A stretch of DNA of 63,062 nucleotides, the filler included, from Psammoneis japonica (taxonomy: Eukaryota), in the NCBI GenBank assembly GCA_008632985.1. It is 2 parts of 2 records of this genome, joined end to end, with 100 filler letters (N's around TTAATTAATTAA, not from the genome) between each part and the next. Parts side by side here need not be neighbours in the genome. Positions count along the whole stretch, not along the records: positions 31,937 to 63,062 come from QPGO01000398.1; 1 more part is not named here. The stretch is one strand, 5' to 3'. The notes below the pieces were generated by a model. The model was not told the DNA's origin. It saw only the letters and a program-made list of their open reading frames with translations, and did not search any database. This document shows positions 1 to 63,062 of the stretch, in pieces. Made by a program: the position numbers and the translations under genes. Numbering within the stretch: the first letter of the stretch is position 1; every line of letters starts with the position of its first letter.

Positions 1-36
1 AGAGCAGTGTTGTGTTTGTTACAATCCCCTACCACC

Positions 37-852
37 ATGTCGGGACGTCTTGTGATTCTACCCAAAAAGAGTTATTGTCCATGGAAGCCGGAAAATGTCG
101 AAAGAGTATTGCGTGATGAGCGACTTGAAAAGGAACGATTGGAAGCGCTGGAGCAGCAAGAACAAAAGGACGAATCGCGACTGCGCCTCGATGCGTTGAA
201 AAGCAAAAACAGCGAGAAAACGCCGGCCAAAGAGGGACATGTGAATTTGTTTGAACCAGAGGAACGCGCCATGGTACAAAAAGCACTGACAGGGGACGAC
301 GTGAAGGAAAAGAGAAACCCGGGCATCATGCCGGTCGTGCTCGGCGGTACGGAACTGAAGAATCGTGGTGACAATGCTCCGTTCTACATGAAGAGCCGTA
401 CAAATACCGAGAAGGAAGCAAATGACAGAGAAGACAAGCGCAAAGCTAGCATGGATCCCATGCAAAGATTCGCGGTAGCTGCTTCTAATCATAAGCAGAA
501 GCGAAACAGAGACGAAGATGATTCAACTGCCAAACACAAGCGGAGAAGTCGTGAAGACTCAGATGTAGAGTCCTCCGACGAAAGCCACCATCGTGAAAGG
601 AGACGCAGGCATAAAGAGAAGAAACGACACAAGAGAAAGCATTCTAGAAGGAGAAGCGACGAAGACTCGTCAAAGCGAAAAAGGAAGCGCGAAAGCAGTT
701 CCATGGACGAACTAAGACGACGACGCGCAGAACGAGAACAACGGGAATCGCTTCGCGAAGGAGCGTTACGTCAAACACACAGCTCCAGTACAAATTACCA
801 TGGGAGTACTCATTATCAAGATCAGTACAATCCTAACTTAAGCCGCAATTAA
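37..852 (+). CDS. LENG1: LENG1-like protein (CIR N-terminal domain, splicing-associated)
   Basis: N-terminus ILPKKSYCPWKPENVERVLRDE and C-terminus YQDQYNPNLSR resemble LENG1 family ends; Lys/Arg/Ser-rich middle; first ATG at 37. Confidence 0.75.
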   Translation: MSGRLVILPKKSYCPWKPENVERVLRDERLEKERLEALEQQEQKDESRLRLDALKSKNSEKTPAKEGHVNLFEPEERAMVQKALTGDDVKEKRNPGIMPVVLGGTELKNRGDNAPFYMKSRTNTEKEANDREDKRKASMDPMQRFAVAASNHKQKRNRDEDDSTAKHKRRSREDSDVESSDESHHRERRRRHKEKKRHKRKHSRRRSDEDSSKRKRKRESSSMDELRRRRAEREQRESLREGALRQTHSSSTNYHGSTHYQDQYNPNLSRN

Positions 853-881
853 CTCACGGAAATCACTCCCTACAAAACTGT

Positions 882-3101
882 TCAAATGTGACAAAGCCTT
901 GATTCCGACGATGTGGAAACTGCCCCTTCTATCACGCCATCTTCTTGCACAATGGCAGGCCCAGACAAAGCATCGGGTGTGACAGACTTTGTTGCATTGA
1001 GAGGTGCCTTCAGTAGGCTAGATGTTGATACAGCCAAGCCTTCGTCGGCATTGCTGTCGAGCAATATTTCGCCGTCTTCTAACAGAATACCAGACGCAGA
1101 AACAACACGAATATCATCTGTTGGACTCACTAAAGGAGCACTTGCTGATGGAGTCTGCGAGGTGTTCTGAACACCAGGGCTATCAGCGGCGTCATCTGCT
1201 GAAGGAACATTTGACTGATCTTGACGAACGAGTTTTGTAAATGAATTCGGTGGTGGTCCGACGACCGAGGTGGGCGAGATATTGTCCGTGCCAGCATTCG
1301 ACAACTGCTCCATATCGAGCTTCGACATTACTTCATGGTCTCCATCCGTATGACTTTTCGGCTCGACTATTGTCTTCGTTGATATCTCGTCTTCGTCAAA
1401 GGGCATATCTTGCGCACTTGGCCCGTCCTCCTCTGAAGCCGTGGTTGAAGTGTTGGCCTGTACTGGACTGATTGAAACCCTGCTTGGCTGAGTGGCTTGT
1501 GTGGTAGAAAACCCAAACGAGAAAAAGCTCCCTTGTGTCGCATTGCCTGCGTCATCTTCAATACTTGTGCTTTGAGATGTCTTGCTCGCTTCTGTCTTAT
1601 CAGCTAGTAATCCCCCATTACTGTCTTCGTCACTGCTCGCCGAACTCGAGCTACTTGGAGTTGACGCTGGGCGCCTAAAGTTGAAGAACCTTCTCGCCTT
1701 TGATCCCTGGGCTTTCTTTCCCGCAAGGGGTTCCTCAGTGAGACTTTGCGCGCCTACAGAATTGGTGGGCGTTGCTTTATCTGCCACCGACAATTTGTTT
1801 GCGAGTTCCCCTTTTGCTACTGCCAGCTCTTTCACGTACGTTTCCATATATTCGGTATTCTCTTCCAGTTCAATTCGAAGATCGACAACCTTGCCTTCGA
1901 GAAGCTCTACTTGTCTCTTGCTGTCGGATAAGGCCTTTTTAAGTTTCGTCTCTTGATCCTCGTGAAGCGTTGTCAAAAGCTGGGTATGCACCAACTGACT
2001 ATTCAGATCAGTTATTTTTTGTTGTGCTTCTCTGTGTTGCTCTTCCAAGTCTCTCAACTTCTCCTGACTGGACTGTAACTCCTGCCGTAGTTCGTCAACT
2101 TCGCTTTCATTACTATCCTTGCCAACGTGATCCGTATCGCTACTGACCGATGATATTGATCCGGAGTCTTGTATGCTACTGTCTTGTCGGCTGAGACTGA
2201 CAGCTGTAGTTGTCTGCTGAAGCGCCCACATACTTCTCTCTCGTGTAATCAGTCCATTCAGCTTGTCGTACTGAGCAGAAATTCTTTTCTCTTCGTCTTT
2301 ACTGTTCTTAAGTTGAATAGTGAGTTCTTCGATTCTCTCCATACTTTCTTTCTCACGTTCATGACATTGTTTCAGCTCATCGCGGAATCTGTCCAGCACG
2401 GCGGACACGTTCTCGTCTTTGGTGTCTCTCACGACCCGCAACGTCTGCCGGAGTTCACTAACCAACGAAACATTTAACTCTTCCTTGGATTGATCATCTT
2501 GGGAATCTTGATCGCTTTGTTCGATTCTGTCATCGTTATCATCGTCAAATGTATTGAGATCTTGCAGTTTCATTGTCAGACTCTCGATCGTCGCAGTACT
2601 TTCCTCCTCGCGAGCTTGAGAAATTCGCACGAGGCGATTAAGGTCTTCGATTGTAGCCGTGTCCTCTTCGATACGGGCTTGGCAGTTTGTGAGCGCATGT
2701 TTGAAATCATCAATCTCTTTGAGAGTCTCCTTCTCTCGTGCTTTGGTTTCTTCCAGTTCACGTACGAGATCATTCTGTGCAGCACCAAGCTCCGCTTCAC
2801 GCTCACGTGATTTCAGTAATCTCTTAATTTCGGCTTGGCTGTCCTTTAGACTCTCGGCAAGACTCTTCACTTGAGCAGAGACTTCTTTTTCTCGAGTCTC
2901 ATACGCAAGGAGATCGCTGTTTAGATCTGATACTGTACTACGAGATAGCTGTAGTTGACTGCTCAACTTTGTTATCCTTGTCATGGACGTAACATGCTGA
3001 AGCTCCATTTGCTTGATCATGACAAAGATATCTGCAAACGACAGGCCCATCAACGCATTCACACCATTGCCCTCCTCTTCTTCGTCATGAAGGTTGCTCA
3101 T
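882..3101 (-). CDS. Coiled-coil protein with Ser/Thr/Asp-rich disordered C-terminus, function unknown
   Basis: Uninterrupted ORF of about 740 codons with heptad-like E/L/K/Q-rich N-terminal half; ATG at 3101. Confidence 0.75.
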   Translation of the reverse strand: MSNLHDEEEEGNGVNALMGLSFADIFVMIKQMELQHVTSMTRITKLSSQLQLSRSTVSDLNSDLLAYETREKEVSAQVKSLAESLKDSQAEIKRLLKSREREAELGAAQNDLVRELEETKAREKETLKEIDDFKHALTNCQARIEEDTATIEDLNRLVRISQAREEESTATIESLTMKLQDLNTFDDDNDDRIEQSDQDSQDDQSKEELNVSLVSELRQTLRVVRDTKDENVSAVLDRFRDELKQCHEREKESMERIEELTIQLKNSKDEEKRISAQYDKLNGLITRERSMWALQQTTTAVSLSRQDSSIQDSGSISSVSSDTDHVGKDSNESEVDELRQELQSSQEKLRDLEEQHREAQQKITDLNSQLVHTQLLTTLHEDQETKLKKALSDSKRQVELLEGKVVDLRIELEENTEYMETYVKELAVAKGELANKLSVADKATPTNSVGAQSLTEEPLAGKKAQGSKARRFFNFRRPASTPSSSSSASSDEDSNGGLLADKTEASKTSQSTSIEDDAGNATQGSFFSFGFSTTQATQPSRVSISPVQANTSTTASEEDGPSAQDMPFDEDEISTKTIVEPKSHTDGDHEVMSKLDMEQLSNAGTDNISPTSVVGPPPNSFTKLVRQDQSNVPSADDAADSPGVQNTSQTPSASAPLVSPTDDIRVVSASGILLEDGEILLDSNADEGLAVSTSSLLKAPLNATKSVTPDALSGPAIVQEDGVIEGAVSTSSESRLCHI

Positions 3102-3667
3102 TGTGTACTGTACGGTATGTTTCGTCCCGAAAACGAACTGTGAGGAGAACAGTCGCACCAAAAGCTTCTTCTCGATTCTGAGAAAAGTCTGTGATACACT
3201 TCTTGCTTTCTCTGGAAGCCTTATAGGACGATGAGTTTGTCGTTCATCTCTCGTGAATGGAAGAAACGGGCAAACATACCGCTATCATGAGCAAAATACC
3301 GCTGATCTGCAGAGAAACGTCGTGTGACAAACACCCTTGAGGTTGTCGTTTTGTATTTTGACCGTTTGCTTTTGAATGAGCCGACAATTTGAATTTATTA
3401 GCGTGTGTAGCTCGAATTAAATAAAAATATTTTTATTGATGTTTTATATAAATTCAACGAGGTACGCATAAAAGTAAACAAACTTCATTGAGTCTTCATC
3501 GAGCGACAGACAAACTGCAAACGCCGACCCGCTCCCATCGCGCGGTGTGTTGGTGGATGAAGGTCCACGTGGAACCATCAACTCCAACTTGGCAACTGCG
3601 CCACCGACGATTTTTTTTGGCAAAAAACTTACGAAAAGCAAGCGACAGCGCCGCCGTTCCGACGACA

Positions 3668-4621
3668 ATGACGGCTGATCCGGAAAACGAGACGGTGTTT
3701 TACAAGCTTGTGGTGCAGTATAATGGAAAACGCTATAATGGATTTCAACGACAACAGCCTTCATCTCAAGTCCAAGTCGAAAGCGACGCCACGCTCAAGA
3801 AGAGGCCGCGACGACGACATCAGCACAGAATTGGCTTTCGGACGGTTCAAGATTGTCTGGAAGAAGCCTTGAGTCGATGGACCAACCTCTCTGTAGCGAC
3901 GTTGCGTTTACGTGTTTCTGGACGAACGGATAAGGGTGTGCATGCGACGGGGCAGGTTGTCGCGGTCGACATGCCCAAAGGTACCTTGGAAGAGGGATTA
4001 GAGGAGTGGCAGCTCTGTCGGGCCCTCAACACTCGCCTACCAAACGATGTGTCTGTACACAGTATGGTGGAATGTGCTGCCGAGTTTGAACCGCGACATG
4101 GAGTCGTTTCTAAACAATACACTTACACTATACGGTTTCGCCGTTTAGTCCTTGGAGAGAACAACGAGCCTTTGATTATCTGCAACAGCGGGCCCCACAC
4201 TTTGAGAACGGCACATGATTCAGACTGCCTGTACTTGTGTCCGTGGGCATTGGACGATTCAATTATGCAGGACGTATGTGACATACTGACTGGGAAACAT
4301 GACTTTAGTTGCTTTGTTCACAAGAGAGCGAGAAATCAAAAGGACAATGTCATCGACTTGACTCGATTCGATGTGGATTATTTGCCGTCTAGCGACGATA
4401 CATCTTCTCCTGCCCCAGTTTGCAATGTAAAGTTTACATTGGAGGCTTGCGGCTTCCGCCGTGCCATGGTTCGTAACCTGGTTGGGTTTGTTGTGGATGT
4501 CTGCCGAGGCACCTTGTCTCAGGATGACATTCCCAAATTCCTAACCGGTGACGACGAAGCTGCGTCTCTTGTCAATTGTGCTCCTGCTAGCGGCCTGTGT
4601 CTCAGTCACGTTGTTTATTAA
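3668..4621 (+). CDS. truA: tRNA pseudouridine synthase, TruA/Pus1-Pus3 family
   Basis: YNGKRYNGFQ, catalytic SGRTDKGVHATGQV, GKHDFSCF, GFRRAMVRNLVG, APASGLCL; start may instead be ATG 3557. Confidence 0.92.
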   Translation: MTADPENETVFYKLVVQYNGKRYNGFQRQQPSSQVQVESDATLKKRPRRRHQHRIGFRTVQDCLEEALSRWTNLSVATLRLRVSGRTDKGVHATGQVVAVDMPKGTLEEGLEEWQLCRALNTRLPNDVSVHSMVECAAEFEPRHGVVSKQYTYTIRFRRLVLGENNEPLIICNSGPHTLRTAHDSDCLYLCPWALDDSIMQDVCDILTGKHDFSCFVHKRARNQKDNVIDLTRFDVDYLPSSDDTSSPAPVCNVKFTLEACGFRRAMVRNLVGFVVDVCRGTLSQDDIPKFLTGDDEAASLVNCAPASGLCLSHVVY

Positions 4622-4725
4622 GTCCCAAACTAGAACTCGAATAATCAATAGTGCCAAATCGTTGTGCTCTCAATTTCCCTACCGGGCGAGCAGAAGTAGA
4701 GTCCTTCTGGGTTTCGTACCGTACT

Positions 4726-5373
4726 TTATCGATGAAGGTTCATGTACAATTTTTCGTACTCATCACTTATGTCCGACCTGAGTAGCATTCTGATCCGCTT
4801 TTCACGGTAAGACTGCTTCTCGGCTTCTCGTTTCCGTCGTTGTCGCCGTTGTGCCTTAGTTTCTGTCGGGGGGTCCTGACTGGCTTTTGACTCGCTTGCT
4901 TTGGTATGTGTAATTCTTGCCTCTTTAGGCTTTCCACAGCCCAAACCTTTCTTGTCTTTTTTCAACACAGTCTTGACGGGAAGCATAGCTCCCTGTCGTT
5001 CACGGCCCAGTCCGCCGCTCTGCTCGTTCCAGCCCATTTTTTCCAGCAATTGATAACCACGATTGGACTGATCAATCGCCAGAGACGTAAGCTTGGGAGG
5101 GTCTGAAAGAGCTCTTTTGTAGACCCGTGCAAAACTCGTCTCTTCCTTTGGCGTATTCGTATAATCGTTAGGTATGACAGCAACGTCGGTTAGAGAAGAA
5201 GAAGAATGCGACCTGTCCCGTAATCTCTTCGCTTGAGAACTTTGTGCCTCCCCCGACAGAGAAGTCGATTTCAGAACCGTATTCCCAAGGAGATTTGCAT
5301 AAAACTCATGAGGAGGCTCCTCCTCAATCATGACTGGAGGCTGTGGATGCGGATTATGAGCGTTGTCACTCAT
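4726..5373 (-). CDS. G-patch domain protein
   Basis: SNRGYQLLEKMGWNEQSGGLGRERQGAMLPV G-patch motif followed by DKKGLG; start at ATG 5373 is inferred. Confidence 0.85.
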   Translation of the reverse strand: MSDNAHNPHPQPPVMIEEEPPHEFYANLLGNTVLKSTSLSGEAQSSQAKRLRDRSHSSSSLTDVAVIPNDYTNTPKEETSFARVYKRALSDPPKLTSLAIDQSNRGYQLLEKMGWNEQSGGLGRERQGAMLPVKTVLKKDKKGLGCGKPKEARITHTKASESKASQDPPTETKAQRRQRRKREAEKQSYREKRIRMLLRSDISDEYEKLYMNLHR

Positions 5374-5791
5374 CCTACAAGCAAATACAACGTTGCTTCG
5401 TATTGCAGTTGTTTTCAGTTGTGGCCGCTTTAGCGAAATTTCATCGCCGCCATTGTGTGCCGTGTGCCGGGTGTCCGATCGTCGCTCGTCCTCGTCGCGC
5501 GCGCACACAGCTGGCTGGCGCTCGTTGATCTCAAGGCAGTCGAAGAGGTCGAACTGCCCGAATGCGAACCCCGCGCGAACCATTGGCACGCACGAACCAC
5601 GACTGGAAAGGGTGTCAAACCGAGGTGCCACATTGACACCACCAACTGTCAGGAAAGAGCGAAAGAGAATCCATCACGCGACATCAATTCGTTTCTCAGC
5701 GCTTCCCGCTCATAAAAAGAAAAAGCAATCAAATAGAACTAACAGAAGAAAAAGAAAAGAGAAAGAAAAGAAAGTCGAATCGAAAACCACA

Positions 5792-7299
5792 ATGAGCGAC
5801 TCTGATACCTACATGCCTCCCGACCTACTCCCGCCGGAGTACAACAGGCCTGCCATCTCCACTCGACGACTTTCGCGACTTGATCTCCAGAGAGCCATGA
5901 CTGACGTAAAGCGCTTTGTCGAACAGCGCCTAGAAGAGGACCTTAACCTCGTCAAGGTATGGAATGTGTGATGCTTATGCACGTCACATCCTTTTAATTC
6001 TTCTAACACACTGTTTGGATGTTTCCCACTATTCGTTCTCGATAATTTAGCATACGGCACCACTCGCGTTTATGAGAGGCACCGGCGTCAATGACGAGTT
6101 GGATGGTACCGAGTCCAAGAAGGCTGTGAGATTCACTGTACCAAACAGAGACATCCCTCGAGGAATCAAGGTTAGCGAAGAAGTCATGAAGAAACACAGT
6201 AAGTATGAAATGGATTGCGAAGTCGTGCAGTCTCTAGCCAAGTGGAAGAGAATCATGCTTGACCGTCTCGGCATCCAAGTTGGTGAAGGTATGTATTGCG
6301 ATTCGACCTCTATTCGCAAGGGATACAAGGCAAGTGCAAAACTGTAAAGTTGTGGACTGACGCGCGTGACAGGAGACTCATACTCGCCTCTTTTCTCAAT
6401 GTTCGCCGCAGGGAGACGTTACCCACTCTGCTGTTGCCGACCAGTGGGACTTCGAGATTCGCATCAATAAGGAGGATCGAAAAGTTGAAAAACTCAAGGA
6501 GTTTGTGCGGATCATTTGGAAGGTAAGTGGAGCCTTGGGTGATTCCAACGCTGTAAAAGCATCTGGACGGTTGTTCTCACCAAAATTCCTTGCAACATTA
6601 TTGTTTCAGATTGTTACCGATGCGGAGGACTACATTCTTGAAAAGTATCCTCAGATTCTCCTGGAAGGGCACTCCACTTATGAGTGGAGGCTACCAAAAG
6701 AAATTACGTTCATCACCTCGGAAGACTTGCATGCTCACTTTCCTGAACTCAGTGTCAGGGAACGCGAGACGGAAATTGTTCGGAGGTATGGTGCGGTGTT
6801 TATTATTGGCATGGGCTGGCCCATGAAGGACGGTTCGCCTCCGGAAGAAGTTAGGGCTCCCGGCTATGACGATTGGAATCTCAACGGAGACATTATGACA
6901 ATGGTAAGTCGAAATCATCCCGCCCTCTGAATGGTGTTCTTGATTTGCTATTGCGCTCATTTTTTCTTTTTCTTTTCCCAACGTCGCTAGCACCCATTGA
7001 CTGGCTATCGTCACGAGATTAGCAGTATGGGAATCCGTGTAGACCGTGACGCACTCTTGGCTCAGATGGAGCACCGAGGAGTGATGCACGAAGCCAACTT
7101 GGACTTCCAAAAGGCGGTGATCGAGGAGAGACTCCCGTACTGCTACGGAGGCGGACTTGGCATTTCCCGTCTGCTCATGTTGTTGCTAAGGACTGGGCAC
7201 ATTGGTGAAGTGCAGGTGGGCCTTTGGCATGATGCTCACTACAAACAAGCGGCTGAAGCTGGGATTGATATTATTCCCGACCGTATCGTGAAAGTTTAG
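5792..7299 (+). CDS. asnA: Aspartate-ammonia ligase (asparagine synthetase A); exons 5792-5956, 6051-6329, 6412-6522, 6610-6903, 6991-7299 (385 aa)
   Basis: Spliced product contains EVVQSLAKWKR, HSAVADQWDFE, RAPGYDDWNLNGDI, EISSMGIRVD, GGGLGISRLLM, HIGEVQVGLW; exons join in frame at three GT-AG introns and one GC-AG intron. Confidence 0.93.
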
Positions 7300-8445
7300 G
7301 CTTTTCATGCCGAAGCACTTTCTGCCAGATGCGCATGGCATAGAGGAGAACTAGAAAACGCTACAGCTAAGAAAACACTACATGTTAGAAATAGAGGCGT
7401 AGGTTGATTCATTTATAATTGGGCCCTAGTAGTTGCATACCGTATTGCTCTGGTAACAGCTGTAGCTAAGTCACTCGTTCGCACGACGATTACAGCATTC
7501 GAGAGAAACACAACCGTTGTTTGAGACTCGCCAGTAGAACTTAACTTAGATACAGTACCGGTGTTATGGGTTGAATAGACTAGAGCTACTAGAGAGTAAG
7601 AAAAGGTAAAATTTGGGTTTTCCACTCCACAGAGTGCTGGTAGCAGCATCTCTTTCATCAGCTGAGATCGGAAACACAACACATAGTTGCCACCAGCATG
7701 CTCTGTGCGTTCTGTTCCTGCAAGAGGCATCAAATCCACGTAGCTTATGTGACATATCGCGCACGCCGTGAATGGCAAGATCTGGAACACTCATGGGCGG
7801 GCCGCAAAAGGCAAGCTTAGTAACCACCACGAAAGCTCTCGGAACGCTGCACCGCGTCAGCACTGAGCCAACGACACTTTCATAGGCGTTAAGAACACAG
7901 CAAGGTGCGCCTCCCGAGAATTATGTCGGCACGGTACAACAGTTCACATACGATGGCGCGCTACCTCAAAATCAGACTGCAAATAAGAAAAAGCCAAGCA
8001 CCAATTCCCTTATCTCGATTCGTCGCTATGGGACAACAAAGTCCGCTGTCACGCTTAGAACTGCCTGGTAGATACTCAAGGGCATATTAGGAATATTTTG
8101 TCTCTCAATGACAGCGCATCCCAATCTGACCGGTCTTGTCATCCACCTTTGAGAACCTTGGCGAGGTCTGGCCAGAGGGTCTCCAATCTGTAATATGCGC
8201 GGTCTTTCGTCCGAGACATGTGCTGAATGATCTCCCTCGCAGCTGGTGCAAAATCATTGTCGACTTTTCGTATCCTCCAGAGATTTGGCAACGCAGCAAA
8301 TTTCGCTGGCGCCAACGTATCATGAAGAAACGAAGCTCCATTACACAGTAACCACTCTCTAGAAATCAAAGTGATAGCAAAACCAAAGCATGCGAAGAGC
8401 TATACGCAGCTTTCATTAGAGAACGCATCTTGGGTTCACAAGTTC

Positions 8446-11400
8446 TCATGCTTTATCAGGCCCGATATTATGAGCAAATACTTCCAAACTTTTGGGAATG
8501 GGAGGAGTTGTTTCGTCCACGCGATGCTCCTCAACGTATCGCACCAACTCATCTTTCAATGATAAGTCATCCCATTCTGGCTTGTCTCGATCACACTTGA
8601 GACGTTCAATGAGGTCTGGCCACAATCTTCCGACTAGATACCTTGCGGGATCATCTATCCGGGCCTCAAGGTAGATCATCCTCTTTACAGCTTCAGCAAA
8701 CCTGTCGACTTCGTCTAGCTTCCAAAGATACGACAATATCTTCAAATTTTTCCGCTTCCGTCGCATCATGAAAGTGTTGAGCTCCATGACACAGTAGCGA
8801 CTCTCTAGAAATTTGGGTGACAATATTATCACTGCATGGGAACACGTATGCGCAGCTTCGAGTAGAGAATGCATCTGGTCTTCCCCTGTTTTCAAGCTTC
8901 CATCATCCATGAAGGTCTTGACGCCCATTCTTTTGGTGAGAAACCAACGCGTCGGACGAGCAATACTCTCTTTGGTGTCGATGCCTCTATGAGACAAAAA
9001 CACATACGGATCGCCACCAAGGTTGACCTGCCAAACACTGCTTGGATCTGGCACCTCGTCCATTGACAACTCCCCCACATCTGTCTTGATACCATCCATC
9101 AGTGTTTGCGTGTACAAGCCAGAGACGTTTCGTTCACCAGCTGTATTCGTCGAGGCGTCGGGGCCGCTCAGCTCATCGCTCGTGCGTTTTCTGTCAGCGA
9201 GAGGAGACTGGATGCAATGCCCATCGGCATCATGACCGATTTCTTGAGCTTCGGGAAAGTGAGCAACACGAGCCATCATCTGATTCAGCAGCTCCTTATG
9301 CCTCGATGCCCTTCCGATCTTGTTGTGGATGGGTTCTCCCACCCGAAAATTAATGTTTTTTCTGCAATTACGACAAAAATGCGAACTCATTCTCCTGTCT
9401 GGATTTGTCACTTTCGACCATCCAAATAACTGGGAATCTTGTCCTCTACCAGCACTAACACAGCAATGACATGCGAACACCACGTCATACTGCAGACCTG
9501 CAAAGTGATCCTTCACTTCGTCACGAGCAAAACTAACGGCACCGTTTAATAGGCCCCAAATTTCTTCCCTAAGCGCGTCATCCTTTGGATATCGTACAGA
9601 AAACACCAAGTACGGCTCGCCGCCGTCTATCTCAACAAGCTTGGACCGGATGTATCGATCCTTCTCGTCAAGCACAATCGCGCCATTCAGACATGCACAT
9701 ACACAATTCCCATATGCATGGGTTGCAGCAGCAAAGTGTGCAGTAAGACTCGTGGGACAGCCCCTGTACATTATAAAGCGCAAATCTCGCTGCTCGTGTT
9801 CGTCTGGTACTCGCTCTGGCCACATATCCTCCCAATCCGACGGTATTTCTTTCTTTAAACGGAAGAGGACCACGGGAATAACATCAGCAGAGACTCGAGA
9901 ACTGGCTTTCTCCTTTGTAGAAGAGTTCGGATGAGGTGACGAAGCAAATACGACGTCCGATTCAAGAAGCATCTGCAGAATCATTCGGTAGTCTTCTTGA
10001 TCAATTTTGAAGTCACGCCACAAAAAGGGAAGGATGAGTGCGTCCAGCTCTCCGCTACGAGTCAAATCTCTCAGTCCCTCCATTATATCTTGTCGTAGTC
10101 CAATTCTTTTGCTCTCGCAAATCTCGACGAAAGTCTCAACTTCCTTGCCAAACTCCGAGGATTCAATTTTTTCTGGCGTCAACGTGTGGTCTATGAGAGG
10201 TTTGATCAAGTCGGTTACAAAAGACGGTTGCAAATACGCCAGCCCAGCATCAACAAAAATACTGCCCCGGGCTTCAAGAAGTCCTAGTGCATCGCCAAAC
10301 GTAGTGTCATCAGCCAAGGGGGAGTGCAAGAAGCGGAATTTATTCCACAATGACTTGAGCCTCTTCACTGAACAGTATGGTCCTTTGGCTGGTATCTCCA
10401 TTTCGCCGTCTGTAGTCGTCTTCATATTCCCAATCTCGCCCAATGGAATGGCATCATCGGAACTTGCTACAGAGAAAAGCGCTTCTTCATCGGCATCTGT
10501 ACCGCACTGAAGAACAGCGCCAAAGAATTTCCACAGCTCTTGCCATGACTTTGGGATGAGCGTACCGACACTTGACAACCTGGGCTCTGCGTGATCCTGC
10601 GTGTGCCTAAAGATGGTATTGCTCACCTGTTCCTGCGAACCTGCAATCGCGCTGCGGCTCGTTACGGATACTTTCAGGACATTGGGTAGGATCCGGAGCA
10701 GCGGCGGCTTCTTTCTTTCCATCGAGTCGTCCTCTGCAATGACACGATCTTGAAGAGCAACTTGCTCTCTTTCTCGAATAGCGGCGGCATTGCGCCATGC
10801 TTGAAGCTGCCCTTGGACTTTGTCGTTGAGCCATCGCACTCTTTCCTCGAGCCATTGCTTTCGTTCAGCCTCGTCCAACTCGTCCGGCACAAGATCAACC
10901 TTGGACAGGACAAGTTGTACTACGGCACCCGGCGCCCTTGCCTGTAGTAGCACAAGAAAGCGATGCACTACGTCTTCATAGCAATCGTCGTGTGCCTTAT
11001 CCGCCGCCACGACTAGTAAAAAGAGTGACGACGCTGTCATGAATGGCGCTTGCCCGACAGCATAGTCTTGCTGACCACCGCAGTCATAGACCATTAGCGT
11101 AATTGGATCATCGCTGAGTCCTTCGGGTGCATCTATCTGCACAGGTTCCACATTGAGATAGATGGTCCGTTCCTCCTCACCCTCTGTCCGCGCCGGGAAA
11201 CGGCCGGCAATGGCATTGCGCAGGCTCGTCTTTCCTGCTTCCCCGTCCCCCACGAGCACCGCCTTGAGCTGTCTGGATGTGATTGCCCCCCCTTTATCCA
11301 CGGCTTCAAAGTAACGAGCAATCGCCTCGAGGCCCTGTTCGGCAACCTCGGACGGGGGTTCCAACAGTGGATTACCGATCACATTAAAATATTCGCACGT

Positions 11401-12522
11401 TCCCTCAAGTTTCACAAAGGAGCGTGGAAGTCTTGTAATGTCATTGTTGCTCAAGTCCAGCCTTTGGAGATTTGACGCCAATGTCTGGTTCGTCTCTAGC
11501 GCTTTTCCAATGGCCACGGCACCCTTGTCACCAATGGAATTGTTGTTGAGATAAAGCTCCGTCAATGTTTTATTCTTTTCTAGCGCTTTTCCAATGGCCA
11601 CGGCACCCTTGTCTCCAATGGAATTTTTGTAGAGATAAAGCACCGTCAATGCTTTATTCGTCTCTAGCGCTTTTCCAATGGCCACGGCACCCTCGTCTCC
11701 AATGGAATTGTTGTCGAGATGAAGCTCCTTCAATGTTTTATTCGTCTCTAGCGCTTTTCCAATGGCCACGGCACCCTCGTCTCCAATGGAATTGCTGTTG
11801 AGATCAAGCACCGTCAATGCTTTATTCGTCTCTAGCGCTTTTCCAATGGCCACGGCACCCTCGTCTCCAATGGAATTGTTGTCGAGATGTAGTGTCGTCA
11901 ATGTTTTATTCGTCTCTAGCGCTTTTCCAATGGCCACGGCACCCTCGTCTCCAATGGAATTGTTGTCGAGATAAAGCACCGTCAATGCTTTATTCGTCTC
12001 TAGCGCTTTTCCAATGGCCGTGGCACCCTCGACTCCAATGGAATTGCTGAAGAGATGAAGCTCCATCAGCGTTGTATTCATTTCTAGCGCTTTTCCAATG
12101 GCCACGGCACCCTTGTCTCCAATGGAATTGTTGTAGAGATAAATCTTCGTCAATGTTGTATTCATTTCAAGCGCTTTTCCAATGGCCGTGGCACCCTCGA
12201 CTCCAATGGAATTGATGTCGAGACCAAGCCCCGTCAATGTTTTATTCGTTTCTAGTGCTTTTCCAATGGACGCGGCACCCTCATCTCCAATGGAATTGTT
12301 GCCGAGATTAAGCACCTTCAATGTTGAATTCATTTCTAGCGTTTTTCCAATGCCCGCGGCTCCCTCGTCTCCAATGGAATTGCTGTTGAGATGAAGCCAC
12401 GCCAATGTTGGATCATTCTCTTGGAAGCGACGAATTTCCTCTTGCTCATAATAAGACAAAGCGACGACCCAATCCGCTGACAGGTCGATGCTGCTGGAAC
12501 TTGACGAAGACTGCTCTTGCAT
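8446..12522 (-). CDS. Roco protein: RI-type LRRs, ROC GTPase, COR, Cys cluster, C-terminal TIR domain; intronless
   Basis: 11 x 28-aa LRRs; P-loop GDGEAGKT, DCGGQ, SKVD; COR-like region; CHCC...CRNC; TIR motifs YVFLSHRG, TFMDD, IILSPKFLESRYCVMEL. Confidence 0.88.
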   Translation of the reverse strand: MQEQSSSSSSSIDLSADWVVALSYYEQEEIRRFQENDPTLAWLHLNSNSIGDEGAAGIGKTLEMNSTLKVLNLGNNSIGDEGAASIGKALETNKTLTGLGLDINSIGVEGATAIGKALEMNTTLTKIYLYNNSIGDKGAVAIGKALEMNTTLMELHLFSNSIGVEGATAIGKALETNKALTVLYLDNNSIGDEGAVAIGKALETNKTLTTLHLDNNSIGDEGAVAIGKALETNKALTVLDLNSNSIGDEGAVAIGKALETNKTLKELHLDNNSIGDEGAVAIGKALETNKALTVLYLYKNSIGDKGAVAIGKALEKNKTLTELYLNNNSIGDKGAVAIGKALETNQTLASNLQRLDLSNNDITRLPRSFVKLEGTCEYFNVIGNPLLEPPSEVAEQGLEAIARYFEAVDKGGAITSRQLKAVLVGDGEAGKTSLRNAIAGRFPARTEGEEERTIYLNVEPVQIDAPEGLSDDPITLMVYDCGGQQDYAVGQAPFMTASSLFLLVVAADKAHDDCYEDVVHRFLVLLQARAPGAVVQLVLSKVDLVPDELDEAERKQWLEERVRWLNDKVQGQLQAWRNAAAIREREQVALQDRVIAEDDSMERKKPPLLRILPNVLKVSVTSRSAIAGSQEQVSNTIFRHTQDHAEPRLSSVGTLIPKSWQELWKFFGAVLQCGTDADEEALFSVASSDDAIPLGEIGNMKTTTDGEMEIPAKGPYCSVKRLKSLWNKFRFLHSPLADDTTFGDALGLLEARGSIFVDAGLAYLQPSFVTDLIKPLIDHTLTPEKIESSEFGKEVETFVEICESKRIGLRQDIMEGLRDLTRSGELDALILPFLWRDFKIDQEDYRMILQMLLESDVVFASSPHPNSSTKEKASSRVSADVIPVVLFRLKKEIPSDWEDMWPERVPDEHEQRDLRFIMYRGCPTSLTAHFAAATHAYGNCVCACLNGAIVLDEKDRYIRSKLVEIDGGEPYLVFSVRYPKDDALREEIWGLLNGAVSFARDEVKDHFAGLQYDVVFACHCCVSAGRGQDSQLFGWSKVTNPDRRMSSHFCRNCRKNINFRVGEPIHNKIGRASRHKELLNQMMARVAHFPEAQEIGHDADGHCIQSPLADRKRTSDELSGPDASTNTAGERNVSGLYTQTLMDGIKTDVGELSMDEVPDPSSVWQVNLGGDPYVFLSHRGIDTKESIARPTRWFLTKRMGVKTFMDDGSLKTGEDQMHSLLEAAHTCSHAVIILSPKFLESRYCVMELNTFMMRRKRKNLKILSYLWKLDEVDRFAEAVKRMIYLEARIDDPARYLVGRLWPDLIERLKCDRDKPEWDDLSLKDELVRYVEEHRVDETTPPIPKSLEVFAHNIGPDKA
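11488..12411 (-). repeat. Coding tandem array of 11 x 84-bp LRR units
   Basis: Recurring gcgcttttccaatggccacggcaccctcgtctccaatggaattg at 84-bp spacing. Confidence 0.95.
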
Positions 12523-13049
12523 GTTTTTGAAAACGAGACTTGCTTCCAAGCAATCCAATCCCAGACAAGCAGCGCCAGTATCTTTTTTGTCTCACTCGAT
12601 TAATTGCGAAAGGCTGAGAGTCGTCCGTCACATTCGTTGGCTGCGTTGCCTCTCTGCGATGAAACCACTCGAATGGAGCAAATTTGTTGGTGTATCTGAC
12701 GAGAAGAGACAGTATAGTATCAAGGATCTGCAGTATAAAAGCTACACATATCTTGTGTAGGATCCTCTAGGAACGTTCATCGCGCGACTATGAAACCTTC
12801 TACTTCAAGGTGTGTCCTAAATAAAAAATAGGTAGCAGCTAGTACAATTTATTACGTGCCAAGGGCTCACTCGCCTCATTCAGCGAAGCACCGCGAGCGA
12901 GAAGAACATCAGCCATTGCTGCTGCTGATTTACTCGTTGCAATGGGTTGTACATCGGCGAAAGAGAGAAGTAAGTAATATGCACGATACATTGTGTATGT
13001 AAAGTATTTCATATTTATCACCTGTCATACTCACTAAATGTGTAGTTTC

Positions 13050-15594
13050 CTAATCCCCAGACGATCCGCCGGCACAGGGTTCATTGGCCTTTCCCTTGCA
13101 AGGGAACTTGGTGTGTTGGAGTGTTTTCCACTTGCGGCAGAACCGTTCCGCGTTGGAGCTACAGTGGTTTTGGAAGCAACCAACGATTGGTGGAGCCTGC
13201 TGTTGGATGAATTTTCTGGCTCCCTCTGTCACTGATGGCTGTCCTTGCTCGTGGCACTGCTCCCAAATCTTGACAACAATGTCTGGCTTTTCTGCCGTCT
13301 CCATTTTTCTCTTCTTCAGCTTGTGACGGTCTTCAAGGTCGTTGCCATCAGATCCTCTCTTTTTTTTGTTCGATGATTTTGATTTGACAAGCAAACTGTC
13401 ACCGGCAGCAACACCAGTGAGTGCACTGGCAGCAGCAGGTGCAACAATGTGCTCGCTCACACTTGCAATTTCGTTGAGTTTCATTTTCCAGGCTTGTCGT
13501 ACTTGAGAGGCTTGTTCGATTGGCAGTTTCGAGAGAACATCTTCCAGCGTAGCATTGGAGTCTCCAGCCCTGCGCCACTTCATTGCTTGATCAACCAAAA
13601 AAGTGATGTCCATTGCGCCTGGATGATTTGGAGGGATCATTGACTTTCGAAAAATAAAATCACAGGTGAGTTGTCCGATCGATTTTTGGAATGGAACTGC
13701 AGGGGCATTTGTCTGACTCAAGTTGCCTTCGCTTTCTCGCAGGACACACTTCCACTTTGATGGGACATGCTCCATGGGATCGTCATGAACAGCACCGACA
13801 TCCTTTGGCGACAATGCGTCCATGCGGCATTTTTCGGCATGCGTCAGGGTCTTGTGGCGAGCACTCTTCATGATGTCCACCATTGTTGCATCAGCCCACA
13901 CGCAGAACAGGTGAGCTGTCTTGCACAAGCTGTGCATTCCAAGCTTGACGTTGGGCTTGTTCAATGCTGTGCGAAACATTTTCTGATGACGAAGCGGGCA
14001 AAATTCAGGAAACTCTTCCTCCTCCCACAATGCAAGTCGAGCTGGATGTGGATCAGACTTTCCTTGAATTTGAGCAACTGACCCATGCACGCCCATTGCC
14101 GTCACGACGGTCAGGGTTGTGAGGAAATCGGATGTCTCCATCTCACTGAACTCATCTTGACGGAGGAAGAGGCGGATGGCAATGAGCATCATCACGAACA
14201 ACTGGAGGCCTTGTGTCGACGCGTTCCAGGTCTAGGTGGGACCTCGTACTACTGAACTGTGACATCGATAGTTTTTTGAATCACGTCGTATGTCGCGCAC
14301 GTAGATTTCTACGTGATTTTTTCGATATTTTGTGTCATTTTTACGGTACACTTATTGAGCGATCCGTCCAACAACTTTTGACATTTTTTGTTACAGCGCG
14401 ATTCTATAATGTCTTAAGAATCGCGTAGGGCAGGCGCATTTGCAAAAACGTCGAGTGGCAAGAGGCATAATTGTACCACAAACTTGGCAGTTTATTTGAT
14501 GTTGAAGATAAATATATCCATTAATTAAATTCTCGTACTACGGAGCTCGCACGTAGAATTCTACGGGCCCAATGTCACACGGAGTCCCACCTAGGACTGG
14601 AACCCGTCTGTCATGTTGCTCGAGAGGAGGTGGTTTCGGAGCAGGCGTGTGTCCTTGGGCAAGAACTGTTCGCAACCGCAGCTCTTGTGTTTCGCCCCAT
14701 CCTTCTTGTTTTTTGCACGCGACAATTGTTCCATGCCTCAGAGCACACAGGACTTCCTTTGCAGCGAAGCTTTGGATGCCCCGAATGTGCATCGCAGCCC
14801 TTGAATCGGTCCTCTGGTGGAAGACGAATGCAGTCAGCGCAATGATTCTGCAGTTTGCCGCACTGATCGTGAATCTCATGGAGTGTGTTCACTGCTGTGC
14901 ACAAGCCGGTGACACAATCTGGATCCTTCCACTCACCTGTGCATTCGATGGGAGCACCGCGCACATCTTTCACAATCTCATCATCGTCTCCCCGCAAAAG
15001 AACGCCCTTCTCATGACGCTTGCACTTGCAGAAAAGCACGATGCTCTTTGGGTCCATTGAAACGCAGTTTTTTGGTGCGTGCTCATGCAACATTGACAAA
15101 GAATCGCAGTCGCCAACAAGAATGAGGAAACGGCCAAGATTGCCCAGCACGCCATTGTGCTTTTGCTTGCTCTTCTTTTTGCAGCACCTGGTGCCAAGCC
15201 ATTTTTCAGCCTTCTCGTTGGACATCGTCAGTCCCATCTTTTCAGCCGCCTCGACTGTCTTTTCCTTTGCCATTGCCATGGCAGCAGCACTCGGAAGCGG
15301 CGCTCCATGCTTGATTTTGAAACGACCATTGTCATTGTCAGCATGAGTTCGATCAAAGCAACGGTTGCTGTGCGAGAAGGGGGCCAGAGCTCGCGTTGCC
15401 ATGGTGATTCTGGGCTTTTGTTTCCACTCGTTGTGCTCTCGAGGTTGCTTTGTTTGCTTTTTCACACATTTCAAACCTTGGTCGATGGCGCAATTTGGCT
15501 CGAGTCCACATGAACTTGTCAAACAAAAGTTGTGCTCGCTTTCAGTCATGGACTTAAAACACCAATTTCCCTCAAGTGGGTCAGTTTGGGGCAA
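13050..15594 (-). mobile_element. Degenerate tyrosine-recombinase element (Crypton-like), split by a MITE
   Basis: ORFs 14611-15594 and 13050-14201 flank the MITE. Motifs LFLRQDE (R), QGKSD (K), HSLCKT (HxxR degraded) and ARHKTLTHAEKC (H...Y with Y>C). No Tyr in either ORF. True element ends not found. Confidence 0.65.
14218..14608 (+). mobile_element. MITE copy 1 (391 bp), TpA-intact
   Basis: Imperfect TIRs GACGCGTTCCAGGTCTAGGTGGGAC / GTCCCACCTAGGACTGGAACCCGTC; 4-bp TSD TGTC. Confidence 0.92.
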
Positions 15595-15892
15595 GAAGGA
15601 TTACTTGACACCGGCCATTTCAAACTCGTGGGTGGGTTGGGTCAGTCGCGGGGCAGGCGCTATGTATTTGACAGGGGAGGATCCTGTATTCCCCTTGTTG
15701 TTACGGTCTACAGTACAGTAAACACTCAAAATGCCGGGGAGAGAAACGGAAGGATGCGACGATTGTGACGCGTGATGACGCTCGGACGAAGGTCAGGGTT
15801 GTGTGTGCTTTTTCAAGCACCCAACACAAAAGACACGCATACAAGAGACAAGAATGCCGCGACGACGCCGGCACCCACCGCAAACGACAACA

Positions 15893-17140
15893 ATGGGACG
15901 TCTTACGGAACGTCAGCAACTGAAAAAGCTCCAGGAGGAAGCTGCTACTGCTGCCAACAAGGCTCAAGAGGAGGAGCAGCAAGCTACAAAGGAAGAAGAA
16001 GAGATTCCAAAACGCAGAAATCCTTCAAGGACCACAAAAAAAGAAACAGCAACGAGCAGTCAAGAAGACAACGACGACATGGACGACGTGTTTAACGTGG
16101 ACGATAGTGACGACGAAGAAGTTGATGATGAACCCGTAGTTTCAAAGACGAGGAAACGCCTTCAAAGAGGACGAACGAAAAAGAGAAAGGCACCAGATAC
16201 CGACGAAAAGGAGGAATCAAACAAGGAACAAGAAGAAGCGTCCGCGACAAAACCAGGCATGATTCCTCGACTCAAAAAGAAAAAGCTCGAAAACCCAGAG
16301 GAGGGTTCCAAATCAGACATGACGCTGATATCAAAGTCACTTCAACAGCAGCAACCCATGATGCCAGCAAAGCCTCCTGTACCGAAACCCAGCGCACCGA
16401 AACCTACAGACCAGCAACAGACTGGAAAGAACCGGCCGAGTACCAACCGAGCTGCAAACAACGCTCCTCCACCACGAGAATCTCCTCGGCCGCAGGTGGA
16501 CCTCACTGGGAATGCCCCGCAGCCACCGTCGAAGCAGGCTCCTGAGGAAACGAAAGTTATCGAGCCAAACTACAAGCTTCTGGAAAAGCTCGTGTCGGAC
16601 GTGATGAAAGACGTTCCGAGGATGGAGTCAAAAACTCGAGCGATTGACCTGTCAGGCTCCTTTCTTTATGACGAGGAAAGTCGATATGACTTTTACGATG
16701 TTAACGACAAGGACGAGATTGTGATTCAGCCTCAGCTACCAATGTTTCCGGAAGACTTTCCTCCCGGCAAGAAGGAATGGCCCTTGTCTTGGTGGGGTAT
16801 TGTGGATCCCATGCTTGCGCCAAAAAGCAATACACCAAAACCCGCTGATTCTGCACCAGGATACGAACAAGATTGGCAGAATCGTCCCCAAGGACCACCA
16901 CCACCACACTTTCGTGAAGCTTGGCAGCGTAACGTACCTCCACACGCACAGCAGCAACAACCTCCTTGGCCTCATCATGGCCGCATGGATGGAGGTATGC
17001 GTGGCGGACCTGATCCACGAGGATGGGAAGATCGTGGCAGAAGGGGTGGGGAAGGTCCCCCACCACCAGGCTGGAATCCCGGGCCCCGTACGGATGGGCG
17101 TCGCCCCGATTATCCTCCCGGTCGTGGCCCAAGAGGTTGA
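15893..17140 (+). CDS. Disordered Lys/Glu/Pro-rich protein with RGG-like C-terminus, function unknown
   Basis: Long ORF starting MGRLTERQQLKKL, with ordered-looking patch FPEDFPPGKKEWPLSWWGI; normal TpA content. Confidence 0.75.
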   Translation: MGRLTERQQLKKLQEEAATAANKAQEEEQQATKEEEEIPKRRNPSRTTKKETATSSQEDNDDMDDVFNVDDSDDEEVDDEPVVSKTRKRLQRGRTKKRKAPDTDEKEESNKEQEEASATKPGMIPRLKKKKLENPEEGSKSDMTLISKSLQQQQPMMPAKPPVPKPSAPKPTDQQQTGKNRPSTNRAANNAPPPRESPRPQVDLTGNAPQPPSKQAPEETKVIEPNYKLLEKLVSDVMKDVPRMESKTRAIDLSGSFLYDEESRYDFYDVNDKDEIVIQPQLPMFPEDFPPGKKEWPLSWWGIVDPMLAPKSNTPKPADSAPGYEQDWQNRPQGPPPPHFREAWQRNVPPHAQQQQPPWPHHGRMDGGMRGGPDPRGWEDRGRRGGEGPPPPGWNPGPRTDGRRPDYPPGRGPRG

Positions 17141-17251
17141 GGTGTGATTTATAGTCTACAACGAGCTCTGATAGACAAATAATGCAACCTGTTCAATATT
17201 TCTAAAATATCTCTTGACGCTATTTTGTCGTTTAAAAGAAGTAAAAGAACC

Positions 17252-20200
17252 TCACGGCAAAATCGATTCACCCAAGCTGACGCCGGAACCGAAAACCTTT
17301 AGAAACGGATATGTACGACACATTCGCTCAATGATTTGGAGTTGCTGTTGAACGCTCACCGGGCCTTGAAGCGGCGGAAACAAGAAACAATGGATCAAAA
17401 GACGAGTCAAAACATTTGTGAGGGTCATTTTGGAAAACAATAGGACGATACGATTTTCCCCCTCCTACCTCGTTCTCCCGCGAGCTCGGCGAGATCCTCT
17501 GACACATGGCGCCGTATTGTTGGTGAAAAACGCCTTTGGTCTCGCCAAAGAATAGTTCTACATAAATGAATGTGGAGAACCAGCATACCCAAGTCATCGG
17601 CACTAAGGACGCTCTGGTTTGAGTCTCCATGAGCAACTGTCGTCTGATATGGGTGCATGGATTGATAATCCTCTCGCCAACCCAAAGGTGGCGGTGCGGT
17701 GGGAGGGTTGTCACGCATGACTAATAGTCTCTCAATGTCGAGAATTACATGGCGAAAGGATGCATACGTCTCTTCCCTACTACGTCCCAACTTGAACAAG
17801 GCATAAAACAAGACACGAAAGGCATGCTTGGCGGTGTAGAGTACCAAGAGAGCCGGTGTTACAGCCGCAAGATTGATGTTGATCTCGTTGGAAGACATCA
17901 TTTCATCCATTGCGTAAAGCGCGTTCATGAGTTCCTGAAAGGCAAAAAGAAAGACTCAAGTCAGAAGGACTCCGTAGTTCTTGGATTGTGACATATTCCG
18001 AGTTTCTCAGTAGAAGCATGGGTGCCTTACCTTCTTAATGAATTGGATTTCAATCAACGACATTCGCACAACGCTATTGATCTCGAATATGGTTTTGATA
18101 CTTTCTTCCTTCACAAAAGAAACATCAATTCAGAAAGGCTGCGTAGTTCTTGGATGTGACGAGTTTATTCAGGTAGAACCTTACCTTCTTTTTTTCAATC
18201 AGCGAAAAGTCCATCTTGTCAGCCCTAGCCTGGCGCTCTATCTCATCCATTTCAGGGTATGTTTCGTCCAACCAACTCCTAATCATGTTCTTGCAACTGG
18301 CGATGGCATCCATTCTTGCTTGGCGGTCACTGATTGTCTCGCGATCTTGTCGTGTAAAAAGTTCGTAAAACCTTGATGGAAGCAAAAGCAGAGAAGAACA
18401 CGTCAGACGCGAGTAAGCAATGAGCGCTGCTCTCGAAAAATCACGAAAACAAATCATCGAACAGTTGCACTTACACAGCTCTCAGGGGTTCCGAAACATG
18501 ATCTTGATAAAATGATGTTATTGTGTGTAGTACGTGTTTGGCAAGACGCGCTGCTTTTCCTTCCTCCAGCAACGTGCGGACGACATAGTTCAGTAGCGGC
18601 ACTCCTACCCCCACGACGTACCAGTTTCTCCGAAACCTCGACAGTGGCTTTAACTTTCCCCTCCGACGGTTTCGCTGTGCTTCGAGTATCACTTCCATGG
18701 AATCGAGTAGCTCGGAGACCTCTGAGGCCATGAGTGGGAGGTCTGATATGGTTACCTCTCGGCTTTCTTTATTTCGCGGTAACTCTTCACCGCCTACAAT
18801 TAAATCATCCTCCACTGTGCCTGGACTCGTGTATGTTGCCCAGGCTGGAAGACTGTCTCCCTCGCTGTCGTCCTTCGATTTGACAGAAGCCCCGTCGGAT
18901 AGTTGAGACGACGCGGAGTATTCTTCCCGAACTTCATCGTCTTTGGACCAATTGCTTGCAAACGGTAGAGGCATTGAATTTGATCTACCCATGGCCCCAT
19001 AAAGACTACCACGAACAAGGCGCATTGCATCGACGGACCATGCCGCCAGTGCAGGATCGTCCTTTACAATCTCCCCGCCACGTGTGTTTTTCACCTGCAT
19101 GTTTGTATCGCCGTAGTAGGCGGGATGGATTTGCTCCTCCTGCTCTGCATCCTTCTCTACATTCGAAAGTAAGTCTTTATCATCGAGGGTTCCTCCGATC
19201 AGGAGTGATCGACGGCGAAAGCGATGTGCTGCTAGTTTTGTAAATTCTGCTTCAGAGGTTAAGCGTTTAGAGTCGTTTGATCTCCGTCTCGTTGGACTGG
19301 TCTCCTCCATAGTACCATCCCCACCAGCAATTTGGGCCCACTAAAGCGAGCGAAAATATCATTAGACACAGGAATCGTACTGCGTTTATGATTCGACAAG
19401 TCAGATCTTACTTGTTCACCCTGGCCAAGAACACCCCATTGGGCCACGCCTTTTCGCCAACCAGCACGGAGCAAGTGCTGCTGAAGCTCCCCAATAGAAG
19501 CGCAACGCCGGGCAAGCACCGCCTGAATTTGCGAGACTCTCTGACCAATTGCTTGATGATTGTACCCTTCCTCTGAGAACCACACTGACAATGCCAGAAT
19601 TAGAAAAGTGAGTGAGGCCAGGCACACAAGCGTGAGGTGTTTCCAATGCACAAGCAACTCACCCCACGGACCGGCTTCCAGCCAAGAAAGTAGTGGACGC
19701 TCCCATCTAATCGTCCAATAATTCAATGCATGATGCAACTCACTGGCCTCTATTAGCGTCAGGTCCCGCAGCGCTCTGATACTACCCTCAGCGAGCTTCT
19801 GGGCGGTTTCAACGCTCTTCACTTGCTTGTTCCTCTGTCGTGCAGGTGCTTCATCCGGCAAACTCGAGTTTGAATGTTCACGCAACATCGGAGCACCCTT
19901 TGATGCAGCGGAAACCGGTAACTCGATGTTATTTTCTGCCGAATCAATCCTTGGTAATTCTTCATCCGGCATATTGTGCACGTGAACCAAGAGGGAGCGG
20001 ACGTCCGATAAAGGTGAAGGACGATCGTGAACGCCTCTAGCATTACTGTAAGGGTTCTTCAACAACCACTCCAGTTCCGGATACTTTAACTTTATCTTTG
20101 AAGCTCTTTGTCGCCATTCTTTCTTATCCAATGCGGCAGGTGATGGTGCGGCAGTCAGAACCTCGGTCGTTTCATAGTCCCGCACGGAGGGCGAAGAGGA

Positions 20201-20419
20201 ATCCGTGTACAGCGAGGAAACGAGGCCAGACAAGGTCGACTGCGTCTGATCATAGGCGTACCACAATGAGTTAGTAGCATACGAAAAGTAACCTTCATCG
20301 TTCACAGCATCTCTTGATGGCTCAAGATTCATCTGGTTGGGAGTGTTTTGTTCTGTGGTAGACCCATACGCCCAATCGATGCCTTTGTTTGTGACCTCAT
20401 GAAGCTTTGTCGCCACCAT
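17252..20419 (-). CDS. NCA2: NCA2/DGS1-family mitochondrial membrane protein, multi-exon
   Basis: Segments RRNWY, FYQDHVSEPL, AMDEMMSSNEININLAAVTPA, DDLGMLVLHIH, EDLAEL, QLQIIERMCRTYPFL across several minus-strand ORFs; exon borders not all resolved. Confidence 0.75.
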
Positions 20420-20852
20420 ATTCAAGCAGAGCAGTGAATCTATTACTGTGTGTCCTTAAAGAACTCCAAGGGTACGTAGACCTTGCCCAAGAATGCTCAT
20501 TGCTAGAGATACAAGCCACCGGTTTCAGGTTGACACCATGACACCGCCATGCCATTTTGCTTTTGCTTTGATGTCGGGCGCCGGGCGCCGGGCGCAGTCG
20601 GGCAGTCCTCGATCGCGCGCACTGCGCATCGGCATTCCGTCCAGGTCAATGACGTACATATGACGTCACGGCAATTTTTCAAAAGATGCATGAGCGAGAA
20701 AACGCGCGGGAATTCGGTCGAAAAAGGTGATCATCGACACAAGACGATGAATGAATGAGCCTTTCTTCTCATAATTTTATTCTGTATGGTAAAAAGAGAC
20801 GAACTAAAACAACATCAACGAAGCAACAGGAAACTTGAAAAAGCTTCAGTAA

Positions 20853-22199
20853 ATGATAAGAAAAGCCCTCAGCATATCATTCTTGACCTACGCACGCCCA
20901 CCTATTTTCGTCGGCGCCTTTGCAGCAACGAGCAAGCTTCATTCTTCTTTTGTGACTGCTGATATCCCCACGAGAACCATGTCGACACAGCCACGCGACT
21001 GGCAGACTCTTCTATCCGACAAATCCTATGATATCGAGTTCAACGGATACCTCTCGAACCATGTCAAGCACGCCGTGATTGCCCTTCACGGGCTTGAGGC
21101 ACCTCCTGCAAGAGTCGAGGAATATTGGGATAACTACGTTAAGACTACTCCTTACGATTTGACGGTTGAACCAGTTTCCACACCATGGGATCAAGTGTCA
21201 CCGGTTACGGCGGAAGAATTCGAAAGCCTTCGCGGCAAGAAGGAGAAATGGCAAGAGCAGTGTGTCTTTCTTGAGAATGAGTTACGTGACAAGTTTAATG
21301 GCGACGTGAATGCCTTACTAAAGCAATACGCGCCACCTACTCTGCCAGGAATGGCAGCTGCATTGACACATGGTATTATTCATTTGGGATGGGCCATTGA
21401 CTCTGGGAATACTTGGATGATAATCGAAGGTCTGGCCTACATCAATTTTGCCTATGTTGGTTTGCCGGAGGACTCTCTGGTGTCACGTGCACATGCTTAT
21501 GAAACACCAATTGCGTCTTTGACAAGAATCGCCAGCGAGTTTCATACAAACAACTTGAAAGATACTTGGATTGAAGCTACCAAGAAACGATATGGCAAAG
21601 ACTCTGGATTTCACAAAGAGCTCATTCCGGCTGGTTTTCAATGGGAGTTGAGCAAGGTCCTTGCGCATCCTCATCAAGTCGCCACAAACTTGCCGTCCTG
21701 GTTGGATGATTTGGAGCTTGACTCTTTATGGGAAGAATTGTATCGAATGAGCACCATTGTGTACTGGGCAACTCGTGACGGCCAAGGAAACGGAAACTTC
21801 CTCGTCCTTCACTTGATTACAAGTTTGTGGGGAGCGGAACAGGTGTCAAAGGTTATTGCCGAAGAGAATACCACGAGGGAGGCGCTCAAACGCTACTTTG
21901 CCGTCTTGGTTTGTTTGTTGGCCACTTCGGCCGGTGGATTTCCAACTACAGAGGCCTTGGATGCTGCGGCTCTTGATCTTTCATCTCAGCCCAATGAAAA
22001 TTTGGCGCAAGACGAAAGCTTGTGGGCAAGTGTCGTGGCAAAGGCTTTGCCTGAAGAGGAAGAGCACAATATCAAGCTTGTATATGTAATGAGAGAGTTG
22101 TGGCGTCGATACCACGGCTGGAGTGCATACCGGAGGGCAGCCAACGCTTTTACGCTAACGCCTAACATAAGCCCAGCACAGACTGATTTCAAGGCATGA
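20853..22199 (+). CDS. Questin oxidase-like (DUF4243/HypA-type) oxidoreductase
   Basis: Conserved His motifs LSNHVKH, ALTHGIIHLGWA, NFLVLHLITS, EEHNIKLVY; N-terminal extension resembles a targeting peptide. Confidence 0.75.
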   Translation: MIRKALSISFLTYARPPIFVGAFAATSKLHSSFVTADIPTRTMSTQPRDWQTLLSDKSYDIEFNGYLSNHVKHAVIALHGLEAPPARVEEYWDNYVKTTPYDLTVEPVSTPWDQVSPVTAEEFESLRGKKEKWQEQCVFLENELRDKFNGDVNALLKQYAPPTLPGMAAALTHGIIHLGWAIDSGNTWMIIEGLAYINFAYVGLPEDSLVSRAHAYETPIASLTRIASEFHTNNLKDTWIEATKKRYGKDSGFHKELIPAGFQWELSKVLAHPHQVATNLPSWLDDLELDSLWEELYRMSTIVYWATRDGQGNGNFLVLHLITSLWGAEQVSKVIAEENTTREALKRYFAVLVCLLATSAGGFPTTEALDAAALDLSSQPNENLAQDESLWASVVAKALPEEEEHNIKLVYVMRELWRRYHGWSAYRRAANAFTLTPNISPAQTDFKA

Positions 22200-22325
22200 G
22201 ACACTCGTCTCACTTTCGCGATTGATATCATCTCCGCCCGACTGGACAGTTTAGATAGAGCTATTTATAAAGATGATAGCGACAGAGCAACACTACTGTT
22301 AAGACTATTCGTGTAGCAACCCAAG

Positions 22326-23360
22326 TTACATGAGCTTCTTTTTGTGAAAATATCGTTTGAGATACGCGACATAGGCGTACGCAACGGAAAGCAGTACAAT
22401 GGCTGACATCCACGAGAACAATCTCACTTTGGAATTGATGCTATCCGCGGTCTGCTTCATCCTTGACTCTCGCTTTTCCATGTATCTCATCTCGCTCAGA
22501 ATCGACTGGGCAGTGTTGATGGCTATGAGGTGCAACGCAAAATTACGCGAGCAAACGTCTTTTAAGAAGAATTATCCAAACACAACGACAGGCACTCCAA
22601 AGATTCGATAAACTTACTGGCCTTTAAGGTCTCTTCCAGCGGCGTCAAGTGCTCTTTCTTTAGCGTGTCAGAGCCCTGCTTTTTAAATTCCTCCTCTTCT
22701 GCCTCTGACACGACAACAATATCAAAAATAACTTGGGTATCTTCATCGTCATTATGATTTTCAAAGCAGATTTTAAAGCCCAGGTCCAAATCAATATTGC
22801 CTTTCTCGGCACGCTCCACATGATTGAGAACAATCGGTTTGAACCAGATAAAATCTTGCTCCTTCTCACCAGGATGACGAGGCTTTTCCACTTTGAGTGT
22901 CACGCCCGACTTTTGATTGACGTTTGCTCCCTCGAATATATCCGTGATTGCTTTTTGAACTTTTGGCGAAATGGGATCCGGTAGTTTTCTGGCAAAGACT
23001 CGTTTCGGTGTCTGGGTACGTGCTTGGACGACCTTGTCGATTTGATCCACAAAAAAGTCTTCCACAAACTCTTCCATGTGAGCCGGTATAACCATAAATA
23101 TCATGTGGGCTTCATCATTTTCTGGTATATTGAAACGAAAACACTAGAAAGCGAACAAGTATCACGAGTTGAGACTAATGCGAGTCGACGAGGGGACGCT
23201 GCACGGTGAAAATGAGCGCATTGCTTACCGTTTCTTCATAAGCTGGAACTTCTGATATAAGAGGGTAACAGGAGCATCTTTTCAACAAATATGATAATAG
23301 AAGAGTAATGGAAAGTCGTGCCGTCGGCATAAGCCGTGAACGCAACATGCTGCTCGTCAT
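22326..23360 (-). CDS. p24/emp24/gp25L (GOLD) cargo receptor, multi-exon
   Basis: Signal-peptide-like start, KICFEN, coiled coil EMRYMEKRESRMKQTADSINSKV, transmembrane helix and tail YLKRYFHKKKLM. Confidence 0.85.
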
Positions 23361-23690
23361 TTTCGATCCCGGTCCTCGCTCTCCTGCCTGCCATAGCCCA
23401 TGGCCGATTTGATAGTTTGAGTGGCACATAACCGGTTATGCGCTCGCTGGAGTTCTAACTTCTATTGCCCTTGTTGGAGGGATATTTTCGATTTCAAAAG
23501 TTCAGTTTCGCGCGCGTTTCCCATTCCCACACAAACCTTGCGTCGTGACACGCCAATCGGAAGGAAAAACGGGATCAGCCTTCCAAAGTGCAGTTCTTTC
23601 GGTCTACTGTCGCCTTTCTCCTCATTGACAGGGACGACGCATTTTGAAGCTACGGCTAGCTAGAGTAGGATATATACCGAGAAGCTCACC

Positions 23691-24443
23691 ATGGTGTTTG
23701 GAAGAAAGGAGAAGAAAGAGTCGGCTACTGAAACGACAACAACACAGGCTTCAACAACAACAGCAGATACAGAAAATAATGAGGCAGTAAAAAACACGGA
23801 AAAGATTCGGAGACAAGGTCCACTTGGGTTTCATGCCCTCGCGTTGATTGGTGGAGGTGCCATGATTGTATCCAACATTGTCAACATTTCAACAAGAGCG
23901 ATGAGTCTCGACGTTGCAGGCGTTGTGATTGCAGTGTACTGTATTCTTTTTGGATTTGTAATTGTGTTTCTCGAAGGCCCAAATATTATCTGTTCTCGAC
24001 TGAAACAAGGCATTCGCTTCTATGCCAAGTTTTTGGAGTACGTGTGGGGTCGTGGACTGCTCTACCTGTTTTGTGGGGTGTTGCAAATTGCAAACTGGAG
24101 CATTACAGATTGGATAGTAGGTGGATACATGATTTTTGTTGGCGTGACAGCCATCATGGTGGGTTTTGCCGCTGCTTCACGACTGAGAGAGCTCAAGGGT
24201 AGCATCACCAATGACAAAGACCTCAAAGCTCTATGGAAAGAGCACGATAAAAACGGAGACGGCGATCTTGATGTTCAGGAACTTCTTGCTTTCTCAAAGG
24301 CAGCTGGTGTTGAAATGACAAAGAACGAAACATCTGCAGCTTTCATGGCTCTTGACAAGAATTTTGACGAGAGATTAACATACGAGGAATTCTACGAGTG
24401 GTGGAGTGGGGGCGGTAAAATGCGTGGAATTTTGTCAGTGTAG
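23691..24443 (+). CDS. COPI-associated (Tvp15-like) membrane protein with two C-terminal EF-hands
   Basis: Hydrophobic helices with YAKFLEYVWGRGLLYLFCG; EF-hands DKNGDGDLDVQE and DKNFDERLTYEEF. Confidence 0.8.
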   Translation: MVFGRKEKKESATETTTTQASTTTADTENNEAVKNTEKIRRQGPLGFHALALIGGGAMIVSNIVNISTRAMSLDVAGVVIAVYCILFGFVIVFLEGPNIICSRLKQGIRFYAKFLEYVWGRGLLYLFCGVLQIANWSITDWIVGGYMIFVGVTAIMVGFAAASRLRELKGSITNDKDLKALWKEHDKNGDGDLDVQELLAFSKAAGVEMTKNETSAAFMALDKNFDERLTYEEFYEWWSGGGKMRGILSV

Positions 24444-24995
24444 CGGTGCTCTTGCTGTGTCTGGGATCATTCTTATTATAACGTGTAATTCATAGTCTAC
24501 ATTTTATTTCGTATCCTACCATATTCATCCTTCCACACCTTACTGTATGGCCAGCTGAGCATAATGGTTTCATTAATCTATCGTGAGTTGATAAGCTATG
24601 ATGGCGAGCGGTGATGTCGGGAGTGTGCTGGACTTGCATATATCGAGTAGAAGTAGACTTCCTAGAGTAAGAGAGAGAGAGGGCTAACAGACAACCACCA
24701 CTTAAAGGACACTACTAAAAGGAAACAGCTAAGGCGAGCGAGAAGCATAGCTACGGTACAGGCAATAATAAATACCGGTATGATCCAGAGGAATAAGGTA
24801 CAACAGCCTAATCCTGTCCACTTTTCCGATTCCCGCTTTTCGCTGTCGTTCTCGCATCACTCATGCACCGCAGGGCAGCGTGCACTCTCGCATCTCGCAT
24901 CTATCGTATCTCGCATCTCGCATCTCTCATTCGTTGTTCAACTTTTGTTCGTATTGAAATGACGTTCCTATGGCTTTGTTGTTCTCATTATCATT

Positions 24996-27900
24996 ATGAA
25001 AGATCAAACATCAGAATATGAACATCTCTTTGGTCGTGAGAAAGAAAAGTGTAGACTTCACGAGGCCTACGAGCGGTGCTGTTTCGCACCTCCGCATCAC
25101 AAAGAGCTTGTCTTGATCTGCGGCAAATCTGGAACCGGAAAGTCGGCACTAGCCCAGTCGGTACGATCATTCGAAAACTGCAGATTCCTTTCAGGGAAGT
25201 TTGACCAGCACTGTCGATCAGAACCTCTCTCTGCTTTTGTGGGTGCTTTCTCAGAATGGACTTGTAGCACTCCCCAGCCAGGCGTCGGAACCATGAAACT
25301 CGATCCGATTTTGGTTGATGTCATACCAGCACTTGGAGATGCTTCGACGACAAAAGCACCACAAAGAAAATCTTTGTCAAGGCCTAGCAATGTCAACATG
25401 AGTCTCGCCCAGAAACAGCGCTTCTTGGCCGCCTTTTCCGAATACGTTCAGAGTATATGTAGCGAGCAGCACCCACTCGTACTGTTTTTGGATGACTTAC
25501 AGTGGGCCGACAAGGGGAGTTTGGAGTTACTTTCGTTTTTAGCTTGTAGCTCAATAAGGGGATTCATGTTGCTAGGTGCGTGTCGTGGGAATGAGGTGGC
25601 AATCGATGATCCGCTTGCGGTCACATTTCGTGACATGGAAGAGAAGGGCGTGAAGATCACGAATATTTCGTTGTACAACTTTTCAGAAGACGAGGTCCAA
25701 AACATGTTGGTGGAATACTATCCCTCACCCAATGGTGATTTGAGCATGGTTTCAAAATCTGTTTATAACCAGACAGAAGGAAACGTATTCTACATTGTAC
25801 GCCTCGTCAAGCTGTACCAGGAGCAGGGTGTTCTGAGTAAGCTGGCCAATAGCGAAGAAGCTATAAAGGATTCCTGGCAATGGGATTTAGAGCTGATCCC
25901 GAATCTGAAGCAGAATATATCGGACGTAATGAGAGAAGTACTGCAAGAATTACCAAAGAATGTTCAAATTGTTTTGCAGTGTGCTGCGAGCTTGGGCGCG
26001 GTGTTCCTCGTGTCACACCTTGAGTTGGTTCTGGACGATTCTTCACACGACATTCGGGCGCCTTTCAGATTGGCTTTCAAAAGGAAATCATAACTTATTC
26101 ATCAACCAAGTGCAAGTTTACCCATGATCGACTGCAAGAAGCTGCATACAAATTAATTCCCGTGGATGAGAGGGCCAGAATTCATGCGTTAATTGGACTT
26201 GCGCTGCTGAGGAAGCTGCCAGAGGATGAGCTGGATGACTTTCTGTTTCTGGTTGTGAACCAGCTAGGATCTGGAATGAATGAGATTAAGGACTCTGAAG
26301 ACCTAGCTCGTTTAGCAGAGCTATGCCTCCGTGCGGGGGAGAAGGCGGCGGCCTCTTCAGCCTTTAGTACAGCGTCAGAGTGTTTTGATCTCGGAATAAA
26401 ATGTCTTGATCCACATCCAAAACTACGGCGAACCCATTACGCCTTTGAGCCTCGCACTTCTTTTGACCGCCGCTGCCGAAGTGGAGTATTGCAACGGGCG
26501 ATTTGACAAGATGAGCACCCACGTTGACGAGGTTTTTGAGAATGCCCGATGCTTTGAAGACAAGATACAGTCCTACTCCACTCACGTTTTTAGTCTTGGC
26601 GCACAGCAGAAATTTTCAGAGGCAATCGACGTTGCGTTCTATGTTTTAGGAGAACTAGGCGAGCCCTTCCCATCCCGAGCGGGAAAGTTGCGTGTGGTGG
26701 TAGATCTAATAAAAACGAAGCGCATGCTGCGAAAGACATCTCCGGATGACATTTTGAAGCTTCCAATCATGACAAATACTACTCATTTAGCGGTGATGCG
26801 AATGATGAACTTGGTTTATCTGTACGTTTTCTTCACGAGACAAGCCTACATTCCTTTACTATCAACACGTTTTGTACAAGCGACTTTGAAGTACGGTTTG
26901 AGTGGAATGGGCAGCTCGGGGTTTGGTATGTACGGGATGCTGTTATGCGGTGTACTCGGTGAGATCGATGAAGGATACAAGTACTGTCAGGTGGCGCTAC
27001 AGATAATGGATAAATTTCAGGCCAAGGCATACACTGCGCGAGTCTACGTTCCGGTATGGGGTATGGTGACTCCTTGGAAGAGACCTGTTCGAGAGTGTTT
27101 GGAAAAGTTAAAGGATGCTCATCGGGCAGGGTTTGAATCTGGCGATATTGAGGTGAGTCGACTCTACTGTAGATATGGCACAGATACTCCTCCTTCCTTG
27201 TCAAGATTTCAACTAACGCGCTGCTTGTAGTTTGCATCTCTCAGTGCCATGCTTTACTCGTTCATGTCGTTTTTCGCTGGAGTTTCACTTGCGACCCTTG
27301 TCGAGGAGATGCGTGCGTTTCTGAAAGAAATGAAGGTTCACAGTCAGACTGCGATTCTTTCACTGCTGCTGCCCGCAGCACAATTGGTGGACGGTCTCAT
27401 GGGTAATAGCAACGATCCTTGTGTTTTGACTGGAGAGTTTATGAACGAAGACAGACTATTGCAGCAACTGCAAGGCAGCAAGAGCTCGGCAGCGGTCGTT
27501 ACTCTTCATATGCGTCGACTTGTCGGTGCCTACATTATGAATAACTTCCATTTGGCATTCGAGTGCGCTGAAAAGTGCAAGAGCATCAACAAGGAAATTG
27601 TATCGTCGCTCTCCAACTCGGTGCAAGCATTTTACGATGGCTTGACGTGTCTCGCACTGGCACGACAGACAACGATTCGAAAACAAGAACGCCGGCGTCA
27701 CGTGTCTCGAGCACGCCGTAGCCTGAAGAAACTGGTGCAATGGGAAAAGAAGGCTCCAAGCAACTTTTCCAACAAGGTTCTTCTTTTGGAAGCGGAGATT
27801 GCAAGTGTCACAGGAGACACCATGAGAGCACGAGCCAAGTATACGCTTTCCATTGAACTTGCCGAAAAGGAAGGTTTTTTCGTGTGACCACGGTATTGCC

Positions 27901-28085
27901 TGTGAGCGAATGGCAGATGCTTTGAGGTCAGCGGTGACCAAGGCTCTAGCAGTCTAGAATTCTTTAGAAAGGCACGGGCCATCTATCATGAATGGGGCGC
28001 TGCTGCCAAGGTGATGCAATTAGATGGCATTTTGGGTGGGTCAATCTCCAAGAATGGGATCACTTCATCTTCAAGAGGTGACTAA
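24996..28085 (+). pseudogene. AAA_16/STAND-type ATPase with TPR-like helical C-terminus, with several frameshifts (pseudogene or assembly indels)
   Basis: Walker A GKSGTGKS, Walker B LFLDDLQWAD, TEGNVFY, FTHDRLQEAAY, YHEWGAAAKV; frame breaks near 26090, 26410, 27880 and 27930; intron at about 27153-27230. Confidence 0.7.
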
Positions 28086-28904
28086 AGTATGTTCGTGCTC
28101 TTGATCCAAACGATGCAGGGCATCAATGCTACCTAGCTCAACATGCACACCAGCACACCGTTCGGCATTGCAAATGGGGCATACTGTAGGTGCTAGGCGA
28201 CAAGGAAGTCGCTGCAATAACCCTTTCAGTTCTTCGTGAATGGCAGATTCGTTCACAACAACTCCATTTTGTGAGCACATTGCTCTCCCGTGTCAATACT
28301 GCTATTGATATATGTTCGTTACTTGGCTACATATTCGGGCGTTGCCACGAACTGTTCTTAATGAATTATATTCAAAAATGTAAATAATTTTATTTATATT
28401 AATCTCTACACCTTTCATATTGACCAATGCTATCTAAATCTGATATCGCCTTCATTCATTAAAATGTTCATCAGGGCTGGATAATGGACAATTGTATTTA
28501 TCTCATCCAGTATCTAATAATCGTATTAGACTCTCTGTTACGCGGCAAGACTCCATCCAGAACTTTCCTGCGTAGAAAATGTACCAGGTTTCCGAAGCAC
28601 GCACGTCCGGTATTTTGTCCACCGTCGCCGCACAGCAACGCATCAGTGCGAATGGCCATGGTCGCGGCAGAGTGGATTGGAACAAAAAGAAGACCGAACG
28701 TTTCCATCGTACCCTTGCTCTGAAAGCCTCAGGTCCATAGGAGGAGTGGTACTATTCATCAGTGAAACCGACAATCGATTCGAGAAAGTTTCAAGCCTAA
28801 ACACACCGAAACTACCGAACAATATTTTCAGAAAAAGTTGCATCTAGTCTTGCGTGTGCATACCGGTATTGGAGTCTCCACATTTTTAGTCCACGAAATC
28901 AGCC

Positions 28905-31836
28905 ATGAGAGGAATCTTTAGCAGCTCCCCAAGTCGCAGCTCATCCAAGCGACAACAACAGAGCGAGGCGCCTCCCAGTCCAGCACGACGGTCCTTTGCC
29001 TTTATGAAGTACAGTCCAGGACGAAAAAACAACTCTGCCTCCATGAGACGGATACGAGAACGTACCGGTCAGATTGCTCAACAGATTGAAACACCCGATA
29101 TGATGCAACGAAAAGAATTACCGGTACCACAGGACCGACCTGTCAACAAAATTCCGTTGAAACCTCCAGCACAGAACCGAAAAAAGGTGGCGCTCGACAT
29201 GTTTATGGAACAACAACAGCAGGACGGTACCGCCAGTGTGGGTTCCGAAGCATCCTCGCGATCCCCTTCGGCTGCGGCTGCACGACGCTTGGCTCGATCC
29301 AAGGCGAAATACAATAGCAGCACGGATCGTACTGTCAATAGCATGCCCACCTTTCCATCCAACTCGTCCATGCAACGGAGTTTTGCTCAGAAACAACAAC
29401 AACAGCATTCTAGCTCGAGCAGGAGTATTGGCAGCAGTAGTAGTGCGGCGGCTCGACGGAGAATGAGAAATAAAAGTAGAGGATTGCCGCCGCCTCCTCC
29501 AGTGGAGACGACTCCTTCTGATTTTTATGCTGAATTGAAAAATGATGAGTCCCCAAACACCAGCAACAACGTGGACGACTCTTCTTCTCAAAAGAGTTTC
29601 GATGTCGCTGCAAACGTTTCTCACGGCTTTAGTTTTGACGCCTTTGGGTTGGATGCCGATGAAGTGGACAGTGAAGTGAATGCGGCGATTCAGGATTTGG
29701 CAGGATCGCATCCAGCCTTTTCGAGAATGTTTGATGGGTTCCCTCCTTCCACGACGGATTCTCCAGCCGGCAGTTGCAGTGCCAGCACTCCCACGTTGGA
29801 TGTCGATAGTGTGGATGGCTTCAAGTCGCTACCCATGAATATTGCAAAGCCCAGTCCAGAAAGTTCGGAACGATCGACATTGACGAGCAGTTCTCCGGCG
29901 GATGATCAAGGAAGCGGCAGAATAAATATGTTTAAGCAGCAAGCGGGCTTTCACACGAGTAAACAAGCAACGAAACCTGATTTACAGATGGCTTCAGACG
30001 GGTGGGAGTCGTTTGCACCATCACCATCGAATTCGCGGTATGCCCAATCTGAACCTGGCACGTCGACAAACTTTTTCACGAGCGCCTGGCCACAATCGGC
30101 TAGTCGAGCTCCGCAATTACCCAATTTGTTCAGCGAGTCGTCGGATAAAGGTTCGGATGACGGATTCTCGCAGTCCTCATGGCAGGGTGACTCGGATGGC
30201 GAGCTGTCTCCCGAGGCAGCCGCAACAATTGAACCAATCGCAAGCCGGCGACGATGGGTTTTCTGTTTCCACCCCCGTGAATCAAGGGTTTGCAACAACT
30301 TCCATTTCGGATGGCTTTGCGACTGACGGAAATGATGGTTTTGGTTTCTTTAAAGTCAACGAAAAGACCTCTCCAGCGAATTTTACATTTTCAAACGTCA
30401 ACACGCCTTCGTCTGCTGCGGATTTTGGATTTTCGGATGCCGGTGCACCATCGTCTGCCGCTGATTTTGCGTTTTCGGATGCGGGCGCACCATCTTCTGC
30501 CGCTGGCTTTACCTTTTCTGAAGCCGGTGCCCCGTCCTCTGCGGCAGGTTTTGCCTTTTCGAATGCCGGCGCTCCTTCATCTGTAAGTGGTGCGCCTCGA
30601 TCGGAAGCAGGTGCATCCTCGGCCTTGGGAGTTCCTTCGGATGTCGGTGTTGCAATGGAATTTGGTTCGGATATTGGAATCGCATCGGATATGGGCGTAA
30701 AGAGTGACTTTGGCGGCGTATCCATTCCGGATGAAATTGTTGGAAAGAAAAAGTCGAAATCCAAAAAGAACGAAGACAATTCAGTTGGCATGAGCACAAT
30801 GGAAGGAGGGGCAGACACGTTCAGAGCGAGTACCGCGGCTACCAGTGCGAGTCCAGAGATGTCGGAAAACTTTCCTGTTCAAAAGGTTTCGAGCTTGGCA
30901 GCTAGGTGGGAAAAGAAGGAAAGAAAAACTGAACCCGCTCCAATTCCAAGTACGAAAAAGAAGTGGCGCCCACCGCTGACTCCTGGTAATGATCATGCTG
31001 TCGAGGAGAGCATACCCAAGACAAAACCAGCTCATGTTGAATCCACTCGAAGCTCTCCCAGTCCTACCCGAGGAACCGGTGTCTGAATTAGATACCAAGC
31101 GGCAACAATTTAATGATATACGAAATGGGGAGATTGTTGGGCCTGAGATTCTTAATAAAGTCAAAACCGAGAAAAATAACCGAACAGCAGAAACGTGCAG
31201 ATGAGTGCGCCGCCCAGCGAACGTCGTTTGGAAGCTACAAGGAGAGGCTGAAGCCAGCGCATTTGAGAAAAGACCCGTCGTCTGCCAAGTCAGAAGTTGG
31301 CGTTTCGGGTATTTCGGGACGTTCCGATATGAATTCGTTGCTGAACAAGTATGAGCATAATCAGTCAAGTGGTCCATCTTTTCGGGAGACGAAGTCAGAC
31401 GTCGGTACATCGTCAGGCTTTCTTTCTTCGGTGAAGCTGCGGAACACGGGTGGTATTTCTAAACTTGTTGCAGGTAGCGAAAGCGTCTTGGAAGGTTCAC
31501 GCGAAACTCCGACCGAGCTTGACCGCGAGGAACCTCAAGAAATGGACAACAGTGTGCAGCAACCAGAGCCAAAGAAGCTTACATATCGGGAGCGCAGAGA
31601 GCTAGAGCTGATGCAGCAACAGGAACAGGAAGCTGCAGATCGAGAACTCCAGTCTTTTGCAGCGCCTTCAAAGCCAAAGCTAACATATCGACAACAGAGG
31701 GAACTAGAGTTGAAGAAGCAACGAGACGAGCAAGAGAAGAAGGAAGCCGAAGACAAGGCCAACAACAGCCGAGAGCGTGACGTTGCTTCGCTAATTCGAC
31801 GACGCGTTGCTATGAACAAGAAGAAATCCTCGGATG
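28905..31836 (+). CDS. Large Ser-rich low-complexity protein, frameshifted near 30230 and 31080, truncated by the gap
   Basis: Three consecutive + ORFs of similar composition; internal repeats AGAPSSAADF and KLTYRxxRELEL; runs into Ns. Confidence 0.55.
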
Positions 31837-31936
31837 NNNNNNNNNNNNNNNNNNNNNNNNNNNNNNNNNNNNNNNNNNNNTTAATTAATTAANNNNNNNN
31901 NNNNNNNNNNNNNNNNNNNNNNNNNNNNNNNNNNNN
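31837..31936. other. Artificial contig-join spacer
   Basis: 44 N + TTAATTAATTAA (stops in all six frames) + 44 N = 100 bp. Confidence 0.97.
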
Positions 31937-32901
31937 GCTGGGCAAAGGTGCAGCGGCACTTTAAAACCAGAGTTTGGTTTTTCAAACGGGGAGCAGGGAA
32001 GAGCAACTGCCACAGTCCCGCAGCTGGTGCCCCGCGGCAATGTCGGACTGCATCATGCCATTCTGGGAGGCACTCCAATTCTCACACGGCAGGGTGAGGG
32101 AATCTACGAAAGATTTCCAGGGCACCAGGAGTGAGAAAGAGAACAAGAAGGCGATCCTGCTTGGGGCAGTTTGCTCCATGTTGCCAATGATGACAACGGA
32201 GCTGGTCGAAAAGCACGGTTGGGGGGAAGACAAAAAGCTCACCCATCTCCACCACAACATGATCAGGGGGAAATGCCGCCGATTGAAAATGTTCGAATCC
32301 GTCGGAATGGCGCTGCATCCCAGGAGCAAGGTGCCAGTGACACTTGGCGGCAAAGAGTTCTATGACAGAAGGACGCAGCCCGCTTTGGCAGCGTTCATGC
32401 ACGACACAATCTCCAAAACGGCTGCGGACCCGTCGTTGAGGTTGGAGTCAGAGGGAGAGCAGACATTGCTGGCGCTGCACAGGAAAACATCCGAGGGCAA
32501 ACTCGCGATGCCAAACATCCTTGAACAGCTGCGCCTTTTGGCAGAGGATGACATGCCCACATGTTTTGGGGCAGGGCACATGATGGAAGGAGGGCTGCGA
32601 CATGAGCACCACGGATGTTCTTTGTCAAATTGCCGTGCAGATTGGTTGCGCAGAGAGAAAAACAATGTGGAAGGTCCTCCGCCAATTGCACCTGGTGGAA
32701 GACACTGAATCCGACAACGAAGACATGCACCACATTTTCGACAAAACATGACGTGCCATTCAGATGGCAGCCAGAAATGACAGCAACTCCGACTCCGACT
32801 TGTCATCATGTCGCAGATGCGACAAAGAAACGAGTGGTGGATGTGATGGCCGACCAACCATTCAAACGGCAAGCTGTGACAAAGAAACGAACAATGGATG
32901 C

Positions 32902-33165
32902 GAAGACTGACCAACCAGAAACAGGCAAAGGGCAAAGAGAGTCAATGCACTCAGTGACACCGACAACGACCAAGGCTGCAGTTCAGGGACATCGGATTCT
33001 CGCGGTGAGTCGGATGCCAACAACGCGGAGGAAGACCGACCAACCAGAAACAGGCAAAGGGCAAAGAGAGTCAATGCACTCAGTGACACCAACAATGACC
33101 AAGGCTGCAGTTCGGGAACATCGGATTCTCACGGTGAATCGGATGCCGACAACACGGAGGAAGAT
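32902..33165 (+). repeat. 129-bp tandem duplication (2 copies)
   Basis: gaagac(t/c)gaccaaccagaaacaggcaaagggc starts at 32902 and 33031. Confidence 0.9.
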
Positions 33166-34160
33166 TCACACACACGCAGAGATGGATGTGTGGAGATGCA
33201 GCACGTTTCCGGACACAGGGCAAAAAAGCAGAAATGCCAAGGAGACCCTCTCCACTCTTGGTCAGAGGACGACAGCAACAATGACAGGAGCAACGAAGGA
33301 GGCAGCACTGACGAAGCATCGGAGGACAATAGCTTCCACACATTGCACCACTTTAGACGGAAGGACAGTGGAGACATGCAATCAGGGCAGCAGCAACACA
33401 AAGGGAACATTGCACGCTCATCATCGGAGGATGAAAACAGCAGCTGCAGACGTGACAAGCTTCATTCCATGGGAGAGCATGGCAGGATGAGTTGTCTAAC
33501 TCAGAAAGAGAACAAAGGGCATGACACGGAGGGGGGGACGGAGCAAGAGGAGAGTGCGGTTTGTGGTGACAGTGATTCTCAAAACAGCTCCATTTGCAAA
33601 AATGGCACTCCGCACGGTTTGCAAAGGACAAGAATGATGGAGTGGGAAAAATTGTCAGTTGCAAAATCACACACAGTGGATCTGTTCGTGCACTCACAAA
33701 TGTGTCGTGGCCAAAATCCGCCAAAAAAAAACGCAAACCATTTCGCCACAAAACAAGCAGTTCGTGAAGTTGCTTGGAAGACATTCGCTTTCGTTGACAA
33801 GCGGTGATTGTCGAAATTGACAGTCGACACACACCGTCCTGCTGCGAAGCAGAAGAAACTGAGCGGCCATGGCGGCTGACGCTTGCAACCCAAAAAATCG
33901 GGAGATTTCTTGTGTGGGTGAATTCACGCAGAAAGCATGCCGGGAAGATCTGATTTCCTAAAACAGTGCTGATTTGGCCCACGCAGTTCTACACGATGAT
34001 TCTCTCAGAGGCGGCAGCAGAGAGAAGTGCGCTGAGTGCAGTGGTCTGCATGGGAGGGAGGTTTGCGCAGGGAAAATGTGTGATGGAATTGCAGGGTTGC
34101 TGTGCGTGCCGTGCTGTGTGATGTGATTCGAGCGTCTGTCTGTCGAGGCAGGTCACGACA

Positions 34161-34485
34161 TTGCAAAGCCGCAGATTTTTCTTGCAGGGTGAAGAAATTT
34201 ACGATTCGAACGTCTGTCCTTCAAGGTGGGTCATGGCGTTGCAAAGCCGTAGATTTTTCTTGCAGGGTGAAGAAATTTACGGTGGGTCAGGATCGCGGGG
34301 GGGGGGGGGGGCAGACCGTGGAAGTCCAGCCGTCCATCCGTGGTTGAAAAGGCACCATGTGGTTCGCACGGCGACTCGCTCGATTCATCACTCCCAGCAT
34401 CTGACCCCCCCTTCCCTCACCTCGTGGAGACGGACGGGCACACCGCAGAAGTTGCAGCATTGCAAAGCCGCAGAATTTTCTCGTG
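34161..34485 (+). repeat. Short direct repeats (ttgcaaagccgYaga...), 3 copies, with a poly-G tract
   Basis: Copies at about 34161, 34239 and 34460. Confidence 0.8.
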
Positions 34486-35319
34486 GATTGAAGTTGTGAG
34501 GATTGTGCATCGTGCACCATCAGCACCAAAAAAGTGACGGATTCACAGCTCCAAAACGTCGAGCCTTTCAGAGGAGATGGCAAACAACCGTCCCAGCCTA
34601 AAAGACACATCCATTGACAATGGGTGCCTGCCGGGAGAATGGAGGCTGGTTGATTCTTCCATCTCAGTGCCTTGCAAAGAATTGTTCGAGCATCACGTCA
34701 ACGACAAAGGATCGGACAAATGCAACAAGCGGCGAGGATTTCTTTTTGTCGTCGAAACGCACGAGGCGCACACATCCCACAGGGGCAATAAAATGAGAGT
34801 CAAGGGAGTCAAGGAGTCATTGGGTAAGATTCTGGATGGAGATCCACCAGACAAAGAGCACACAGAGGAGCACACCCTGACCACTGCTCTGTGGTCTTTG
34901 CACTGCAAACAGAATGGCCTGGATTCTCTCGCCAGGACGACGAGAAATTGCACGGGCTTGATCTGGGTGGCACGCAGCATCCACAAAGTAACACATGAAC
35001 AGCTGATTCCTCTGTTGAAGCATGATTCATTTGAGCTCAAGGAAGTGTGCCAGACAGATTTTGCGGGGATGCCACCTGCTTCGTTTTTCGAGGGGAACAG
35101 CGCCACAGACGAGATTCACCAGGCATTCCTGGACAAGGCAAGGCATTTCGAAAGGAAAGAAACCATGGAAAAGAGGGAAAAAAAAAAAGAAAAGGAAAAA
35201 GAAGAGGAGGAAAAGGAGACAGAAAGGAAGGAAAACAGAAAGAAAAAGAAGGAAAGGAAAAGAAAAGACAAAAAACACTCACTTGGAGAGATGTTTGCAC
35301 CATCACGAATGGAGGGATG

Positions 35320-35990
35320 TGGTGGCTGACACCAAAGGGCGATGGCCCGTGCTTTTGTTTCGGGAATGAAAAGGCATCACATCGTGCACAGGAACTTTTT
35401 GTTGCTTGCCTCAAGAAATTCTTGACAACAGAGTGTGGAGCTGAAGAATCGTGTGAACCCAGCTTCGCCAATGCGTTTCTCCATGCAGCCCCGGATGCCA
35501 GGGTTGGGCTGGATCCAACAGTGCAAAAACCGCATGTAGACTGCTCTCACTGCACACTCAATCGCTGTCACAAAAAAAAATGCAATCCTTCTGCACAGTT
35601 GCGACATGGGGCTGGGCATGGGTGGCTTGAAACTGAACCACTGTGGTGTGCATGGAAGCACGCCAGAGAGTTTGAAGCTTTGCCAGGTGCCGCTTGAGGT
35701 GTCGGCAAAGCACAAATCTGTGTTGGTGTGGCGTGGTGACAGCGTTCATGGTGGTGGTCTCACTGACGTGGTTGGTGGGCCGGGCTTCCGCTGCCATGCA
35801 TGCACAGCGCTGTGCAACAAACACGCGATTGCGAGGGGTGCCGAGACGCCGAGGATCGAAACATGCCTGTGATCCAACAGGAACATCCAATTTCATGGTG
35901 TCATGCGCCAAGCTGATGGCGACCCTTTCCCCGCTTGACAAAATTGCCACACCCCGAGTGCGGAATCCGAAGGACCTGTTGTGAACTTTC
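35320..35990 (+). pseudogene. 2OG-Fe(II) dioxygenase-like (DSBH) relic
   Basis: QKPHVD (HxD), then after a frameshift VLVWRGDSVHGGG...GFRCHAC. Confidence 0.45.
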
Positions 35991-38900
35991 TGGAGTGGCA
36001 AGAGGGAGAGCGACAGAGGTGACCAGATGAACGTGGTTTTTAGAGAAGTCATCATCGCCAGAAAAACATGTGGACTTGCACAGACAGATGGGCATTTTCG
36101 ATGTTCGGCACTCCAAAGCAACACATGGCAAAAACAAAAGGGGGGGTTCAGGGGACAGGCGTTGCAGAAGCCCACATGGCATGAGATGCAAAAGGGTTTC
36201 TTGCATCAATGGCAGCATCTCTTTTGATGAAGTTTCTTGTCGGCCGCCGGCACGTCAACAATGGTGAATGGACCACGGATCTGGTTGTGAAAGGGTCCCT
36301 CCACACCCTGATGCGGCATGTTTAGGGCGTCGAGCTCTGTGCACCATCCTTCTGACCTGGCAAACAATTGGGGGTTGATGAAGCACCGGCGATGCGTCGC
36401 GACGGCTTGCACCCTTGGAAAGTCACCCCAAGCATTGTTTCCTTGCCTGATGCAGTGGGTGCACAACTGTTGGTTCTGGCCAACTGCATGGCAATTCATG
36501 CAGTTGCCCTCCCGTGGCAAAAGTGTGCTGACAGTGTCTCGACTAGTCCCACAGTTGGTTGGGTGGCAAATGACATTGCGGGCAGATGGAAGCACGCAGT
36601 GAGTGTTGTTCTGCAGACTCTCCCTCACCTCCATGAGTTGGGAAAGAGTGCAATCCTCCACAGGATTTGGAAACAGCCCGTCCATGGCTGGCAAAAGGGG
36701 GGCTTGTCTTAAATGTTTTGATCACGCAAAGGCCGAACGTGATTTACAGAGCGTTGAATTGCCACGCCATTCTTGTTTTCGACATGCAAACGATGCTCGG
36801 TCATTTGCGCTGTTGTCCCGGTTGCATCACGGCGGCGGTTTTGTCGTGTGTTGCAACGTGGATTTCCAGGGGCTAAGTGAGGATCGACGTTGTTTGCAAT
36901 TGGCACACGGTCACCCAGGGAACAATCTGCAATGGTGCGATGATTTTCCTTTGATTCGGATTCTTCCCCACTGTCTTCGCTCGTGCTGCTTGACCTGCTG
37001 TCGATTGACGCAGAGGATGATTCTTCGCTGCTCAGCTGACTGCCGATGGATGATTCCACGTCCCTCGATTGCTCTGTGAGTGACGAATCTTCCCACGGCC
37101 GACTTTCCTCGTCGCTAGACTCCTCTTCGCTAAACTCCTCTTCGCCAGATGAATGGCACCCCCTCGTTGAATGGTGCAGCCGAGACAACTGTGATGCTCG
37201 ACTGACACAGTTGCCCCAGATTTGTTGGTGAGTGATCCCAATTCGCTCTCAAAGGGAGCAGATGGCTGTGATTTGAACAACAGACCATCGCACGCGGGGG
37301 CCTTCTCCGGTCGACATTTCGGACAACTGCTGGATTGAACTGTTCAGTTGGGCCACCAGAACAGTGAGGCGGTCGCCTGGTCTCCTGACTTTGTCTCTGC
37401 AGGAACGGATGGCTTGATTGCGATTGCTCATTTGGAGCAATGAACTGCAGATGGATTTCTGGAGCTGAGGGTTCCACAAAAATTTGTTCCAGTGGGCACT
37501 GAAAAATGCATGTGGGCTCAAGTTTGCGTGCGTCACTGGGTTGTGATTCCAGCAGACACGATCAAAAATGGGATCTCCGACCAACTTCGATCATCCTGAC
37601 CAACTCGTCCTGTCCTTTAGATGTGCCAGTGTGACGAAAACGCTGTCAGTGCAAAACAGGTTGAGAGACAACCAGTGAGTTTGCAATTCAGTCAGAAAAA
37701 ATGACAAACCATCGATCGTTAGAGAGAAATGCGCCAACACAAAATCCACCGGATGTGAGGCATTCCTCTGAATTCAGTCCAAAACTTGCATTGCATTGCT
37801 TGACAACGGACAGGAACCCGCACTGCCCGGGGTGGATTGCATGGGCCAATGTGCAATTCATGGTCACAAACAAATCTCACATTGGAGGGCAACTGGTGAG
37901 TTTGCCGTTCAGTGAGCCGAGTCAAAGTAAAAACCAACAACACAAATCCACTCGACAGCTGTGAGGCACTCTCTCAAAATCGGATGAAAACTTGCATTGG
38001 CGGACGATGGATCCTTTCCGAGGGAGGGGACGGATCGTTTCTGTGGGAGGGGGGCTCTGTGCACAACATGAAATCAGTGACGGTGGTCAACGACATCTTG
38101 CATTGGAGGAGTTGCGATCCATTTCACGGATCACATCTTCAAGCTCCTGGGAAATTCCACTGCCTTCCAAAGTTTGAGAATTAATTTCATCGAGGTGCAG
38201 AGCAGAGGAAAAGTCTGGATCATTTTCAACGTCACCCAAGGGGGAGGGATTGGAGGAGTGGGAGACTCCCCACCCTTCTGAAGGTGTGGTGCACAAAAAA
38301 CCGGCTTCATTGTTTCCAAACTCACCATGGAGAGAATTTTTGGCAGCCTGGCCACTGTCTCCAACAGTGTGCGCCAAACAAACGGCACAGGCGCTGAAAG
38401 AAAACAGGGCAAGAAAAAACACAATGCTGAATGGTGTGAAGCGTGCGTGCAGACAAAAATGCCACTGTTGTCAAGGTGTGAGTGTAACTCACCAGTCGGT
38501 GGCAGGCGCCCAGTCACCCAACGGCGTGAAAGCCACGGGGCGCCAATCACAACACCCAAACTTCTCAACCATGGAGCAACCATCAGGGAAGAGCAAGTGA
38601 AGATCCTGCCAGCACATGAAAACGTCACAGATGCCCATGTTGAATCGCTCGAGACTCACGTCACACAGCAATCCCTCGGCGCCATTTAAACCGTACATTT
38701 GAAGACCAAAATCGTTTGTCAGACATCTCACAATGGCGGGGTGGGCGCCTTTGGGTGTTCCCATGGTGCACATCTGTTTCGCAGCACCTGAGGTTGACAC
38801 AGGACAAACAAGGTTGCAAAGATCAGGGTGTGGCTTCACACCCAATCCAATTTGTGCACAAATTTGCACAGTGATCATCAATTGGAACTCAGCACCATCG

Positions 38901-39469
38901 GCGCCATTTCCTTCCCATTTCCTGACAATGTCTTGGAGTTTTGGCCTCAATCGATTCATGATTGAAAGAATCGGTTCCAACATTGCCATTGATCCAAGAC
39001 ATGGCTTCACGCACCCCCCATTCAATGTCATCCATCACCAAGTTCAAACGCTTGCCGCATTTGCTGATGAAGACATCTTCAAAATTGAGCCCGGGAGACA
39101 AAAGCCTGGCATTGTTTCTGTCACCAGCAATGCTTCCAAACTTGGCCATCGCCTCACGATGACAGCAGATGATGGGGTCTTGTGTTGAGATGACGGCCTG
39201 CACGTCACTGAGAATGTGGCAAAAGCACAAAAAACCAGTCTGGCAACCCGCCAGGATTGCCAAGCGAAGGGCTTGGCTGACACCGATGTGGGGGAGCAAA
39301 TGTGAGACAGCAGTCAACGCAAGAGAGAGAAAGAAGTCCCTCCCAACGGCAAATGGATGAATGATGCGACGTGCCATGACCGCGGGTGGCTTGACTGTGT
39401 CACCCATCTGTGACTTCCTCCCGACATTTTCTTCCGTCGGTCTTTTAGCTCGTTGCAACCACACAAGGA

Positions 39470-41662
39470 GTCCATGTAACCACCGATGCGAAACGTGCCG
39501 TTGGTGACAAGCTTGACAGACCACGCATGTCCTTTTGAGTCGTTGACGTTTGCACACACGGTGCTGGTCTTTGTGCATCCCGTTTTGATGCAATTGAAAG
39601 GGTCAGTGTGATCTTTTGTGTTCTGGGAACGTGCATTTCGGTCATCGTTCTCGTTCTCAATCTGGTTGGCTGGCGTCGGCGAGTCTCATTTGTTCCTGTG
39701 CTGCAACGATGGGGGCTCTGTCGAGTGGTCAGAAGCATTGCGTGGGATGGTTTCGTTCTCATCAGCAAACGGCAGCGTGGCTGTGTCGTCGGCTGACGTC
39801 GGTCCGCAGTCGTCCTTTGCTGCTTGCAAAGACAAACACTTGCGCTGCAGGGTGACAATTTCTCTTCTGAGGACAAGGGCGCCAATTGCAGCCCTGAGCT
39901 TGGCTGCACATTGGCTGTCTTGAGCTTCGTTGTTGAAAGGTCGTTGGTTTTGAAAACCTGCGACCTCTGTCTCGTCCTCGCATCTTTGCATGGCGTCAAG
40001 CAGCTCCGCTGTCATTCGTTGGACAAGTTTGGGGATCTTGGACCAAACATCCATCCCGCGCAAAGAGCCGGGTTTGTGGTCAGGTCCGATCTCCACTTCT
40101 TCGGGGAGAGCCTTGACGCAATTCTGTCTGGCGCGACCAAATTCGATGCGGCAACGCATCTTGCTGTCGCGGGGATCCCTGCTTTTGTCAGGGCTGCCAT
40201 GCTGCAGAATTGCTCTGAGAATTGATGCAAAATTCACCCGCAAAGGACCAAAGTGTTTTTGAAAAATCCGGTTGGAAAACCTGAGAAAAGAAACCTTGTC
40301 CGTCAAGTGGGACGAAGCTTCCGTGGAGTGCGTGGTGGTGACTGCTGTCTCCTTCATTGGGTTGCTGGGCGGAAACCCATTGAAGAAGCCGTGATGGCAC
40401 TGGCGCAGATTGTCAATGAGGTGGCAATCGGCGGTGGTGTGGAGGAGAACGTGATGCACTGTGTTGGGTGGCAGGCCACCTGTGGGTGGTGTTTTCTCCA
40501 AAACGAGAAGGTGGGAGTGGCATCTCTTGACATCTGCAGGGCTGGACAGCAGGCAAGAATCAGGGAAACGGATTTTGAGTTCATCCTCTTCAAAATCATT
40601 GGGCAAAGACGGCAACACAACTGCTGGAGCTTTTTTTTTACGCCAAACCTTGCGCAACTTGGCCAGCTGTTCCTCGAATGTGGGCAACCTTTCCAGGGGG
40701 TCGGAAGAAAGAAGCGGCATTTCCTGCATTGATTCCATGGATGGGGTGGCCTGATCGGAACAGAGAGAGGCTGTGGCTTTGCATTTCCGTGCATTGCAAG
40801 TGATGGACGGGAGCACGCTGCCAAATCCCCTTTTCTTGTGGTGCAACGCCCAATCACGAAGCCGGGCTTGCCACATGGCCTCGCAACAATCACGGGCACG
40901 TTTGCTCGTTCCTGAATTGTTGGCGGCGGCGTTGCGCCGACAACATCTGACGCTGGCCTGAATCTTAGAATCAACGTGGTTGGAGTGCAACTGAATCCTC
41001 TCGACGGTCATCATTTGATTGCTCAAGTGAGCTTCCCAGTCGTTGCCTTTCTCAGCAAAGAGCTCCTTCACGAAAACGGGGTGGGTGACAGGGTTGTCAT
41101 CCTTGGTGGTCTCGCAGTGAGACAAGGCCAGAAAATTGTTCACAAAAGAAACGCATCTTTGCTCAGTGTCGCAATCGCGATGGAGCCGACAAAGCCAGTG
41201 CTCCGGGTTGTTGTTTTTTTCTGGGACATGTGGTGGAATTTTGTTGTGTGGAACAAGACATCCAACGTGCAGGAGTTGAAGATGTGTCATCAACTTGTTG
41301 GCAAAGCTTCTTGGTTGGATGTGGTTGACCAAAGGCTCACCGGAAAAAGGATCCAATGGATGAGGATCGTTCAACAAACCAAACAAGAGAAACACCTTCG
41401 CCATCATGTTTGTTGCCATTTCTGATTCAGAAAAAGCACCCGCCGATGTCATTTCTTCTGTCACGGGCACTCTTCTGTGCTCCAATTTGTGGGCTTTCCC
41501 ACCAGCCTGTTTTGAGTGACTCCATCCTTTTGCCTGCAACATTTTAACCAGAGTTTTGTGTCCGAGTTCAAACGCCACGATGCGGCACACCGACAAAAGC
41601 TCAGAAAAAAATTTCGCCGAGATTTGCGATGCTTCGACCAAACGTGCGGGAGCGCGAGCCAA
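39470..41662 (-). pseudogene. Large degenerate ORF of unknown function with a downstream HTDPFN segment
   Basis: 658-aa ORF with no Tyr; downstream segment HTDPFNCIKTGCTKT...DSKGHAWSVKLVTN starts at 39610. Confidence 0.4.
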
Positions 41663-44600
41663 TTGGCTGAGGGCTCACACGTTGAATTGCGGTGGAACAT
41701 GCGCTTTCTTCTTGCCGATTCGATGTGGACACGGAGTTTTGCCTTTTCACTCTCGTCAGTGATCCCCAATGTGCTCGAATTCATCGTCTTTGCCCTGCAA
41801 CGGGGTGTCGGCGGCGGGTGAATCGGAAGGTTCCTCGTTTCAGCACAGCGCCATGGTGGGGTGCTGTTTTGGGCGGTCAACTCGAATGCAGGGCATGGGC
41901 GGTTTGACGTAGAAAAGATGCCGGGTGGGAAGATTGGTGGAAAGATGTGCTGAATTCGCCCATGGAGTTCCACACGCACAAAAACTGCAACAGCGGCGAG
42001 GACAACACCAGCATGCATGGTTTGGGGCGGGGAGACAACACGCAAAAAGGGAGACGCACGTGTGTACGAACAGTGCCAAGAAAGGTGCACAAAAGCAAAG
42101 CAGATGGTGAGTTCGTTCGCCTGTGACGCACGCAACTTGAATTTAGAGCATTGCAAACATCGGGGCAGTTGGAAAATTGCCGTTTGTTTGATGTGAACCA
42201 AAATTGGGACATTCATTGTTGCACATCATTTGTTGAGAATGGCAAAAAAACCATTGCACATCATCTGCAGTTTGATTCCCCGGGAACAAAACTGCAGGAG
42301 GCTTTTTTCTGGCTGCTGGCAGGGCCCTGGGCGGAAGGAAGAAAGAAGTTGACGGCCCATTTTCTTTGGTGAAAGGAAGGCATGAATGCAAAAACTGGGT
42401 GTCCAACAATGGCAACAAGCCACCGGGAGGGTTGAGTGCATTGACAAGGTGCCGTTCAGTGCCTCGGAGGAGAGAGATGGACGGAAACCAGAGCATGCTG
42501 CAAAAAGATTCTGGGGGGCACGACAATGCAGGGAGGAGAGTGCCAAACATCAATCAACCTAAATGTGGTTTGCTTGTTGCCATCACAAAAAATGCCAGGA
42601 GCGGTGGGGAAGGTTTGGAGGAGCTGTTGTTCTGTGCGGGAACACGGGTGTTGGCAAATGGTTGTCTGGTGAGCGAAAACAAAAAGTGCAGCACACGTTG
42701 AAAACCCACGTGAGTTTTGCACTGTCACAAAAAAAGCCCATTGAGAAGCACGGCAACCAGCATCACCCACACACGGGTGTGAACACTGCGCTCCACACGG
42801 TGTGATGCTCTGCACAAATCCAGCGTGTCACACGCGTGTGCGCTGCGTGCACACACTTGAGCTCAGTCGCGCACACGCTTGGGAGGGCCTGCCTTGGCAG
42901 AGCGTGATGCAGTCTTTGGCTTCTTGTTGGGGATGGTCAAGGAAGGCTCTTGCATGGTGAATGTGAACAAGAGAACAAAACGTGGATGTGTGAGAAGACG
43001 GATGCACAAGAAACATGCTGCAACAAGGAGGGGGGGGGGGGGGGGGCATGTGCCGTCGTACAAAGAACAGGTGCCGTCTTTGCGGGTCCTCCCAATTTTG
43101 CATTTGGTTTTGGATTGACACTCTCATTTGTCATCATCATCCAAGCAGTCGGCCCTCTGATCACGCATTCTGCATTGAAGGATTGTGAGCAACTTGCTGC
43201 ACTTCAGTTGCATGCCAGGTTGTTCCTTGGGACAGCACTTCCCAAATTTGTGGCTCAACATGGAATTTGTTTTTTCTTCGTGCGCCTCTCAACGGGCAAG
43301 GGAATCACCATCCATTGTCACTTTGTTCTTTTGGAGTGAGGTGTTCCTCAATGTTGTCCGCCTGAGAGCCCGGGTTGTTGGAATTGCACGGCACTAGAAA
43401 GCTGTTGACGAACAGGCGCCACTCCTTTTGCGATTGGACATGGCAAAAAATCTGCATGAACCAGCAGTCGAAGTCATTTTGTTTGCACTGAACGTGACGC
43501 GTTGCGATTTCGGTGACAAAAAATGCACCGTGAAGGTCTTGTGCACGGTCGTCGATCAGTTTTTTGAGATTGTTGCACTTTGAAAACCGGGGACAAGGCT
43601 TGCTGGAAACGGGATCATTCAGGTCGTCACCGGCAACAATCGCACAGACAAATTCTGCCATGGCTTTGATGTTGCGGCGAAGATTCGTGCGGCGCACTTC
43701 TTGTTCAACTGTCTCTCCGGGCATTTTTGAGAAACAGAGAGCTTTGTCCAAATTTCGACAATGAAGGTGGCATTGACCTTTCAGCGAGCGGGATTTCTTC
43801 AGGGACCAACCACGAGTCTTGATGCAAGACCAAATGTCAGGGCATCCAAGAGTTTTCCCGACGATGTTGTTGGTGTGGACAACTTCCGCGACATGTGGAA
43901 TTCAGTGTAACTTCGGCTTGTGGCAAAGGAAGGGAAGAGCGAGAAATTGCGGAGAGGGAGTCCATTGTGTCGATTCCAAAAACTGCTTTTTGGATGCACG
44001 CATTGAAGCTGTGCTTTTGAGCTTGGGACCAAACAACTCCATTCCAAAACCATTGGCAAAATGTTCCATGTCATCAAAATCACATTCATCAGGAAATTGG
44101 AAGGAAGGATCGGGGTCGACCTCGTCATGAGACGGGGTGAAGTCATTGACCGCCATGGCAAGAGGTCAGTTGTGATTTGCGCAGAAAGCACGTGGATGAC
44201 AACAGCACATGCTCAGGTGGAAAGCAGTTTGGGGAGAGGATGTGCTGTCATGAAATGCGCAGACAGTTGCGCATGCAGAGCGAGTGCCCAAATCAGGGTA
44301 GAGAGCCATGCACAGAAATTCTGGGAGGTGCTGGAAAAATGATGCTGGAAATGTGCATGGGGGAGACTGGAGCGCACCGAACAGCAGAGGATGCACCAGT
44401 CAACACGGTGGGGTGTGTGTGATGTGGAGCTGTTAAAAACCAAAATCAAAGATGTCGGTTCAATGCAAATGTGACAATGAGATCAAATGGAAATTTACAA
44501 AATCCAATGAAAGCAAAAATCAAATTAAATTGTTGAGAATGATCAAACACAAACAGATGACAAATGTCAGCACAAAACGGATTTAATGAGTTCAGTGTGT

Positions 44601-44753
44601 TGTTTCAATTTACCTGCAAAAAATTGCAGTTGAAGGTGCAACAAAAACAACTTCAGTTGGCAACATTTGCGTGCAGAAAATTGAAAACCACCACATTGCC
44701 GCCTCTGATGTTTGCGCATTTGCTCATTTGCACACTTCCATGAAGCTCCAAAG

Positions 44754-45150
44754 GACGGGTTCCAGTCCCAGGTGGGACTCCGTGTGACATTGGGCCCTCA
44801 GAATTCTGCGTGCGAGCTCCGCAGTAAATTTGTGCTGCAATGAAAATGTGAATGATTGCCAACAGAAAAAGAGGCAATTTTGCGAATGTGTCTCCTCCTT
44901 CATGCTTGCTGCACATCATTGACAGTTTGCCCGGGTGTGCTCTTCAGACATTAAAGAATGCACCCAGTGTGTTTTTGTTCTCACAAATGTTGAAAATAGA
45001 AAGCCTTTGGCTTTGCAAAACAGGGAGCATGAAACAATTTCGTAGAATGTGACATGCAGAAATGTGCGTGCGCGACATGCGACGCGATCCAAAAAACCAT
45101 TGATGTCACAGTGCAGCAGTGCGAGGTCCCACCCAGAGCTGGAACGCGTC
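44754..45150 (-). mobile_element. MITE copy 2
   Basis: GACGGGTTCCAG...GGAACGCGTC; TSD AAAG. Confidence 0.9.
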
Positions 45151-45623
45151 AAAGGCGGTCTTTAATCGAGGACAATCTTTGCACATGACCCACCACATGT
45201 TGCAGGGGGGCACTGAAGGGACACAGCCCACTGGCAAGGGCACTGATCAAACAAGATTTGTGGTGCAAGTGTTTGGCGCTGGGGGCACTGGAGCAAAGCC
45301 AACGGGGACAACTGCTGCAAATGCCTTGGGAAAGCAGAGCAGGGTTTGTTGCTTCAAACAACACATGTGTTTGAGCAGAATGGAGCGCAGCACCGGTGGT
45401 GAGGACGGCAACACAAGGGAAGGAGACAAGGAGGCATGCGCCCACAAAAAATGGAGCTGATGTGGAGTGGACACATCAGCAACAAAAGAGGACATCACAA
45501 AAAAAGGGCGACATCACCTGCAGCTGTGGATCAAAGAACACTCGTGATGAGGCCAGGTCAAGCAAAATGGCTTCTGTGGCACATCAACAAATGCGTGCAT
45601 GGCACGGGAATGGCATGTTGGGG

Positions 45624-46012
45624 GACACGTTCCAGGTCTGGGTGGGACCTTGCACTGCTGAACTGTGACATCGACAGTTTTTTGAATCGTGTCGCATGTC
45701 GCGCACGTGCATTTCTACGTGATTTTGGCAAAATTTTGTGTGGTTTTACAGCACATTTGTCAGGCTGTCCATTGAACAACTTTTAATGTTTTTTTCTTCT
45801 GCGCCATTCTCGAGTGTCTTGAGAATGGCGTGGGGCAGGCGTGTTGTCCAAAACTTCGAGTGCGAACAGGGACAGATGCACCACAAACTTGGCCATTTTT
45901 TTTGTGTCGAAGACAAACACATCCATCAACCAGAGTGCGAACTGCAGAGCTTGCACACAGAATTCTGCGGGGCAAATGTCACAAAAAGTCCCACCTGGGA
46001 CTGGAACCCGTC
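45624..46012 (+). mobile_element. MITE copy 3
   Basis: GACACGTTCCAGG...GGAACCCGTC; TSD GGGG. Confidence 0.9.
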
Positions 46013-46269
46013 GGGGGAGAGAGGTCGACGTGCTCACCCAACATGCTGTGACCCCCAACATGCAGAACCGAGGATGAGCACATCATGGGGGACAAATGGG
46101 GGCTTCCCCATGATGCAGAGATGGATTTCACCAATTTGTCCCCTCACGTGCTGCATCTTGGCTTTTTTGTAAAATGCAACAATGACAACGTGAGGGCAGC
46201 TGCGACAACAACTTGAGTCACAAGGGTGGCACAACTGCTGCCGCTGCCACCGCCATTTTTCCATTCATG

Positions 46270-47310
46270 ATTTTGTGCCCTTGACCACTTTGCACTTTTG
46301 CTCTTCCTGGTTCATTGCCACTGGCCACTTTGTGCCCTTTGCGCCTTTGTGCCTTTTGCGCTGCCCTTGGCCAATTTGTGCCCTTTGCAACTTTGTGCCC
46401 TCAGCTGCTGTTTTGCACTCTCAATGCGTTCCAGCCCTGGGTGGGAGCTCGCAGCACTGACGTGTGACACAAATGATTTTTGTCATCCGTTGCATGTTTT
46501 GCACGCACATTTCTACGTGTGACATTTAAAAAAAATTGTCCAGACTTGCTGTTTTGCGAAGCCCCAGACGTTTTACATGACGAATTTATAGAAACAGCAA
46601 TGTGCCAGTTGCGTTCTTCAATGTCTGAAGAATGTAACTGGCCAAGTGAAAAACGATGTGCTTCAATCATGTGCGAGTTTGTGTGTTCGCAAAATTGCCT
46701 CATTTTCTGTTGGCAAACATTGACACTCTAATCACTGCATGATTTTGCTGCGGAGCTCGCACGTGGAATTCTACGGGCCCAATGTCACGCGGATTCCCAC
46801 CTGCGTCTGGAACGCGTCTCTCACTCCGTTTAGTGATTTTTTTTGTGCCCCAGGAAAGTTTGTGCCCTTTGTGATTTTGTGCCCTCAACTCCCATTTTTT
46901 GTCATTTTTTGTTTTGTGCCCTTGGCCATTTTGCACCTTTGAGATTTTGTGCCCTCAGTCATGTTGCACAATTCTTGATTTTGTGCCCTTGACCTTTTTG
47001 TGCCCTTGGCTGTTTTGTGCCCTTTCCTTTTTTTGTGCCCTTGAGCATTTTGTGCGTTTTGTGGTTTTGTGCCCTTGGCCATTTTGCGCCCTTTGTGACT
47101 TTGTGCCCTTGTCCATTTTGCGCCTTTTTTGGTTTTGGGCCCTCAGCCGCATTTGGTGCCCCTTGCGACATTGTGGTTTTGTGCCCTTTGCCATTTTGGA
47201 CCCTTCATGATTTTTTGCCCTTGGCAGCTTTGTGCCCTCAGCCACCATTTTGCACCCTCAGTCATTTTGTGACCTCAGCAATTTTGTGCCCCTGCCTGGT
47301 TTGTGCCCTT
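46270..47310 (+). repeat. Degenerate TTTTGTGCCC-motif array; continues at 54881-55010 after the Copia insertion
   Basis: Many ttttgtgccc(tt) motifs at about 20-bp spacing; the same sequence recurs near 56160, 57915, 59410 and 62260. Confidence 0.88.
46423..46818 (+). mobile_element. MITE copy 4, partly TpA-retaining
   Basis: AATGCGTTCCAG...GGAACGCGTC; TSD TCTC. Confidence 0.85.
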
Positions 47311-47480
47311 TGTCACGGTCAGCCAGAGCTCGCAGGACAGACAGACAGATGGACGGATGGACAGACAGAGCTCGTTCGCACTGACTCAGAGAGATGATGT
47401 CGAAGATTCTCTGACGCAGCCAGCTCATAGACCACAGAATGGTCGCAAACCTCTTTAGCTCACAATGTCTGCACAAGACA
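47311..47480 (+). repeat. 5' LTR
   Basis: tgtcacggtc...cacaagaca; matches 54711-54880. Confidence 0.95.
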
Positions 47481-47541
47481 GGTTGTGTGGCCCTCGTTGC
47501 CTCTGCAACCTTTTTGACAACAAACACCGCCAACACCCACC

Positions 47542-47937
47542 GACGGGTTCCAGCCCCAGGTGGGACTTTTTGTGACATTGGGCCCGCAGAATTCTGCGTG
47601 CGAGCTCCGCAGTAAAATCATCAAGCAATGAATGTGTGAATGATCGCCAACAGAAAAAGAGGCAATTTTGCGAACGCATCTCCTCCTTCACACTTGAAGC
47701 ACATTCTTTGTGGCATGCCCGGGTGTGTTCTTTGGACATTGAAGAACATGCCCTGTGCATTTTCATTGACATGAGTGCAGATGACAGAAAGCCTTTGGCT
47801 TTGCAAAACAGGCAGTGTGGAACAATTTTTTGCAACAGAACACGCAGAAATGTGCGTGCAAAACATGCGACGGATGACAAAAAACAATTGAGTCACAGTT
47901 CAGCAGTGCGAGGTCCCACCCAGAGCTGGAACACATC
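47542..47937 (-). mobile_element. MITE copy 5, nested in the Copia leader
   Basis: GACGGGTTCCAG...GGAACACATC; TSD CACC. Confidence 0.9.
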
Positions 47938-47944
47938 CACCACC

Positions 47945-50032
47945 ATGGCACCATCCTCCAGCACCAAACGCACTGGCAAGCCCAAATCGGGCAAGGGCTC
48001 TTCTGAATCACAGAAGCACAGCGCCACCGCGACGCCCTCACCATCTCATGGAGCGCGTCCCTCAAAAGAAGGGCGGGAAAGTCGACACGGCTCTTGATGA
48101 ACTCATCGAACATGCGCCCAAAAAGGCGCCGCGTGATGATGATGTCGACCGTCAGAACCCTGACGGCAATGCATTTAAGGACGATGACATGCGTGACAAT
48201 GACAGCATCGCAAAACTCACGTCAGTGACGAACTCGGATGACATGGACGTTTCTGACAACAACAGTGTCTCGTCTGACAAGTCCAACAAGTCCAATGCGG
48301 AAACCCCCCGCAAGCGCACCAAAAAGCACTTGTCCAAGCGCAAGTGTGAGAGGCTTGCCGCTCACATTGACAAAGTCACTGCAGCTGCATGCGCTGACAA
48401 GCGCATTGCACAACTGGCCAAACCGCTAGAAGACAAATTGACTGTGTCCCCTGAGTCATTCTTTGACTTCCTCTTTTGTCTTGAGGAATGTCTTCAGAGC
48501 TCCCCTGTGTTGGCAAAAGTCATGAAGCTCGACAACGGCATGTCTTTGACAAAAGGCTTCACCAAAGTGGTGCTGTGGGGTGTTGAAACCGACGAGGTCA
48601 TCGCCAAGAAATCCGATGACCAGACATCCATGCATTTCATGCAACGTGCGCTCAAGGCCCTGCTTGTTGCCTCGCATGACAAAGAGCTGCATCAGGTGAT
48701 TGTGTCTGATGAAAATGTCATGGATCATCTCCACAAGGACGGTGCAATGTGCTTCTGCCATGGCTTCAAGCAGCTGTTCCCGTTGCCCGAGATGCATGTC
48801 AACGGCATCCAGACAAAATTGTCCAAAGTTTCTCTCATTGACGATTGCAATGGCAATGTCAGCGCGTGCACGCATGAGTTCAGGCAGCACCTCTGCCTGG
48901 TTCACAAGCGTGACGACACGCTTGAGTGCACTCTTGTCGAGAAAGCCTTCAACAAACTCCAAACCGCCGCATGCAAGCCATTCGCAGCCAAGATGGCCCA
49001 GCATGAGACTGATTGGATGCACAAGAAACACGTCAAATGGACCGTCGAGACCCTGTTCAAGGAAGCCAACAGCCTCCAGATGGCGCTTGAGGCACAGAAT
49101 CTTTGGGACAAACCTTCCACGGAAGAAACCCAGTTCATGGCCATGCTGGCTCAGAACGAACAGCTCGCCAACTTCGCGCAGCAGATGACGAAGGTCGCCT
49201 CTGCTTTCCAGTCGTCCCTGCAGCAGAGTTTGCGGTGCAAGCATCGCAACAACCGTTGCAACCGCTGCGACAACCGCCGGGGACATCAGGGTCATGGTGG
49301 TTGCGGAAACGGTCGTGACCACGCACCTCGCCGTGGCTCCCCTCCGTTCTTGCACATTGAACCCGAGAACAAAGAAGCGGAAAAGGAGTGGGGCAACAAG
49401 AAGTGGCACTGGTGTGATGCATGCAAGATGCACTCCACTCGCCACAGCACCGTCACCCACAACAAATGCATTGCCTCCAACAACAACAAGAGTGGCAAGC
49501 GTCCTGGAAACGCACAACCCAAGTCTGGATGTGACCACAAGCACCAGCTCAGAACGAACAGCTCGTCAACTTTGCGCAGCAGATGACAAAGGTCGCCTCT
49601 GCTTTTCAGTCGTCCCTGCAGCAGAGTTCGCGGTGCAAGCATCGCAACAACCATTGCAACCACTGCGACAACCGCCAGGGACATCAGGGTCGTGGTGGTT
49701 GCGGAAATGGTCGTGACCGTGCACCTCGCCATGGTTCCCCTCCGTTCTTGTGCATTGAACCCGAGAACAAAGAAACGGAAAAGGAGTGGGGCAACAAGAA
49801 GTGGCGTTGGTGTGATGCATGCAAGATGCACTCCACTCGCCACAGCACCGGCACCCATGACGAATGCATTGCCTCCAACAACAACAAGAGCGGCAAGCGT
49901 CCTGGAAATGCGCAATCCAAGTCTGGATGTGACCACAAGCGCCAGAAGGCTGGTTCCAAGATTCAGCAGGATGTCGACAAGCTGCAGAAATTTGCTGCAA
50001 ACTTGTCCCTCTCTCAATCTGTTGCCTCTTGA
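47945..50032 (+). pseudogene. gag: Copia gag, degenerate
   Basis: ORF 48048-49586; knuckle-like WHWCDACKMHSTRHSTVTH; internal duplication. Confidence 0.75.
49149..49944 (+). repeat. 398-bp tandem duplication of the gag 3' part
   Basis: gctcagaacgaacagctcg at 49149 and 49547. Confidence 0.92.
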
Positions 50033-50099
50033 ACAGAAGAGGGGAGAAGGCAATTGGAAAACAACCAATGTTCCACACTGCTTAGGATCCGGTTTTGTT

Positions 50100-53000
50100 C
50101 ATGCACTTTGCCTGGATCGGTCAAAATCAAAGCAAAAGTGCGAGACTTTCACCACAAGTTTTAAAATTGCACCAACAGAGACATGGTCTTGTGAGCGAAA
50201 TTGTTGATGATGCCCGCGCATTTGAAACAGCTCTTGAAAACCGCGGACGCTTCATCCGTGGTGGCCATGTGCAAGCAAGACCTCACTCGACATCTGCATT
50301 TGTTGACAAACGCGATGCACCACAACTGGTCAAAGCACATGAGACTGCTGCTGCCAGAACTCCTGAGGAGAACAAGGAGTCACCAAACACTCTGGCAGAG
50401 CATGCTGCACATTTGGCAGATGAGGTGCCAACCCTCACATCCGACGAGACACATCTCATCATTGACTCGGGTGCTTCCACCACAATTTGAAACAATGAAA
50501 ATGACTTTGTTGGTTGCATGCGACCCATCCAAAACTTGGACTTAAAGGGTGTTGCATCTGGCCCAGCCATTGAGGGCATTGGCATGGTGAGATGCGGCTT
50601 TGTGGATGACAATGGCAACAATTTTGCCATTGATGTCAACAATGTGCTGTGTGCACCCACCTGCCCGGTTCATCTGCTGTGCCCTCAACAAGTGGCAGCT
50701 GCCAGCCCCAATGAGGACACAGATGGGTTCTTTGCAAGGGGCAAGTCCACGACAATGATCTGTGGACAACATCGCAAAACCGTGCAATGCCATCACGAGT
50801 TGAATCTGCCGATTCTTGCTGCGGCTCCAGGCTTTGGCAATTTTTGAGCTTTCTGCTCTGACATTGATGCAAATGGCAAACTGCCACCTCGCACCAACAC
50901 AAAGGCATGTTCGGCTTCGCATCCGGCTTTTGCTGTCACAACAAGAAAGCAAAAGGCGGCGGCCAACACAAACAAACAACAGACTTCTTACAATCAGCAG
51001 AGCAAAAAGTCAAACGAAAACAAAAAGAAACCAAGGCCTGCTCAGCCTCAACAGGACCTGCCAGTCCACGAGGGGGGCACAGAAGACAACCTGCTTCCCA
51101 TCCAATGCGACATGTTGAAATTGCACCATCGCATGGGACACGTTGGTTTTGAACAAATCAAAGAATGGGCCAAGATTGGTGCTGTGCCAAAACGCTTTGC
51201 AAAATGCAAAGCTCCAGTCTGCAAAGCATGTGCTTGTGCAAAAGCCAAGCGCAAGGCAGCTCAACGTGGTCACCGCATCAATGAATGCCACGACAACGCT
51301 CCAGGTCAAGGAGCATCTGCGGATCAACTTGATGCGAGTCATCCGGGCCCACTTCCCACTTCTCGTGGCAAACCAACTGCTTGCAGGTGCAAACATTGCA
51401 CTCTGTGGATTGATCACTTCTCTGGATTTATCCATCCTCACATGCAAGAGTCCACTGGAGGAAAAGAGACCTTGACTGGCAAAACCAAGCTCGAGAGATT
51501 CACAGCAAAACACAATGTAAAAATCGAGCACATTCATGCCGATTGACGGCACATTCGCCGCCGCAGAGTTCACACAACACTGCGTTGAAAACAAACAACG
51601 AAACTCCTTTTGTGGAGCAGGAGCACACTGGCAAAACGGCATCTTGGAATGCTGCACAGGCGTCATCACCTCGATGGTGCGAACACACCTGTCACACGCT
51701 CAGCCCCTCTGGTCTGATGCAGCAACCATGGAATTATGGCCATTTGCCATCAGACAGGCTGTCAATTTCCACAATGTGTGCATCCGAAAAGGAAAAGAGA
51801 AAAACCCCTGGGAGCTGTTCACTGACAAGAAACCGCCATTTCAAATGGACGATTTTTGCGTGTGGGGGTGTCCTGTTTACATCGTGGACAAAAGTGTCCA
51901 AGGCGGGACTCACATTGGAAGATGGGCCGAACGGTCATGCCAAGGGGTGCACGTGGGACATTCGCTGGACCATGCCAGCAATGTCCATTTGGCATGGGAC
52001 CCCACAACCAAACACGTCTTGCCACAATTTCATGTCACATTCGACGAAAACTTTGCAACAGCAGTGCCTGGAAAGACATCAAGCAATGATCTTGAGGCAG
52101 CTCTTGAAAAATCATTTGATGACCATGCAAACACTTGGACTCACCATGATGAACATTTCGACCACAATCAACATTGTTTTGAAAAGAATGTTTGGAGCAA
52201 GGACGACTTGCTCTGCAAACATGGTGTTGACCCTCAAGCGTGCAAACAGGCGCAAAAGACCAACCACAAATCATGAGGGAGAAAAAGAGACTGTGCTGGA
52301 CAAGAAAAGCCAGACGATGATGACACACCATCTGAGATTCTGCCAGCTGTTGATGTCTCGGCCGACACACCGACACATGTGGCAGCTGCACTGGCAGACA
52401 CAACAATGCCAGCAGAATCGGCACACGCTGAAGCCTCCGAGGCTGCGCCACCTGCAGCAGGAGGTTCTGTGTCGGAGAGAGCAGAGGGGACCCACTCATT
52501 GTCAAACCGACTGCTGTCAGTTGACAATGCAACACCGTTGATTGTAGAAAATGCAGTCACCCAGGGCCCAACTGTGGCAACTCCAGAGGATGCTGCAACT
52601 TCTTCGCCAACGAAAGAAGCCCTCCAACATTCAAACAATGAAGCAGACTGTGCTCGTCATCAACTTCATGAATGCAAATGCCAAAAAGGTTTAGATGACG
52701 ATGCGACTTGCACAACAGCACAGAACAATGCAAAAAACAGCAACTCACCTGATGCGAACGCGCACATCACAACACCTCTGTGCCACAAAGAAGTTGCAGC
52801 TGAGCCACACGAAGAGCTTGCACATCTGATGGCACTTGTGGGTTCAGCAGACAATGACATGCTTCTCGACGAAGACACATGGAATGAATCCAGTCCACTC
52901 ACTTTCGAAGCAGCGGCGCCAGGAGACGTCGACACCCTGACCCAGGGCCAGATGAAAAGAGCACCAGACCGTGCCAAATTTGAAAAAGCCCAAGTTCCAG

Positions 53001-54520
53001 AAACACAAGGGCTGGCAGATGTGGATGCATGGGAACACATGCCACGTTCTGAAGTGCCAAAAGACCACCGGCTGTCAAGTGCAATCTGGTCACACAAAAG
53101 AAAAAGGAAACCAAGTGGTGAGCTTTCAAAACACAAAGCCAGAATGTGCGTCGACGGTTCCAAACAACAACGTGGAATGGACCATTGGGACACATTCGCC
53201 CCAGTCGTCGCATGGAGTGCGGTGTGACTGACATTGTGTCCAGCGGCAATCGCCGGTCTGAAAAGCAGACAAGTGGATCATGCGCAAGCATTTCCACAAG
53301 CAGAGCTGGAAGAACCAGCATGTGTGAGACTCCCAGAAGGGTGGGAAGTGAAAGACAAAAATGGAAACATCATGCCAGACATGGCATGCAAACTGAAAAA
53401 GAACTCACGCGGCATGAAAACTGCTGCACGAAACTGGTTCCAGAAACTGTCAAAGGGGCTGGAACAATGTGGTTTCAAGAAATCAAAAATGGACCCATGT
53501 CTGTTCATCAGAAATGACTGCATCATCTGCTTGCACACAGATGATTGTTTGGTTTTTGCTCCAACGAACTACATTGTCACTGCACTCATGCAAGAACTCA
53601 AGCAAGACGAGCTTCAACTTGCCGACGAAGGCGATGCACCCGCTTTCCTCAGTGTGGATGTCGCCAATGCCGTCGACGGCAAAATCCACATGACCCAGAC
53701 AGGTCTTGTTGATTCCACGTTGAAAGACCTCGGTCTGAGGTCCCACAACAATGAACCATTGCAGAACAGGCCACAAACAAAGGCTGCTCCAGCAGCACAA
53801 ATGCTGCACCCTGACACAGACGGTCAGGAGCATCAAGAACCGTGGAACTGCCGGTCTGTTGTCGGAAAGATGAGCTCTCTGGCACAAATGACTCGACTGG
53901 ACATTGCAGTGGCAGCGCACATGTGCGCCAGATTTTCCAACTGCCCAAAGGCATTGCACGAACAAGCAGTTGAGCGCATCGGACGTCATCTGCTGGCAAC
54001 TTCAACAGACGGCATTGAGCTCCGGCCGAAAGGGAAATTCTCCCTGGGTGCATGTGTTGACAGCGACTTCGCGGGAATGTGGCACAGAAATTTTGCCCAT
54101 CTCCACGAATCGCACCTGTCATGATCAGGGTGTGTTGCCACATTTGCAGGCTGTCCAATCTGTTGGAAGAGCGAGGCTGAACTCGTTGCACTGTCACAGT
54201 GCCTGAGAGAGCCACTTCCAATGAGAGCTGTGCCAGAAGAACTGTCCAAAACCATGGATTTTGAACTGGCAAATTCACACATTGAATCTGGTTCTCTGGA
54301 AACTCGTGTGCTTCCACACAAGCTTCCCCCGTCCACAGCGCATGAAGACAAAACAGGATGCACTGCACTGGCCACCTCTGACAAGCAATGCAGAGCTGGA
54401 GCCAAGCACACAAGCATCAAATGGATGCACTTTTGGGACCACACAAAACGTGGTTCTGTGAAGAAGGCAGTGAAAGTTGGCGACACATTGAGCAGTCCAA
54501 ACAGACTGCTGCTTCACTCA
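50100..54520 (+). pseudogene. pol: Copia pol (protease, integrase, RT, RNase H) with stops and frameshifts
   Basis: IIDSGAS; LHHRMGH...CKAC; HIHAD, QNGILE; HKARMCVDG, DTFAPVV, CLHTDDCL; ACVDSDFAG, HEDKTGC, KHTSIKW. Confidence 0.92.
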
Positions 54521-54710
54521 AAAACAGCATTTTTGGACGTGTGCAAACAGCATTTTTCGCTTCGCTTGTGCTCGAAGCACGAGGGAGAGAAACACCCTGG
54601 ACACACCCCAGACATTTTCCAGGAATGCTCTGGAGGCTGTGCGCAGATGTTGCTGCATCGGCTTGGCTCCATTGCTGGCATTGGTCAGAGCCCTCGTTGA
54701 CACGAGGGAG

Positions 54711-54880
54711 TGTCACGTTCAGCTGGAGCTCACAGGACAGATGGACAGACGGACGGATGGACAGACGGAGCTCATTCGCACTGACTCAGAGAGATGATGT
54801 CGAAGATTCTCTGACGCAGCTGGCTCGTGGACCACAGAACAGTCGCAAGCCTCTTTGGCTCACAACATCCACACAAGACA
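54711..54880 (+). repeat. 3' LTR
   Basis: Preceded by PPT gagggag and followed by TSD ccctt. Confidence 0.95.
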
Positions 54881-55539
54881 CCCTTTGTGATTTGGTGCCC
54901 TCAACAGACATTTTTTGTCCTTTTTGATTTTGTGCCCTTGGCCATTTTGCTGGTCACGACAGAGCTGCAGAACAACAAGAACCTGCCCGATGAAGAGCAT
55001 GGGGCAAAGGAGAGAAAGTGCGTGAGATGCCTGAAGCACTTCACGGCAGGGAGCTCCAAGAACGGAGATGCGGAAGGGAGCGCACCCAGGAAACGCAAGA
55101 GGGAGGACTTTTGCAGGAAGATTGTGGCAGAGCGTGACAGGAAAGTGGAGGAGGGGGGCAATGGGCTGGGGGATGAGGAAAGCCACGTGGCGGGTTGCAC
55201 TGAGACACACGAGCTGGAGCCAACACCTGTTTGGCAGACAATGTGTGAAAAGTGGCAGTCATGTTTGTTGCAAATGACGTTGCAGACACAATCTAAATTG
55301 AGCGACTGCACTCCACGGCACCAGCTGGAGAGCAACTGGGGAAGGGCACAACACGGGTGGTGCCTTGGGAAACCAGTCAACTGATCTGTTGTCAGTCAGC
55401 TGTTGAATGTGTTTGAGTGGGTGCGCCGGAGTTTTTGGCCCGCTCACTTTCCACGTGGCCTGGAACAACCCAAATCTGTGTAGATTCAGCACGCTTTGCC
55501 CTGCAGAACAGTTTTTGGGAGCGTTCTCTGGCTCGCGGC

Positions 55540-56005
55540 TCAAAATGACACGCAAAATGGCACGGACAATGGCGTTTTGCCAAGTTGAAAAATGCGATTG
55601 TCTCTGAGGTCGGAACCTGGATGCTCTCAACAGAACTCGGTGCGTTGTGTCATCTTGTGCGAGATGAGCTCGAGAGCATCCAGGTTCACATGGGTGGATT
55701 GTGGCGAAAATTCTTGCTGAAGGCTCGCACTGACAATGTCGCTTCTGTTGAATCACAACCAGCCTCATGTGCTGCCATTTGTGCTGTGTGTTTTGGGTTG
55801 GCAGCCACTCAATTTGCGCGCAGCTTCTCTTTCTACACCGCTCTTTTGTTTGCCCTGCGGGACAATTTTTTGGGAGTGTTTTCTGGCTCTGCGGATCAAA
55901 ACAACACGCAAAACAGCACGGACAATGGCGTTTCGCCAAGTTGAAAAATGCGATCGTCTCTGAGGTCGGAACCTGGACACTCTCAACGGAATTTGGTGCA
56001 TCACA
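55540..56005 (+). repeat. Direct repeat pair with about 356-bp spacing in an unclassified element
   Basis: cacggacaatggcgttt...caagttgaaaaatgcgat...tctgaggtcggaacctgga at about 55561 and 55917. Confidence 0.75.
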
Positions 56006-57133
56006 TCATTTTCGCATTTTTGCATTTTCGCTGGCGGTCTTCAAATCAAGAACAATCTCGCCACATGTTGCAGGGGGGCGCTGAAGGGCCACAGCCCACT
56101 GGCAGGGTGCTGATCAAACAAGATTTGCGGCACAAGTGTTTGGTGCTGGGGGCACCTTTGAGATTTTGTGCCCTCAGCCATGTTGCGCAATTCTTGATTT
56201 TGTGCCCTTGACCTTTTTGTGCCCTTGGCTGTTTTGCGCCCTTTCCTTTTTTTGTGCCCTTGAGCATTTTGCCCCATCTCGTGGTTTTGTGCCCTTGGCC
56301 ATTTTGTGCCCTTTGTGACTTTGTGCCCTTGTCCATTTTGTGCCTTTTTTGGCTTTGGGCCCTCAGCCGCATTTGGTGCCCCTCATGATTTTGTGCCTTC
56401 AGCAATTTTTGGCCATTGTGGTTTTGTGGCCTTTGCCGCCTTGGACCCTCTCTGATTTTTTGCCCTTGGCAGCTTTGTGCCCTCAGCCACCATTTTGCGC
56501 CCTCAGTCATTTTGCGGCCTCAGCAATTTTGTGCCCCTGCCTGGTTTGTGCTCTTTGTGATTTGGCGCCCTCAACAGACATTTTTTGTCCTTTTTGATTT
56601 TGTGCCCTTGGCCATTTTGCTGGTCACGACAGAGTTGCAGAACAACAAGAACCTGCCCAACGAAGAGCGGGGCAAAGGAGAGAAAGTGCGCGAGATGACA
56701 AAGTTGGACCCAACAGCACATGCATCAGCACGCGAGTCCAAGTCGTTGGCTGCCTTGCCGTGTGAATGCCCAGCAGATGACAAAGAGACATGTGGACAAA
56801 TGCAGATTTTTTCAAGGAAATCAAACGTCAAGGAAAACAAGCGCGTCGTTTCAAGGAAAACAAACACGTCATTTGAAGGAAAACAAGCGTGTCATTTCGA
56901 GGAAAACAAACACATCTTTTCAAGGAAAACAAACGCGTCGTTTCAGGGAAAACAACACGTGGTTTCAAGGAAAACAAACGTGTCTTTTCAAGGAAAACAA
57001 ACCTGTCAAACAAACGTGTCATTTCAAGGAAAACAAGCACGTCGTTTCAAGAAAAACAAACGCGTCATTTCAACAAAAACAAACACGTTGTTTCAAGGAA
57101 AACAAGTGTGCTTTTTTTTAAGAAAAACAGACC

Positions 57134-57387
57134 TTTCGCATTTTCGCATTTTCGCATTTTCGCATTTTCGCATTTTCGCATTTTCGCATTTTCGCATTTT
57201 CGCATTTTCGCATTTTCGCATTTTCGCATTTTCGCATTTTCGCATTTTCGCATTTTCGCATTTTCGCATTTTCGCATTTTCGCATTTTCGCATTTTCGCA
57301 TTTTCGCATTTTCGCATTTTCGCATTTTCGCATTTTCGCATTTTCGCATTTTCGCATTTTCGCATTTTCGCATTTTCGCATTTTCGC
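57134..57387 (+). repeat. Perfect (TTTTCGCA)n octamer array
   Basis: 30 perfect units at 57141-57380 plus partial flanking units. Confidence 0.97.
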
Positions 57388-57456
57388 TGTCTTCAAATCG
57401 AGGACAATCTCTCCACATGTTGCAGGGGGGCGCTGAAGGGGCGCAGCCCGCTGGCA

Positions 57457-57852
57457 GACGTGCTCCAGCTCCAGGTGGGACCTCACACCACTGAACTGTG
57501 ACACAGTCATTTTTTGTCATCCGCCGCATGTTTCGCGCGCAAATTTCTGCGTGTTCTGTTGCAAAAAATTGCTCCACACTGCCTGTTTTGCGAAGCCAAA
57601 GGCTTTCTGTCATCTGCGCTTGTGCCGACAAAAACGCGCTGGGTGTGTTCTTTGATGTCTAAAGAACACACCCGGGCATGCTGCAAAGAATGTGCTTCAA
57701 GTGTGGAGGAGGAGATGCGTTCGCAAAATTGCCTCTTTTTCTTTTGGCGATCATCCGTGCATGTGCTGCTTGGCAATTTTGCTGCGGAGCTGGCACGCGG
57801 AATTCTGCGGGCCCAGTGTCACAAAAAGTCCCGCCCAGGACTGGAGCCCGTC
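57457..57852 (+). mobile_element. MITE copy 6
   Basis: GACGTGCTCCAG...GGAGCCCGTC; TSD GGCA; empty site cactggcaggg in sister units. Confidence 0.9.
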
Positions 57853-60077
57853 GGCAGGGCGCTGATCAAACAAGATTTGTGGCGCAAGAGTTTGGCGCTG
57901 GGGGCACCTTTGAGGTTTTGTGCCCTCAGCCATGCTGCCCAATTCTTGGCTTTGTGCCCTTGACCTTTTTGTGCCCTTGGCTGTTTTGCGCCCTTTCCTT
58001 TTTTTGCGCGCTTGGGCACTTTGCCCCATCTCGTGGTTTCGCGCCCTTGGCCATTTTGCGCCCTTTGTGACTTTGTGCCCTTGGCCATTTTGCGCCTTTT
58101 TGGGTTTTTGGGCCCTCAGCCGCATTTGGCGCCCCTCATGATTTTGCACCCTCGGCAGCTTTTGGCCATTGTGGTTTTGTGCCCTTTGCCACCTCGGACC
58201 CTTTCTGATTTTTTGCCCCAGGCAGCTTTGTGCCCTCAGCCACCATTTTGCACCCTCAGTCATTTTGTGACCTCAGCAATTTTGTGCCCCTGCCTGGTTT
58301 GTGCTCTTTGTGATTTGGCGCCCTCAACAGACATTTTTTTGTCCTTTTTGATTTTGTGCCCTTGGCCATTTTGCTGGCCACGACAGAGTTGCAGAACAAC
58401 AAGAACCTGCCCGATGAAGAATGTGGGGCAAAGGAGAGAAAGTGTGCAAGATGACAAAGTTGGGCCCAACAGCACATGCATCAAAACAAAACCAAACATC
58501 TGTGTTTTAAGCGCTGCTGCGCTTCCACCCTGCAACTCCGGCAACAAGCCAACCCACACCCCCAGCGCACCATTGGTGCGGCAGGAGCAAACAGCGATTG
58601 GCCGAGATTTTCGTCACCCGAGGGTGACGCCGCGCCGAAATGACTTGCAGCGGTTCTTGTGCCTCGTGCAGCCAACCGTTTGGCTTCCCGCATGCTTGAT
58701 TTAAAGACTGGTTTGAACACAGCCAGCCAGTTTCGAAGCCTGTGTGTTGAGTGTGTTGGGTGGTCTTCCACCAAATCCAGGAGGAGCGCTTTGTCTCTGG
58801 CCAGACAATCATCCGTTCGGGAGCAAATGGCTCCAACCTTCGCTTCCGCATCTCTCCTCTGAGAAGATTTCCTGGTTTCCGAGTCGTGCAGGTTTTTTCA
58901 AGGAAAACAAATGTGTCGTTTCAAGGAAAACAAACACGTTTTTTCAAGGAAAACAAACATGTCGTTTGAAGGAAAAAAAAATGCGTCATTTCGAGGAAAA
59001 CAAACATGTCTTTTGAGGGAAAACAAACGTGCCGTTTCAGGGAAAACAAGCACGTGGTTTCAAGGAAAACAAGCACGTCTTTTCAAGGAAAACAAACCTG
59101 CAAAACAAACATGTCATTTCAAGGAAAACAAGCACGTCGATTCAAGAAAAACAAACACGTTGTTTCAACAAAAACAAACGCGTTGTTTCAAGGAAAACAA
59201 GTGTGTTTTTTTTAAGAAAACAAACCTTTCGCATTTTCGCATTTTCGCATTTTCGCATTTTCGAATTTTCGCATTTTCGCTGGTGGTCTTCAAATCAAGA
59301 ACAATCTCGCCACATGTTGCAGGGGGGCGCTGAAGGGCCACAGCCCACTGGCAGGGCGCTGATCAAACAAGATTTGCGGCGCAAGTGTTTGGCGCTGGGG
59401 GCACCTTTGAGATTTTGTGCCCTCAGCCATGTTGTGCAATTCTAGATTTTGTGCCCTTGACCTTTTTGTGCCCTTGGCTGTTTTGCGCCCTTTCCTTTTT
59501 TTGTGCCCTTGAGCATTTTGCCCCATCTCGTGGTTTTGTGCCCTTGGCCATTTTGTGCCCTTTGTGACTTTGTGCCCTTGTCCATTTTGTGCCTTTTTTG
59601 GCTTTGGGCCCTCAGCCGCATTTGGTGCCCCTCATGATTTTGTGCCTTCAGCAATTTTTGGCCATTGTGGTTTTGTGCCCTTTTCCGCCTTGGACCCTTT
59701 CTGATTTTTTGCCCTTGGCAGCTTTGTGCCCTCAGAAACCATTTTGCGCCCTCAGTCATTTTGTGACCTCAGCAATTTTGTGCCCCTGCCTGGTTTGTGC
59801 TCTTTGTGATTTGGCACCCTCAACAGACATTTTTTGTCCTTTTTGATTTTGTGCCCTTGGCCATTTTGCTGGTCATGACAGAGCTGCAGAACAACAAGAA
59901 CCTGCCCAACAAAGAGCGGGGCAAAGGAGAGAAAGTGCGCGAGATGACAAGGTTGGACCCAACAGCGCATGCATCAGCACGCGAGTCCAAGTCGTTGGTT
60001 GCCATGCCACGCGATTGTCCAGCAGATGACAAAGAGACGTGTGCGTTCATTGGGAATCGTCTGGACAAATGCAGGTT

Positions 60078-61740
60078 TTTTCAAGGAAAACAAACGTGTC
60101 GCTTCAAGGAAAACAAACACGTCGTTTGAAGGAAAACAAACACGTCGTTTGAAGGAAAACAAACACGTCATTTCAAGGAAAACAAGCGTGTCTTTTCAAG
60201 GAAAACAAACACGTCATTTCAGGGAAAACAAACACGTGGTTTCAAGGAAAACAAACACATCTTTTCAAGGAAAACAAACATGTCTTTTCAAGGAAAACAA
60301 ACCTGTCAAACAAGCGTGTCATTTCAAGGAAAACAAGCACGTCGTTTCAAGAAAAACAAACGTGCACTTTCAACAAAAACAAACATGTTGTTTCAAGGAA
60401 AACAAATGTGTTTCTTTTGAGAAAAACAAACATGTCTTTTCAAGTGAAACAAACACGTCTTTTCAAGAAAAACAAACACGTCATTTCAAGGAAAACAAAC
60501 GTGTCTTTTCAAAGAAAACAAACACGTCGTTTCAAGGAAAACAAACGTGTCTTTGCAAGGAAAACAAACACATTGTTTCAAGGAAAACAAACACGTCGTT
60601 TCAAGGAAAACAAGCGCGTCATTTCAAGGAAATCAAACAGGAAAACAAACATGTCGTTTCAAGGAAAACAAACACGTCATTTCAAGGAAAACAAACACGT
60701 CGTTTCAAAAAAAACACACACAATTTTTTTTGACAAAAACAAGCGCGCTGTTTCAAGGAAAACAAACATGATGCGCTCCAGGTCCAGGTGGGACCTTGCA
60801 CTGCTGAGCTGTGACATCGACAGTTTTTTGAATCGCGTCACATGTCGCGCACGTGCATTTCTGCGTGATTTTGGCAAAATTTTGTGTGGTTTCATGGCAC
60901 AATTGTCGGGCCATCCATTGAACAACTTTTGACATTTTTTTCTTCTGCGCCATTCTCGAGTGTCTCAAGAATGGCGCAGGGCAGGCACGCTGTCCAAAAC
61001 TTCGAGCGCGAACAGGGACAGATGTGCTGCAAACGCAAGCTTGGCCATTTTTTTGTGTCGAAGACAAATGTGTCCATTGGCCAGAGCACGAACTGCAGAG
61101 CTCGCACGCAGAATTCTGCGGGGCAAATGTCACAAAAAGTCCCGCCTGGGGCTGGAACCCGTCACATGTCTTTTCAAGAAAAACAAACACGTCTTTTCAA
61201 GGAAAACAAGCACGTCGTTTCAAGGAAAACAAGCACGTCGTTTCAAGGAAAACAAACACGTTGTTTCAAGAAAAACAAACACGCCATTTCAATGAAAACA
61301 AACATGTTGTTTCAAGGAAAACAAGCGTGTGTTTTTGAGAAAAACAAACGTGTTGTTTCAAGGCAGACAAACACATGTTTTTAAGAAAAAACAAACTTTG
61401 CAAGGAAAACAAACGTGTCTTTTCAAGGAAAACAAGCACGTCTTTTCAAGGAAAACAAGTGTGTCTTTTCAAGGAAAACAAACATGTTGTTTCAAGGAAA
61501 ACAAACACGTCATTTCAAGGAAAACAAACACGTTGTTTTGATGAAAACAAACATGTTGTTTCAAGGAAACCAAACATGTTTTTTCAAGGAAAACAAGCAT
61601 GTCTTTTCAAGGAAAACAAACATGTCTTTTCAAGGAAAACAAGCGTGTCTTTTCAAGGAAAACAAACACGTCATTTCAAGGAAAACAAACACATCATTTC
61701 AAGGAAAACAAACACGTCGTTTCAAGGAAAACAAACACAA
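60078..61740 (+). repeat. Approximately 22-bp minisatellite (TTTCAAGGAAAACAAACACGTC-like); also at 56810-57125 and 58895-59225
   Basis: Dozens of caaggaaaacaa cores. Confidence 0.92.
60770..61163 (+). mobile_element. MITE copy 7
   Basis: GATGCGCTCCAGG...GGAACCCGTC; TSD ACAT. Confidence 0.9.
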
Positions 61741-61839
61741 GACTGGCCAGACAGAAAGGCACACCCGCGCGCTCTCGAGCTCTCAAACTTTGTTTTGAGA
61801 AAAACGCGTTGAAAAGAATTTTGGCCAACCACAAACATT

Positions 61840-62250
61840 TCAAGTGCGCACATGCAAGACACCGCAAATCACTCTGATGCTTTGCAGACAGCACTGCGCA
61901 ATGTTCGCGTTCCTGTCTGCAAGAAGCCCACTTGCTTTGGCAGTTTTCTTTTTCTCAGCGTTCCGTGCCTTCTGCTTGTCGCTCTCTGACTGCTTTTGCT
62001 TCCACTTCTCTCTCTTGCTTTTTGCAACTCGATTGAGCACGTCGTCTCCAGGACGAGGGCACATCTCGTCTTTGTCTTCCTTGTCCAGAAGCGGCCGACA
62101 CTTTGTGCAAAGCTCCACCTTCTTGATGTCCTTGACCCCCGGAGCTGTCAAGGCACGTGGTCTTGTTGTTTGAAGTCTTGCTTTCCCATCATCCATTGAC
62201 TCACTCTTCCTCTTTTTGAGATCCTCGCTGGCTTCTGGCTGGCCGTCCGC
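61840..62250 (-). pseudogene. C-terminal fragment of a probable DNA-transposon protein
   Basis: PGVKDIKKVELCTKCRPLL...MCPRP (restorable to VELYTKYRP) followed by a basic tail. Confidence 0.35.
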
Positions 62251-63062
62251 TGCTTTCATGATTTTGTGCCTTCGGCAATTTTTGGCCATTGTGGTTTTGT
62301 GCCCTTTTCCACCTTGGACCCTTTCTGATTTTTTGCCCTTGGCAGCTTTGTGCCCTCAGAAACTGTTTTGCGCCCTCAGTCATTTTGTGACCTCAGCAAT
62401 TTTGTGCCCCTGCCTGGTTTGTGCTCTTTGTGATTTGGCGCCCTCAACAGACATTTTTTGTCCTTTTTGATTTTGTGCCCTTGGCGATTTTGCTGGTCAC
62501 AACAGAGCTGCAGAACAACAAGAACCTGCCCAATGAAGAGCGGGGCAAAGGAGAGAAAGTGCGCAAGATGACAAAGTTGGACCCAACAGCAGACTTGTTC
62601 CAGACTTGGGTGGCGCGCACATGCCCCTTTTCGCAGAAAAAACAACTTTTTAATGCTTTGTTCAACACCGCACATGTTTGACAAAATTGAATGTGTCAAT
62701 GGCTTTTGGGCAAAACAAACAGAACAAACTCAAACAAACAAACAGCCAAACCGGCCATGGCTTTCAGCGACCATGACGGCCCACTTTTTTCAGCCTTGTG
62801 GAAAATTGAATGTCATGACCAGGATCTCCGCACTTGACACAGTCTGTGTCATCAACAACAACAGTGAAAATGCTTGTTGAAGGCTGCAGCGCGGCACAAC
62901 AATGCCAAATCTGTCAGCAACAACAATTGAGCCTCTGTTCACTCACAATTTGCCTCTGAGGACCATTTCTTTTCTGTCACCATGTGCATTTCCTCAACAT
63001 GTTCGACTGATTCAAGCACATCAATCGTTTGTGCCTTCTGAACCGTGAAAAATGGTCCGAAG

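What the first reader, a model, noticed from the sequence alone, without database searches (positions are those of the whole stretch)
14218..61163. MITE copies polarise the mutation: the same site reads TA, TG or CA
Seen: copy 1 ggtcTAggtggg, copy 3 ggtcTGggtggg, copy 7 ggtcCAggtggg. At 14504 copy 1 reads gaagaTAaaTATAtccatTAat; copy 3 (45909) reads gaagaCAaaCACAtccatCAac; copy 7 (61060) reads gaagaCAaaTGTGtccatTGgc. Also cgTAcTActg versus tgCAcTGctg. Inference: TG and CA are each one step from TA and an intact TA copy exists, so TA is the ancestral state and the copies mutated independently after insertion.
Basis: seen in the sequence. Interest (0 to 1): 0.9.

Follow-up and report, generated by a model that had tools for sequence, protein, structure and literature searches.

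The report
TpA-to-TpG/CpA hypermutation of old transposon DNA
Old copies of a small transposon, and all the junk DNA around them, have had nearly every TA turned into TG or CA while a young copy keeps its TAs, the mark of a TA-specific genome-defence mutation so far described only in one unrelated alga.

Summary
The quoted letters are all at the stated places. There are seven copies of a ~391-bp MITE, each with a 4-bp target duplication.

- Copy 1 has 29 TA; the others have 0-8.
- At copy-1 TA sites, 44 of 46 copy-sites in copies 3 and 7 read TG/CA. At copy-1 CG sites, 17 of 46 changed.
- In palindromic contexts, copies 3 and 7 took opposite outcomes at 6 of 10 sites.
- Copy-1-like sequence is the abundant form in the public run: 1350 of 3126 laid pieces are at least 95% alike.
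- A decayed Copia RT lost 5 of 5 conserved Tyr codons, to CAY, TGC and CGC.

- The window is two contigs joined by an N/TTAATTAATTAA linker at 31837-31936.
- Copies 2-7 lie in a 31-kb contig that is TA-free throughout: 3 TA/kb against 38/kb.
- CpG decay also feeds TG/CA.

The same signature was reported in 2026 for Bigelowiella natans. This genome's nearest named relatives are diatoms. New here is a neighbour preference: TAA is spared and TAT is exhausted.

The enzyme, probably a DNA adenine deaminase, is inferred.

The parts
14218..14608 (+). MITE copy 1, TA-rich (29 TA), with TSD TGTC on both sides. A young insertion close to the family consensus.
   Evidence: In one search the only well-supported variants inside it are 14489 A>C and a 1-base deletion at 14338. 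A contig of X2 joins 14218 to 14614, skipping 395 bases (391 + 4), which is an exact empty site in a paralogue.
13052..15600 (.). Segment A: a 2.1-kb TA-depleted stretch (4 TA outside c1) inside an otherwise normal gene-rich contig. It is a member of a multi-copy family and hosts copy 1.
   Evidence: TA positions. (several diverged contigs per place, and a spliced paralogue). (12 of 29 listed differences are window TG/CA against paralogue TA, and 9 are window TG/CA against paralogue CG). One search gives a weak lead to a tyrosine recombinase.
31837..31936 (.). Artificial linker (N44 + TTAATTAATTAA + N44) joining two contigs.
31937..63062 (.). Contig 2, TA-depleted over its whole 31.1 kb: 94 TA, 3.0 per kb, O/E about 0.05. 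CG O/E is about 0.65 and TG/CA about 1.6. Rich in transposons and repeats; no host gene was recognised.
44754..45150 (-). MITE copy 2 (subfamily B), 4 TA left, TSD AAAG.
45624..46012 (+). MITE copy 3 (subfamily A), 3 TA left, TSD GGGG.
46423..46818 (+). MITE copy 4 (subfamily B), 8 TA left (partly mutated), TSD TCTC.
47542..47937 (-). MITE copy 5 (subfamily B), 1 TA left, TSD CACC.
57457..57852 (+). MITE copy 6 (subfamily B), 1 TA left, TSD GGCA.
60770..61163 (+). MITE copy 7 (subfamily A), 0 TA, TSD ACAT, inserted in a tandem-repeat array.
50848..54121 (+). Decayed Copia-type retrotransposon (gag-pre-integrase, and RVT_2 in two frames) with all conserved Tyr codons converted.

Best explanation
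Shown:
- A high-copy MITE family with a 4-bp TSD exists in a TA-rich, recently active form, represented by copy 1.
- Copies 2-7 are old insertions in a repeat-rich contig. There, and in a 2.1-kb repeat-family segment around copy 1, almost every TpA was converted in place to TpG or CpA. These are A>G changes on one strand or the other.
- The conversion hit MITEs, a Copia element and the DNA between them alike. It reached saturation: 38 TA per kb fell to 3.
- It happened before later segmental duplications and before copy 1 inserted.
- CpG>TpG/CpA decay runs beside it as a slower, still continuing process.

Shown less firmly:
- The rate depends on the base 3' of the mutated A. TAA is the poorest target and TAT the best.

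Inferred:
- This is the same kind of targeted hypermutation as reported for integrated viral DNA of Bigelowiella natans.
- Most likely it is enzymatic deamination of adenine to hypoxanthine in the DNA of silenced, repeated or foreign sequence, read as G at the next replication. That would make it a functional analogue of fungal RIP with the opposite chemistry.
- The host is an ochrophyte whose nearest named relatives are diatoms.
- The CpG decay is the usual consequence of 5mC on transposons.
For: Direction:
- c1 TA sites changed at 44 of 46 copy-sites in c3/c7, against 17 of 46 for c1 CG sites. Both copies kept 11 of 23 c1 CA sites and 14 of 22 c1 TG sites.
- c3 and c7 are discordant at 7 of 21 sites, and at 6 of 10 palindromic sites.
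- Transitions per base: T in TpA 24 of 58 and A in TpA 20 of 58, against T elsewhere 13 of 184.
- Subfamily B has 9 sites with TA plus TG/CA and 17 with CG plus TG/CA. No site has both TA and CG.
- Copia RT: 0 of 5 conserved Tyr kept (H, R, H, C, H), including the YxDD box, which reads HTDD. In contrast W is kept at 4 of 4 columns, F 7 of 8, G 11 of 12. I>V follows a t at 4 of 5 sites. I>M is ATG, V>A is GCA/GCG, and T>A follows a t.
- The segment A paralogue has TA at 12 places where the window has TG/CA.

In place and regional:
- Contig 2 has 94 TA in 31.1 kb, against 1112 in 29.3 kb of normal contig 1.
- The flanks of c1 have no TA for 578 and 963 bases while c1 has 29.
- Budget per kb: TA -35 and CG -14 against TG+CA +52.

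TA-rich form abundant.

Real sequence, not a base-calling artefact: duplicates of 91-96% identity inside contig 2 show only 1-3 TG|CA doubles. For example there is 1 in 1125 aligned bases, where roughly 40 former TA sites would be expected. So the TG/CA states were copied as such.

Context:
- Survivors are TTAA 21 of 49, CTAA 21 of 90, GTAA 21 of 132, ATAC 0 of 178, ATAT 0 of 91.
- A four-rate model beats one rate with chi-square 108 on 3 df.
- Products agree for the classes with TAA on one strand. ATAA lost 2.8 per kb, ACAA gained 2.8 per kb and ATGA gained none.
- 8 of 11 polarised MITE outcomes at biased sites go the predicted way.

Precedent.

Host.
Against: - Only seven copies are in the window, and only c1 serves as the ancestor proxy for subfamily A.
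- 14 of 21 c3/c7 outcomes are concordant. I attribute this to context bias, but part could be shared ancestry.
- At one site all six other copies read CA.
- A not preceded by T also shows 23 of 144 A>G differences between c1 and c3/c7. Part of these are probably changes on c1's own line or alignment noise. TpA specificity within the MITE is therefore about 2- to 6-fold per base, not absolute.
- The context model assumes that contig 2 once had the TA contexts of contig 1. The ATAC class does not give the predicted product share (0.55 against 0.33).
- Run X1 may be the data the assembly was made from, so it is not independent. Its summed depth is not a copy number, and only 40 of 233 differences were shown.
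- Contig 1 and contig 2 are linked only by the shared MITE family.
- No enzyme, no modified base and no new mutation was observed. Because TA is its own complement, a change starting at T (T>C) cannot be told from one starting at A.
Confidence: 0.8

Rival explanations
1. The variable sites were CG in the ancestor. Ordinary 5mC deamination gave TG in some copies and CA in others. TA in copy 1 is the product of both steps.
For: CpG decay is really present.
- CG O/E is about 0.65 in contig 2 against about 1.0 in contig 1.
- 17 of 46 copy-sites at c1 CG sites changed to TG/CA.
- Subfamily B has 17 sites with CG plus TG/CA.
- 2 of the c3/c7 TG|CA discordant sites read CG in c1.
- Young duplicates differ mainly at CG|TG and CG|CA, for example 27 of 58 classified differences.
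- Diatom transposons carry 5mC (passages of PMC9998398).
Against: - CG is far from exhausted: 15-25 per old copy and 43.8 per kb in contig 2. TA is exhausted: 0-8 per copy and 3 per kb.
- c1 would need two hits at each of 29 sites while keeping 30 CG.
- No site of subfamily B has both CG and TA.
- Conserved Tyr codons became CAY/TGY. CG decay cannot do that.
Confidence: 0.04
2. Copy 1 or its lineage is the mutated one. A RIP-like C>T process at CpA/TpG made TA out of ancestral CA and TG, and the other copies keep the old state.
For: - Fungal RIP makes exactly CpA>TpA. This is recalled knowledge; abstracts were seen.
- 14 of 21 c3/c7 states are concordant.
- One site reads CA in all six other copies.
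Against: - 7 of 21 sites are TG in one copy and CA in the other where c1 reads TA.
- The unique DNA around copies 2-7 and around c1 is TA-free too.
- Tyr columns of the RT were lost.
- TA is also kept at homologous sites in c2, c3 and c4.
Confidence: 0.02
3. Artefact. The DNA of these regions carries a modified A or T at TpA that a long-read base caller reads as G or C, so the TA loss exists only in the assembly.
For: - The library type of the runs is not on record.
- The conversion is nearly complete and regional, as a chromatin-bound modification could be.
- The window is a rough assembly of linked contigs.
Against: - Young duplicates inside contig 2 agree on TG or CA at almost all sites (1-3 doubles per pair). 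Old MITE pairs disagree at 14 sites each. The states therefore behave as inherited sequence.
- A TA-rich MITE sits inside TA-free flanks on one contig.
- Logan contigs of the run carry the TA-free flank without a difference (record 7, 153 bases), though from the same sample.
- The same signature was found with Illumina reads in B. natans.
Confidence: 0.06
4. RNA-level A-to-I hyperediting (ADAR-like) of transposon transcripts, fixed by reverse transcription before integration.
For: - A>G with a 5' U is the ADAR-type neighbour preference (stated in the discussion of the preprint).
- A Copia retroelement is among the mutated sequences.
Against: - MITEs move as DNA, yet they and the DNA between elements are equally converted over 31 kb.
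- Both strands are hit about equally (767 against 778 products).
- c3/c7 and c5/c6 diverged at these sites after they were separate copies.
- The favoured 3' base here is T and not G. The ADAR 3' G preference is recalled, not tested.
Confidence: 0.03

Closest known systems
TpA>TpG/CpA hypermutation of integrated NCLDV and virophage DNA in Bigelowiella natans (Mettrop et al., bioRxiv 10.64898/2026.01.13.699255). I read the abstract, Results and Discussion.
   Same: - Only TpA is hit, giving TpG or CpA according to strand.
- Kilobase-scale blocks are depleted in TpA and enriched in CpA+TpG.
- Transposon domains (reverse transcriptase, DDE) are enriched among TpA-poor genes.
- Non-host or repeated DNA is the target.
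- An adenine deaminase is the proposed agent.
   Different: - The host here is a stramenopile near diatoms, not a rhizarian.
- Depletion is at saturation: O/E about 0.05 over 31 kb, against Rho 0.45 for their NCLDV region.
- The targets seen are transposons and a repeat family. No viral gene was recognised.
- Direction is inferred from copies and protein conservation, not observed de novo.
- A 3'-neighbour effect is seen here. Their main text has no occurrence of 'trinucleotide', 'flanking' or 'downstream'.
Repeat-induced point mutation (RIP) of ascomycete fungi.
   Same: - Transition hypermutation that ruins repeated and mobile DNA in place, flanks included.
- It leaves a dinucleotide signature and kills coding capacity.
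   Different: - Opposite chemistry and direction. RIP is C>T, mostly CpA>TpA, and makes TA-rich, AT-rich DNA. Here TA is destroyed and GC rises slightly.
- Hundreds of near-identical 391-bp MITE pieces keep their TA, so repetition alone does not trigger it, at least at this length.
CpG decay by deamination of 5-methylcytosine in silenced transposons.
   Same: - It gives TG and CA.
- It is present here as a second component.
- Diatoms methylate transposons.
   Different: It cannot remove TA or turn TAY codons into CAY/TGY.
ADAR or ADAT/TadA adenosine deaminases acting on RNA.
   Same: A>I read as G, with a U/T before the target A. U33-A34 in tRNA for ADAT/TadA is recalled knowledge.
   Different: - The substrate here must be genomic DNA.
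- The preferred 3' neighbour is T, which no ADAT tRNA substrate has (recalled).
- No enzyme was identified, because no genome is held for this window.

Membership tests
TpA-specific A:T>G:C hypermutation (Bigelowiella type) | Changes are almost only A>G / T>C. | tested here: met
   - 44 of 46 polarised copy-sites went TA>TG/CA.
- 5 of 5 conserved Tyr codons went to CAY, TGC or CGC.
- ts:tv is 50:15 and 54:8 in old MITE pairs, with 28 of the transitions in each pair lying in TG|CA doubles.
TpA-specific A:T>G:C hypermutation (Bigelowiella type) | Confined to TpA dinucleotides. | tested here: met
   - Of all dinucleotides only TA collapses, from 38.0 to 3.0 per kb. AA goes from 78 to 89.5 and AT from 61 to 49.
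- Per base, T in TpA changed at 24 of 58 against T elsewhere at 13 of 184.
- A outside TpA still changed at 23 of 144, so the MITE data alone are less clean.
TpA-specific A:T>G:C hypermutation (Bigelowiella type) | Clusters of successive 1-kb windows with low Rho TpA and high Rho CpA+TpG. Their cut-offs are 0.43 or less and 1.52 or more. | tested here: met
   TA O/E is 0.16 or less in every full 1-kb window from 32001 to 63000. TG and CA O/E are mostly 1.3-2.1.
TpA-specific A:T>G:C hypermutation (Bigelowiella type) | The target is foreign or mobile DNA, not host genes. | tested here: met
   - Mutated DNA holds Copia remnants, six MITEs and tandem and dispersed repeats. No host-gene domain was found.
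- The host genes of contig 1 keep TA O/E of about 0.5-0.6.
- No viral gene was recognised.
TpA-specific A:T>G:C hypermutation (Bigelowiella type) | New mutations arise at about a 1000-fold higher rate in living lines, and episodically. | not testable with these tools
   This needs mutation-accumulation or pedigree sequencing. Here there is only a relative order: TA loss came before the 91-96% duplicates and before c1 inserted.
Fungal RIP | C>T transitions, mainly CpA>TpA, that raise TA. | tested here: not met
   The direction is the reverse. TA is lost, not gained.
MITE (non-autonomous DNA transposon) | Short, non-coding, with terminal inverted repeats, target-site duplication and many copies. 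| tested here: met
   - About 391 bp.
- Ends read GACGCGTTCCAG...CTGGAACCCGTC.
- A 4-bp TSD in 7 of 7 copies.
- 3126 contig pieces laid on the stretch, nearly all on c1.
- The superfamily was not determined.
CpG decay through 5mC | Loss of CG with gain of TG/CA in silenced repeats. | tested here: met
   - CG fell from 58 to 43.8 per kb.
- CG|TG and CG|CA dominate the differences of young duplicates.
- Methylation itself is not testable here.

The most novel reading that the evidence does not exclude
A DNA-level, TpA-directed adenine-deamination defence is not a peculiarity of one chlorarachniophyte. It also operates in ochrophytes near diatoms, hence possibly across SAR algae. It silences transposons to saturation. 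It has an extended target preference: T-A-T best, T-A-A spared. That preference could serve as a fingerprint to find the enzyme, a natural DNA adenine editor.
Probability: 0.45. Interest if true: 0.85.

Novelty: new member of a known kind. Interest (0 to 1): 0.7.

Why it matters
If real, it is a second, distantly related lineage with the TpA>TpG/CpA hypermutation that a 2026 preprint described in Bigelowiella natans.

- A second lineage would turn a single-species oddity into a candidate widespread genome defence of marine algae. It would be a counterpart of fungal RIP that works on adenine.
- The MITE family gives a clean natural experiment: a young TA-rich master form against old mutated copies.
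- The saturated 31-kb block gives enough sites to read a neighbour preference.
- Relatives of this host include genetically tractable diatoms, which could make the search for the enzyme testable.
- Practically, TA-free DNA has almost no TAA or TAG stops. It therefore produces long false ORFs: 64 open frames of at least 150 codons in contig 2, with 0-2 Tyr each. It also hides transposon homology, so gene callers and repeat annotators will be misled in such genomes.

Tried and rejected
- Whole-genome search: no genome is held for this window. No genome-wide MITE alignment and no search for deaminase genes was therefore possible.
- Earlier notes of this scan: nothing by place, by words or by sequence.
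- Metagenome scan with the degenerate right-end pattern of the MITE: 0 matches. I did not use the second scan.
- Homology of the largest open frames of contig 2: no Pfam hit for 19 of 24 frames. No relative was found for the 662-aa frame 39689-41674. I take these frames as artefacts of stop-codon loss.
- Segment A: no Pfam hit. The atlas gives only a weak lead to integrase/tyrosine recombinase (score 0.91, 141 shared features).
- Long strand-coordinated tracts: products of palindromic TA contexts are balanced (767 against 778). The runs test gives z = -2.47 in contig 2 against -1.05 and -0.52 in contig 1, but tandem repeats at 59.9-61.9 kb (38 against 89) explain much of it. I make no claim.
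- RNA evidence: no RNA holder is listed among the runs. X2 is labelled 'DNA?', yet one of its contigs skips 77-, 83- and 83-base pieces with GT..AG and GC..AG ends. I cannot tell whether it is RNA.
- The sharp TA boundary near 32 kb, which I first took for a biological border, is the assembly linker.
- Literature: four searches gave no paper on TpA-specific hypermutation in diatoms or other stramenopiles. The library lacks most subscription journals.


Full report
**Observation**

BLAST of copy 1 against the window, followed by a MAFFT alignment, gives seven copies of a roughly 391-bp element. They fall into two subfamilies that share the ends but differ inside: A is c1, c3 and c7; B is c2, c4, c5 and c6.

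All seven have terminal inverted repeats (GACGCGTTCCAG...CTGGAACCCGTC) and a 4-bp target-site duplication of varying sequence. They are true MITE insertions.

TA counts per copy are 29 in c1 against 4, 3, 8, 1, 1 and 0 in the others. CG stays at 15-30 per copy. Between c3 and c7, 28 of the 50 transitions lie in 14 adjacent CA<->TG double differences. Between c5 and c6 there are again 14 such doubles. That cannot come from independent single changes of a TG or CA ancestor.

The window is bimodal for TA.
- Bases 1-31836 have TA O/E of about 0.5-0.6.
- Bases 31937-63062 have 94 TA in 31.1 kb (3.0 per kb, O/E about 0.05). CG O/E there is about 0.65 and TG/CA O/E about 1.6.

The apparent sharp border is an assembly linker, N44 + TTAATTAATTAA + N44 at 31837-31936. 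The window is therefore two contigs.

- Contig 1 carries ordinary eukaryotic genes: pseudouridine synthase, G-patch, AsnA, an LRR-Roc-TIR protein, NCA2, a questin-oxidase-like protein, EMP24, an EF-hand/COPI protein and an AAA_16/NACHT protein.
- Contig 2 carries a decayed Copia element, six MITE copies, and dispersed and tandem repeats. No host gene was recognised.

Inside contig 1 there is one small TA-free stretch, segment A at 13052-15600. Copy 1 sits in the middle of it. There is no TA for 578 bases to its left and 963 bases to its right, while the 391 bases of c1 hold 29.

**Direction of change**

Four lines agree that TA is ancestral.

*1. MITE copies.*
- I took c1 as the proxy for the ancestor of subfamily A. 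23 of its 29 TA sites have a pyrimidine-purine state in both c3 and c7. 44 of those 46 copy-sites read TG or CA and 2 keep TA.
- Of c1's CG sites, 17 of 46 copy-sites changed. Both copies kept 11 of 23 c1 CA sites and 14 of 22 c1 TG sites.
- c3 and c7 took opposite outcomes at 7 of 21 sites. Where the 4-base context is palindromic, so that neither strand is favoured, they did so at 6 of 10. That is what independent mutation predicts.
- In subfamily B, 9 sites show TA together with TG/CA and 17 show CG together with TG/CA. None shows TA and CG together. There are therefore two separate ancestral classes that both drain into TG/CA.

*2. Abundance of the TA-rich form.*
- I laid the Logan contigs of three runs of one sample on 13400-15400 at 80% likeness. 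3126 pieces of X1 were laid: 456 at 99% or more, 894 at 95-99%, 1209 at 90-95% and 567 below 90%.
- Summed word depth is 135,000-436,000 over c1 against 165-494 in the flanks.
- Among the 40 differences shown of 233, the only ones inside c1 are 14489 A>C and a 1-base deletion at 14338.
- c1 is thus close to the consensus of a large, young, TA-rich family.
- The depth is not a copy number, and the run may be the assembly's own data.
- A contig of X2 joins 14218 to 14614, skipping exactly 391 + 4 bases. A contig of X1 skips 398. These are paralogues of segment A without the MITE, which confirms c1 as an insertion.

*3. Protein conservation, independent of the MITE.*
- The RT frame 53228-54121 was aligned with 47 relatives found.
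- It has lost Tyr at all 5 columns where 45-46 of 47 relatives have it. The codons are CAT, CGC, CAC (the YxDD box, now HTDD), TGC and CAT.
- Other changes follow the same rule. I>V is GTY after a t at 4 of 5 sites. I>M is ATG. V>A is GCA/GCG. T>A is GCN after a t.
- W (4 of 4), F (7 of 8) and G (11 of 12) are kept.

*4. Segment A.* Of 29 listed differences to the X2 paralogue, 12 are window TG/CA against paralogue TA, 9 are window TG/CA against paralogue CG, and 2 are CG>TG.

**Order of events**

- Duplicates of 91-96% identity inside contig 2 show only 1-3 TG|CA doubles each. They differ mostly at CG|TG or CG|CA, for example 27 of 58 classified differences in the 1125-base pair.
CpG decay went on afterwards.
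- The same result argues against a base-calling artefact, because the TG or CA state was inherited by both duplicates.
- c4 (8 TA) and c2 (4 TA) look like intermediate cases. c1 is untouched.

**Neighbour preference**

Survival of TA in contig 2, relative to contig 1, depends on context.

| Context | TA left (contig 2) | TA in normal contig 1 |
|---|---|---|
| TTAA | 21 | 49 |
| CTAA | 21 | 90 |
| GTAA | 21 | 132 |
| CTAC | 14 | 160 |
| CTAG | 5 | 56 |
| GTAC | 3 | 86 |
| ATAG | 5 | 100 |
| ATAA | 4 | 170 |
| ATAC | 0 | 178 |
| ATAT | 0 | 91 |

- I fitted a model in which each strand's A is hit at a rate set by its 3' neighbour: T 3.1, C 1.6, G 1.05, A 0.45. It fits all ten classes and beats a single rate (chi-square 108, 3 df).
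- The products tell which strand was hit. ATAA lost 2.8 per kb, ACAA gained 2.8 and ATGA gained none. CTAA, GTAA and ATAG also go the predicted way. ATAC does not (0.55 against 0.33) and CTAC is neutral (the latter excludes the tandem-repeat part).
- In the polarised MITE sites, 8 of 11 outcomes at biased contexts agree with the model.
- The firm part is that TAA is a poor target. The ranking of T over C is less firm.
- The test assumes that contig 2 once resembled contig 1.
- No strand bias at the scale of the contig was found (767 against 778).

Per kb, TA falls by 35 and CG by 14, while TG+CA rises by 52.

**Comparison with what is known**

A preprint on Bigelowiella natans (10.64898/2026.01.13.699255) is the closest match. 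I read its abstract, Results and Discussion.
- It reports 230 of 231 new mutations in two integrated viral regions as A>G or T>C, all at TpA.
- It finds 124 genomic clusters of TpA-poor, CpA+TpG-rich windows.
- It finds transposon domains enriched among TpA-poor genes.
- It proposes an ADAT2-like candidate enzyme.
- Its main text does not mention diatoms, stramenopiles or flanking bases.

The window's host is different. The questin-oxidase-like ORF has its best named relatives in diatoms (Odontella, Epithemia, Nitzschia) at 44-52% identity, then in other ochrophytes. Two unnamed relatives reach 73-75%. I did not try to name the species.

Four literature searches found no report of this signature in stramenopiles.

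Fungal RIP is the functional analogue but runs the other way. CpG decay is a known companion process, and diatom transposons carry 5mC (passages of PMC9998398).

**Mechanism**

Shown:
- A TpA-specific transition process acted in place on whole stretches of repeat DNA, on both strands, to saturation.
- It did not act on neighbouring host genes or on a young MITE copy.

Inferred:
- It is enzymatic deamination of adenine in DNA, directed to silenced or repeated sequence.
- Repetition alone is not the trigger, since many near-identical TA-rich MITE pieces exist. Either the process is episodic, as in B. natans, or it needs a chromatin or small-RNA signal.
- A process that starts at T (T>C at A-T-A) cannot be excluded from sequence.

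**Verdict**

The thing itself is a regional TpA hypermutation of transposon DNA. It is a new member, in a new lineage, of a kind described in 2026, with a neighbour preference as added detail.

Noticed in passing
window 31837-31936: N44 + TTAATTAATTAA + N44. This is an artificial six-frame-stop linker, so the window is two contigs put end to end. Any feature spanning it is not contiguous in the genome.
   Followed up: yes
window 60065-60768 and 61164-61740: A tandem array of roughly 23-bp units (gtttcaaggaaaacaaacac-like), split by MITE copy 7. Related arrays lie at 56795-57187 and 58887-59280. The units differ mainly by CG/TG/CA.
   Followed up: partly
window 8446-12558 (-): A 1370-aa uninterrupted frame with LRR_6 repeats, a Roc/Ras GTPase domain and a TIR domain. 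Its LRR part (11476-12417) is an 84-bp-periodic internal repeat of 86-89% identity.
   Followed up: no
window 13405-15073, run X2 contig: One 1451-base contig of a run labelled 'DNA?' matches segment A at about 90%. It skips 77, 83 and 83 bases with GT..AG or GC..AG ends, like a spliced transcript of a paralogue. In the window copy, the frames of the spliced model on the + strand have 10 or more stops.
   Followed up: partly
window 13053-14231 (-): The protein-atlas feature search puts this TA-free open frame nearest to integrase/tyrosine-recombinase clusters (score 0.91, 141 shared features). This is a weak lead that segment A is a Crypton-like or other tyrosine-recombinase element.
   Followed up: partly
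window 14553-14566 and homologous places in c2-c7: The MITE holds palindromes such as CGTAGAATTCTACG. In c5 and c7 the left TA became CA and the right TA became TG, so the palindrome is kept (CGCAGAATTCTGCG). In c4 and c6 it is broken.
   Followed up: no
window 44299-44611, 44825-45043, 46514-46772: 18 of the 94 TA left in contig 2 cluster in about 1.1 kb: MITE copies 2 and 4 and a stretch just before copy 2. This suggests later insertions or partial escape.
   Followed up: partly
window 31937-63062: Because TAA and TAG are almost absent, contig 2 has 64 stop-free frames of at least 150 codons on both strands, with 0-2 Tyr each. They are likely false genes for any ORF-based caller.
   Followed up: yes
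window 24963-27884 (+): An AAA_16/NACHT-like ATPase frame is followed by frames with weak TPR-like matches. It may be one STAND-type gene with introns or frame breaks.
   Followed up: no

Follow-up and report, generated by a model that had tools for sequence, protein, structure and literature searches.

Why should the dinucleotide TA be almost erased from one stretch of diatom DNA and remain common in another stretch of the same genome? The window analysed here, 63,062 nucleotides from Psammoneis japonica (GCA_008632985.1), is a 63-kb sample of one diatom genome made up of two contigs, and the link to transposons described below is read within these two. Contig A (1-31836) is genic; contig B (31937-63062; 31,126 bases) consists of transposon, MITE and satellite DNA, and one MITE family is common to both. 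Between them lies a non-genomic spacer, N44-TTAATTAATTAA-N44 (31837-31936), and the sharp TA boundary at 31836/31937 is therefore the artificial joint between separate contigs and not a chromosomal transition.

In contig B we counted 94 TA, where 1,945 would be expected from base composition and 1,097 from the contig A ratio; the observed/expected ratio (o/e) is 0.048, against 0.54 in contig A. TG and CA are in excess (o/e 1.53 and 1.56, versus 1.14 and 1.16 in contig A) and CG is reduced (0.70 versus 0.99), which confirms the loss of TA with abundant TG/CA reported for contig B in the initial annotation. TA o/e lies between 0.01 and 0.12 in 20 of 20 windows of 1.5 kb along contig B (starts 33001-61501), against 0.23-0.67 across the 21 windows of contig A (starts 1-30001), where the lowest values (0.32 and 0.23) belong to the windows over a TA-free island. 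All 16 NTAN contexts are depleted, and AA (o/e 1.35) and TT (1.51) are both enriched. With contig A as a crude proxy for the original composition, TA falls from 37.9 to 3.0 and CG from 58.0 to 43.8 per kb, while TG+CA rises from 140.2 to 192.6. Decay of CpG on the same DNA, presumably from 5-methylcytosine, also feeds TG and CA, and its share is about 14 of the ~52 per kb gained.

The reading frames are altered accordingly. TAA and TAG occur at 1.41 and 0.80 per kb (both strands), where contig A has 8.35 and 7.87, with TGA unchanged (19.7 versus 18.75), and the mean stop-to-stop distance is 44.4 codons versus 28.0. The open frames at 39689-41674 on the minus strand (662 codons; Cys 3.5%, His 5.1%) and at 47892-49583 on the plus strand (564 codons; Cys 3.5%, His 5.9%) contain no Tyr, as had been noted for ORFs of 658 and 512 residues, although the 'gag' label of the latter was unconfirmed by Pfam. 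Both the missing Tyr and a large part of the length of these frames follow from the absence of TA. Inactivation proceeds by missense change only, every Tyr becoming Cys, His or Arg, and in other TA-containing codons Ile changes to Thr or Met, Val to Ala, and Leu to Ser or Pro. Since the conversion destroys TAA and TAG and creates no stops of its own, dead elements retain long open frames.

The direction of change can be read from a complete Ty1/copia LTR retrotransposon at 47311-54880 (plus strand; LTRs 47311-47480 and 54711-54880), inserted in a 17-bp satellite with the 5-bp target duplication CCCTT at 47306-47310 and 54881-54885. Its TA o/e is 0.037, its pol region is spread over three frames with 5 in-frame stops, and its reverse transcriptase motif reads HTDD where the family has YTDD. 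At the 29 positions where two intact relatives, P0001 and P0002, both have Tyr, the element has TGY (12), CAY (12), CGY (2), TTT (2) and TAC (1). Tyr is retained at this single position, while all other residue types are kept at 43% or more of conserved positions, Trp at 17/17 and Lys at 27/32; conserved Arg was replaced by Cys (6), His (2) or stop (2). Coding-strand TG:CA outcomes at Tyr codons were 12:12 and 16:20, a symmetry which indicates that both strands are affected. Among 79 related copia loci from metagenomes, TA o/e ranges from 0.38 to 1.02 (median 0.72), and at the Tyr positions of P0001 these loci have a median of 50% Tyr and 6% His+Cys, against 1/39 and 30/39 in the element studied here; TA loss is not a trait of the family.

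The LTRs of one element are identical when it integrates. The present pair (170 bp each) differs at 21 bases, distributed over 6 TG/CA doublets, 2 TA/TG differences, 5 differences between CG and TG or CA, 1 other transition and 1 transversion, that is, 2 background substitutions only versus 6 doublets. Because the two LTRs were once the same, the doublets show change in place on DNA after integration. A rough estimate from this pair, assuming that half of the converted sites are concordant, would put the rate of conversion some two orders of magnitude above that of background substitution. Over 12 repeat pairs (2,941 columns) we found 52 TG/CA doublets and 75 differences between CG and TG or CA, and in the sequencing run X1 other genomic copies carry adjacent T>C plus G>A at 47466/47467 and 54397/54398.

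The MITE family common to the two contigs provides an unmutated reference, the copy at 14218-14608 (plus), which lies inside the TA-free island of contig A with 29 TA (o/e 0.93; CG o/e 1.53). TA counts in the contig B copies are graded: 8 at 46423-46818 (plus; least mutated, o/e 0.28), 4 at 44754-45150 (minus; terminal repeats common with the contig A copy), 3 at 45624-46012 (plus; full-length), 1 at 47542-47937 (minus), 1 at 57457-57852 (plus) and 0 at 60770-61163 (plus; full-length). Of the 29 TA sites of the reference, 21 and 23 are occupied by TG or CA in the two full-length copies, and 2 and 0 by TA, respectively; these copies differ from the reference at 58/333 and 61/333 non-TA columns. 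At 7 sites the two copies are split between TG and CA, for which an ancestral TA is the sole single-step explanation; an identical outcome at 14 of the 21 jointly converted sites shows that some conversions were inherited and not independent. TG and CA outcomes switch on a 10-bp scale. The satellite arrays at 54890-63062 (units of 17/34, 23/46 and 8 bp, plus dispersed repeats) are equally TA-poor, with 11 TA in 8,173 bases (o/e 0.019), and the polarised direction rests on the other elements.

The island itself (13161-15554, minus) is a gene fossil homologous to P0176 (688 aa, 46% identical; homology spanning 13059-15408) and is possibly a Crypton-type tyrosine recombinase. Without its MITE insert it holds 3 TA in 2,004 bases (o/e 0.025; CG 0.73), against 0.564 in the remainder of contig A, so that the genes of this contig are normal in TA, as had been stated, only outside the island. 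The Tyr positions of P0176 are occupied by His (7), Cys (3), Phe (2), Leu (1) and gaps (3), a count that omits 3 Tyr matches in the part of the alignment extending into the MITE. The edges of the depletion are sharp, lying within about 100 bp of this one 2.4-kb element, which shows the process confined to the element even within a gene-rich contig. That the MITE within the island is unmutated points either to a very recent insertion or to a process not at work at this place today.

A third protein-coding victim lies at 38534-41856 (minus), a gene fossil, hypermutated and frameshifted, that once coded for a large protein carrying a TET/JBP-like 2OG-Fe(II) dioxygenase domain. The fossil contains the 662-codon open frame, its HxD motif is legible as HTD, and at the 17 Tyr of P0177 (longer aligned segment) it has His (9), Cys (4), Arg (1), Phe (2) and Leu (1), with Tyr at 0; at 43338-44189 (minus) the N-terminal domain of this protein family occurs once more, in part. 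The word depth of this fossil in run X1 is single-copy (~30), as is that of the whole stretch 37000-42300, which is equally TA-free. Conversion of TpA to TpG/CpA in transposon DNA stands as first proposed, but 'repeat-targeted' goes further than this evidence, and 'transposon-derived or silenced' is a more fitting description of the affected DNA.

Four independent polarised tests (the Tyr codons of three elements, the MITE copies, the LTR pair and the mass balance) bear out the proposed conversion of TpA to TpG/CpA through A:T>G:C transitions on either strand, with neighbouring genes spared. In these comparisons the change starts from TA, yields TG and CA equally often and acts in place after integration, and its substrates comprise an LTR retrotransposon, MITEs, the gene fossil at single-copy depth and the possibly Crypton-like fossil. 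Conversion acts on nuclear DNA and is almost complete on the transposon-derived and satellite sequence examined. We give a probability of about 80% to the view that such a process is real, works at the level of DNA, is specific for TpA and is limited to DNA of transposon type, a figure that leaves the choice of enzyme aside, and we infer that it may be a defence system.

The initial annotation knew of no description of such a system in diatoms. TpA hypermutation has since been found described in the chlorarachniophyte Bigelowiella natans, and our literature search, in the sources as available, gave no report of it in diatoms. According to the available text of that preprint (Mettrop et al. 2026, bioRxiv 10.64898/2026.01.13.699255), A>G and T>C made up 230 of the 231 de novo mutations that arose in two integrated viral regions, all of these 230 at TpA, with the rate in the viral regions raised ~1,000-fold; they were measured directly in mutation-accumulation lines, and the process was on in 11 of 15. 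As in the diatom, the products are TpG and CpA on both strands, and the change is limited to DNA of foreign or transposon origin, with the host DNA next to it normal; in B. natans, reverse-transcriptase and DDE domains are over-represented among the TpA-depleted coding sequences. The hosts, however, belong to different supergroup branches (Rhizaria and Stramenopila), and the B. natans substrates are giant-virus and virophage inserts, whereas in the diatom they are an LTR retrotransposon, MITEs, the TET-like fossil and a possibly Crypton-like gene, with equally TA-poor satellites beside them. The diatom process is known from its end state only, which is far more complete (TA o/e 0.05 over 31 kb, versus a Rho of 0.45 in the NCLDV region).

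At TpA, a palindrome, sequence alone does not tell A>G from T>C, and more than one enzyme could give this outcome. Our best guess, a tentative one, is an adenine deaminase of the TadA/ADAT2 type: chromatin, small RNA or DNA methylation would single out silenced or foreign DNA, and the enzyme, recruited to it, would convert A in either strand to inosine, which would become G at replication. The natural tRNA substrate of TadA/ADAT2 also presents a U-A step (U33-A34). This view matches, by analogy, the B. natans mutation-accumulation measurements, for which the authors, in the text available, proposed an ADAT2-like candidate. Of the mechanisms put forward in the initial annotation, Pol eta (WA>WG) is disfavoured by the enrichment of AA and TT and the retention of Lys.

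The same TpA process could instead begin at thymine, a distinctly less probable option in which a TET/JBP-type dioxygenase would oxidise T to 5hmU or 5fU in silenced DNA, and mispairing with G would give T>C, with an outcome identical to that of adenine deamination. The hypermutated DNA itself carries a fossil of a family predicted to fold like TET: for a model with a pLDDT of 81, the three best matches among 48,161 chains were TET2 (Z 9.0, 203 aligned), NgTET1 (Z 8.7) and CcTet (Z 7.6), and the HxD motif is conserved. Yet the fossil was itself mutated by the process, its role as agent and its activity are putative, Pfam (E<=0.01) left the family unrecognised in 13 of 13 members scanned, and the literature on 5-hydroxymethyluracil and diatoms, as far as its text was accessible, held nothing linking this base to diatom DNA.

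Slightly less probable again is that neither a dedicated enzyme nor a defence exists and that the signature is a by-product of the heterochromatic state, such as error-prone or biased repair of TpA steps in late-replicating methylated DNA. CpG depletion alongside TA loss (0.70-0.73, versus 1.0) suggests that the affected DNA is probably methylated heterochromatin, and the uniformity along contig B fits a regional state. Against this stand the extreme specificity (every NTAN context depleted, AA and TT enriched, Lys kept) and the sharp edges of the island; in addition, activity in only part of the B. natans lines, as reported in the available text, suggests regulation. Decay of 5-methylcytosine acts on the same DNA and also yields TG/CA, seen in the lowered CpG and in Arg replaced by Cys, His or stop, but, being a C>T change, it is unable to remove TpA.

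Modified bases cause systematic miscalls on some platforms, and a sequencing, base-calling or assembly artefact at TpA in repeats is conceivable on that ground, though very unlikely. Contigs from the public run X1 (word depth 29-31), which may be of the same sample as the assembly and is so only partly independent, match 37000-39153, 39126-39989, 40280-40767 and 41204-41956 with 0 other letters, reproducing >4 kb of TA-free sequence. A strand-dependent miscall, giving TG on one strand and CA on the other, would break contigs; outcomes alternate at the 10-bp scale, are fixed differently between copies and sit within 17-18% ordinary divergence.

APOBEC3 (on cDNA) and ADAR (on dsRNA, with a 5' U preference whose U-A matches the motif) likewise edit in defence, against retroelements and viruses in animals, but they act on replication intermediates and one strand, whereas the diatom process affects integrated non-retro DNA too, with both strands symmetric. 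ADAR is, to our knowledge, confined to animals. RNA- or cDNA-level editing during retrotransposition, with ADAR/ADAT-like A-to-I change of transcripts by analogy with APOBEC on retroviral cDNA, inherited by new copies, would suit a copia retroelement and the 5' U preference of A-to-I enzymes (preprint Discussion in its available text, 10.64898/2026.01.13.699255). It is already contradicted by the LTR doublets and by the symmetric coding-strand outcomes, where editing of the sense strand would yield TG only; moreover, MITEs and a DNA-transposon-type fossil, which have no RNA intermediate, underwent the same polarised change, satellites are equally TA-poor, and MITE TA is retained in contig A and lost in contig B, so that we regard it as scarcely credible. 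Just as implausible is selection against TA, to avoid a TA-cutting nuclease or TA-targeting insertions, since it would need to act alike on junk and satellites, and the affected sequences are dead (frameshifts, in-frame stops, lost Tyr, HTDD); the conversions abolish protein function.

The TpA-specific process resembles RIP in Neurospora and other fungi, a dinucleotide-specific transition hypermutation of transposons that is sharp at the element and leaves neighbouring genes intact. RIP, however, is CpA>TpA and raises TpA, whereas the diatom process does the opposite and also affects DNA at single-copy depth; RIP makes stop codons, and the diatom process destroys them and makes none. Mobile DNA would here be disabled without the creation of stop codons, under a TpA-erasing signature so far described from a single alga, an unrelated one. 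The TET-like fold predicted for the fossil family would further mean that this lineage has, or had, TET-like enzymes associated with mobile DNA.

Contig B, the transposon, MITE and satellite part of the window (31937-63062), contains 94 TA dinucleotides, where 1,945 would be expected by base composition and 1,097 at the ratio of the genic contig A (1-31836). This corresponds to an observed/expected ratio (o/e) of 0.048, versus 0.564 for contig A without an island at 13161-15554, and confirms the near-absence of TA described in the initial annotation; from position 33001 on, each of the 20 windows of 1.5 kb has a TA o/e of 0.01-0.12. In the same contig TG and CA are raised (o/e 1.53 and 1.56), CG is lowered (0.70), and AA and TT have ratios of 1.35 and 1.51. 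The computed composition also bore out that the open reading frames (ORFs) named in that annotation lack Tyr and are high in Cys and His. TTAA has lost the least (contig B/A ratio 0.40) and holds 21 of the 94 residual TA (e.g. 36709, 44433, 50161 and 62650); ATAT, ATAC and GTAT are gone, the ratio being 0-0.03 for these and for TTAT. The weaker loss at TTAA could mean that the process prefers other contexts, the numbers being small and noisy (94 TA).

The two contigs are joined by an artificial spacer in which N runs at 31837-31880 and 31893-31936 flank the letters TTAATTAATTAA, and any feature at their boundary (31837-31936, N44-TTAATTAATTAA-N44) is artificial. That they derive from different organisms can be rejected, because a MITE family common to both (76-78% identity) and the TA-free island within contig A tie them to one genome. 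Contig A carries ORFs for a tRNA pseudouridine synthase (3488-4621), a 1,370-aa LRR-Roc(GTPase)-TIR protein (8446-12558, minus strand), a questin-oxidase-like protein (20853-22199) and an AAA_16/NACHT-like protein (24996-26093, plus strand). Of the 120 best relatives of this pseudouridine synthase, 11 bear an organism name and every one of these is from a diatom, including Mayamaea, Seminavis, Thalassiosira, Cyclotella, Cyclostephanos, Stephanodiscus and Attheya, with a top named identity of about 42%; the source is accordingly a diatom or something very closely related, not Bigelowiella. A search with the questin-oxidase-like ORF was uninformative on taxonomy. The LRR-Roc-TIR ORF, which includes ten 84-bp tandem LRR repeats at 11392-12447, and the separate AAA_16/NACHT-like ORF are immune-receptor-like architectures in a diatom.

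The affected DNA is of several kinds. A complete Ty1/copia LTR retrotransposon lies at 47311-54880, with 170-bp LTRs at 47311-47480 and 54711-54880 and the target-site duplication CCCTT at 47306-47310 and 54881-54885. Its Pfam domains (RVT_2, E 3e-16; gag_pre-integrs, E 2e-5; SH3_retrovirus, E 1e-7) stand in the order typical of copia, its putative gag had no Pfam match, and it is 51% identical over 1,030 alignment columns to P0001, which together with P0002 represents its intact relatives. Six copies of the MITE family are also found in contig B, and satellites occupy 54890-63062. Amid the diverged satellite, 57134-57387 is a perfect (TTTCGCAT) x 31.8 microsatellite with 100% identical units and a shorter copy at 59227-59280; a recent expansion of this microsatellite is suggested.

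In the 28 open frames of 31965-44212, Pfam returned only DZR_2 and Utp14, both below the cut-offs. Two minus-strand fossils in this region, at 38534-41856 and 43338-44189, belong to a TET/JBP-like family without a Pfam match; the 662-codon frame 39689-41674 (minus strand) in the first of them has 57 relatives in a representative library. A model of the conserved domain of one relative, P0181 (pLDDT 81.2), matched TET2 (Z 9.0, rmsd 4.5, 203 aligned), NgTET1 (Z 8.7) and CcTet (Z 7.6), then FTO, ALKBH3 and CMD1; bar a short helical match at rank 37, ranks 1 to 39 of the list are taken up by 2OG-Fe(II) dioxygenases and uncharacterised proteins. An earlier model of 210 residues reached only Z 4.5 to TET2, the longer one being needed, and neither model had a Foldseek match in the PDB at E<=0.001. 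The modelled domain thus has a predicted double-stranded beta-helix fold closest to the TET family, and the HxD motif is conserved in the family consensus and reads HTD in the window. The Pfam Tet_JBP model had no hit at E<=0.01 in any of the 13 family members scanned, and PDB sequence searches with the proteins P0176 and P0178 returned chance-level hits only. Transposon-borne TET/JBP genes are described for fungi in the accessible part of one paper (PMC12730594); none was found described in diatoms.

The island of contig A (13161-15554, TA o/e 0.025) holds, among ordinary genes, a Tyr-less fossil of a gene related to P0176 (13059-15408, minus strand). P0176 matched no Pfam family at E<=1; its language-model look-alikes fall in clusters with NDC10_II, Phage_integrase, DUF3504 and DUF3435 (scores 0.89-0.90), and from this language-model lead only, the gene may be a Crypton-type tyrosine recombinase. 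CryptonS elements are recorded for one diatom in the part of the literature source available (PMC3212892), and a search of the island edges for the CryptonS termini TATGG or converted forms was uninformative, finding only CATGG at 15400 and 15547 and CCACA at 15506. The island is split by a young, unmutated MITE of 391 bp (14218-14608), whose terminal inverted repeats begin GACGCGTTCCAGGTC and which has 29 TA (o/e 0.93). TA loss can be limited to a single 2.4-kb element among genes, confinement to transposon-type DNA having been assessed within these 63 kb.

The TA loss is unlikely to be an artefact and is not a trait of the copia family. Contigs from a public sequencing run (X1; word depth 29-31) match 37000-39153, 39126-39989, 40280-40767 and 41204-41956 with no differing letter, and since a strand-dependent miscall would have split these contigs, their intactness argues against one. 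X1 is not fully independent of the assembly, as it is possibly the sample behind it and its platform is not on record. Other genomic copies in X1 differ from the window by 547 transitions versus 71 transversions, including adjacent T>C and G>A pairs. Next to none of 38000-46000 is present in two further runs (X2 and X3), and the public-run search listed no RNA run holding this interval. The 79 related copia loci from metagenomes have a TA o/e of 0.38-1.02 (median 0.72), and none is TA-free, the minimum being 0.38 per locus and the lowest 1-kb window 0.16 (locus L069); they thus yielded no second hypermutated example. At the Tyr positions of P0001 the median over these loci is 50% for Tyr and 6% for His+Cys (12% at most), while the window copia has Tyr at 1 of 39 and His or Cys at 30 of 39.

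The direction of change was read from comparisons with relatives. Tyr content is normal in the 55 copia-relative proteins, with a median of 3.4%. P0001 and P0002 share a Tyr at 29 positions, and there the window copia has TGY in 12, CAY in 12, CGY in 2, TTT in 2 and TAC in 1. P0001 and P0002 agree at 726 positions, 516 of which are identical in the window copia, and at such positions it retains Tyr at 1 of 29, Trp at 17 of 17, His at 24 of 25 and Lys at 27 of 32. Among the 210 differences, 58 fit a TA>TG/CA/CG change within the codon, including V>A 14, Y>C 12, Y>H 12, I>T 6, L>P 6, L>S 4 and I>M 3; the reverse transcriptase motif, YTDD in the family, reads HTDD. The contig-A island is 46% identical to P0176 (688 aa, Tyr 2.3%), whose Tyr are replaced by His (7) and Cys (3), the sole three Tyr matches falling where the alignment runs into the MITE. 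In the longer aligned segment of P0177, a relative of the TET-like fossil, the 17 Tyr correspond to His 9, Cys 4, Arg 1 and Tyr 0. The contig-A MITE copy has 29 TA sites, of which two contig-B copies show 21 and 23 as TG or CA and 2 and 0 as TA; their non-TA columns differ from the contig-A copy at 58 and 61 of 333. Seven of these sites are TG in one contig-B copy and CA in the other, which is parsimonious only with TA as the ancestral state. Three independent protein comparisons and the MITE DNA comparison thus show a change that runs from TA.

The LTR pair dates this change after integration. The two LTRs of one element are identical when it integrates, and those of the copia now differ at 21 of 170 bases: 6 TG<>CA doublets, 2 TA<>TG, 5 CG<>TG/CA, 1 other transition and 1 transversion, such that TA- and CG-derived classes make up 19 of the 21 differing bases and background differences only 2. 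If concordant converted sites are taken to be as many as discordant ones, an assumption of our own arithmetic, about 26 of 28 ancestral TA site-copies were converted at a background divergence of about 0.6% per LTR; this rough and indirect estimate puts the ratio of TpA conversion to the background rate at the order of 10^2 or more. Over 12 repeat pairs (2,941 columns) we counted 52 TG<>CA doublets, 75 CG<>TG/CA, 13 TA<>TG/CA, 55 other transitions and 70 transversions. The Tyr codons of the copia were converted symmetrically (12 TG : 12 CA on the coding strand), the MITE family is graded (29, 8, 4, 3, 1, 1 and 0 TA per copy), and the same polarised change is found in MITEs and in the DNA-transposon-type gene fossil, which have no RNA intermediate. 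Satellite arrays are as TA-poor as the polarised elements.

Editing of RNA or cDNA of the ADAR/APOBEC type would act on one strand and before integration. Such pre-integration editing is excluded by the doublets of the LTR and other repeat pairs, the 12:12 strand symmetry, the affected MITEs and their graded series. A horizontal origin from a TA-poor donor was likewise rejected, being contradicted by the LTR and MITE polarity, as was GC-biased gene conversion, which is not TpA-specific, AA, TT and AT having remained. The process is one of DNA: post-integration, TpA-specific A:T>G:C, strand-symmetric and limited to elements. The core of the initial annotation, TpA to TpG/CpA on either strand, is upheld by the copia Tyr codons, the MITE sites and the LTR pair; its choice of target holds for transposon-derived DNA, but 'repeat-targeted' is too narrow, because the TA-free interval 37000-42300 with the TET-like fossil has a single-copy word depth of about 30 in X1. 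Along the copia (50593-54389), former Tyr codons that became TG tend mildly to group together, as do those that became CA (13 runs versus 18.8 expected, P 0.03), which weakly hints at strand-coordinated events and warrants no conclusion on processivity.

TpA conversion is not the only source of TG and CA. Contig A outside the island has 37.9 TA, 58.0 CG and 140.2 TG+CA per kb, and contig B has 3.0, 43.8 and 192.6. The combined loss of TA and CG (49.1 per kb) roughly equals the gain in TG+CA (52.4), and two processes, TpA conversion and CpG decay, feed TG/CA. CpG decay is polarised by the replacement of Arg with Cys, His or stop in the copia, where a further 17 of the 210 differences fit CG>TG/CA, including R>C 6, R>H 2 and R>stop 2. 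A 398-bp tandem duplication within the putative gag frame (49149-49945) shows 17 CG<>TG/CA and only 2 TG<>CA doublets between its copies, so it arose after TA was exhausted. CpG o/e is 0.70-0.73 in the island and contig B and 1.53 in the young MITE, and we infer that the affected DNA is, or formerly was, methylated.

Since TA>TG/CA destroys TAA and TAG and creates no stop, dead elements keep long open frames. On both strands, from contig A to contig B, TAA falls from 8.35 to 1.41 per kb and TAG from 7.87 to 0.80, with TGA at about 19 in both; the mean stop-to-stop length is 44.4 codons in contig B versus 28.0 in contig A, and frames of at least 150 codons number 64 versus 32. The five in-frame stops of the copia align with Arg in 2 cases (versus P0001) or 3 (versus P0002), and the others with Thr, Gln and His (P0001) or Thr and Ser (P0002). 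Gene callers may take such long stop-free and Tyr-free ORFs for genes, and LTR dating of these elements overestimates age unless TA- and CG-derived sites are masked.

There is so far one earlier report of TpA-specific hypermutation of foreign DNA, a 2026 preprint on a single chlorarachniophyte, Bigelowiella natans (Mettrop et al., bioRxiv 10.64898/2026.01.13.699255). According to the available text of that preprint, 230 of 231 de novo mutations in integrated giant-virus and virophage regions were A>G or T>C, all these GC-biased changes being on TpA, at about 6x10^-7 per site per generation or about 1,000-fold background; hypermutation occurred in 11 of 15 lines, TpA-depleted coding sequences were enriched in reverse-transcriptase and DDE domains, and an ADAT2-like gene was the candidate enzyme. 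As far as that text goes, two of its features are also found here, namely TpA>TpG and TpA>CpA and a limitation to foreign or transposon DNA beside normal DNA, and the diatom adds another eukaryotic lineage to this kind of process. Its case differs in having gone much further (TA o/e 0.05, versus a Rho of 0.45 in B. natans) and in its targets, which there are integrated viruses and here retrotransposons, MITEs and transposon-type gene fossils, with TA-poor satellites alongside. Fungal RIP, in contrast, changes C to T at CpA and so raises TpA, whereas here the change is from TA (TA o/e 0.05, CA 1.56, TG 1.53); RIP makes premature stops and the diatom change makes none; and RIP is triggered by duplication, whereas 37000-42300 is TA-free at single-copy depth, though perhaps formerly repeated. 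The initial annotation knew of no such system in diatoms, and a full-text literature search found no description of TpA loss in diatom transposons; a 2025 preprint on diatom transposons has no occurrence of dinucleotide, RIP, hypermutation, deaminase or TpA.

As to the agent, adenine deamination and thymine oxidation have the same outcome at the palindromic TpA. The tRNA substrates of ADAT/TadA enzymes present their adenine in a U33-A34 context. This context and the precedent of B. natans favour a targeted adenine deaminase, which by our analysis would be the leading candidate, at a little short of even odds. A TET/JBP-type thymine route ranks second and appears unlikely; third and slightly less likely again is a passive, chromatin-dependent repair bias. 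The Pol-eta route (WA>WG) that the initial annotation had put forward is contradicted by the enrichment of AA (1.35) and TT (1.51), the retention of conserved Lys at 27 of 32 positions, the mere 2 Asn>Ser and the absence of Lys>Arg from the 40 commonest copia changes.

We give a probability of roughly 0.45 to the reading that diatoms are equipped with a dedicated defence, directed by chromatin, which edits the bases of invading DNA and turns TpA into TpG/CpA. Such a 'reverse RIP' would kill transposons by missense alone and leave their reading frames open; its boldest version would have as editor either a natural adenine deaminase able to act on double strands or a thymine oxidase of TET/JBP-like type from the 38534-41856 family. 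An enzyme behind the process, if there is one, would be a naturally occurring editor of adenine or thymine in chromosomal DNA, relevant to genome defence and to base-editing technology. Eukaryotic assemblies can be screened by a simple signature: a TA o/e close to 0, open frames without Tyr, and TG/CA doublets that distinguish one copy from another. With its saturated end state found in a diatom, the phenomenon is more than a curiosity of one strain; beyond integrated viruses it now covers ordinary retrotransposons, MITEs and fossils of transposon-type genes, next to satellites just as poor in TA, and it reaches an ecologically important group for which genetic tools exist. If the defence reading is true, a stramenopile and a rhizarian sharing such a system would mean either an ancient defence of the SAR clade or repeated invention.

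Follow-up and report, generated by a model that had tools for sequence, protein, structure and literature searches.

Near-saturating, TpA-confined transitions in a Ty1/Copia element and other repeats of the diatom Psammoneis japonica

RIP, the repeat-targeted process of ascomycetes, changes C to T at CpA and raises TpA. Natural targeted mutation of adenine in chromosomal DNA is barely described; we found one preprint, on a distant and unrelated alga, and no description from a diatom, going by titles and the opening lines of abstracts. According to the available text of that preprint, hypermutation restricted to TpA affects integrated viral DNA of B. natans, was measured as new mutations at a rate raised ~1000-fold per generation in some lines only, and is proposed to involve ADAT2 (Mettrop et al., 10.64898/2026.01.13.699255). 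Here, we describe a stretch of 63,062 nucleotides (the window; two joined parts, filler included) from the diatom Psammoneis japonica (assembly GCA_008632985.1). We hold with high confidence that an LTR retrotransposon in the window and many other repeats underwent post-insertion A:T to G:C transitions in chromosomal DNA, confined to TpA and close to saturation. As in B. natans, transitions fall almost only at TpA, both outcomes (TpG and CpA) occur, and the erasure is confined to bounded tracts of mobile DNA, with genes spared.

The element is a Ty1/Copia LTR retrotransposon, sharing with that group the TG...CA LTRs, the 5-bp target duplication and an integrase 5' of the RVT_2 reverse transcriptase, and differing in that the window copy is dead, with 22/23 tyrosines gone (Table 1). 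The 2 and 0 TA left in its LTRs compare with 11-14 per LTR in TA-normal relatives, and a conserved GGTTGTG comes after the 5' LTRs, where a tRNA primer-binding site would be expected. GAG-pre-integrase (PF13976) matches with E 2e-5, below the curated cut-off, and SH3 (PF25597) above its cut-off; neither the gag-position frame nor the RNase H-position remnant has a Pfam match. Of nine RVT_2 columns in which outside homologs mostly have Tyr, none has it in the window copy. The element carries the MITE insertion and the 398-bp internal duplication, whose two units differ in 28 columns (21 in the TA/TG/CA/CG set, 0 with TA), and it was duplicated with its flanks at least two times, after most of the erasure. 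No RNA data are listed as containing it.

Table 1. Annotated features of the element and of erased tracts, in window coordinates.
Feature	Position	Strand	Remarks
Second erased tract	13052..15554		within 3-kb dispersed repeat 12728-15720, gene region
391-bp MITE, very young, TA-normal	14218..14608		inside second erased tract; two other copies 100% identical
TA-erased repeat block with element	31937..63062		TpA observed/expected 0.01-0.10; CpG 0.5-1.1
Left target-site duplication CCCTT	47306..47310	+	inside 17-bp satellite
5' LTR, 170 bp, TG...CA	47311..47480	+	2 TA remaining
MITE-like insertion just inside 5' LTR	47540..47937		TA-erased; related to TA-normal MITE 14218-14608
Putative gag-position frame, 564 aa stop to stop	47892..49586	+	by position and DNA similarity to related copies
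398-bp internal tandem duplication	49149..49945	+	
Integrase region, two frames	50848..52276	+	Pfam matches PF13976, PF25597
Reverse transcriptase RVT_2 PF07727	52277..54124	+	broken by TGA stop
Putative RNase H-position remnant with deletions	54125..54700	+	by position
Purine-rich tract ahead of 3' LTR	54699..54710	+	same in 6/6 3' LTRs compared
3' LTR, 170 bp, TG...CA	54711..54880	+	0 TA remaining
Right target-site duplication CCCTT	54881..54885	+	

The two LTRs align over 170 bp without gaps and differ in 21 columns. The original prediction had counted six CA/TG doublets, two TA/TG sites, one transversion and no indels, all of which we reproduced: the doublets lie at 47324, 47342, 47421, 47440, 47466 and 47470, the TA/TG sites at 47429 and 47457 and the transversion at 47318, the remaining in-set differences being four CA/CG and one CG/TG. 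Its statement that the LTRs differ almost only within the TA/TG/CA/CG set holds for 19/21 columns, the set spanning 84/170 columns, and had overlooked an AA/AG transition at 47449. When 20 random transitions were put on either LTR in 200,000 trials, at least six doublets arose in 0/200,000 and at least 19 in-set columns in 1/200,000. Doublet ancestors, previously left open, were assigned site by site as TA at four, probably TA at one and CG at one (47342). Total LTR divergence is K2P 0.141 versus 2/86 = 2.3% (95% interval 0.3-8.1%) outside the TA/TG/CA/CG columns, so that LTR dating, as had been anticipated, exaggerates the element's age, here about sixfold. Its earlier description as young holds only in part: the MITE, the 398-bp duplication, at least two later copyings and the loss of 37% of CG sites, versus 1.4-6.2% in each tenth of a younger family, place it outside the youngest elements.

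Direction was read from related copies. Relative to a TA-normal sister copy, 149/157 TA sites are altered in the window copy (71 TG, 71 CA, 7 CG), as are 63/169 CG sites, versus 51/1681 columns outside the set. With an outgroup to polarise the changes, the window branch accounts for changes at 119 of 237 TA adenines, versus 10 on the sister branch. All but one of the 23 Tyr of the sister copy are replaced by His, Cys or Arg in the window copy, and outside homologs carry Tyr at these positions; Trp (20/20) and Lys (51/51) are unaltered in the same comparison. TA-normal copies hold TA, CA and TG at genome-typical levels. The ancestral state at changed sites is mostly TA. The equal yield of TG and CA, the lack of strand runs and a strand term of p=0.08 after context bear out the original claim of post-insertion, chromosomal changes on both strands. 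That claim had missed the main process, a hypermutation that runs in one direction, from TpA to TpG/CpA, and is overlain by CpG decay.

The pattern extends through the genome. Examination of 25 loci, four of them without a pair, gave 21 LTR pairs from several families, in which 198/241 substituted columns lie in the set, as predicted. Among LTR pairs, some are still identical and rich in TA, and at the other extreme only one of the two LTRs is erased. Several of the 21 pairs had uncertain ends that create false transversions, and a recount over 12 clean-ended pairs (11 earlier pairs left out, two others added, C189 not independent of the window copy) gave 8/139 transversions. Targets comprise LTR retrotransposons, MITEs, other repeats and dead gene copies, and TpA observed/expected in gene-region bins is 0.43-0.70 in 14/16. 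The dispersed repeat at 12728-15720 keeps TA at both ends, and because the 100%-identical MITE at 14218-14608 is TA-normal within erased DNA, erasure needs time after insertion. Duplicates of one insertion show the same outcome per site (135/140, 71/74 and 74/75), and independent insertions agree at about half (50/91 and 19/37). Beyond this genome, 0/120 outside RT homologs among the matches listed (of 516) were Tyr-stripped and 0/80 environmental (metagenome) loci kept of 177 had TA observed/expected <0.4, in samples that favour intact copies, the search patterns having required Tyr or Tyr/Phe.

In one young family, the loss is polarised. In a test on this family with a probe sited in the 3' third, erasure was heavier in the 5' third for 13 of 19 erased copies and in the 3' third for three; in these three, both thirds are at least 61% erased, and an erased 3' third beside an intact 5' third occurs in 0 of the 19. 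The 5' bias first appeared among the best RVT_2 scorers, possibly selected for intact RT, and was retested on copies from a DNA search. Spread from erased flanks was rejected as a general rule, with 68-90% erased 5' thirds beside 5' flanks holding 24-62 TA per kb, and an intact copy that adjoins an erased 3' flank also contradicts it. The 5'-to-3' polarity is largely independent of flanks. Erased tracts in this family show up first in the 5' (gag) part and get to the 3' end later.

Sequence context is readable. Over 1483 hits, the 3' base is preferred as C 4.3 : T 2.3 : G 1.6 : A 1 (TAC>TAT>TAG>TAA), which holds in partly erased zones (p=3e-4). A 5' T is almost required, with A to G at 45/1239 other adenines on the window branch versus non-CpG G to A at 10/1031. 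A seeming preference at the second base 5' of the adenine mirrored the opposite-strand 3' preference (p=0.20 in partly erased zones), and a sense-strand excess (833:650) vanished once context was fitted. Palindromic sites are hit on one strand in 175/345, with no favoured strand, and runs of a processive one-strand enzyme were absent (z from -1.36 to 1.09). CpG also decays in the young family, in 34/1465 in erased zones versus 21/3684 in intact zones; within erased zones, which are defined by TA hits, TA is lost in 418/962, ~19 times CpG per base.

We lean, with little more than even confidence, toward deamination of adenine to hypoxanthine by an enzyme of the TadA/ADAT2 fold, acting in silenced, cytosine-methylated repeat DNA. 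Replication would then treat hypoxanthine as G. A tie to methylated chromatin is supported by the stronger CpG decay of erased zones and by 29 C5-methylase matches in the genome. With the high confidence stated at the outset, either of the two adenines in the TA palindrome can be struck, one strike giving TG or CA and removing the target on both strands; because the LTRs were struck separately, CA in one LTR then faces TG in the other. The CG-type differences and the one CG-derived doublet follow from a decay of CpG to TpG/CpA that is slower and affects those tracts too. Since all Tyr codons and the TAA and TAG stops contain TA, proteins are destroyed and long false open frames are left. Access may come through transient single-stranded DNA tied to transcription from the 5' LTR, a route that might favour one strand, where none is favoured. 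The effect is that mobile DNA is disabled, and this may also be the function, although one family reached at least 23 copies all the same.

The genome holds one ADAT2 and two A_deamin genes, together with what we take, from sequence motifs, to be one bacterial-type TadA and dCMP-, RibD- and guanine-deaminase-like genes; no chromatin-reading domain was found in the scanned stretches of the deaminase genes, and the set looks ordinary, which counts against the deaminase reading. The TAC-first preference resembles that of TadA-type deaminases: in the available text of PMC8065034, TAC is the motif favoured both by ABE7.10 and by the E. coli TadA from which it derives. The diatom ADAT2 carries an Asn that, taken as the residue named pivotal in the accessible part of the B. 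natans preprint (10.64898/2026.01.13.699255), singles out nothing because each of the four aligned structures of eukaryotic ADAT2 has it.

Base modification at TpA might instead be primary, as N6-methyladenine later deaminated or oxidised thymine pairing with G, with mutation as its by-product in the manner of CpG decay of 5mC. Like CpG, TpA is a palindrome, and the two are lost from shared tracts; the context also allows a T-centred reading (GTA>ATA>CTA>TTA), an A-centred TAC and a T-centred GTA on the opposite strand giving identical pictures at the sequence level. The excess of TA over CpG loss is, however, fast for passive decay, and genome searches gave no match to TET/JBP or N6/N4 methylase families, which does not prove absence, or to MT-A70, for which the control also matched nowhere; we regard modification as unlikely.

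Error-prone patch repair, with excision at deaminated 5mC recruiting a Y-family polymerase that puts G opposite T at WA, we consider more doubtful again. Y-family errors at WA motifs constitute phase two of somatic hypermutation, and co-located CpG decay and the low-level A to G leakage would suit such a process; yet on the window branch AA (14/423) is not above CA (18/419) or GA (13/397) while TA is saturated, transversions are nearly absent from the clean LTR pairs, and strand runs are lacking.

Slightly less probable than patch repair is a RID-related, DNMT4-type protein running a RIP-like, homology-triggered process with reversed chemistry (T to C or 5mC at TpA). We are aware of no reaction that would let a C5 methylase convert T to C. 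The targets are repeats, but a host LRR gene whose 84-bp tandem repeats are 85-93% alike is TA-normal there, and dispersed-repeat ends are spared in several copies; these observations weigh against the proposal, as does the single-copy target in the available B. natans text (10.64898/2026.01.13.699255). In its favour, one methylase of the genome is nearest, by nearest hits only, to ascomycete methylase clusters in the Atlas (0.95), and diatom DNMT4 clusters with fungal RID, its function not known, in the portion of PMC9998398 consulted.

CpG decay alone, or a reversed direction with a CG or CA/TG ancestor and TA gained by RIP in the TA-normal copies, accounts for doublet 47342 and the decayed CG sites, and as a main cause is refuted by the Tyr losses, the Tyr of outside homologs and the three-way polarisation onto the erased branch, with TA-normal copies genome-typical, making it very improbable. 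Pre-integration editing of RNA or cDNA (ADAR- or APOBEC-like) merits still less credence. TAG, the ADAR-preferred motif, is disfavoured here, strands are equally affected with no shared one-strand signature, an element's two LTRs differ from each other, flanks and repeats that do not retrotranspose are affected as well, and the youngest insertions are untouched. LTR pairs in which one member is erased and its partner intact refute editing, for which speak the two A_deamin genes and a 5' U/T preference common to ADAR, in the preprint's available text (10.64898/2026.01.13.699255). An artefact of assembly or base calling where a base is modified is equally remote: public run X1 may be the assembly's source sample (the sequencing platform of both not on record), but duplicates, separately assembled, inherit the pattern with 96-99% agreement, identical contexts have opposite outcomes in 5' and 3' LTRs, and 542/3025 aligned contigs of the run are at least 99% alike to erased sequence, with 216-base contigs differing at 4 and 7 letters versus ~10 former TA sites expected.

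If deamination by a TadA/ADAT2-fold enzyme is correct, a natural DNA adenine deaminase would be of interest for base editing. A wider proposal, which we advance tentatively and hold to be doubtful, is that diatoms and rhizarian algae share such an editor as a genome defence that would load at the 5' end of LTR elements, move with transcription or spreading silent chromatin, and strip them of all tyrosine codons. For genome analysis, affected elements look several times older than their real age; TA/TG/CA/CG columns need masking in LTR dating, repeat annotation and GC or codon analyses of such genomes, and erased stops produce false long frames in repeat annotation.

Among known systems, RIP shares dinucleotide-specific transitions in repeat chromosomal DNA that destroy transposons and inflate LTR divergence, but it makes TA from CA/TG, whereas the diatom process is opposite, losing TpA, gaining CA and TG, raising GC and removing stop codons, without strand runs. 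Decay of 5mC at CpG explains one doublet and the five single differences of CG type; it cannot act on TA and proceeds more slowly in this diatom than the loss of TA. TadA-derived adenine base editors and ADAT2/3 share A to G change with 5' T and 3' C preferred, in the available text of PMC8065034; the editors are engineered and ADAT2/3 is tRNA-directed, a natural chromosomal role being our proposal. B. natans, as described in the text at hand, shares A:T to G:C change at TpA to TpG or CpA in sharply limited foreign or mobile chromosomal regions. It is a rhizarian with a viral insert and a measured per-generation rate, and the diatom is a stramenopile with affected LTR retrotransposons, MITEs, repeats and dead genes, known here from assembled sequence. 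The words diatom, LTR, CpG and trinucleotide do not occur in the preprint's main text; new here are the 3' base preference and the 5'-to-3' polarity in a young family, neither seen in that text, and CpG decay in the same tracts. With TpA observed/expected of 0.45 in the viral region of B. natans, per that text, and 0.01-0.1 here, the diatom provides a second, saturating case, whose readable motif (TAC best) and 5'-to-3' front make enzyme and targeting testable.

Repeat DNA in Psammoneis japonica is subject to a mutation process that turns TA into TG or CA, here called erasure; it is confined to TpA, consists only of transitions, affects both strands, and is self-limiting and dependent on time. 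The window joins two contigs of the assembly (G000) across an N gap (31837-31936), which contains the TTAATTAATTAA linker and across which the gene/repeat boundary is not readable. Ordinary genes lie left of the gap, with TpA observed/expected (o/e) at 0.43-0.70 in 14 of 16 bins; the 31 kb of repeats to its right show 0.01-0.10, with CA and TG raised. Many long open frames without a Pfam match span this erased block (31937-63062), arising from loss of TAA and TAG stops, a pitfall for gene-calling software. A perfect array of the 8-mer TTTCGCAT (57134-57387), with 17-bp and 23-bp satellites around it, is uniform, which suggests expansion later than erasure. In the Copia element, integrase-side domains lie upstream of RVT_2. 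The host is recognised as a diatom from 24 silicon-transporter matches in its genome; on C38, three transporter units (L164-L166) occupy a single 1511-aa frame.

Features of the window and their TA state
Feature	Position	Strand	Remarks
1381-aa frame	8446-12591	(-)	84-bp LRR-like tandem repeats, then GTPase-like motif
3-kb dispersed repeat	12728-15720		no Pfam match; gene region; body erased 13052-15554
391-bp MITE family	14218-14608; older copies 44754, 45624, 47540, 57457, 60770		young TA-normal, older relatives erased
Ty1/Copia element	LTRs 47311-47480 and 54711-54880		TG...CA ends; CCCTT target duplication; inside erased repeat block

The two LTRs of the Copia element differ at 21 of 170 columns with zero gaps, comprising six CA/TG doublets, two TA/TG sites, five CG versus CA or TG sites, one transversion and one AA/AG site, the last overlooked by the original prediction. 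With 20 transitions placed at random, six or more doublets arose in 0 of 200,000 trials. A DNA search of the genome with the element returned ten matches, including a TA-normal sister copy on contig C267 (~90% identity). Its 157 TA sites are changed at 149 positions in the window copy (71 TG, 71 CA, 7 CG), kept at six and otherwise different at two; 63 of 169 CG sites are now TG or CA, and 51 of 1681 columns outside the TA/TG/CA/CG set differ. Three-way polarisation, in which a TA-normal copy at greater distance served as outgroup, assigned to the window branch changes at 119/237 TA adenines, 53/277 CpG guanines, 45/1239 other adenines and 10/1031 other guanines. On the sister branch, TA changed 10 times and TG apparently became TA 14 times, some of the latter perhaps being misread parallel changes. 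At the protein level, 22 of 23 Tyr in the natural frame of C267 are His, Cys or Arg in the window copy, and every Trp (20) and Lys (51) is identical. At nine columns mostly Tyr among 120 outside homologs listed (of 516), Tyr is found at none in the window copy and at six in C267. Doublets alone had been said not to separate a TA from a CG ancestor; LTRs of related copies carry TA at 47324, 47421, 47440 and 47470, TA, TG or CA at 47466 (ancestor probably TA) and CG at 47342. The doublets therefore derive mainly from TA, and CpG decay is a second, slower source.

Two copies on C189 have flanks in common with the window element, one on both sides and the other on the 3' side, at 96-97% identity, so they are duplicates of this insertion. 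TG-or-CA outcomes in these duplicates agree with the window element at 135/140 and 71/74 sites, and those of independent insertions at 50/91 and 19/37, so the outcome was initially random and then inherited. Context-driven base-calling error would not give this pattern. In the public run X1, 542 of 3025 contigs match erased sequence at >=99% identity; its platform is unrecorded and it is perhaps the source sample, so this evidence is supporting, not independent. The youngest insertions are unerased: in two elements the LTRs are identical and rich in TA, and one MITE, whose copies match at 100%, stays TA-normal though surrounded by erased DNA. Separately hit LTR partners and intact youngest insertions place the changes in chromosomal DNA after insertion, as originally predicted.

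Among the 30 best RVT_2 loci, TA o/e is 0.73-0.79 in 13 and 0.07-0.38 in 17. Comparison of LTR pairs (21 pairs from 25 loci examined, some ends uncertain) placed 198 of 241 substituted columns inside the set, as 146 single TA changes, 16 doublets and 20 differences of CG type, which is no context-independent spectrum. In 12 pairs with clean ends, 131/139 substitutions are transitions, and divergence is 4.0% overall versus 1.5% outside the set. Single elements often pair an erased LTR with an unerased partner, polarising the direction of change inside one element. Extra copies of C5 DNA methylases are erased (L144-L146, L150, L153, L156, L157; C301, C297, C28; core TA o/e 0-0.11), as is deaminase copy L075 on C151. 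CpG is nearly lost along with TpA at L087, L016 and L089 (C7, 336-346 kb and 363-369 kb) and L033 (C10); these domains, with 2-22 CG per kb versus about 50, are probably the oldest erased DNA. Outside this genome, erasure was found in none of the 120 homolog proteins listed (of 516) and none of 80 metagenome loci kept (of 177), both samples biased to intact copies.

The window LTR pair gives a K2P of 0.141 versus 2/86 columns (2.3%, interval 0.3-8.1%) outside the set, the latter itself inflated by A to G leakage. LTR dating would thus overstate the element's age about sixfold, with wide error, bearing out the predicted dating bias. The true age lies below the LTR-dated age, but the element called young is not among the youngest, because its frames are broken, it contains a MITE and a duplication of 398 bp, it was itself duplicated post-erasure, and 37% of its CG sites are gone, versus 1.4-6.2% for each tenth in a younger family. 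The original prediction was sound on timing, strands and dating bias and loose on youth, and TA ancestry is now added.

Polarity was assessed in one young family, where 24 copies were compared. Of these, 22 align across the 5' and 3' thirds, and in 19 erasure reaches 15% or more in at least one of these thirds. Among the 19, erasure is stronger in the 5' third of 13 and in the 3' third of three, whose two outer thirds are both >=61% erased; the remaining three are balanced. Eight copies have 30-96% erasure in the 5' third and <=11% in the 3' third, and none the opposite. Several 5'-erased copies adjoin TA-rich 5' flanks, so the erased tract begins inside the element. This polarity hints at loading that may start at the 5' LTR or gag region, via transcription or spreading chromatin. 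GC and CpG contents are somewhat higher in the 5' part, so base composition may contribute. In duplicated insertions L020/L022 and L027/L026, 14 columns differ in the 5' LTR and one in the 3' LTR, hinting at gene conversion or ongoing 5'-end mutation. The window copy of the 3-kb repeat retains TA at both ends. On the left, about 320 bp are spared, as in at least two further copies; on the right, one further copy shares the sparing. No spread of erasure into the neighbouring genes was found. The copy of this repeat on contig C5 is mostly TA-normal though both flanks are erased. Near-identical young copies of the 391-bp MITE are numerous (1421 candidates in the genome). The 84-bp tandem repeats of the host LRR gene, which we take to be ROCO-like, keep normal TA, so duplication alone is insufficient for erasure.

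Base context was analysed in a young family, taking as reference a copy whose LTRs are identical; outside the set, 15 copies lie within 1.4%. Relative rates by base 3' of adenine are C 4.3, T 2.3, G 1.6 and A 1 (1483 hits); this ranking recurs in partly erased zones, with 71/418, 39/275, 19/251 and 17/222, respectively (p=3e-4), and with no effect of the base two positions 5' (p=0.20). Both strands are hit, as predicted: TG and CA are equal at the C267 TA sites, palindromic sites split 175/345, a strand term is unneeded (logit -0.12, p=0.08), and hits on both strands interleave without strand runs. In the same copies, erased zones exceed intact ones fourfold in CpG decay (34/1465 vs 21/3684) and likewise in A to G outside TA (39/4528 vs 26/14297). 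Copies are partly non-independent, with median outcome agreement of 0.61 (120 pairs) versus 0.80 for C44/C388, 0.93 for L097/L137 and 1.00 for L125/L128, pairs with a shared history, through conversion, through duplication or through transposition of a template already erased in part.

The proposed chemistry would be deamination of adenine at TpA. Against it, the deaminase genes found form an ordinary set, and the ADAT2 asparagine is common to 4/4 eukaryotic structures aligned; two separate A_deamin (ADAT1/ADAR-type) genes are present (L076 on C40, L077/L078 on C79). The favoured TAC motif may also be read as T-centred. ADAR-type activity (motif UAG) and polymerase eta (motif WA) both fit the observed context poorly. 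Searches, with caveats, found no genome match to TET/JBP, MT-A70 or N6/N4 methylases; C5 methylases are many, one closest to ascomycete clusters. Diatom DNMT4 is described as RID-related with unknown function (PMC9998398).

If adenine is deaminated, the favoured 3' C resembles the preference of E. coli TadA and ABE7.10, for which TAC is the favoured motif (PMC8065034). RIP is similar in effect, but its defining direction is absent from the diatom process. No description of such erasure in diatoms was found in the literature searched, subscription papers being mostly beyond reach. Integrated viral DNA of Bigelowiella natans carries an identical dinucleotide signature, measured as new mutations; the main text of that preprint is without the words diatom, LTR, CpG or trinucleotide, and flanking contexts possibly appear in its supplementary mutation table (10.64898/2026.01.13.699255). 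Diatom erasure is a variant of this process, known from one preprint, to which it adds a TAC preference and 5' polarity.

Follow-up and report, generated by a model that had tools for sequence, protein, structure and literature searches.

The diatom Psammoneis japonica (NCBI GenBank assembly GCA_008632985.1) carries a dead, complete Ty1/copia LTR retrotransposon (positions 47311-54880 of the window, the 63,062-nucleotide stretch of DNA analyzed here) whose gag-pol proteins have been nearly emptied of tyrosine. The element very probably fell to a process that, after copying into DNA, replaces TpA by TpG or CpA, acts on either strand, proceeds nearly to saturation, and is likely driven by adenine deamination. 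The cause of the tyrosine loss is not specific to pol, and the whole 31-kb repeat block in which the element resides is affected; the same process would have struck all other repeats in the neighboring 31 kb as well as one isolated element located among genes.

Tyrosine replacement in a dead Copia element

The element displays the direct TG...CA LTR pair of the Ty1/copia group, bounded on either side by a 5-bp target-site duplication, CCCTT, read directly at 47306-47310 and again after the 3′ LTR at 54881-54885 (this and all features of the element are given on the + strand). The 170-bp 5′ LTR (47311-47480) matches the 3′ LTR (54711-54880) at 87.6% and is followed immediately by a primer-binding-site-like stretch, GGTTGTGTGGCCC, whose position (47481-47493) was read in the sequence. 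The initial annotation suggested that its GGTTGTG may derive from GGTTATG; the GGTTGTG motif is absent from all 75 related loci retrieved from metagenomes, and the post-LTR sequence of the four relatives with clear LTRs differs from this stretch. A polypurine tract, ACGAGGGAG, read at 54702-54710, precedes the 3′ LTR, and AAGAGGGAG lies immediately 5′ of the 3′ LTR in relatives L029, L048, and L060 and near the LTR start in L051. The interior of the element opens with a nested, hypermutated MITE-like repeat copy of ~390 bp with 1 TA (47540-47937, placed by repeat matches and TA positions; 81% to 44754-45145 and 86% to the minus-strand copy at 57457-57854), followed by a gag-like open frame of 564 residues devoid of Tyr (47892-49583) in a region with an internal 398-bp tandem duplication (49149-49945). 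The pol region is split by a one-base shift into part 1, which covers the protease and the integrase N-terminus (50191-51543; tblastn, residues 17-434 of relative P0151) with a Pfam gag_pre-integrs match at 50848-51543 and in-frame TGA codons at 50488 and 50845, and part 2, which covers the integrase core/SH3, RT, and RNase H regions (51545-54493; tblastn, P0151 residues 435-1448) with Pfam matches to SH3_retrovirus and RVT_2 and in-frame TGA codons at 52274, 53225, and 54122. At the frameshift, one base is absent at 51541/51544 in other copies of the family sampled by an independent read set (run X1). The domain order, with gag_pre-integrs and SH3_retrovirus upstream of RVT_2 and colinear with polyproteins of 1472 and 1454 residues, is that of Ty1/copia elements; the integrase core gave no Pfam rve match, though the region aligns to relatives throughout integrase. 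Neither gag nor the remaining long frames of the block, nor those at 13-15.6 kb, scored above Pfam thresholds, a sequence search of the PDB returned no match, and no further Copia pol fragment or tRNA gene was found within the window.

The initial annotation had called attention to six pol peptides in which His or Cys stands where Copia motifs carry Tyr, and all six are present at the exact coordinates read: HKARMCVDG (53132-53158, His codon CAC), GMDHWDTFAP (53174-53203, His codon CAT), QVDHAQAFPQA (53270-53302, His codon CAT), CLHTDDCL (53528-53551, His codon CAC), WNCRSVVG (53843-53866, Cys codon TGC), and ACVDSDFAG (54050-54076, Cys codon TGT). Its claim of systematic replacement stands at five of these positions, where the closest relatives carry Tyr in the motifs GxDY (6/7), QVDY (5/7), YTDD (7/7), YRS (7/7), and AYVD (5/7), with Phe in some of them at three of the five. 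The RT catalytic box is thus HTDD (53534-53545) where relatives have YTDD, with CAC replacing TAY; the T of HTDD is ancestral, since six of the seven relatives read YTDD in full. At the HKAR position, replacement is not demonstrable, as the residue is His in P0151, P0152, and P0153 (Tyr in four other relatives) and the column is mixed in the wider set (Y29, W26, H19, F18, and L17 of 113). The finding that would speak against replacement, namely that relatives also carry His or Cys, therefore holds for HKAR alone and fails for the other five. By extension, one might regard His and Cys as normal for this Copia lineage, a reading that draws on the HKAR residue of P0151, P0152, and P0153 and its 19 His among 113; we give it next to no credence in view of the Tyr (or, at three positions, Tyr and some Phe) at the other five positions, the 133 of 150 and 136 of 150 sequences with Tyr in the YxDD and YRS columns of the wider set, and the 11-19 agreed Tyr residues that six other relatives keep.

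These motifs exemplify a loss that extends throughout the encoded proteins. The gag-pol product, recovered as eight stop-to-stop pieces totaling 2106 residues, contains 3 Tyr (0.14%), with 5.7% His and 3.7% Cys; the median Tyr content among the best 150 homologues is 3.1%. No closer paralogue above 66% identity was found in the protein database, and the closest uninterrupted relatives, P0151 (60% identity over RT) and P0152 (56%), served as the reference pair. Tabulation of substitutions at conserved Tyr residues in an alignment with relatives, the check that the annotation had called for, bore out its prediction: the 29 pol sites that are Tyr in both references divide in the window into 12 Cys, 12 His, 2 Arg (CGY), 2 Phe, and a single remaining Tyr. 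By the same measure Trp was retained at 17/17 sites, His at 24/25, and all agreed residues at 516/725, a background from which the Tyr loss departs sharply (Fisher p = 4e-15), and six control relatives put through the identical test retained 11-19 Tyr. Among the 209 replaced residues, 66 are compatible with a single TA>CA/TG change and 30 with a CpG change, compared with 2-7 and 6-10 replacements, respectively, in the six controls. Because each Tyr codon begins with TA, loss of TpA on either strand yields His (CAY) and Cys (TGY) from Tyr in roughly equal measure; likewise, NTA codons changed to NCA or NTG, giving Val>Ala, Ile>Thr/Met, and Leu>Pro/Ser. That the change ran from TAY to CAY or TGY, as first proposed, is confirmed by the outgroup proteins, the control relatives, and a TA-rich transposon copy that serves as an outgroup at the DNA level (see below).

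It had also been argued that elements are disabled by missense rather than by stops. This follows from the genetic code: an A>G change following T, or a T>C change preceding A, does no more than turn TAA into TGA or abolish TAA and TAG, so that the TA process makes no new stops. In the repeat block, TAG occurs 50 times, TAA 86 times, and TGA 1226 times as triplets, and with TAA and TAG erased, spurious long open frames remain in every one of the six reading frames (148 frames of at least 100 residues in TpA-free DNA vs 75 from real genes). The argument needs correcting in one respect: pol does contain five in-frame TGA codons and one frameshift. The stops at 53225 and 54122 each align to Arg in 113 relatives, which points to an origin by CGA>TGA, that is, CpG decay. 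Such decay appears as a second, weaker signature in the same element, with a CpG obs/exp of 0.55-0.8 and CpG-type changes of Arg to Cys at six sites, to His at two, and to stop at two; the young tandem duplicates, too, differ from each other mostly through CpG changes. Judged from the LTR comparison, CpG decay probably proceeded at about a tenth of the speed of TpA loss. Dense missense, e.g. YTDD>HTDD in the RT active site, would have been the main cause of the element's demise, with the slower CpG>TpG/CpA decay contributing stops.

TpA depletion, polarity, and timing

The TpA-free repeat block runs from 31963 to the window end at 63062 and is composed of transposons and 8-, 23-, and 34-bp satellites. 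It contains 93 TA in 31,063 bases, and TpA obs/exp lies at 0.01-0.10 in every 2-kb interval from 32 to 63 kb (0.03-0.04 in the element itself), as opposed to 0.33-0.70 in the genic half, where it centers on about 0.5. In TpA-depleted DNA, obs/exp climbs to 1.2-2.0 for TG and CA. The surviving 93 TA are more often preceded by T or followed by A than those of the genic half, and they may have arisen by new mutation. Since N gaps at 31837-31880 and 31893-31936 coincide with the left edge of the block, the latter may represent a scaffold join. A second TpA-free element lies amid genes on the minus strand (13052-15554) and has sharp edges: TA abounds as far as 13051 and again from 15555 onward, and is nearly absent between them (4 TA) outside of a nested TA-rich repeat. 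Host open reading frames in the genic half have 0.75-3.8% Tyr, and within the window TpA depletion is restricted to repeats, with host genes spared.

The nested repeat just mentioned, a MITE-like copy on the + strand (14218-14608) that aligns to 45624-46012 in the block, supplies the DNA-level outgroup. Copies of this repeat have 29, 3, and 0 TA, the 29 being those of the nested copy, and at 21 sites where the TA-rich copy reads TA the block copy reads CA (12) or TG (9), with the reverse found once. The two LTRs differ at 21 of 170 positions; 20 of these differences are transitions and 19 fall within YpR dinucleotides, including 6 CA-vs-TG double differences and 2 TA-vs-TG differences, whereas the non-YpR bases show 2 differences in 86. 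Across nine repeat pairs, 45 CA/TG double differences were counted vs 16 for the RpY analogues. The LTR-LTR differences, the 29, 3, and 0 TA of the repeat copies, and the even ratios of His to Cys (12:12) and CA to TG (12:9) together argue for a strand-symmetric, DNA-level TA>TG/CA change on inserted copies, and comparison of the LTRs establishes that the process acted after both existed as separate DNA copies. The signature itself is likewise established, as are its direction, its even action on both strands, and its sharply bounded restriction to repeats. That the TA-rich repeat is untouched inside a TpA-free element indicates that the process is not continuous, or is not purely regional.

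Related copies and independent reads lend further support, within limits. The 75 related metagenome loci have a normal TpA obs/exp of 0.47-0.89; they were retrieved by peptide patterns, one of which is destroyed in the window copy (CGAGAHWQ), and mutated relatives would therefore be under-sampled among them. The X1 read set, the only substantial DNA match listed, contains 41% of the element's 31-letter words, two runs of the same sample contain next to none, and no RNA read sets were among the listed matches. The many family copies in X1 vary among TG, CA, TA, and CG and differ from the window copy almost exclusively by transitions (393 of 432 differing places). One 216-letter contig over 53501-53716, spanning the HTDD box, differs at 4 letters, and no X1 piece among those listed covers the entire element. 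At 40 listed places of 440 that differ, X1 has the other letter only, which together with its 0.41 share of words means that the exact copy is not cleanly confirmed. Summed contig depth in X1 is 54,785-130,378 over 47564-48069 vs 150-390 elsewhere in the element.

Origin of the TpA loss

The likeliest chemistry would be an enzymatic deamination of adenine at TpA, in duplex or transiently unwound DNA, converting adenine to hypoxanthine, which is read as G; targeting would be to repeats or silent chromatin and would occur in bursts. Alternatively, thymine could be the damaged base: an enzyme would modify (e.g. hydroxylate) the T of TpA in silent chromatin, and mispairing or misrepair of the modified base would then give C. 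As TA is its own reverse complement, sequence does not separate A from T as the damaged base, and a T>C change before A looks the same as the opposite strand's A>G change after T. Other protists have a thymine hypermodification with a bias to TpA, which counts in favor of thymine damage. The present data, however, hold no positive evidence for it, and the authors of a preprint on the alga Bigelowiella natans prefer adenine deamination, citing an ADAT2-like candidate (Mettrop et al., bioRxiv 10.64898/2026.01.13.699255); we consider thymine damage unlikely. Somewhat less probable again is editing of extrachromosomal transposon DNA prior to integration, with an APOBEC-like timing, such that copies arrive already mutated. 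What the divergence of the LTRs proves is that change followed reverse transcription, though not strictly that it followed integration, and editing of this kind would account for the sharp edges at 13052 and 15554 and for the TA-rich repeat that still sits unmutated in its TpA-free host element. Yet the entire 31-kb block is equally TA-free, three satellite families and diverse nested elements included, the repeat nested in the Copia element was mutated along with that element, and the B. natans mutations are described as arising in integrated, single-copy DNA (Mettrop et al., bioRxiv 10.64898/2026.01.13.699255).

A technical origin, in which a base modification at TpA in repeats is misread as TG or CA during sequencing or assembly, gains some ground from the low share of the element's words in X1. 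It is nonetheless very unlikely: at 6 sites one LTR reads CA and the other TG despite their shared local context, which argues against a context-driven error; X1 contigs closely match TA-free stretches while the X1 copies themselves vary; the frameshift, the CpG-derived stops, and the tandem duplication represent real decay; and Tyr-erased Copia proteins are present in four other database sources. Editing of the transcript (ADAR-like A>I after U) and fixation through reverse transcription is most improbable of this group. The combination of a 5′ U with A>G does correspond to the ADAR preference, as cited in the preprint (Mettrop et al., bioRxiv 10.64898/2026.01.13.699255), but editing of the sense strand predicts Tyr>Cys only, the LTRs differ from one another at TA-derived sites, and terminal-inverted-repeat elements and satellites are affected equally.

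Returning to adenine deamination at TpA, we infer an enzyme, a mode of targeting, and a role in defense. A tentative proposal, whose chances we place a little below even, is that diatoms possess a dedicated DNA-editing defense in which TpA is erased in place, in bursts, from new or silenced repeats at some hundreds of times the background, killing elements through Tyr loss and leaving behind TA-free, stop-poor heterochromatin, and that this defense is old and shared across the stramenopile-alveolate-rhizarian group. Were it shared, setting genomes that carry the signature against genomes that lack it could reveal the enzyme, and the hunt for it would become a tractable comparative problem. If the process is real, its fossil read-out (Tyr>His/Cys, no TAA/TAG, and a TA obs/exp near 0) lends itself to scans of any genome. 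It also carries a warning for annotation, as TpA-free DNA yields twice as many long open frames as genes do, and Tyr-less ‘proteins’ from such DNA are already in public databases.

Comparison with known systems

Several well-known processes share features with the one proposed here. Repeat-induced point mutation (RIP) of ascomycete fungi is also a dinucleotide-specific transition hypermutation of repeats that leaves sharply bounded blocks of odd composition and diverging LTR pairs; however, RIP converts CpA/TpG to TpA, enriches A+T, and creates stops, whereas here TpA is destroyed, G+C is enriched, and stops are removed. Fungal RIP was accordingly rejected, its C>T change at CpA with an excess of TpA and stops being opposite in direction. 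Diatoms carry RID-like DNMT4 genes, described as of unknown function (Hoguin et al. 2023, PMC9998398). ADAR hyper-editing of repeat-derived dsRNA likewise produces A>G and favors sites with U/T on the 5′ side, but it acts on RNA, is confined to animals, and predicts no LTR differences, no effect on DNA transposons or satellites, and no sense-strand T>C half; a purely sense-strand A>G process of this type is contradicted by the strand symmetry. APOBEC3 editing of retroelement cDNA is comparable as a deaminase-driven, context-dependent inactivation of retroelements, yet its C>U changes (plus-strand G>A) are strand-biased and stop-creating (TGG>TAG), features that are all absent from the present signature. 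CpG methylation decay of transposons forms a second layer in the same element but cannot remove TpA.

The only precedent found for TpA-directed hypermutation is that reported for the unrelated alga B. natans, where measurements on mutation-accumulation lines showed TpA>TpG/CpA hypermutation arising de novo in integrated DNA and the ADAT2-like candidate enzyme is also unproven (Mettrop et al., bioRxiv 10.64898/2026.01.13.699255). A full-text literature search turned up no account of TpA being lost from diatom repeats. As described there, the B. natans process shares with ours the restriction to TpA, the outcomes TpG and CpA, and a localization to DNA of foreign or repeat origin; in B. natans, reverse transcriptase and DDE domains are overrepresented among coding sequences low in TpA, and the process is inactive in some lines or times, just as the diatom process would not always be on. 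The window presents the same clustered TpA loss with gain of CpA and TpG, over 31 kb and at 13052-15554, and the same polarity, TA>TG and TA>CA on both strands through transitions only. The hosts are distinct, a diatom (stramenopile) here and a chlorarachniophyte there, and, if real, the diatom process would constitute a second, independent case of TpA-directed DNA hypermutation, in a major phytoplankton group. It is known from its fossil signature alone, whereas the B. natans mutations were measured, and the preprint's available account does not include Tyr>His/Cys replacement or stop erasure. The targets also differ: an LTR retrotransposon, small inverted-repeat transposons, and satellites in the diatom vs integrated giant-virus and virophage DNA in B. 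natans. If real, then, ordinary transposons rather than integrated giant viruses would be targeted, and saturation would be reached, with a TpA obs/exp of 0.01-0.10 compared with the 0.45 given for the B. natans giant-virus region.

A block of repeats depleted of TpA

The first 31,800 bases of the window are gene-dense and carry long, uninterrupted frames whose character fits a diatom affinity of the host. One encodes a questin-oxidase-like protein whose named homologues come from diatoms (Odontella 52%, Triceratium 51%, Epithemia 49%, Nitzschia 44%) and then from other ochrophytes; another, a 1381-aa frame (8449-12591, minus strand), combines leucine-rich repeats with a Roc GTPase domain and, at the C-terminus, a TIR domain, a predicted LRR-Roc-TIR architecture that resembles those of immune receptors, in a diatom. 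The following 31 kb consist of nested repeats. Dinucleotide analysis gave a TpA observed/expected ratio of 0.33-0.70 in each 2-kb window of the genic half as against 0.01-0.10 in all those beyond 32 kb, where TpG and CpA rise to 1.2-2.0 and CpG lies at 0.54-1.10. In counts, TA occurs 1146 times in the first 31,800 bases, 93 times in the last 31,063, and 16 times in the 7,570-base Copia element discussed here. Two 44-base N gaps (31837-31880 and 31893-31936) coincide exactly with the collapse of TA density, so the step from genes into TA-free block reflects a scaffold join rather than contiguous sequence. The satellites of the block are also TA-free: a 17/34-bp TTTGTGCCCTTG-type repeat (46996-47143, 56197-56619 and 59446-59868), a 23-bp TCAAGGAAAACAAACGCGTCGTT repeat (56828-57105, 58895-59201, 60079-60767 and 61164-61738), and a perfect 8-bp TTTCGCAT repeat of 31.8 copies (57134-57387).

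The finding on which this work centers sits within a complete LTR retrotransposon of the Ty1/copia type (47311-54880, plus strand), inserted within one of the 17/34-bp arrays. Its 170-bp LTRs start with TG and end with CA, a 5-bp target duplication, CCCTT, lies on both flanks, the 5' LTR is followed directly by a PBS-like GGTTGTGTGGCCC, and the 3' LTR is preceded by a purine tract, ACGAGGGAG. Pfam searches matched gag_pre-integrs, SH3_retrovirus and RVT_2 in Copia order. The closest uninterrupted relatives, both derived from metagenome assemblies, are the polyproteins P0151 (1472 aa, 60% identity over RT) and P0152 (1454 aa, 56%); P0151 is colinear with 50191-54493 save for a single frameshift between 51543 and 51545. 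The gag region harbors a 398-bp tandem duplication, and a copy of a small repeat sits within the element at 47540-47937. A decamer, GCCCTCGTTG, follows the PBS (47490-47499) and recurs just 5' of the purine tract (54690-54710), where it makes an inverted repeat, CCCTCG/CGAGGG.

Tyrosine loss and the fate of other codons in pol

Of the 2106 residues in the eight pieces of gag-pol, 3 are Tyr, 5.7% are His and 3.7% are Cys; median Tyr is 3.1% in the best 150 of 19,599 homologues. At 725 reference sites where P0151 and P0152 are identical, the window copy retains 516 residues. The 29 agreed Tyr have become Cys (12), His (12), Arg (CGY codons, 2) or Phe (2), and a single one remains (Fisher p = 4e-15), while Trp is retained at 17/17 sites and His at 24/25. 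Across the 150-homologue set, the 12 columns with at least 60% Tyr show Tyr 1, Cys 4, His 2 and other residues 5 in the window copy, with Asp retained at 20/20. Six related elements on metagenome contigs, run through the identical script as controls, keep 11-19 of the agreed Tyr and have at most 4 His plus Cys. The initial annotation had presented six peptide strings as Tyr replacements. All six are present where it placed them, and five are true replacements; the exception is HKAR, whose His recurs in the three closest relatives (P0151, P0152 and P0153), beyond which the column is variable.

Further predicted codon changes were also observed: Val>Ala at 14 of 44 sites; Ile>Thr (6), Ile>Val (5) and Ile>Met (3) among 31 sites; Leu>Pro (6) and Leu>Ser (4) among 61; and Thr>Ala at 6 of 30. 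Of the 209 replaced residues, a single TA>CA/TG change can account for 66 and a single CpG>TpG/CpA step for 30; the six controls have 2-7 replacements that fit the former and 6-10 that fit the latter. Two conserved Tyr are now CGY (53171 and 53408) and two conserved Val are GCG (51319 and 53915). These codons look like TA>CG double changes, which are not the direct product of a one-strand, one-step model and may reflect two-strand events or subsequent change.

No stop codon can arise from A>G after T or from T>C before A; the only outcomes are conversion of TAA to TGA or removal of TAA and TAG. On both strands combined, the block carries 50 TAG, 86 TAA and 1226 TGA, versus 477, 507 and 1202 in the genic half. 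Open frames of at least 100 aa number 148 in the block versus 75 in the genic half; over 32000-63062, loss of TAA and TAG thus doubles the long frames on the two strands, many overlapping across strands and constituting a trap for gene callers. The element itself has five in-frame TGA stops (50488, 50845, 52274, 53225 and 54122), and since those at 53225 and 54122 each align to Arg in 113 relatives, they originated by CGA>TGA. Overall, the initial annotation's observation is confirmed and its interpretation supported, with corrections on HKAR and the origin of stops, and with its reading of the PBS as a TA>TG derivative kept as a conjecture. Its proposal that elements are disabled by missense rather than by stops is right in principle, but in this copy a frameshift and CpG-derived stops add to the damage.

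Timing, strand symmetry and targeting

The two LTRs, copied from one template, differ at 21 positions; 20 of these differences are transitions and 19 fall within YpR (pyrimidine-purine) steps. CA faces TG at six sites and TA faces TG at two, with just 2 differences among the 86 bases outside YpR steps. As a rough estimate from small numbers, about 93% of TA alleles were altered, if the CA/TG pairs derive from TA, at a TpA rate a few hundred times background and about 10 times CpG decay.

Polarity at the level of DNA can be read from a MITE-like repeat of ~390 bp, whose terminal inverted repeats measure 25 bp and whose two subfamilies have common ends (14218-14608, 44754-45147, 45624-46012, 46426-46818 on the minus strand, 47540-47937, 57457-57854 on the minus strand, and 60774-61163). 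Copies hold 29 (14218-14608), 3 (45624-46012) or 0 TA (60774-61163). Between the first two, 21 aligned sites have TA in the former and CA (12) or TG (9) in the latter, with the reverse at 1. The TA-rich copy has TGTC on each flank. Nine repeat pairs gave 45 CA/TG double differences versus 16 RpY (purine-pyrimidine) analogues. Comparisons of transposed copies and of the LTR pair each yield 6-12 CA/TG differences, and tandem duplicates 0-2 with 6-26 CG-versus-TG/CA differences. The scarcity of the former and abundance of the latter in tandem duplicates place the TpA event soon after insertion, preceding the duplications, with CpG decay continuing later. Both strands were affected alike, as reflected in the ratios of His to Cys (12:12) and CA to TG (12:9). 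Taken together, these observations exclude editing of sense-strand RNA. The data argue for a process at the DNA level that would act on individual copies after their synthesis; we infer an enzyme, a damaged base and a targeting signal.

Among the host genes lies a 2.5-kb TpA-free element (13052-15554, minus strand), split by a TA-rich repeat. It has 4 TA outside this nested repeat, and TA is dense through 13051 and from 15555; the process therefore targets particular elements, with edges sharp to ~100 bases, and, as the nested repeat was left TA-rich, it is not continuous. Neither long frame of the element (393 and 329 aa) matched anything in Pfam or in a PDB sequence search. A protein-atlas search returned a tyrosine recombinase (score 0.91, 134-141 shared features), which suggests, as a lead, that the element encodes such an enzyme and is possibly Crypton-like.

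Other copies and known systems

X1, an independent DNA read run, contains 41% of the element's sampled words, and 2639 of its contigs map on the element. Differing places comprise A>G (84), T>C (82), C>T (119), G>A (108) and 39 transversions, and in some copies one base is missing at 51541/51544, the site of the frameshift. Event types, drawn from 40 of 440 differing places and equal to 36 events, include 7 with TA versus TG/CA in the window, 4 TG/CA swaps, 1 with TG versus TA in the window, 10 with CG, 4 with TG/CA versus CG in the window, and 10 outside YpR steps. Given this subset of places, and because X1 may itself be the sample behind the assembly, these data count as weak support. Summed X1 depth over the nested MITE-like copy (54,785-130,378) establishes that this family is very abundant. 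TpA observed/expected ratios run from 0.47 to 0.89 across the 75 related metagenome loci, which were retrieved with a pattern that disfavors mutated copies. Among the best 150 homologues, four Copia RT proteins from four different sources (in the public collections NCBI, Logan and ENA) retain few conserved Tyr and have His and Cys instead (P0075, 1/16; P0117, 0/12; P0101, 0/8; and P0069, 3/9). The window copy is therefore not unique, and as these proteins share 33-35% identity with the element's RT, other families carry the same signature, possibly in other genomes.

The nearest classical analogue is fungal RIP, whose direction, however, is opposite to the TpA loss seen here. Diatoms carry RID-like DNMT4 genes of unknown function, for which the part of the source covered here mentions no mutation signature (Hoguin et al. 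2023, PMC9998398). A full-text literature search for a TpA-loss signature found one report, a 2026 preprint on Bigelowiella natans (Mettrop et al., bioRxiv 10.64898/2026.01.13.699255). In that preprint, two integrated viral regions mutated ~1000-fold faster in mutation-accumulation lines, every A>G/T>C change in these regions fell on TpA, reverse transcriptase and DDE domains were enriched among coding sequences low in TpA, and the authors put forward an ADAT2-like deaminase as a candidate. Judged by its sequence signature, the present case belongs to the kind recently described in B. natans, but in a different lineage, with ordinary transposons as its targets and carried to saturation.
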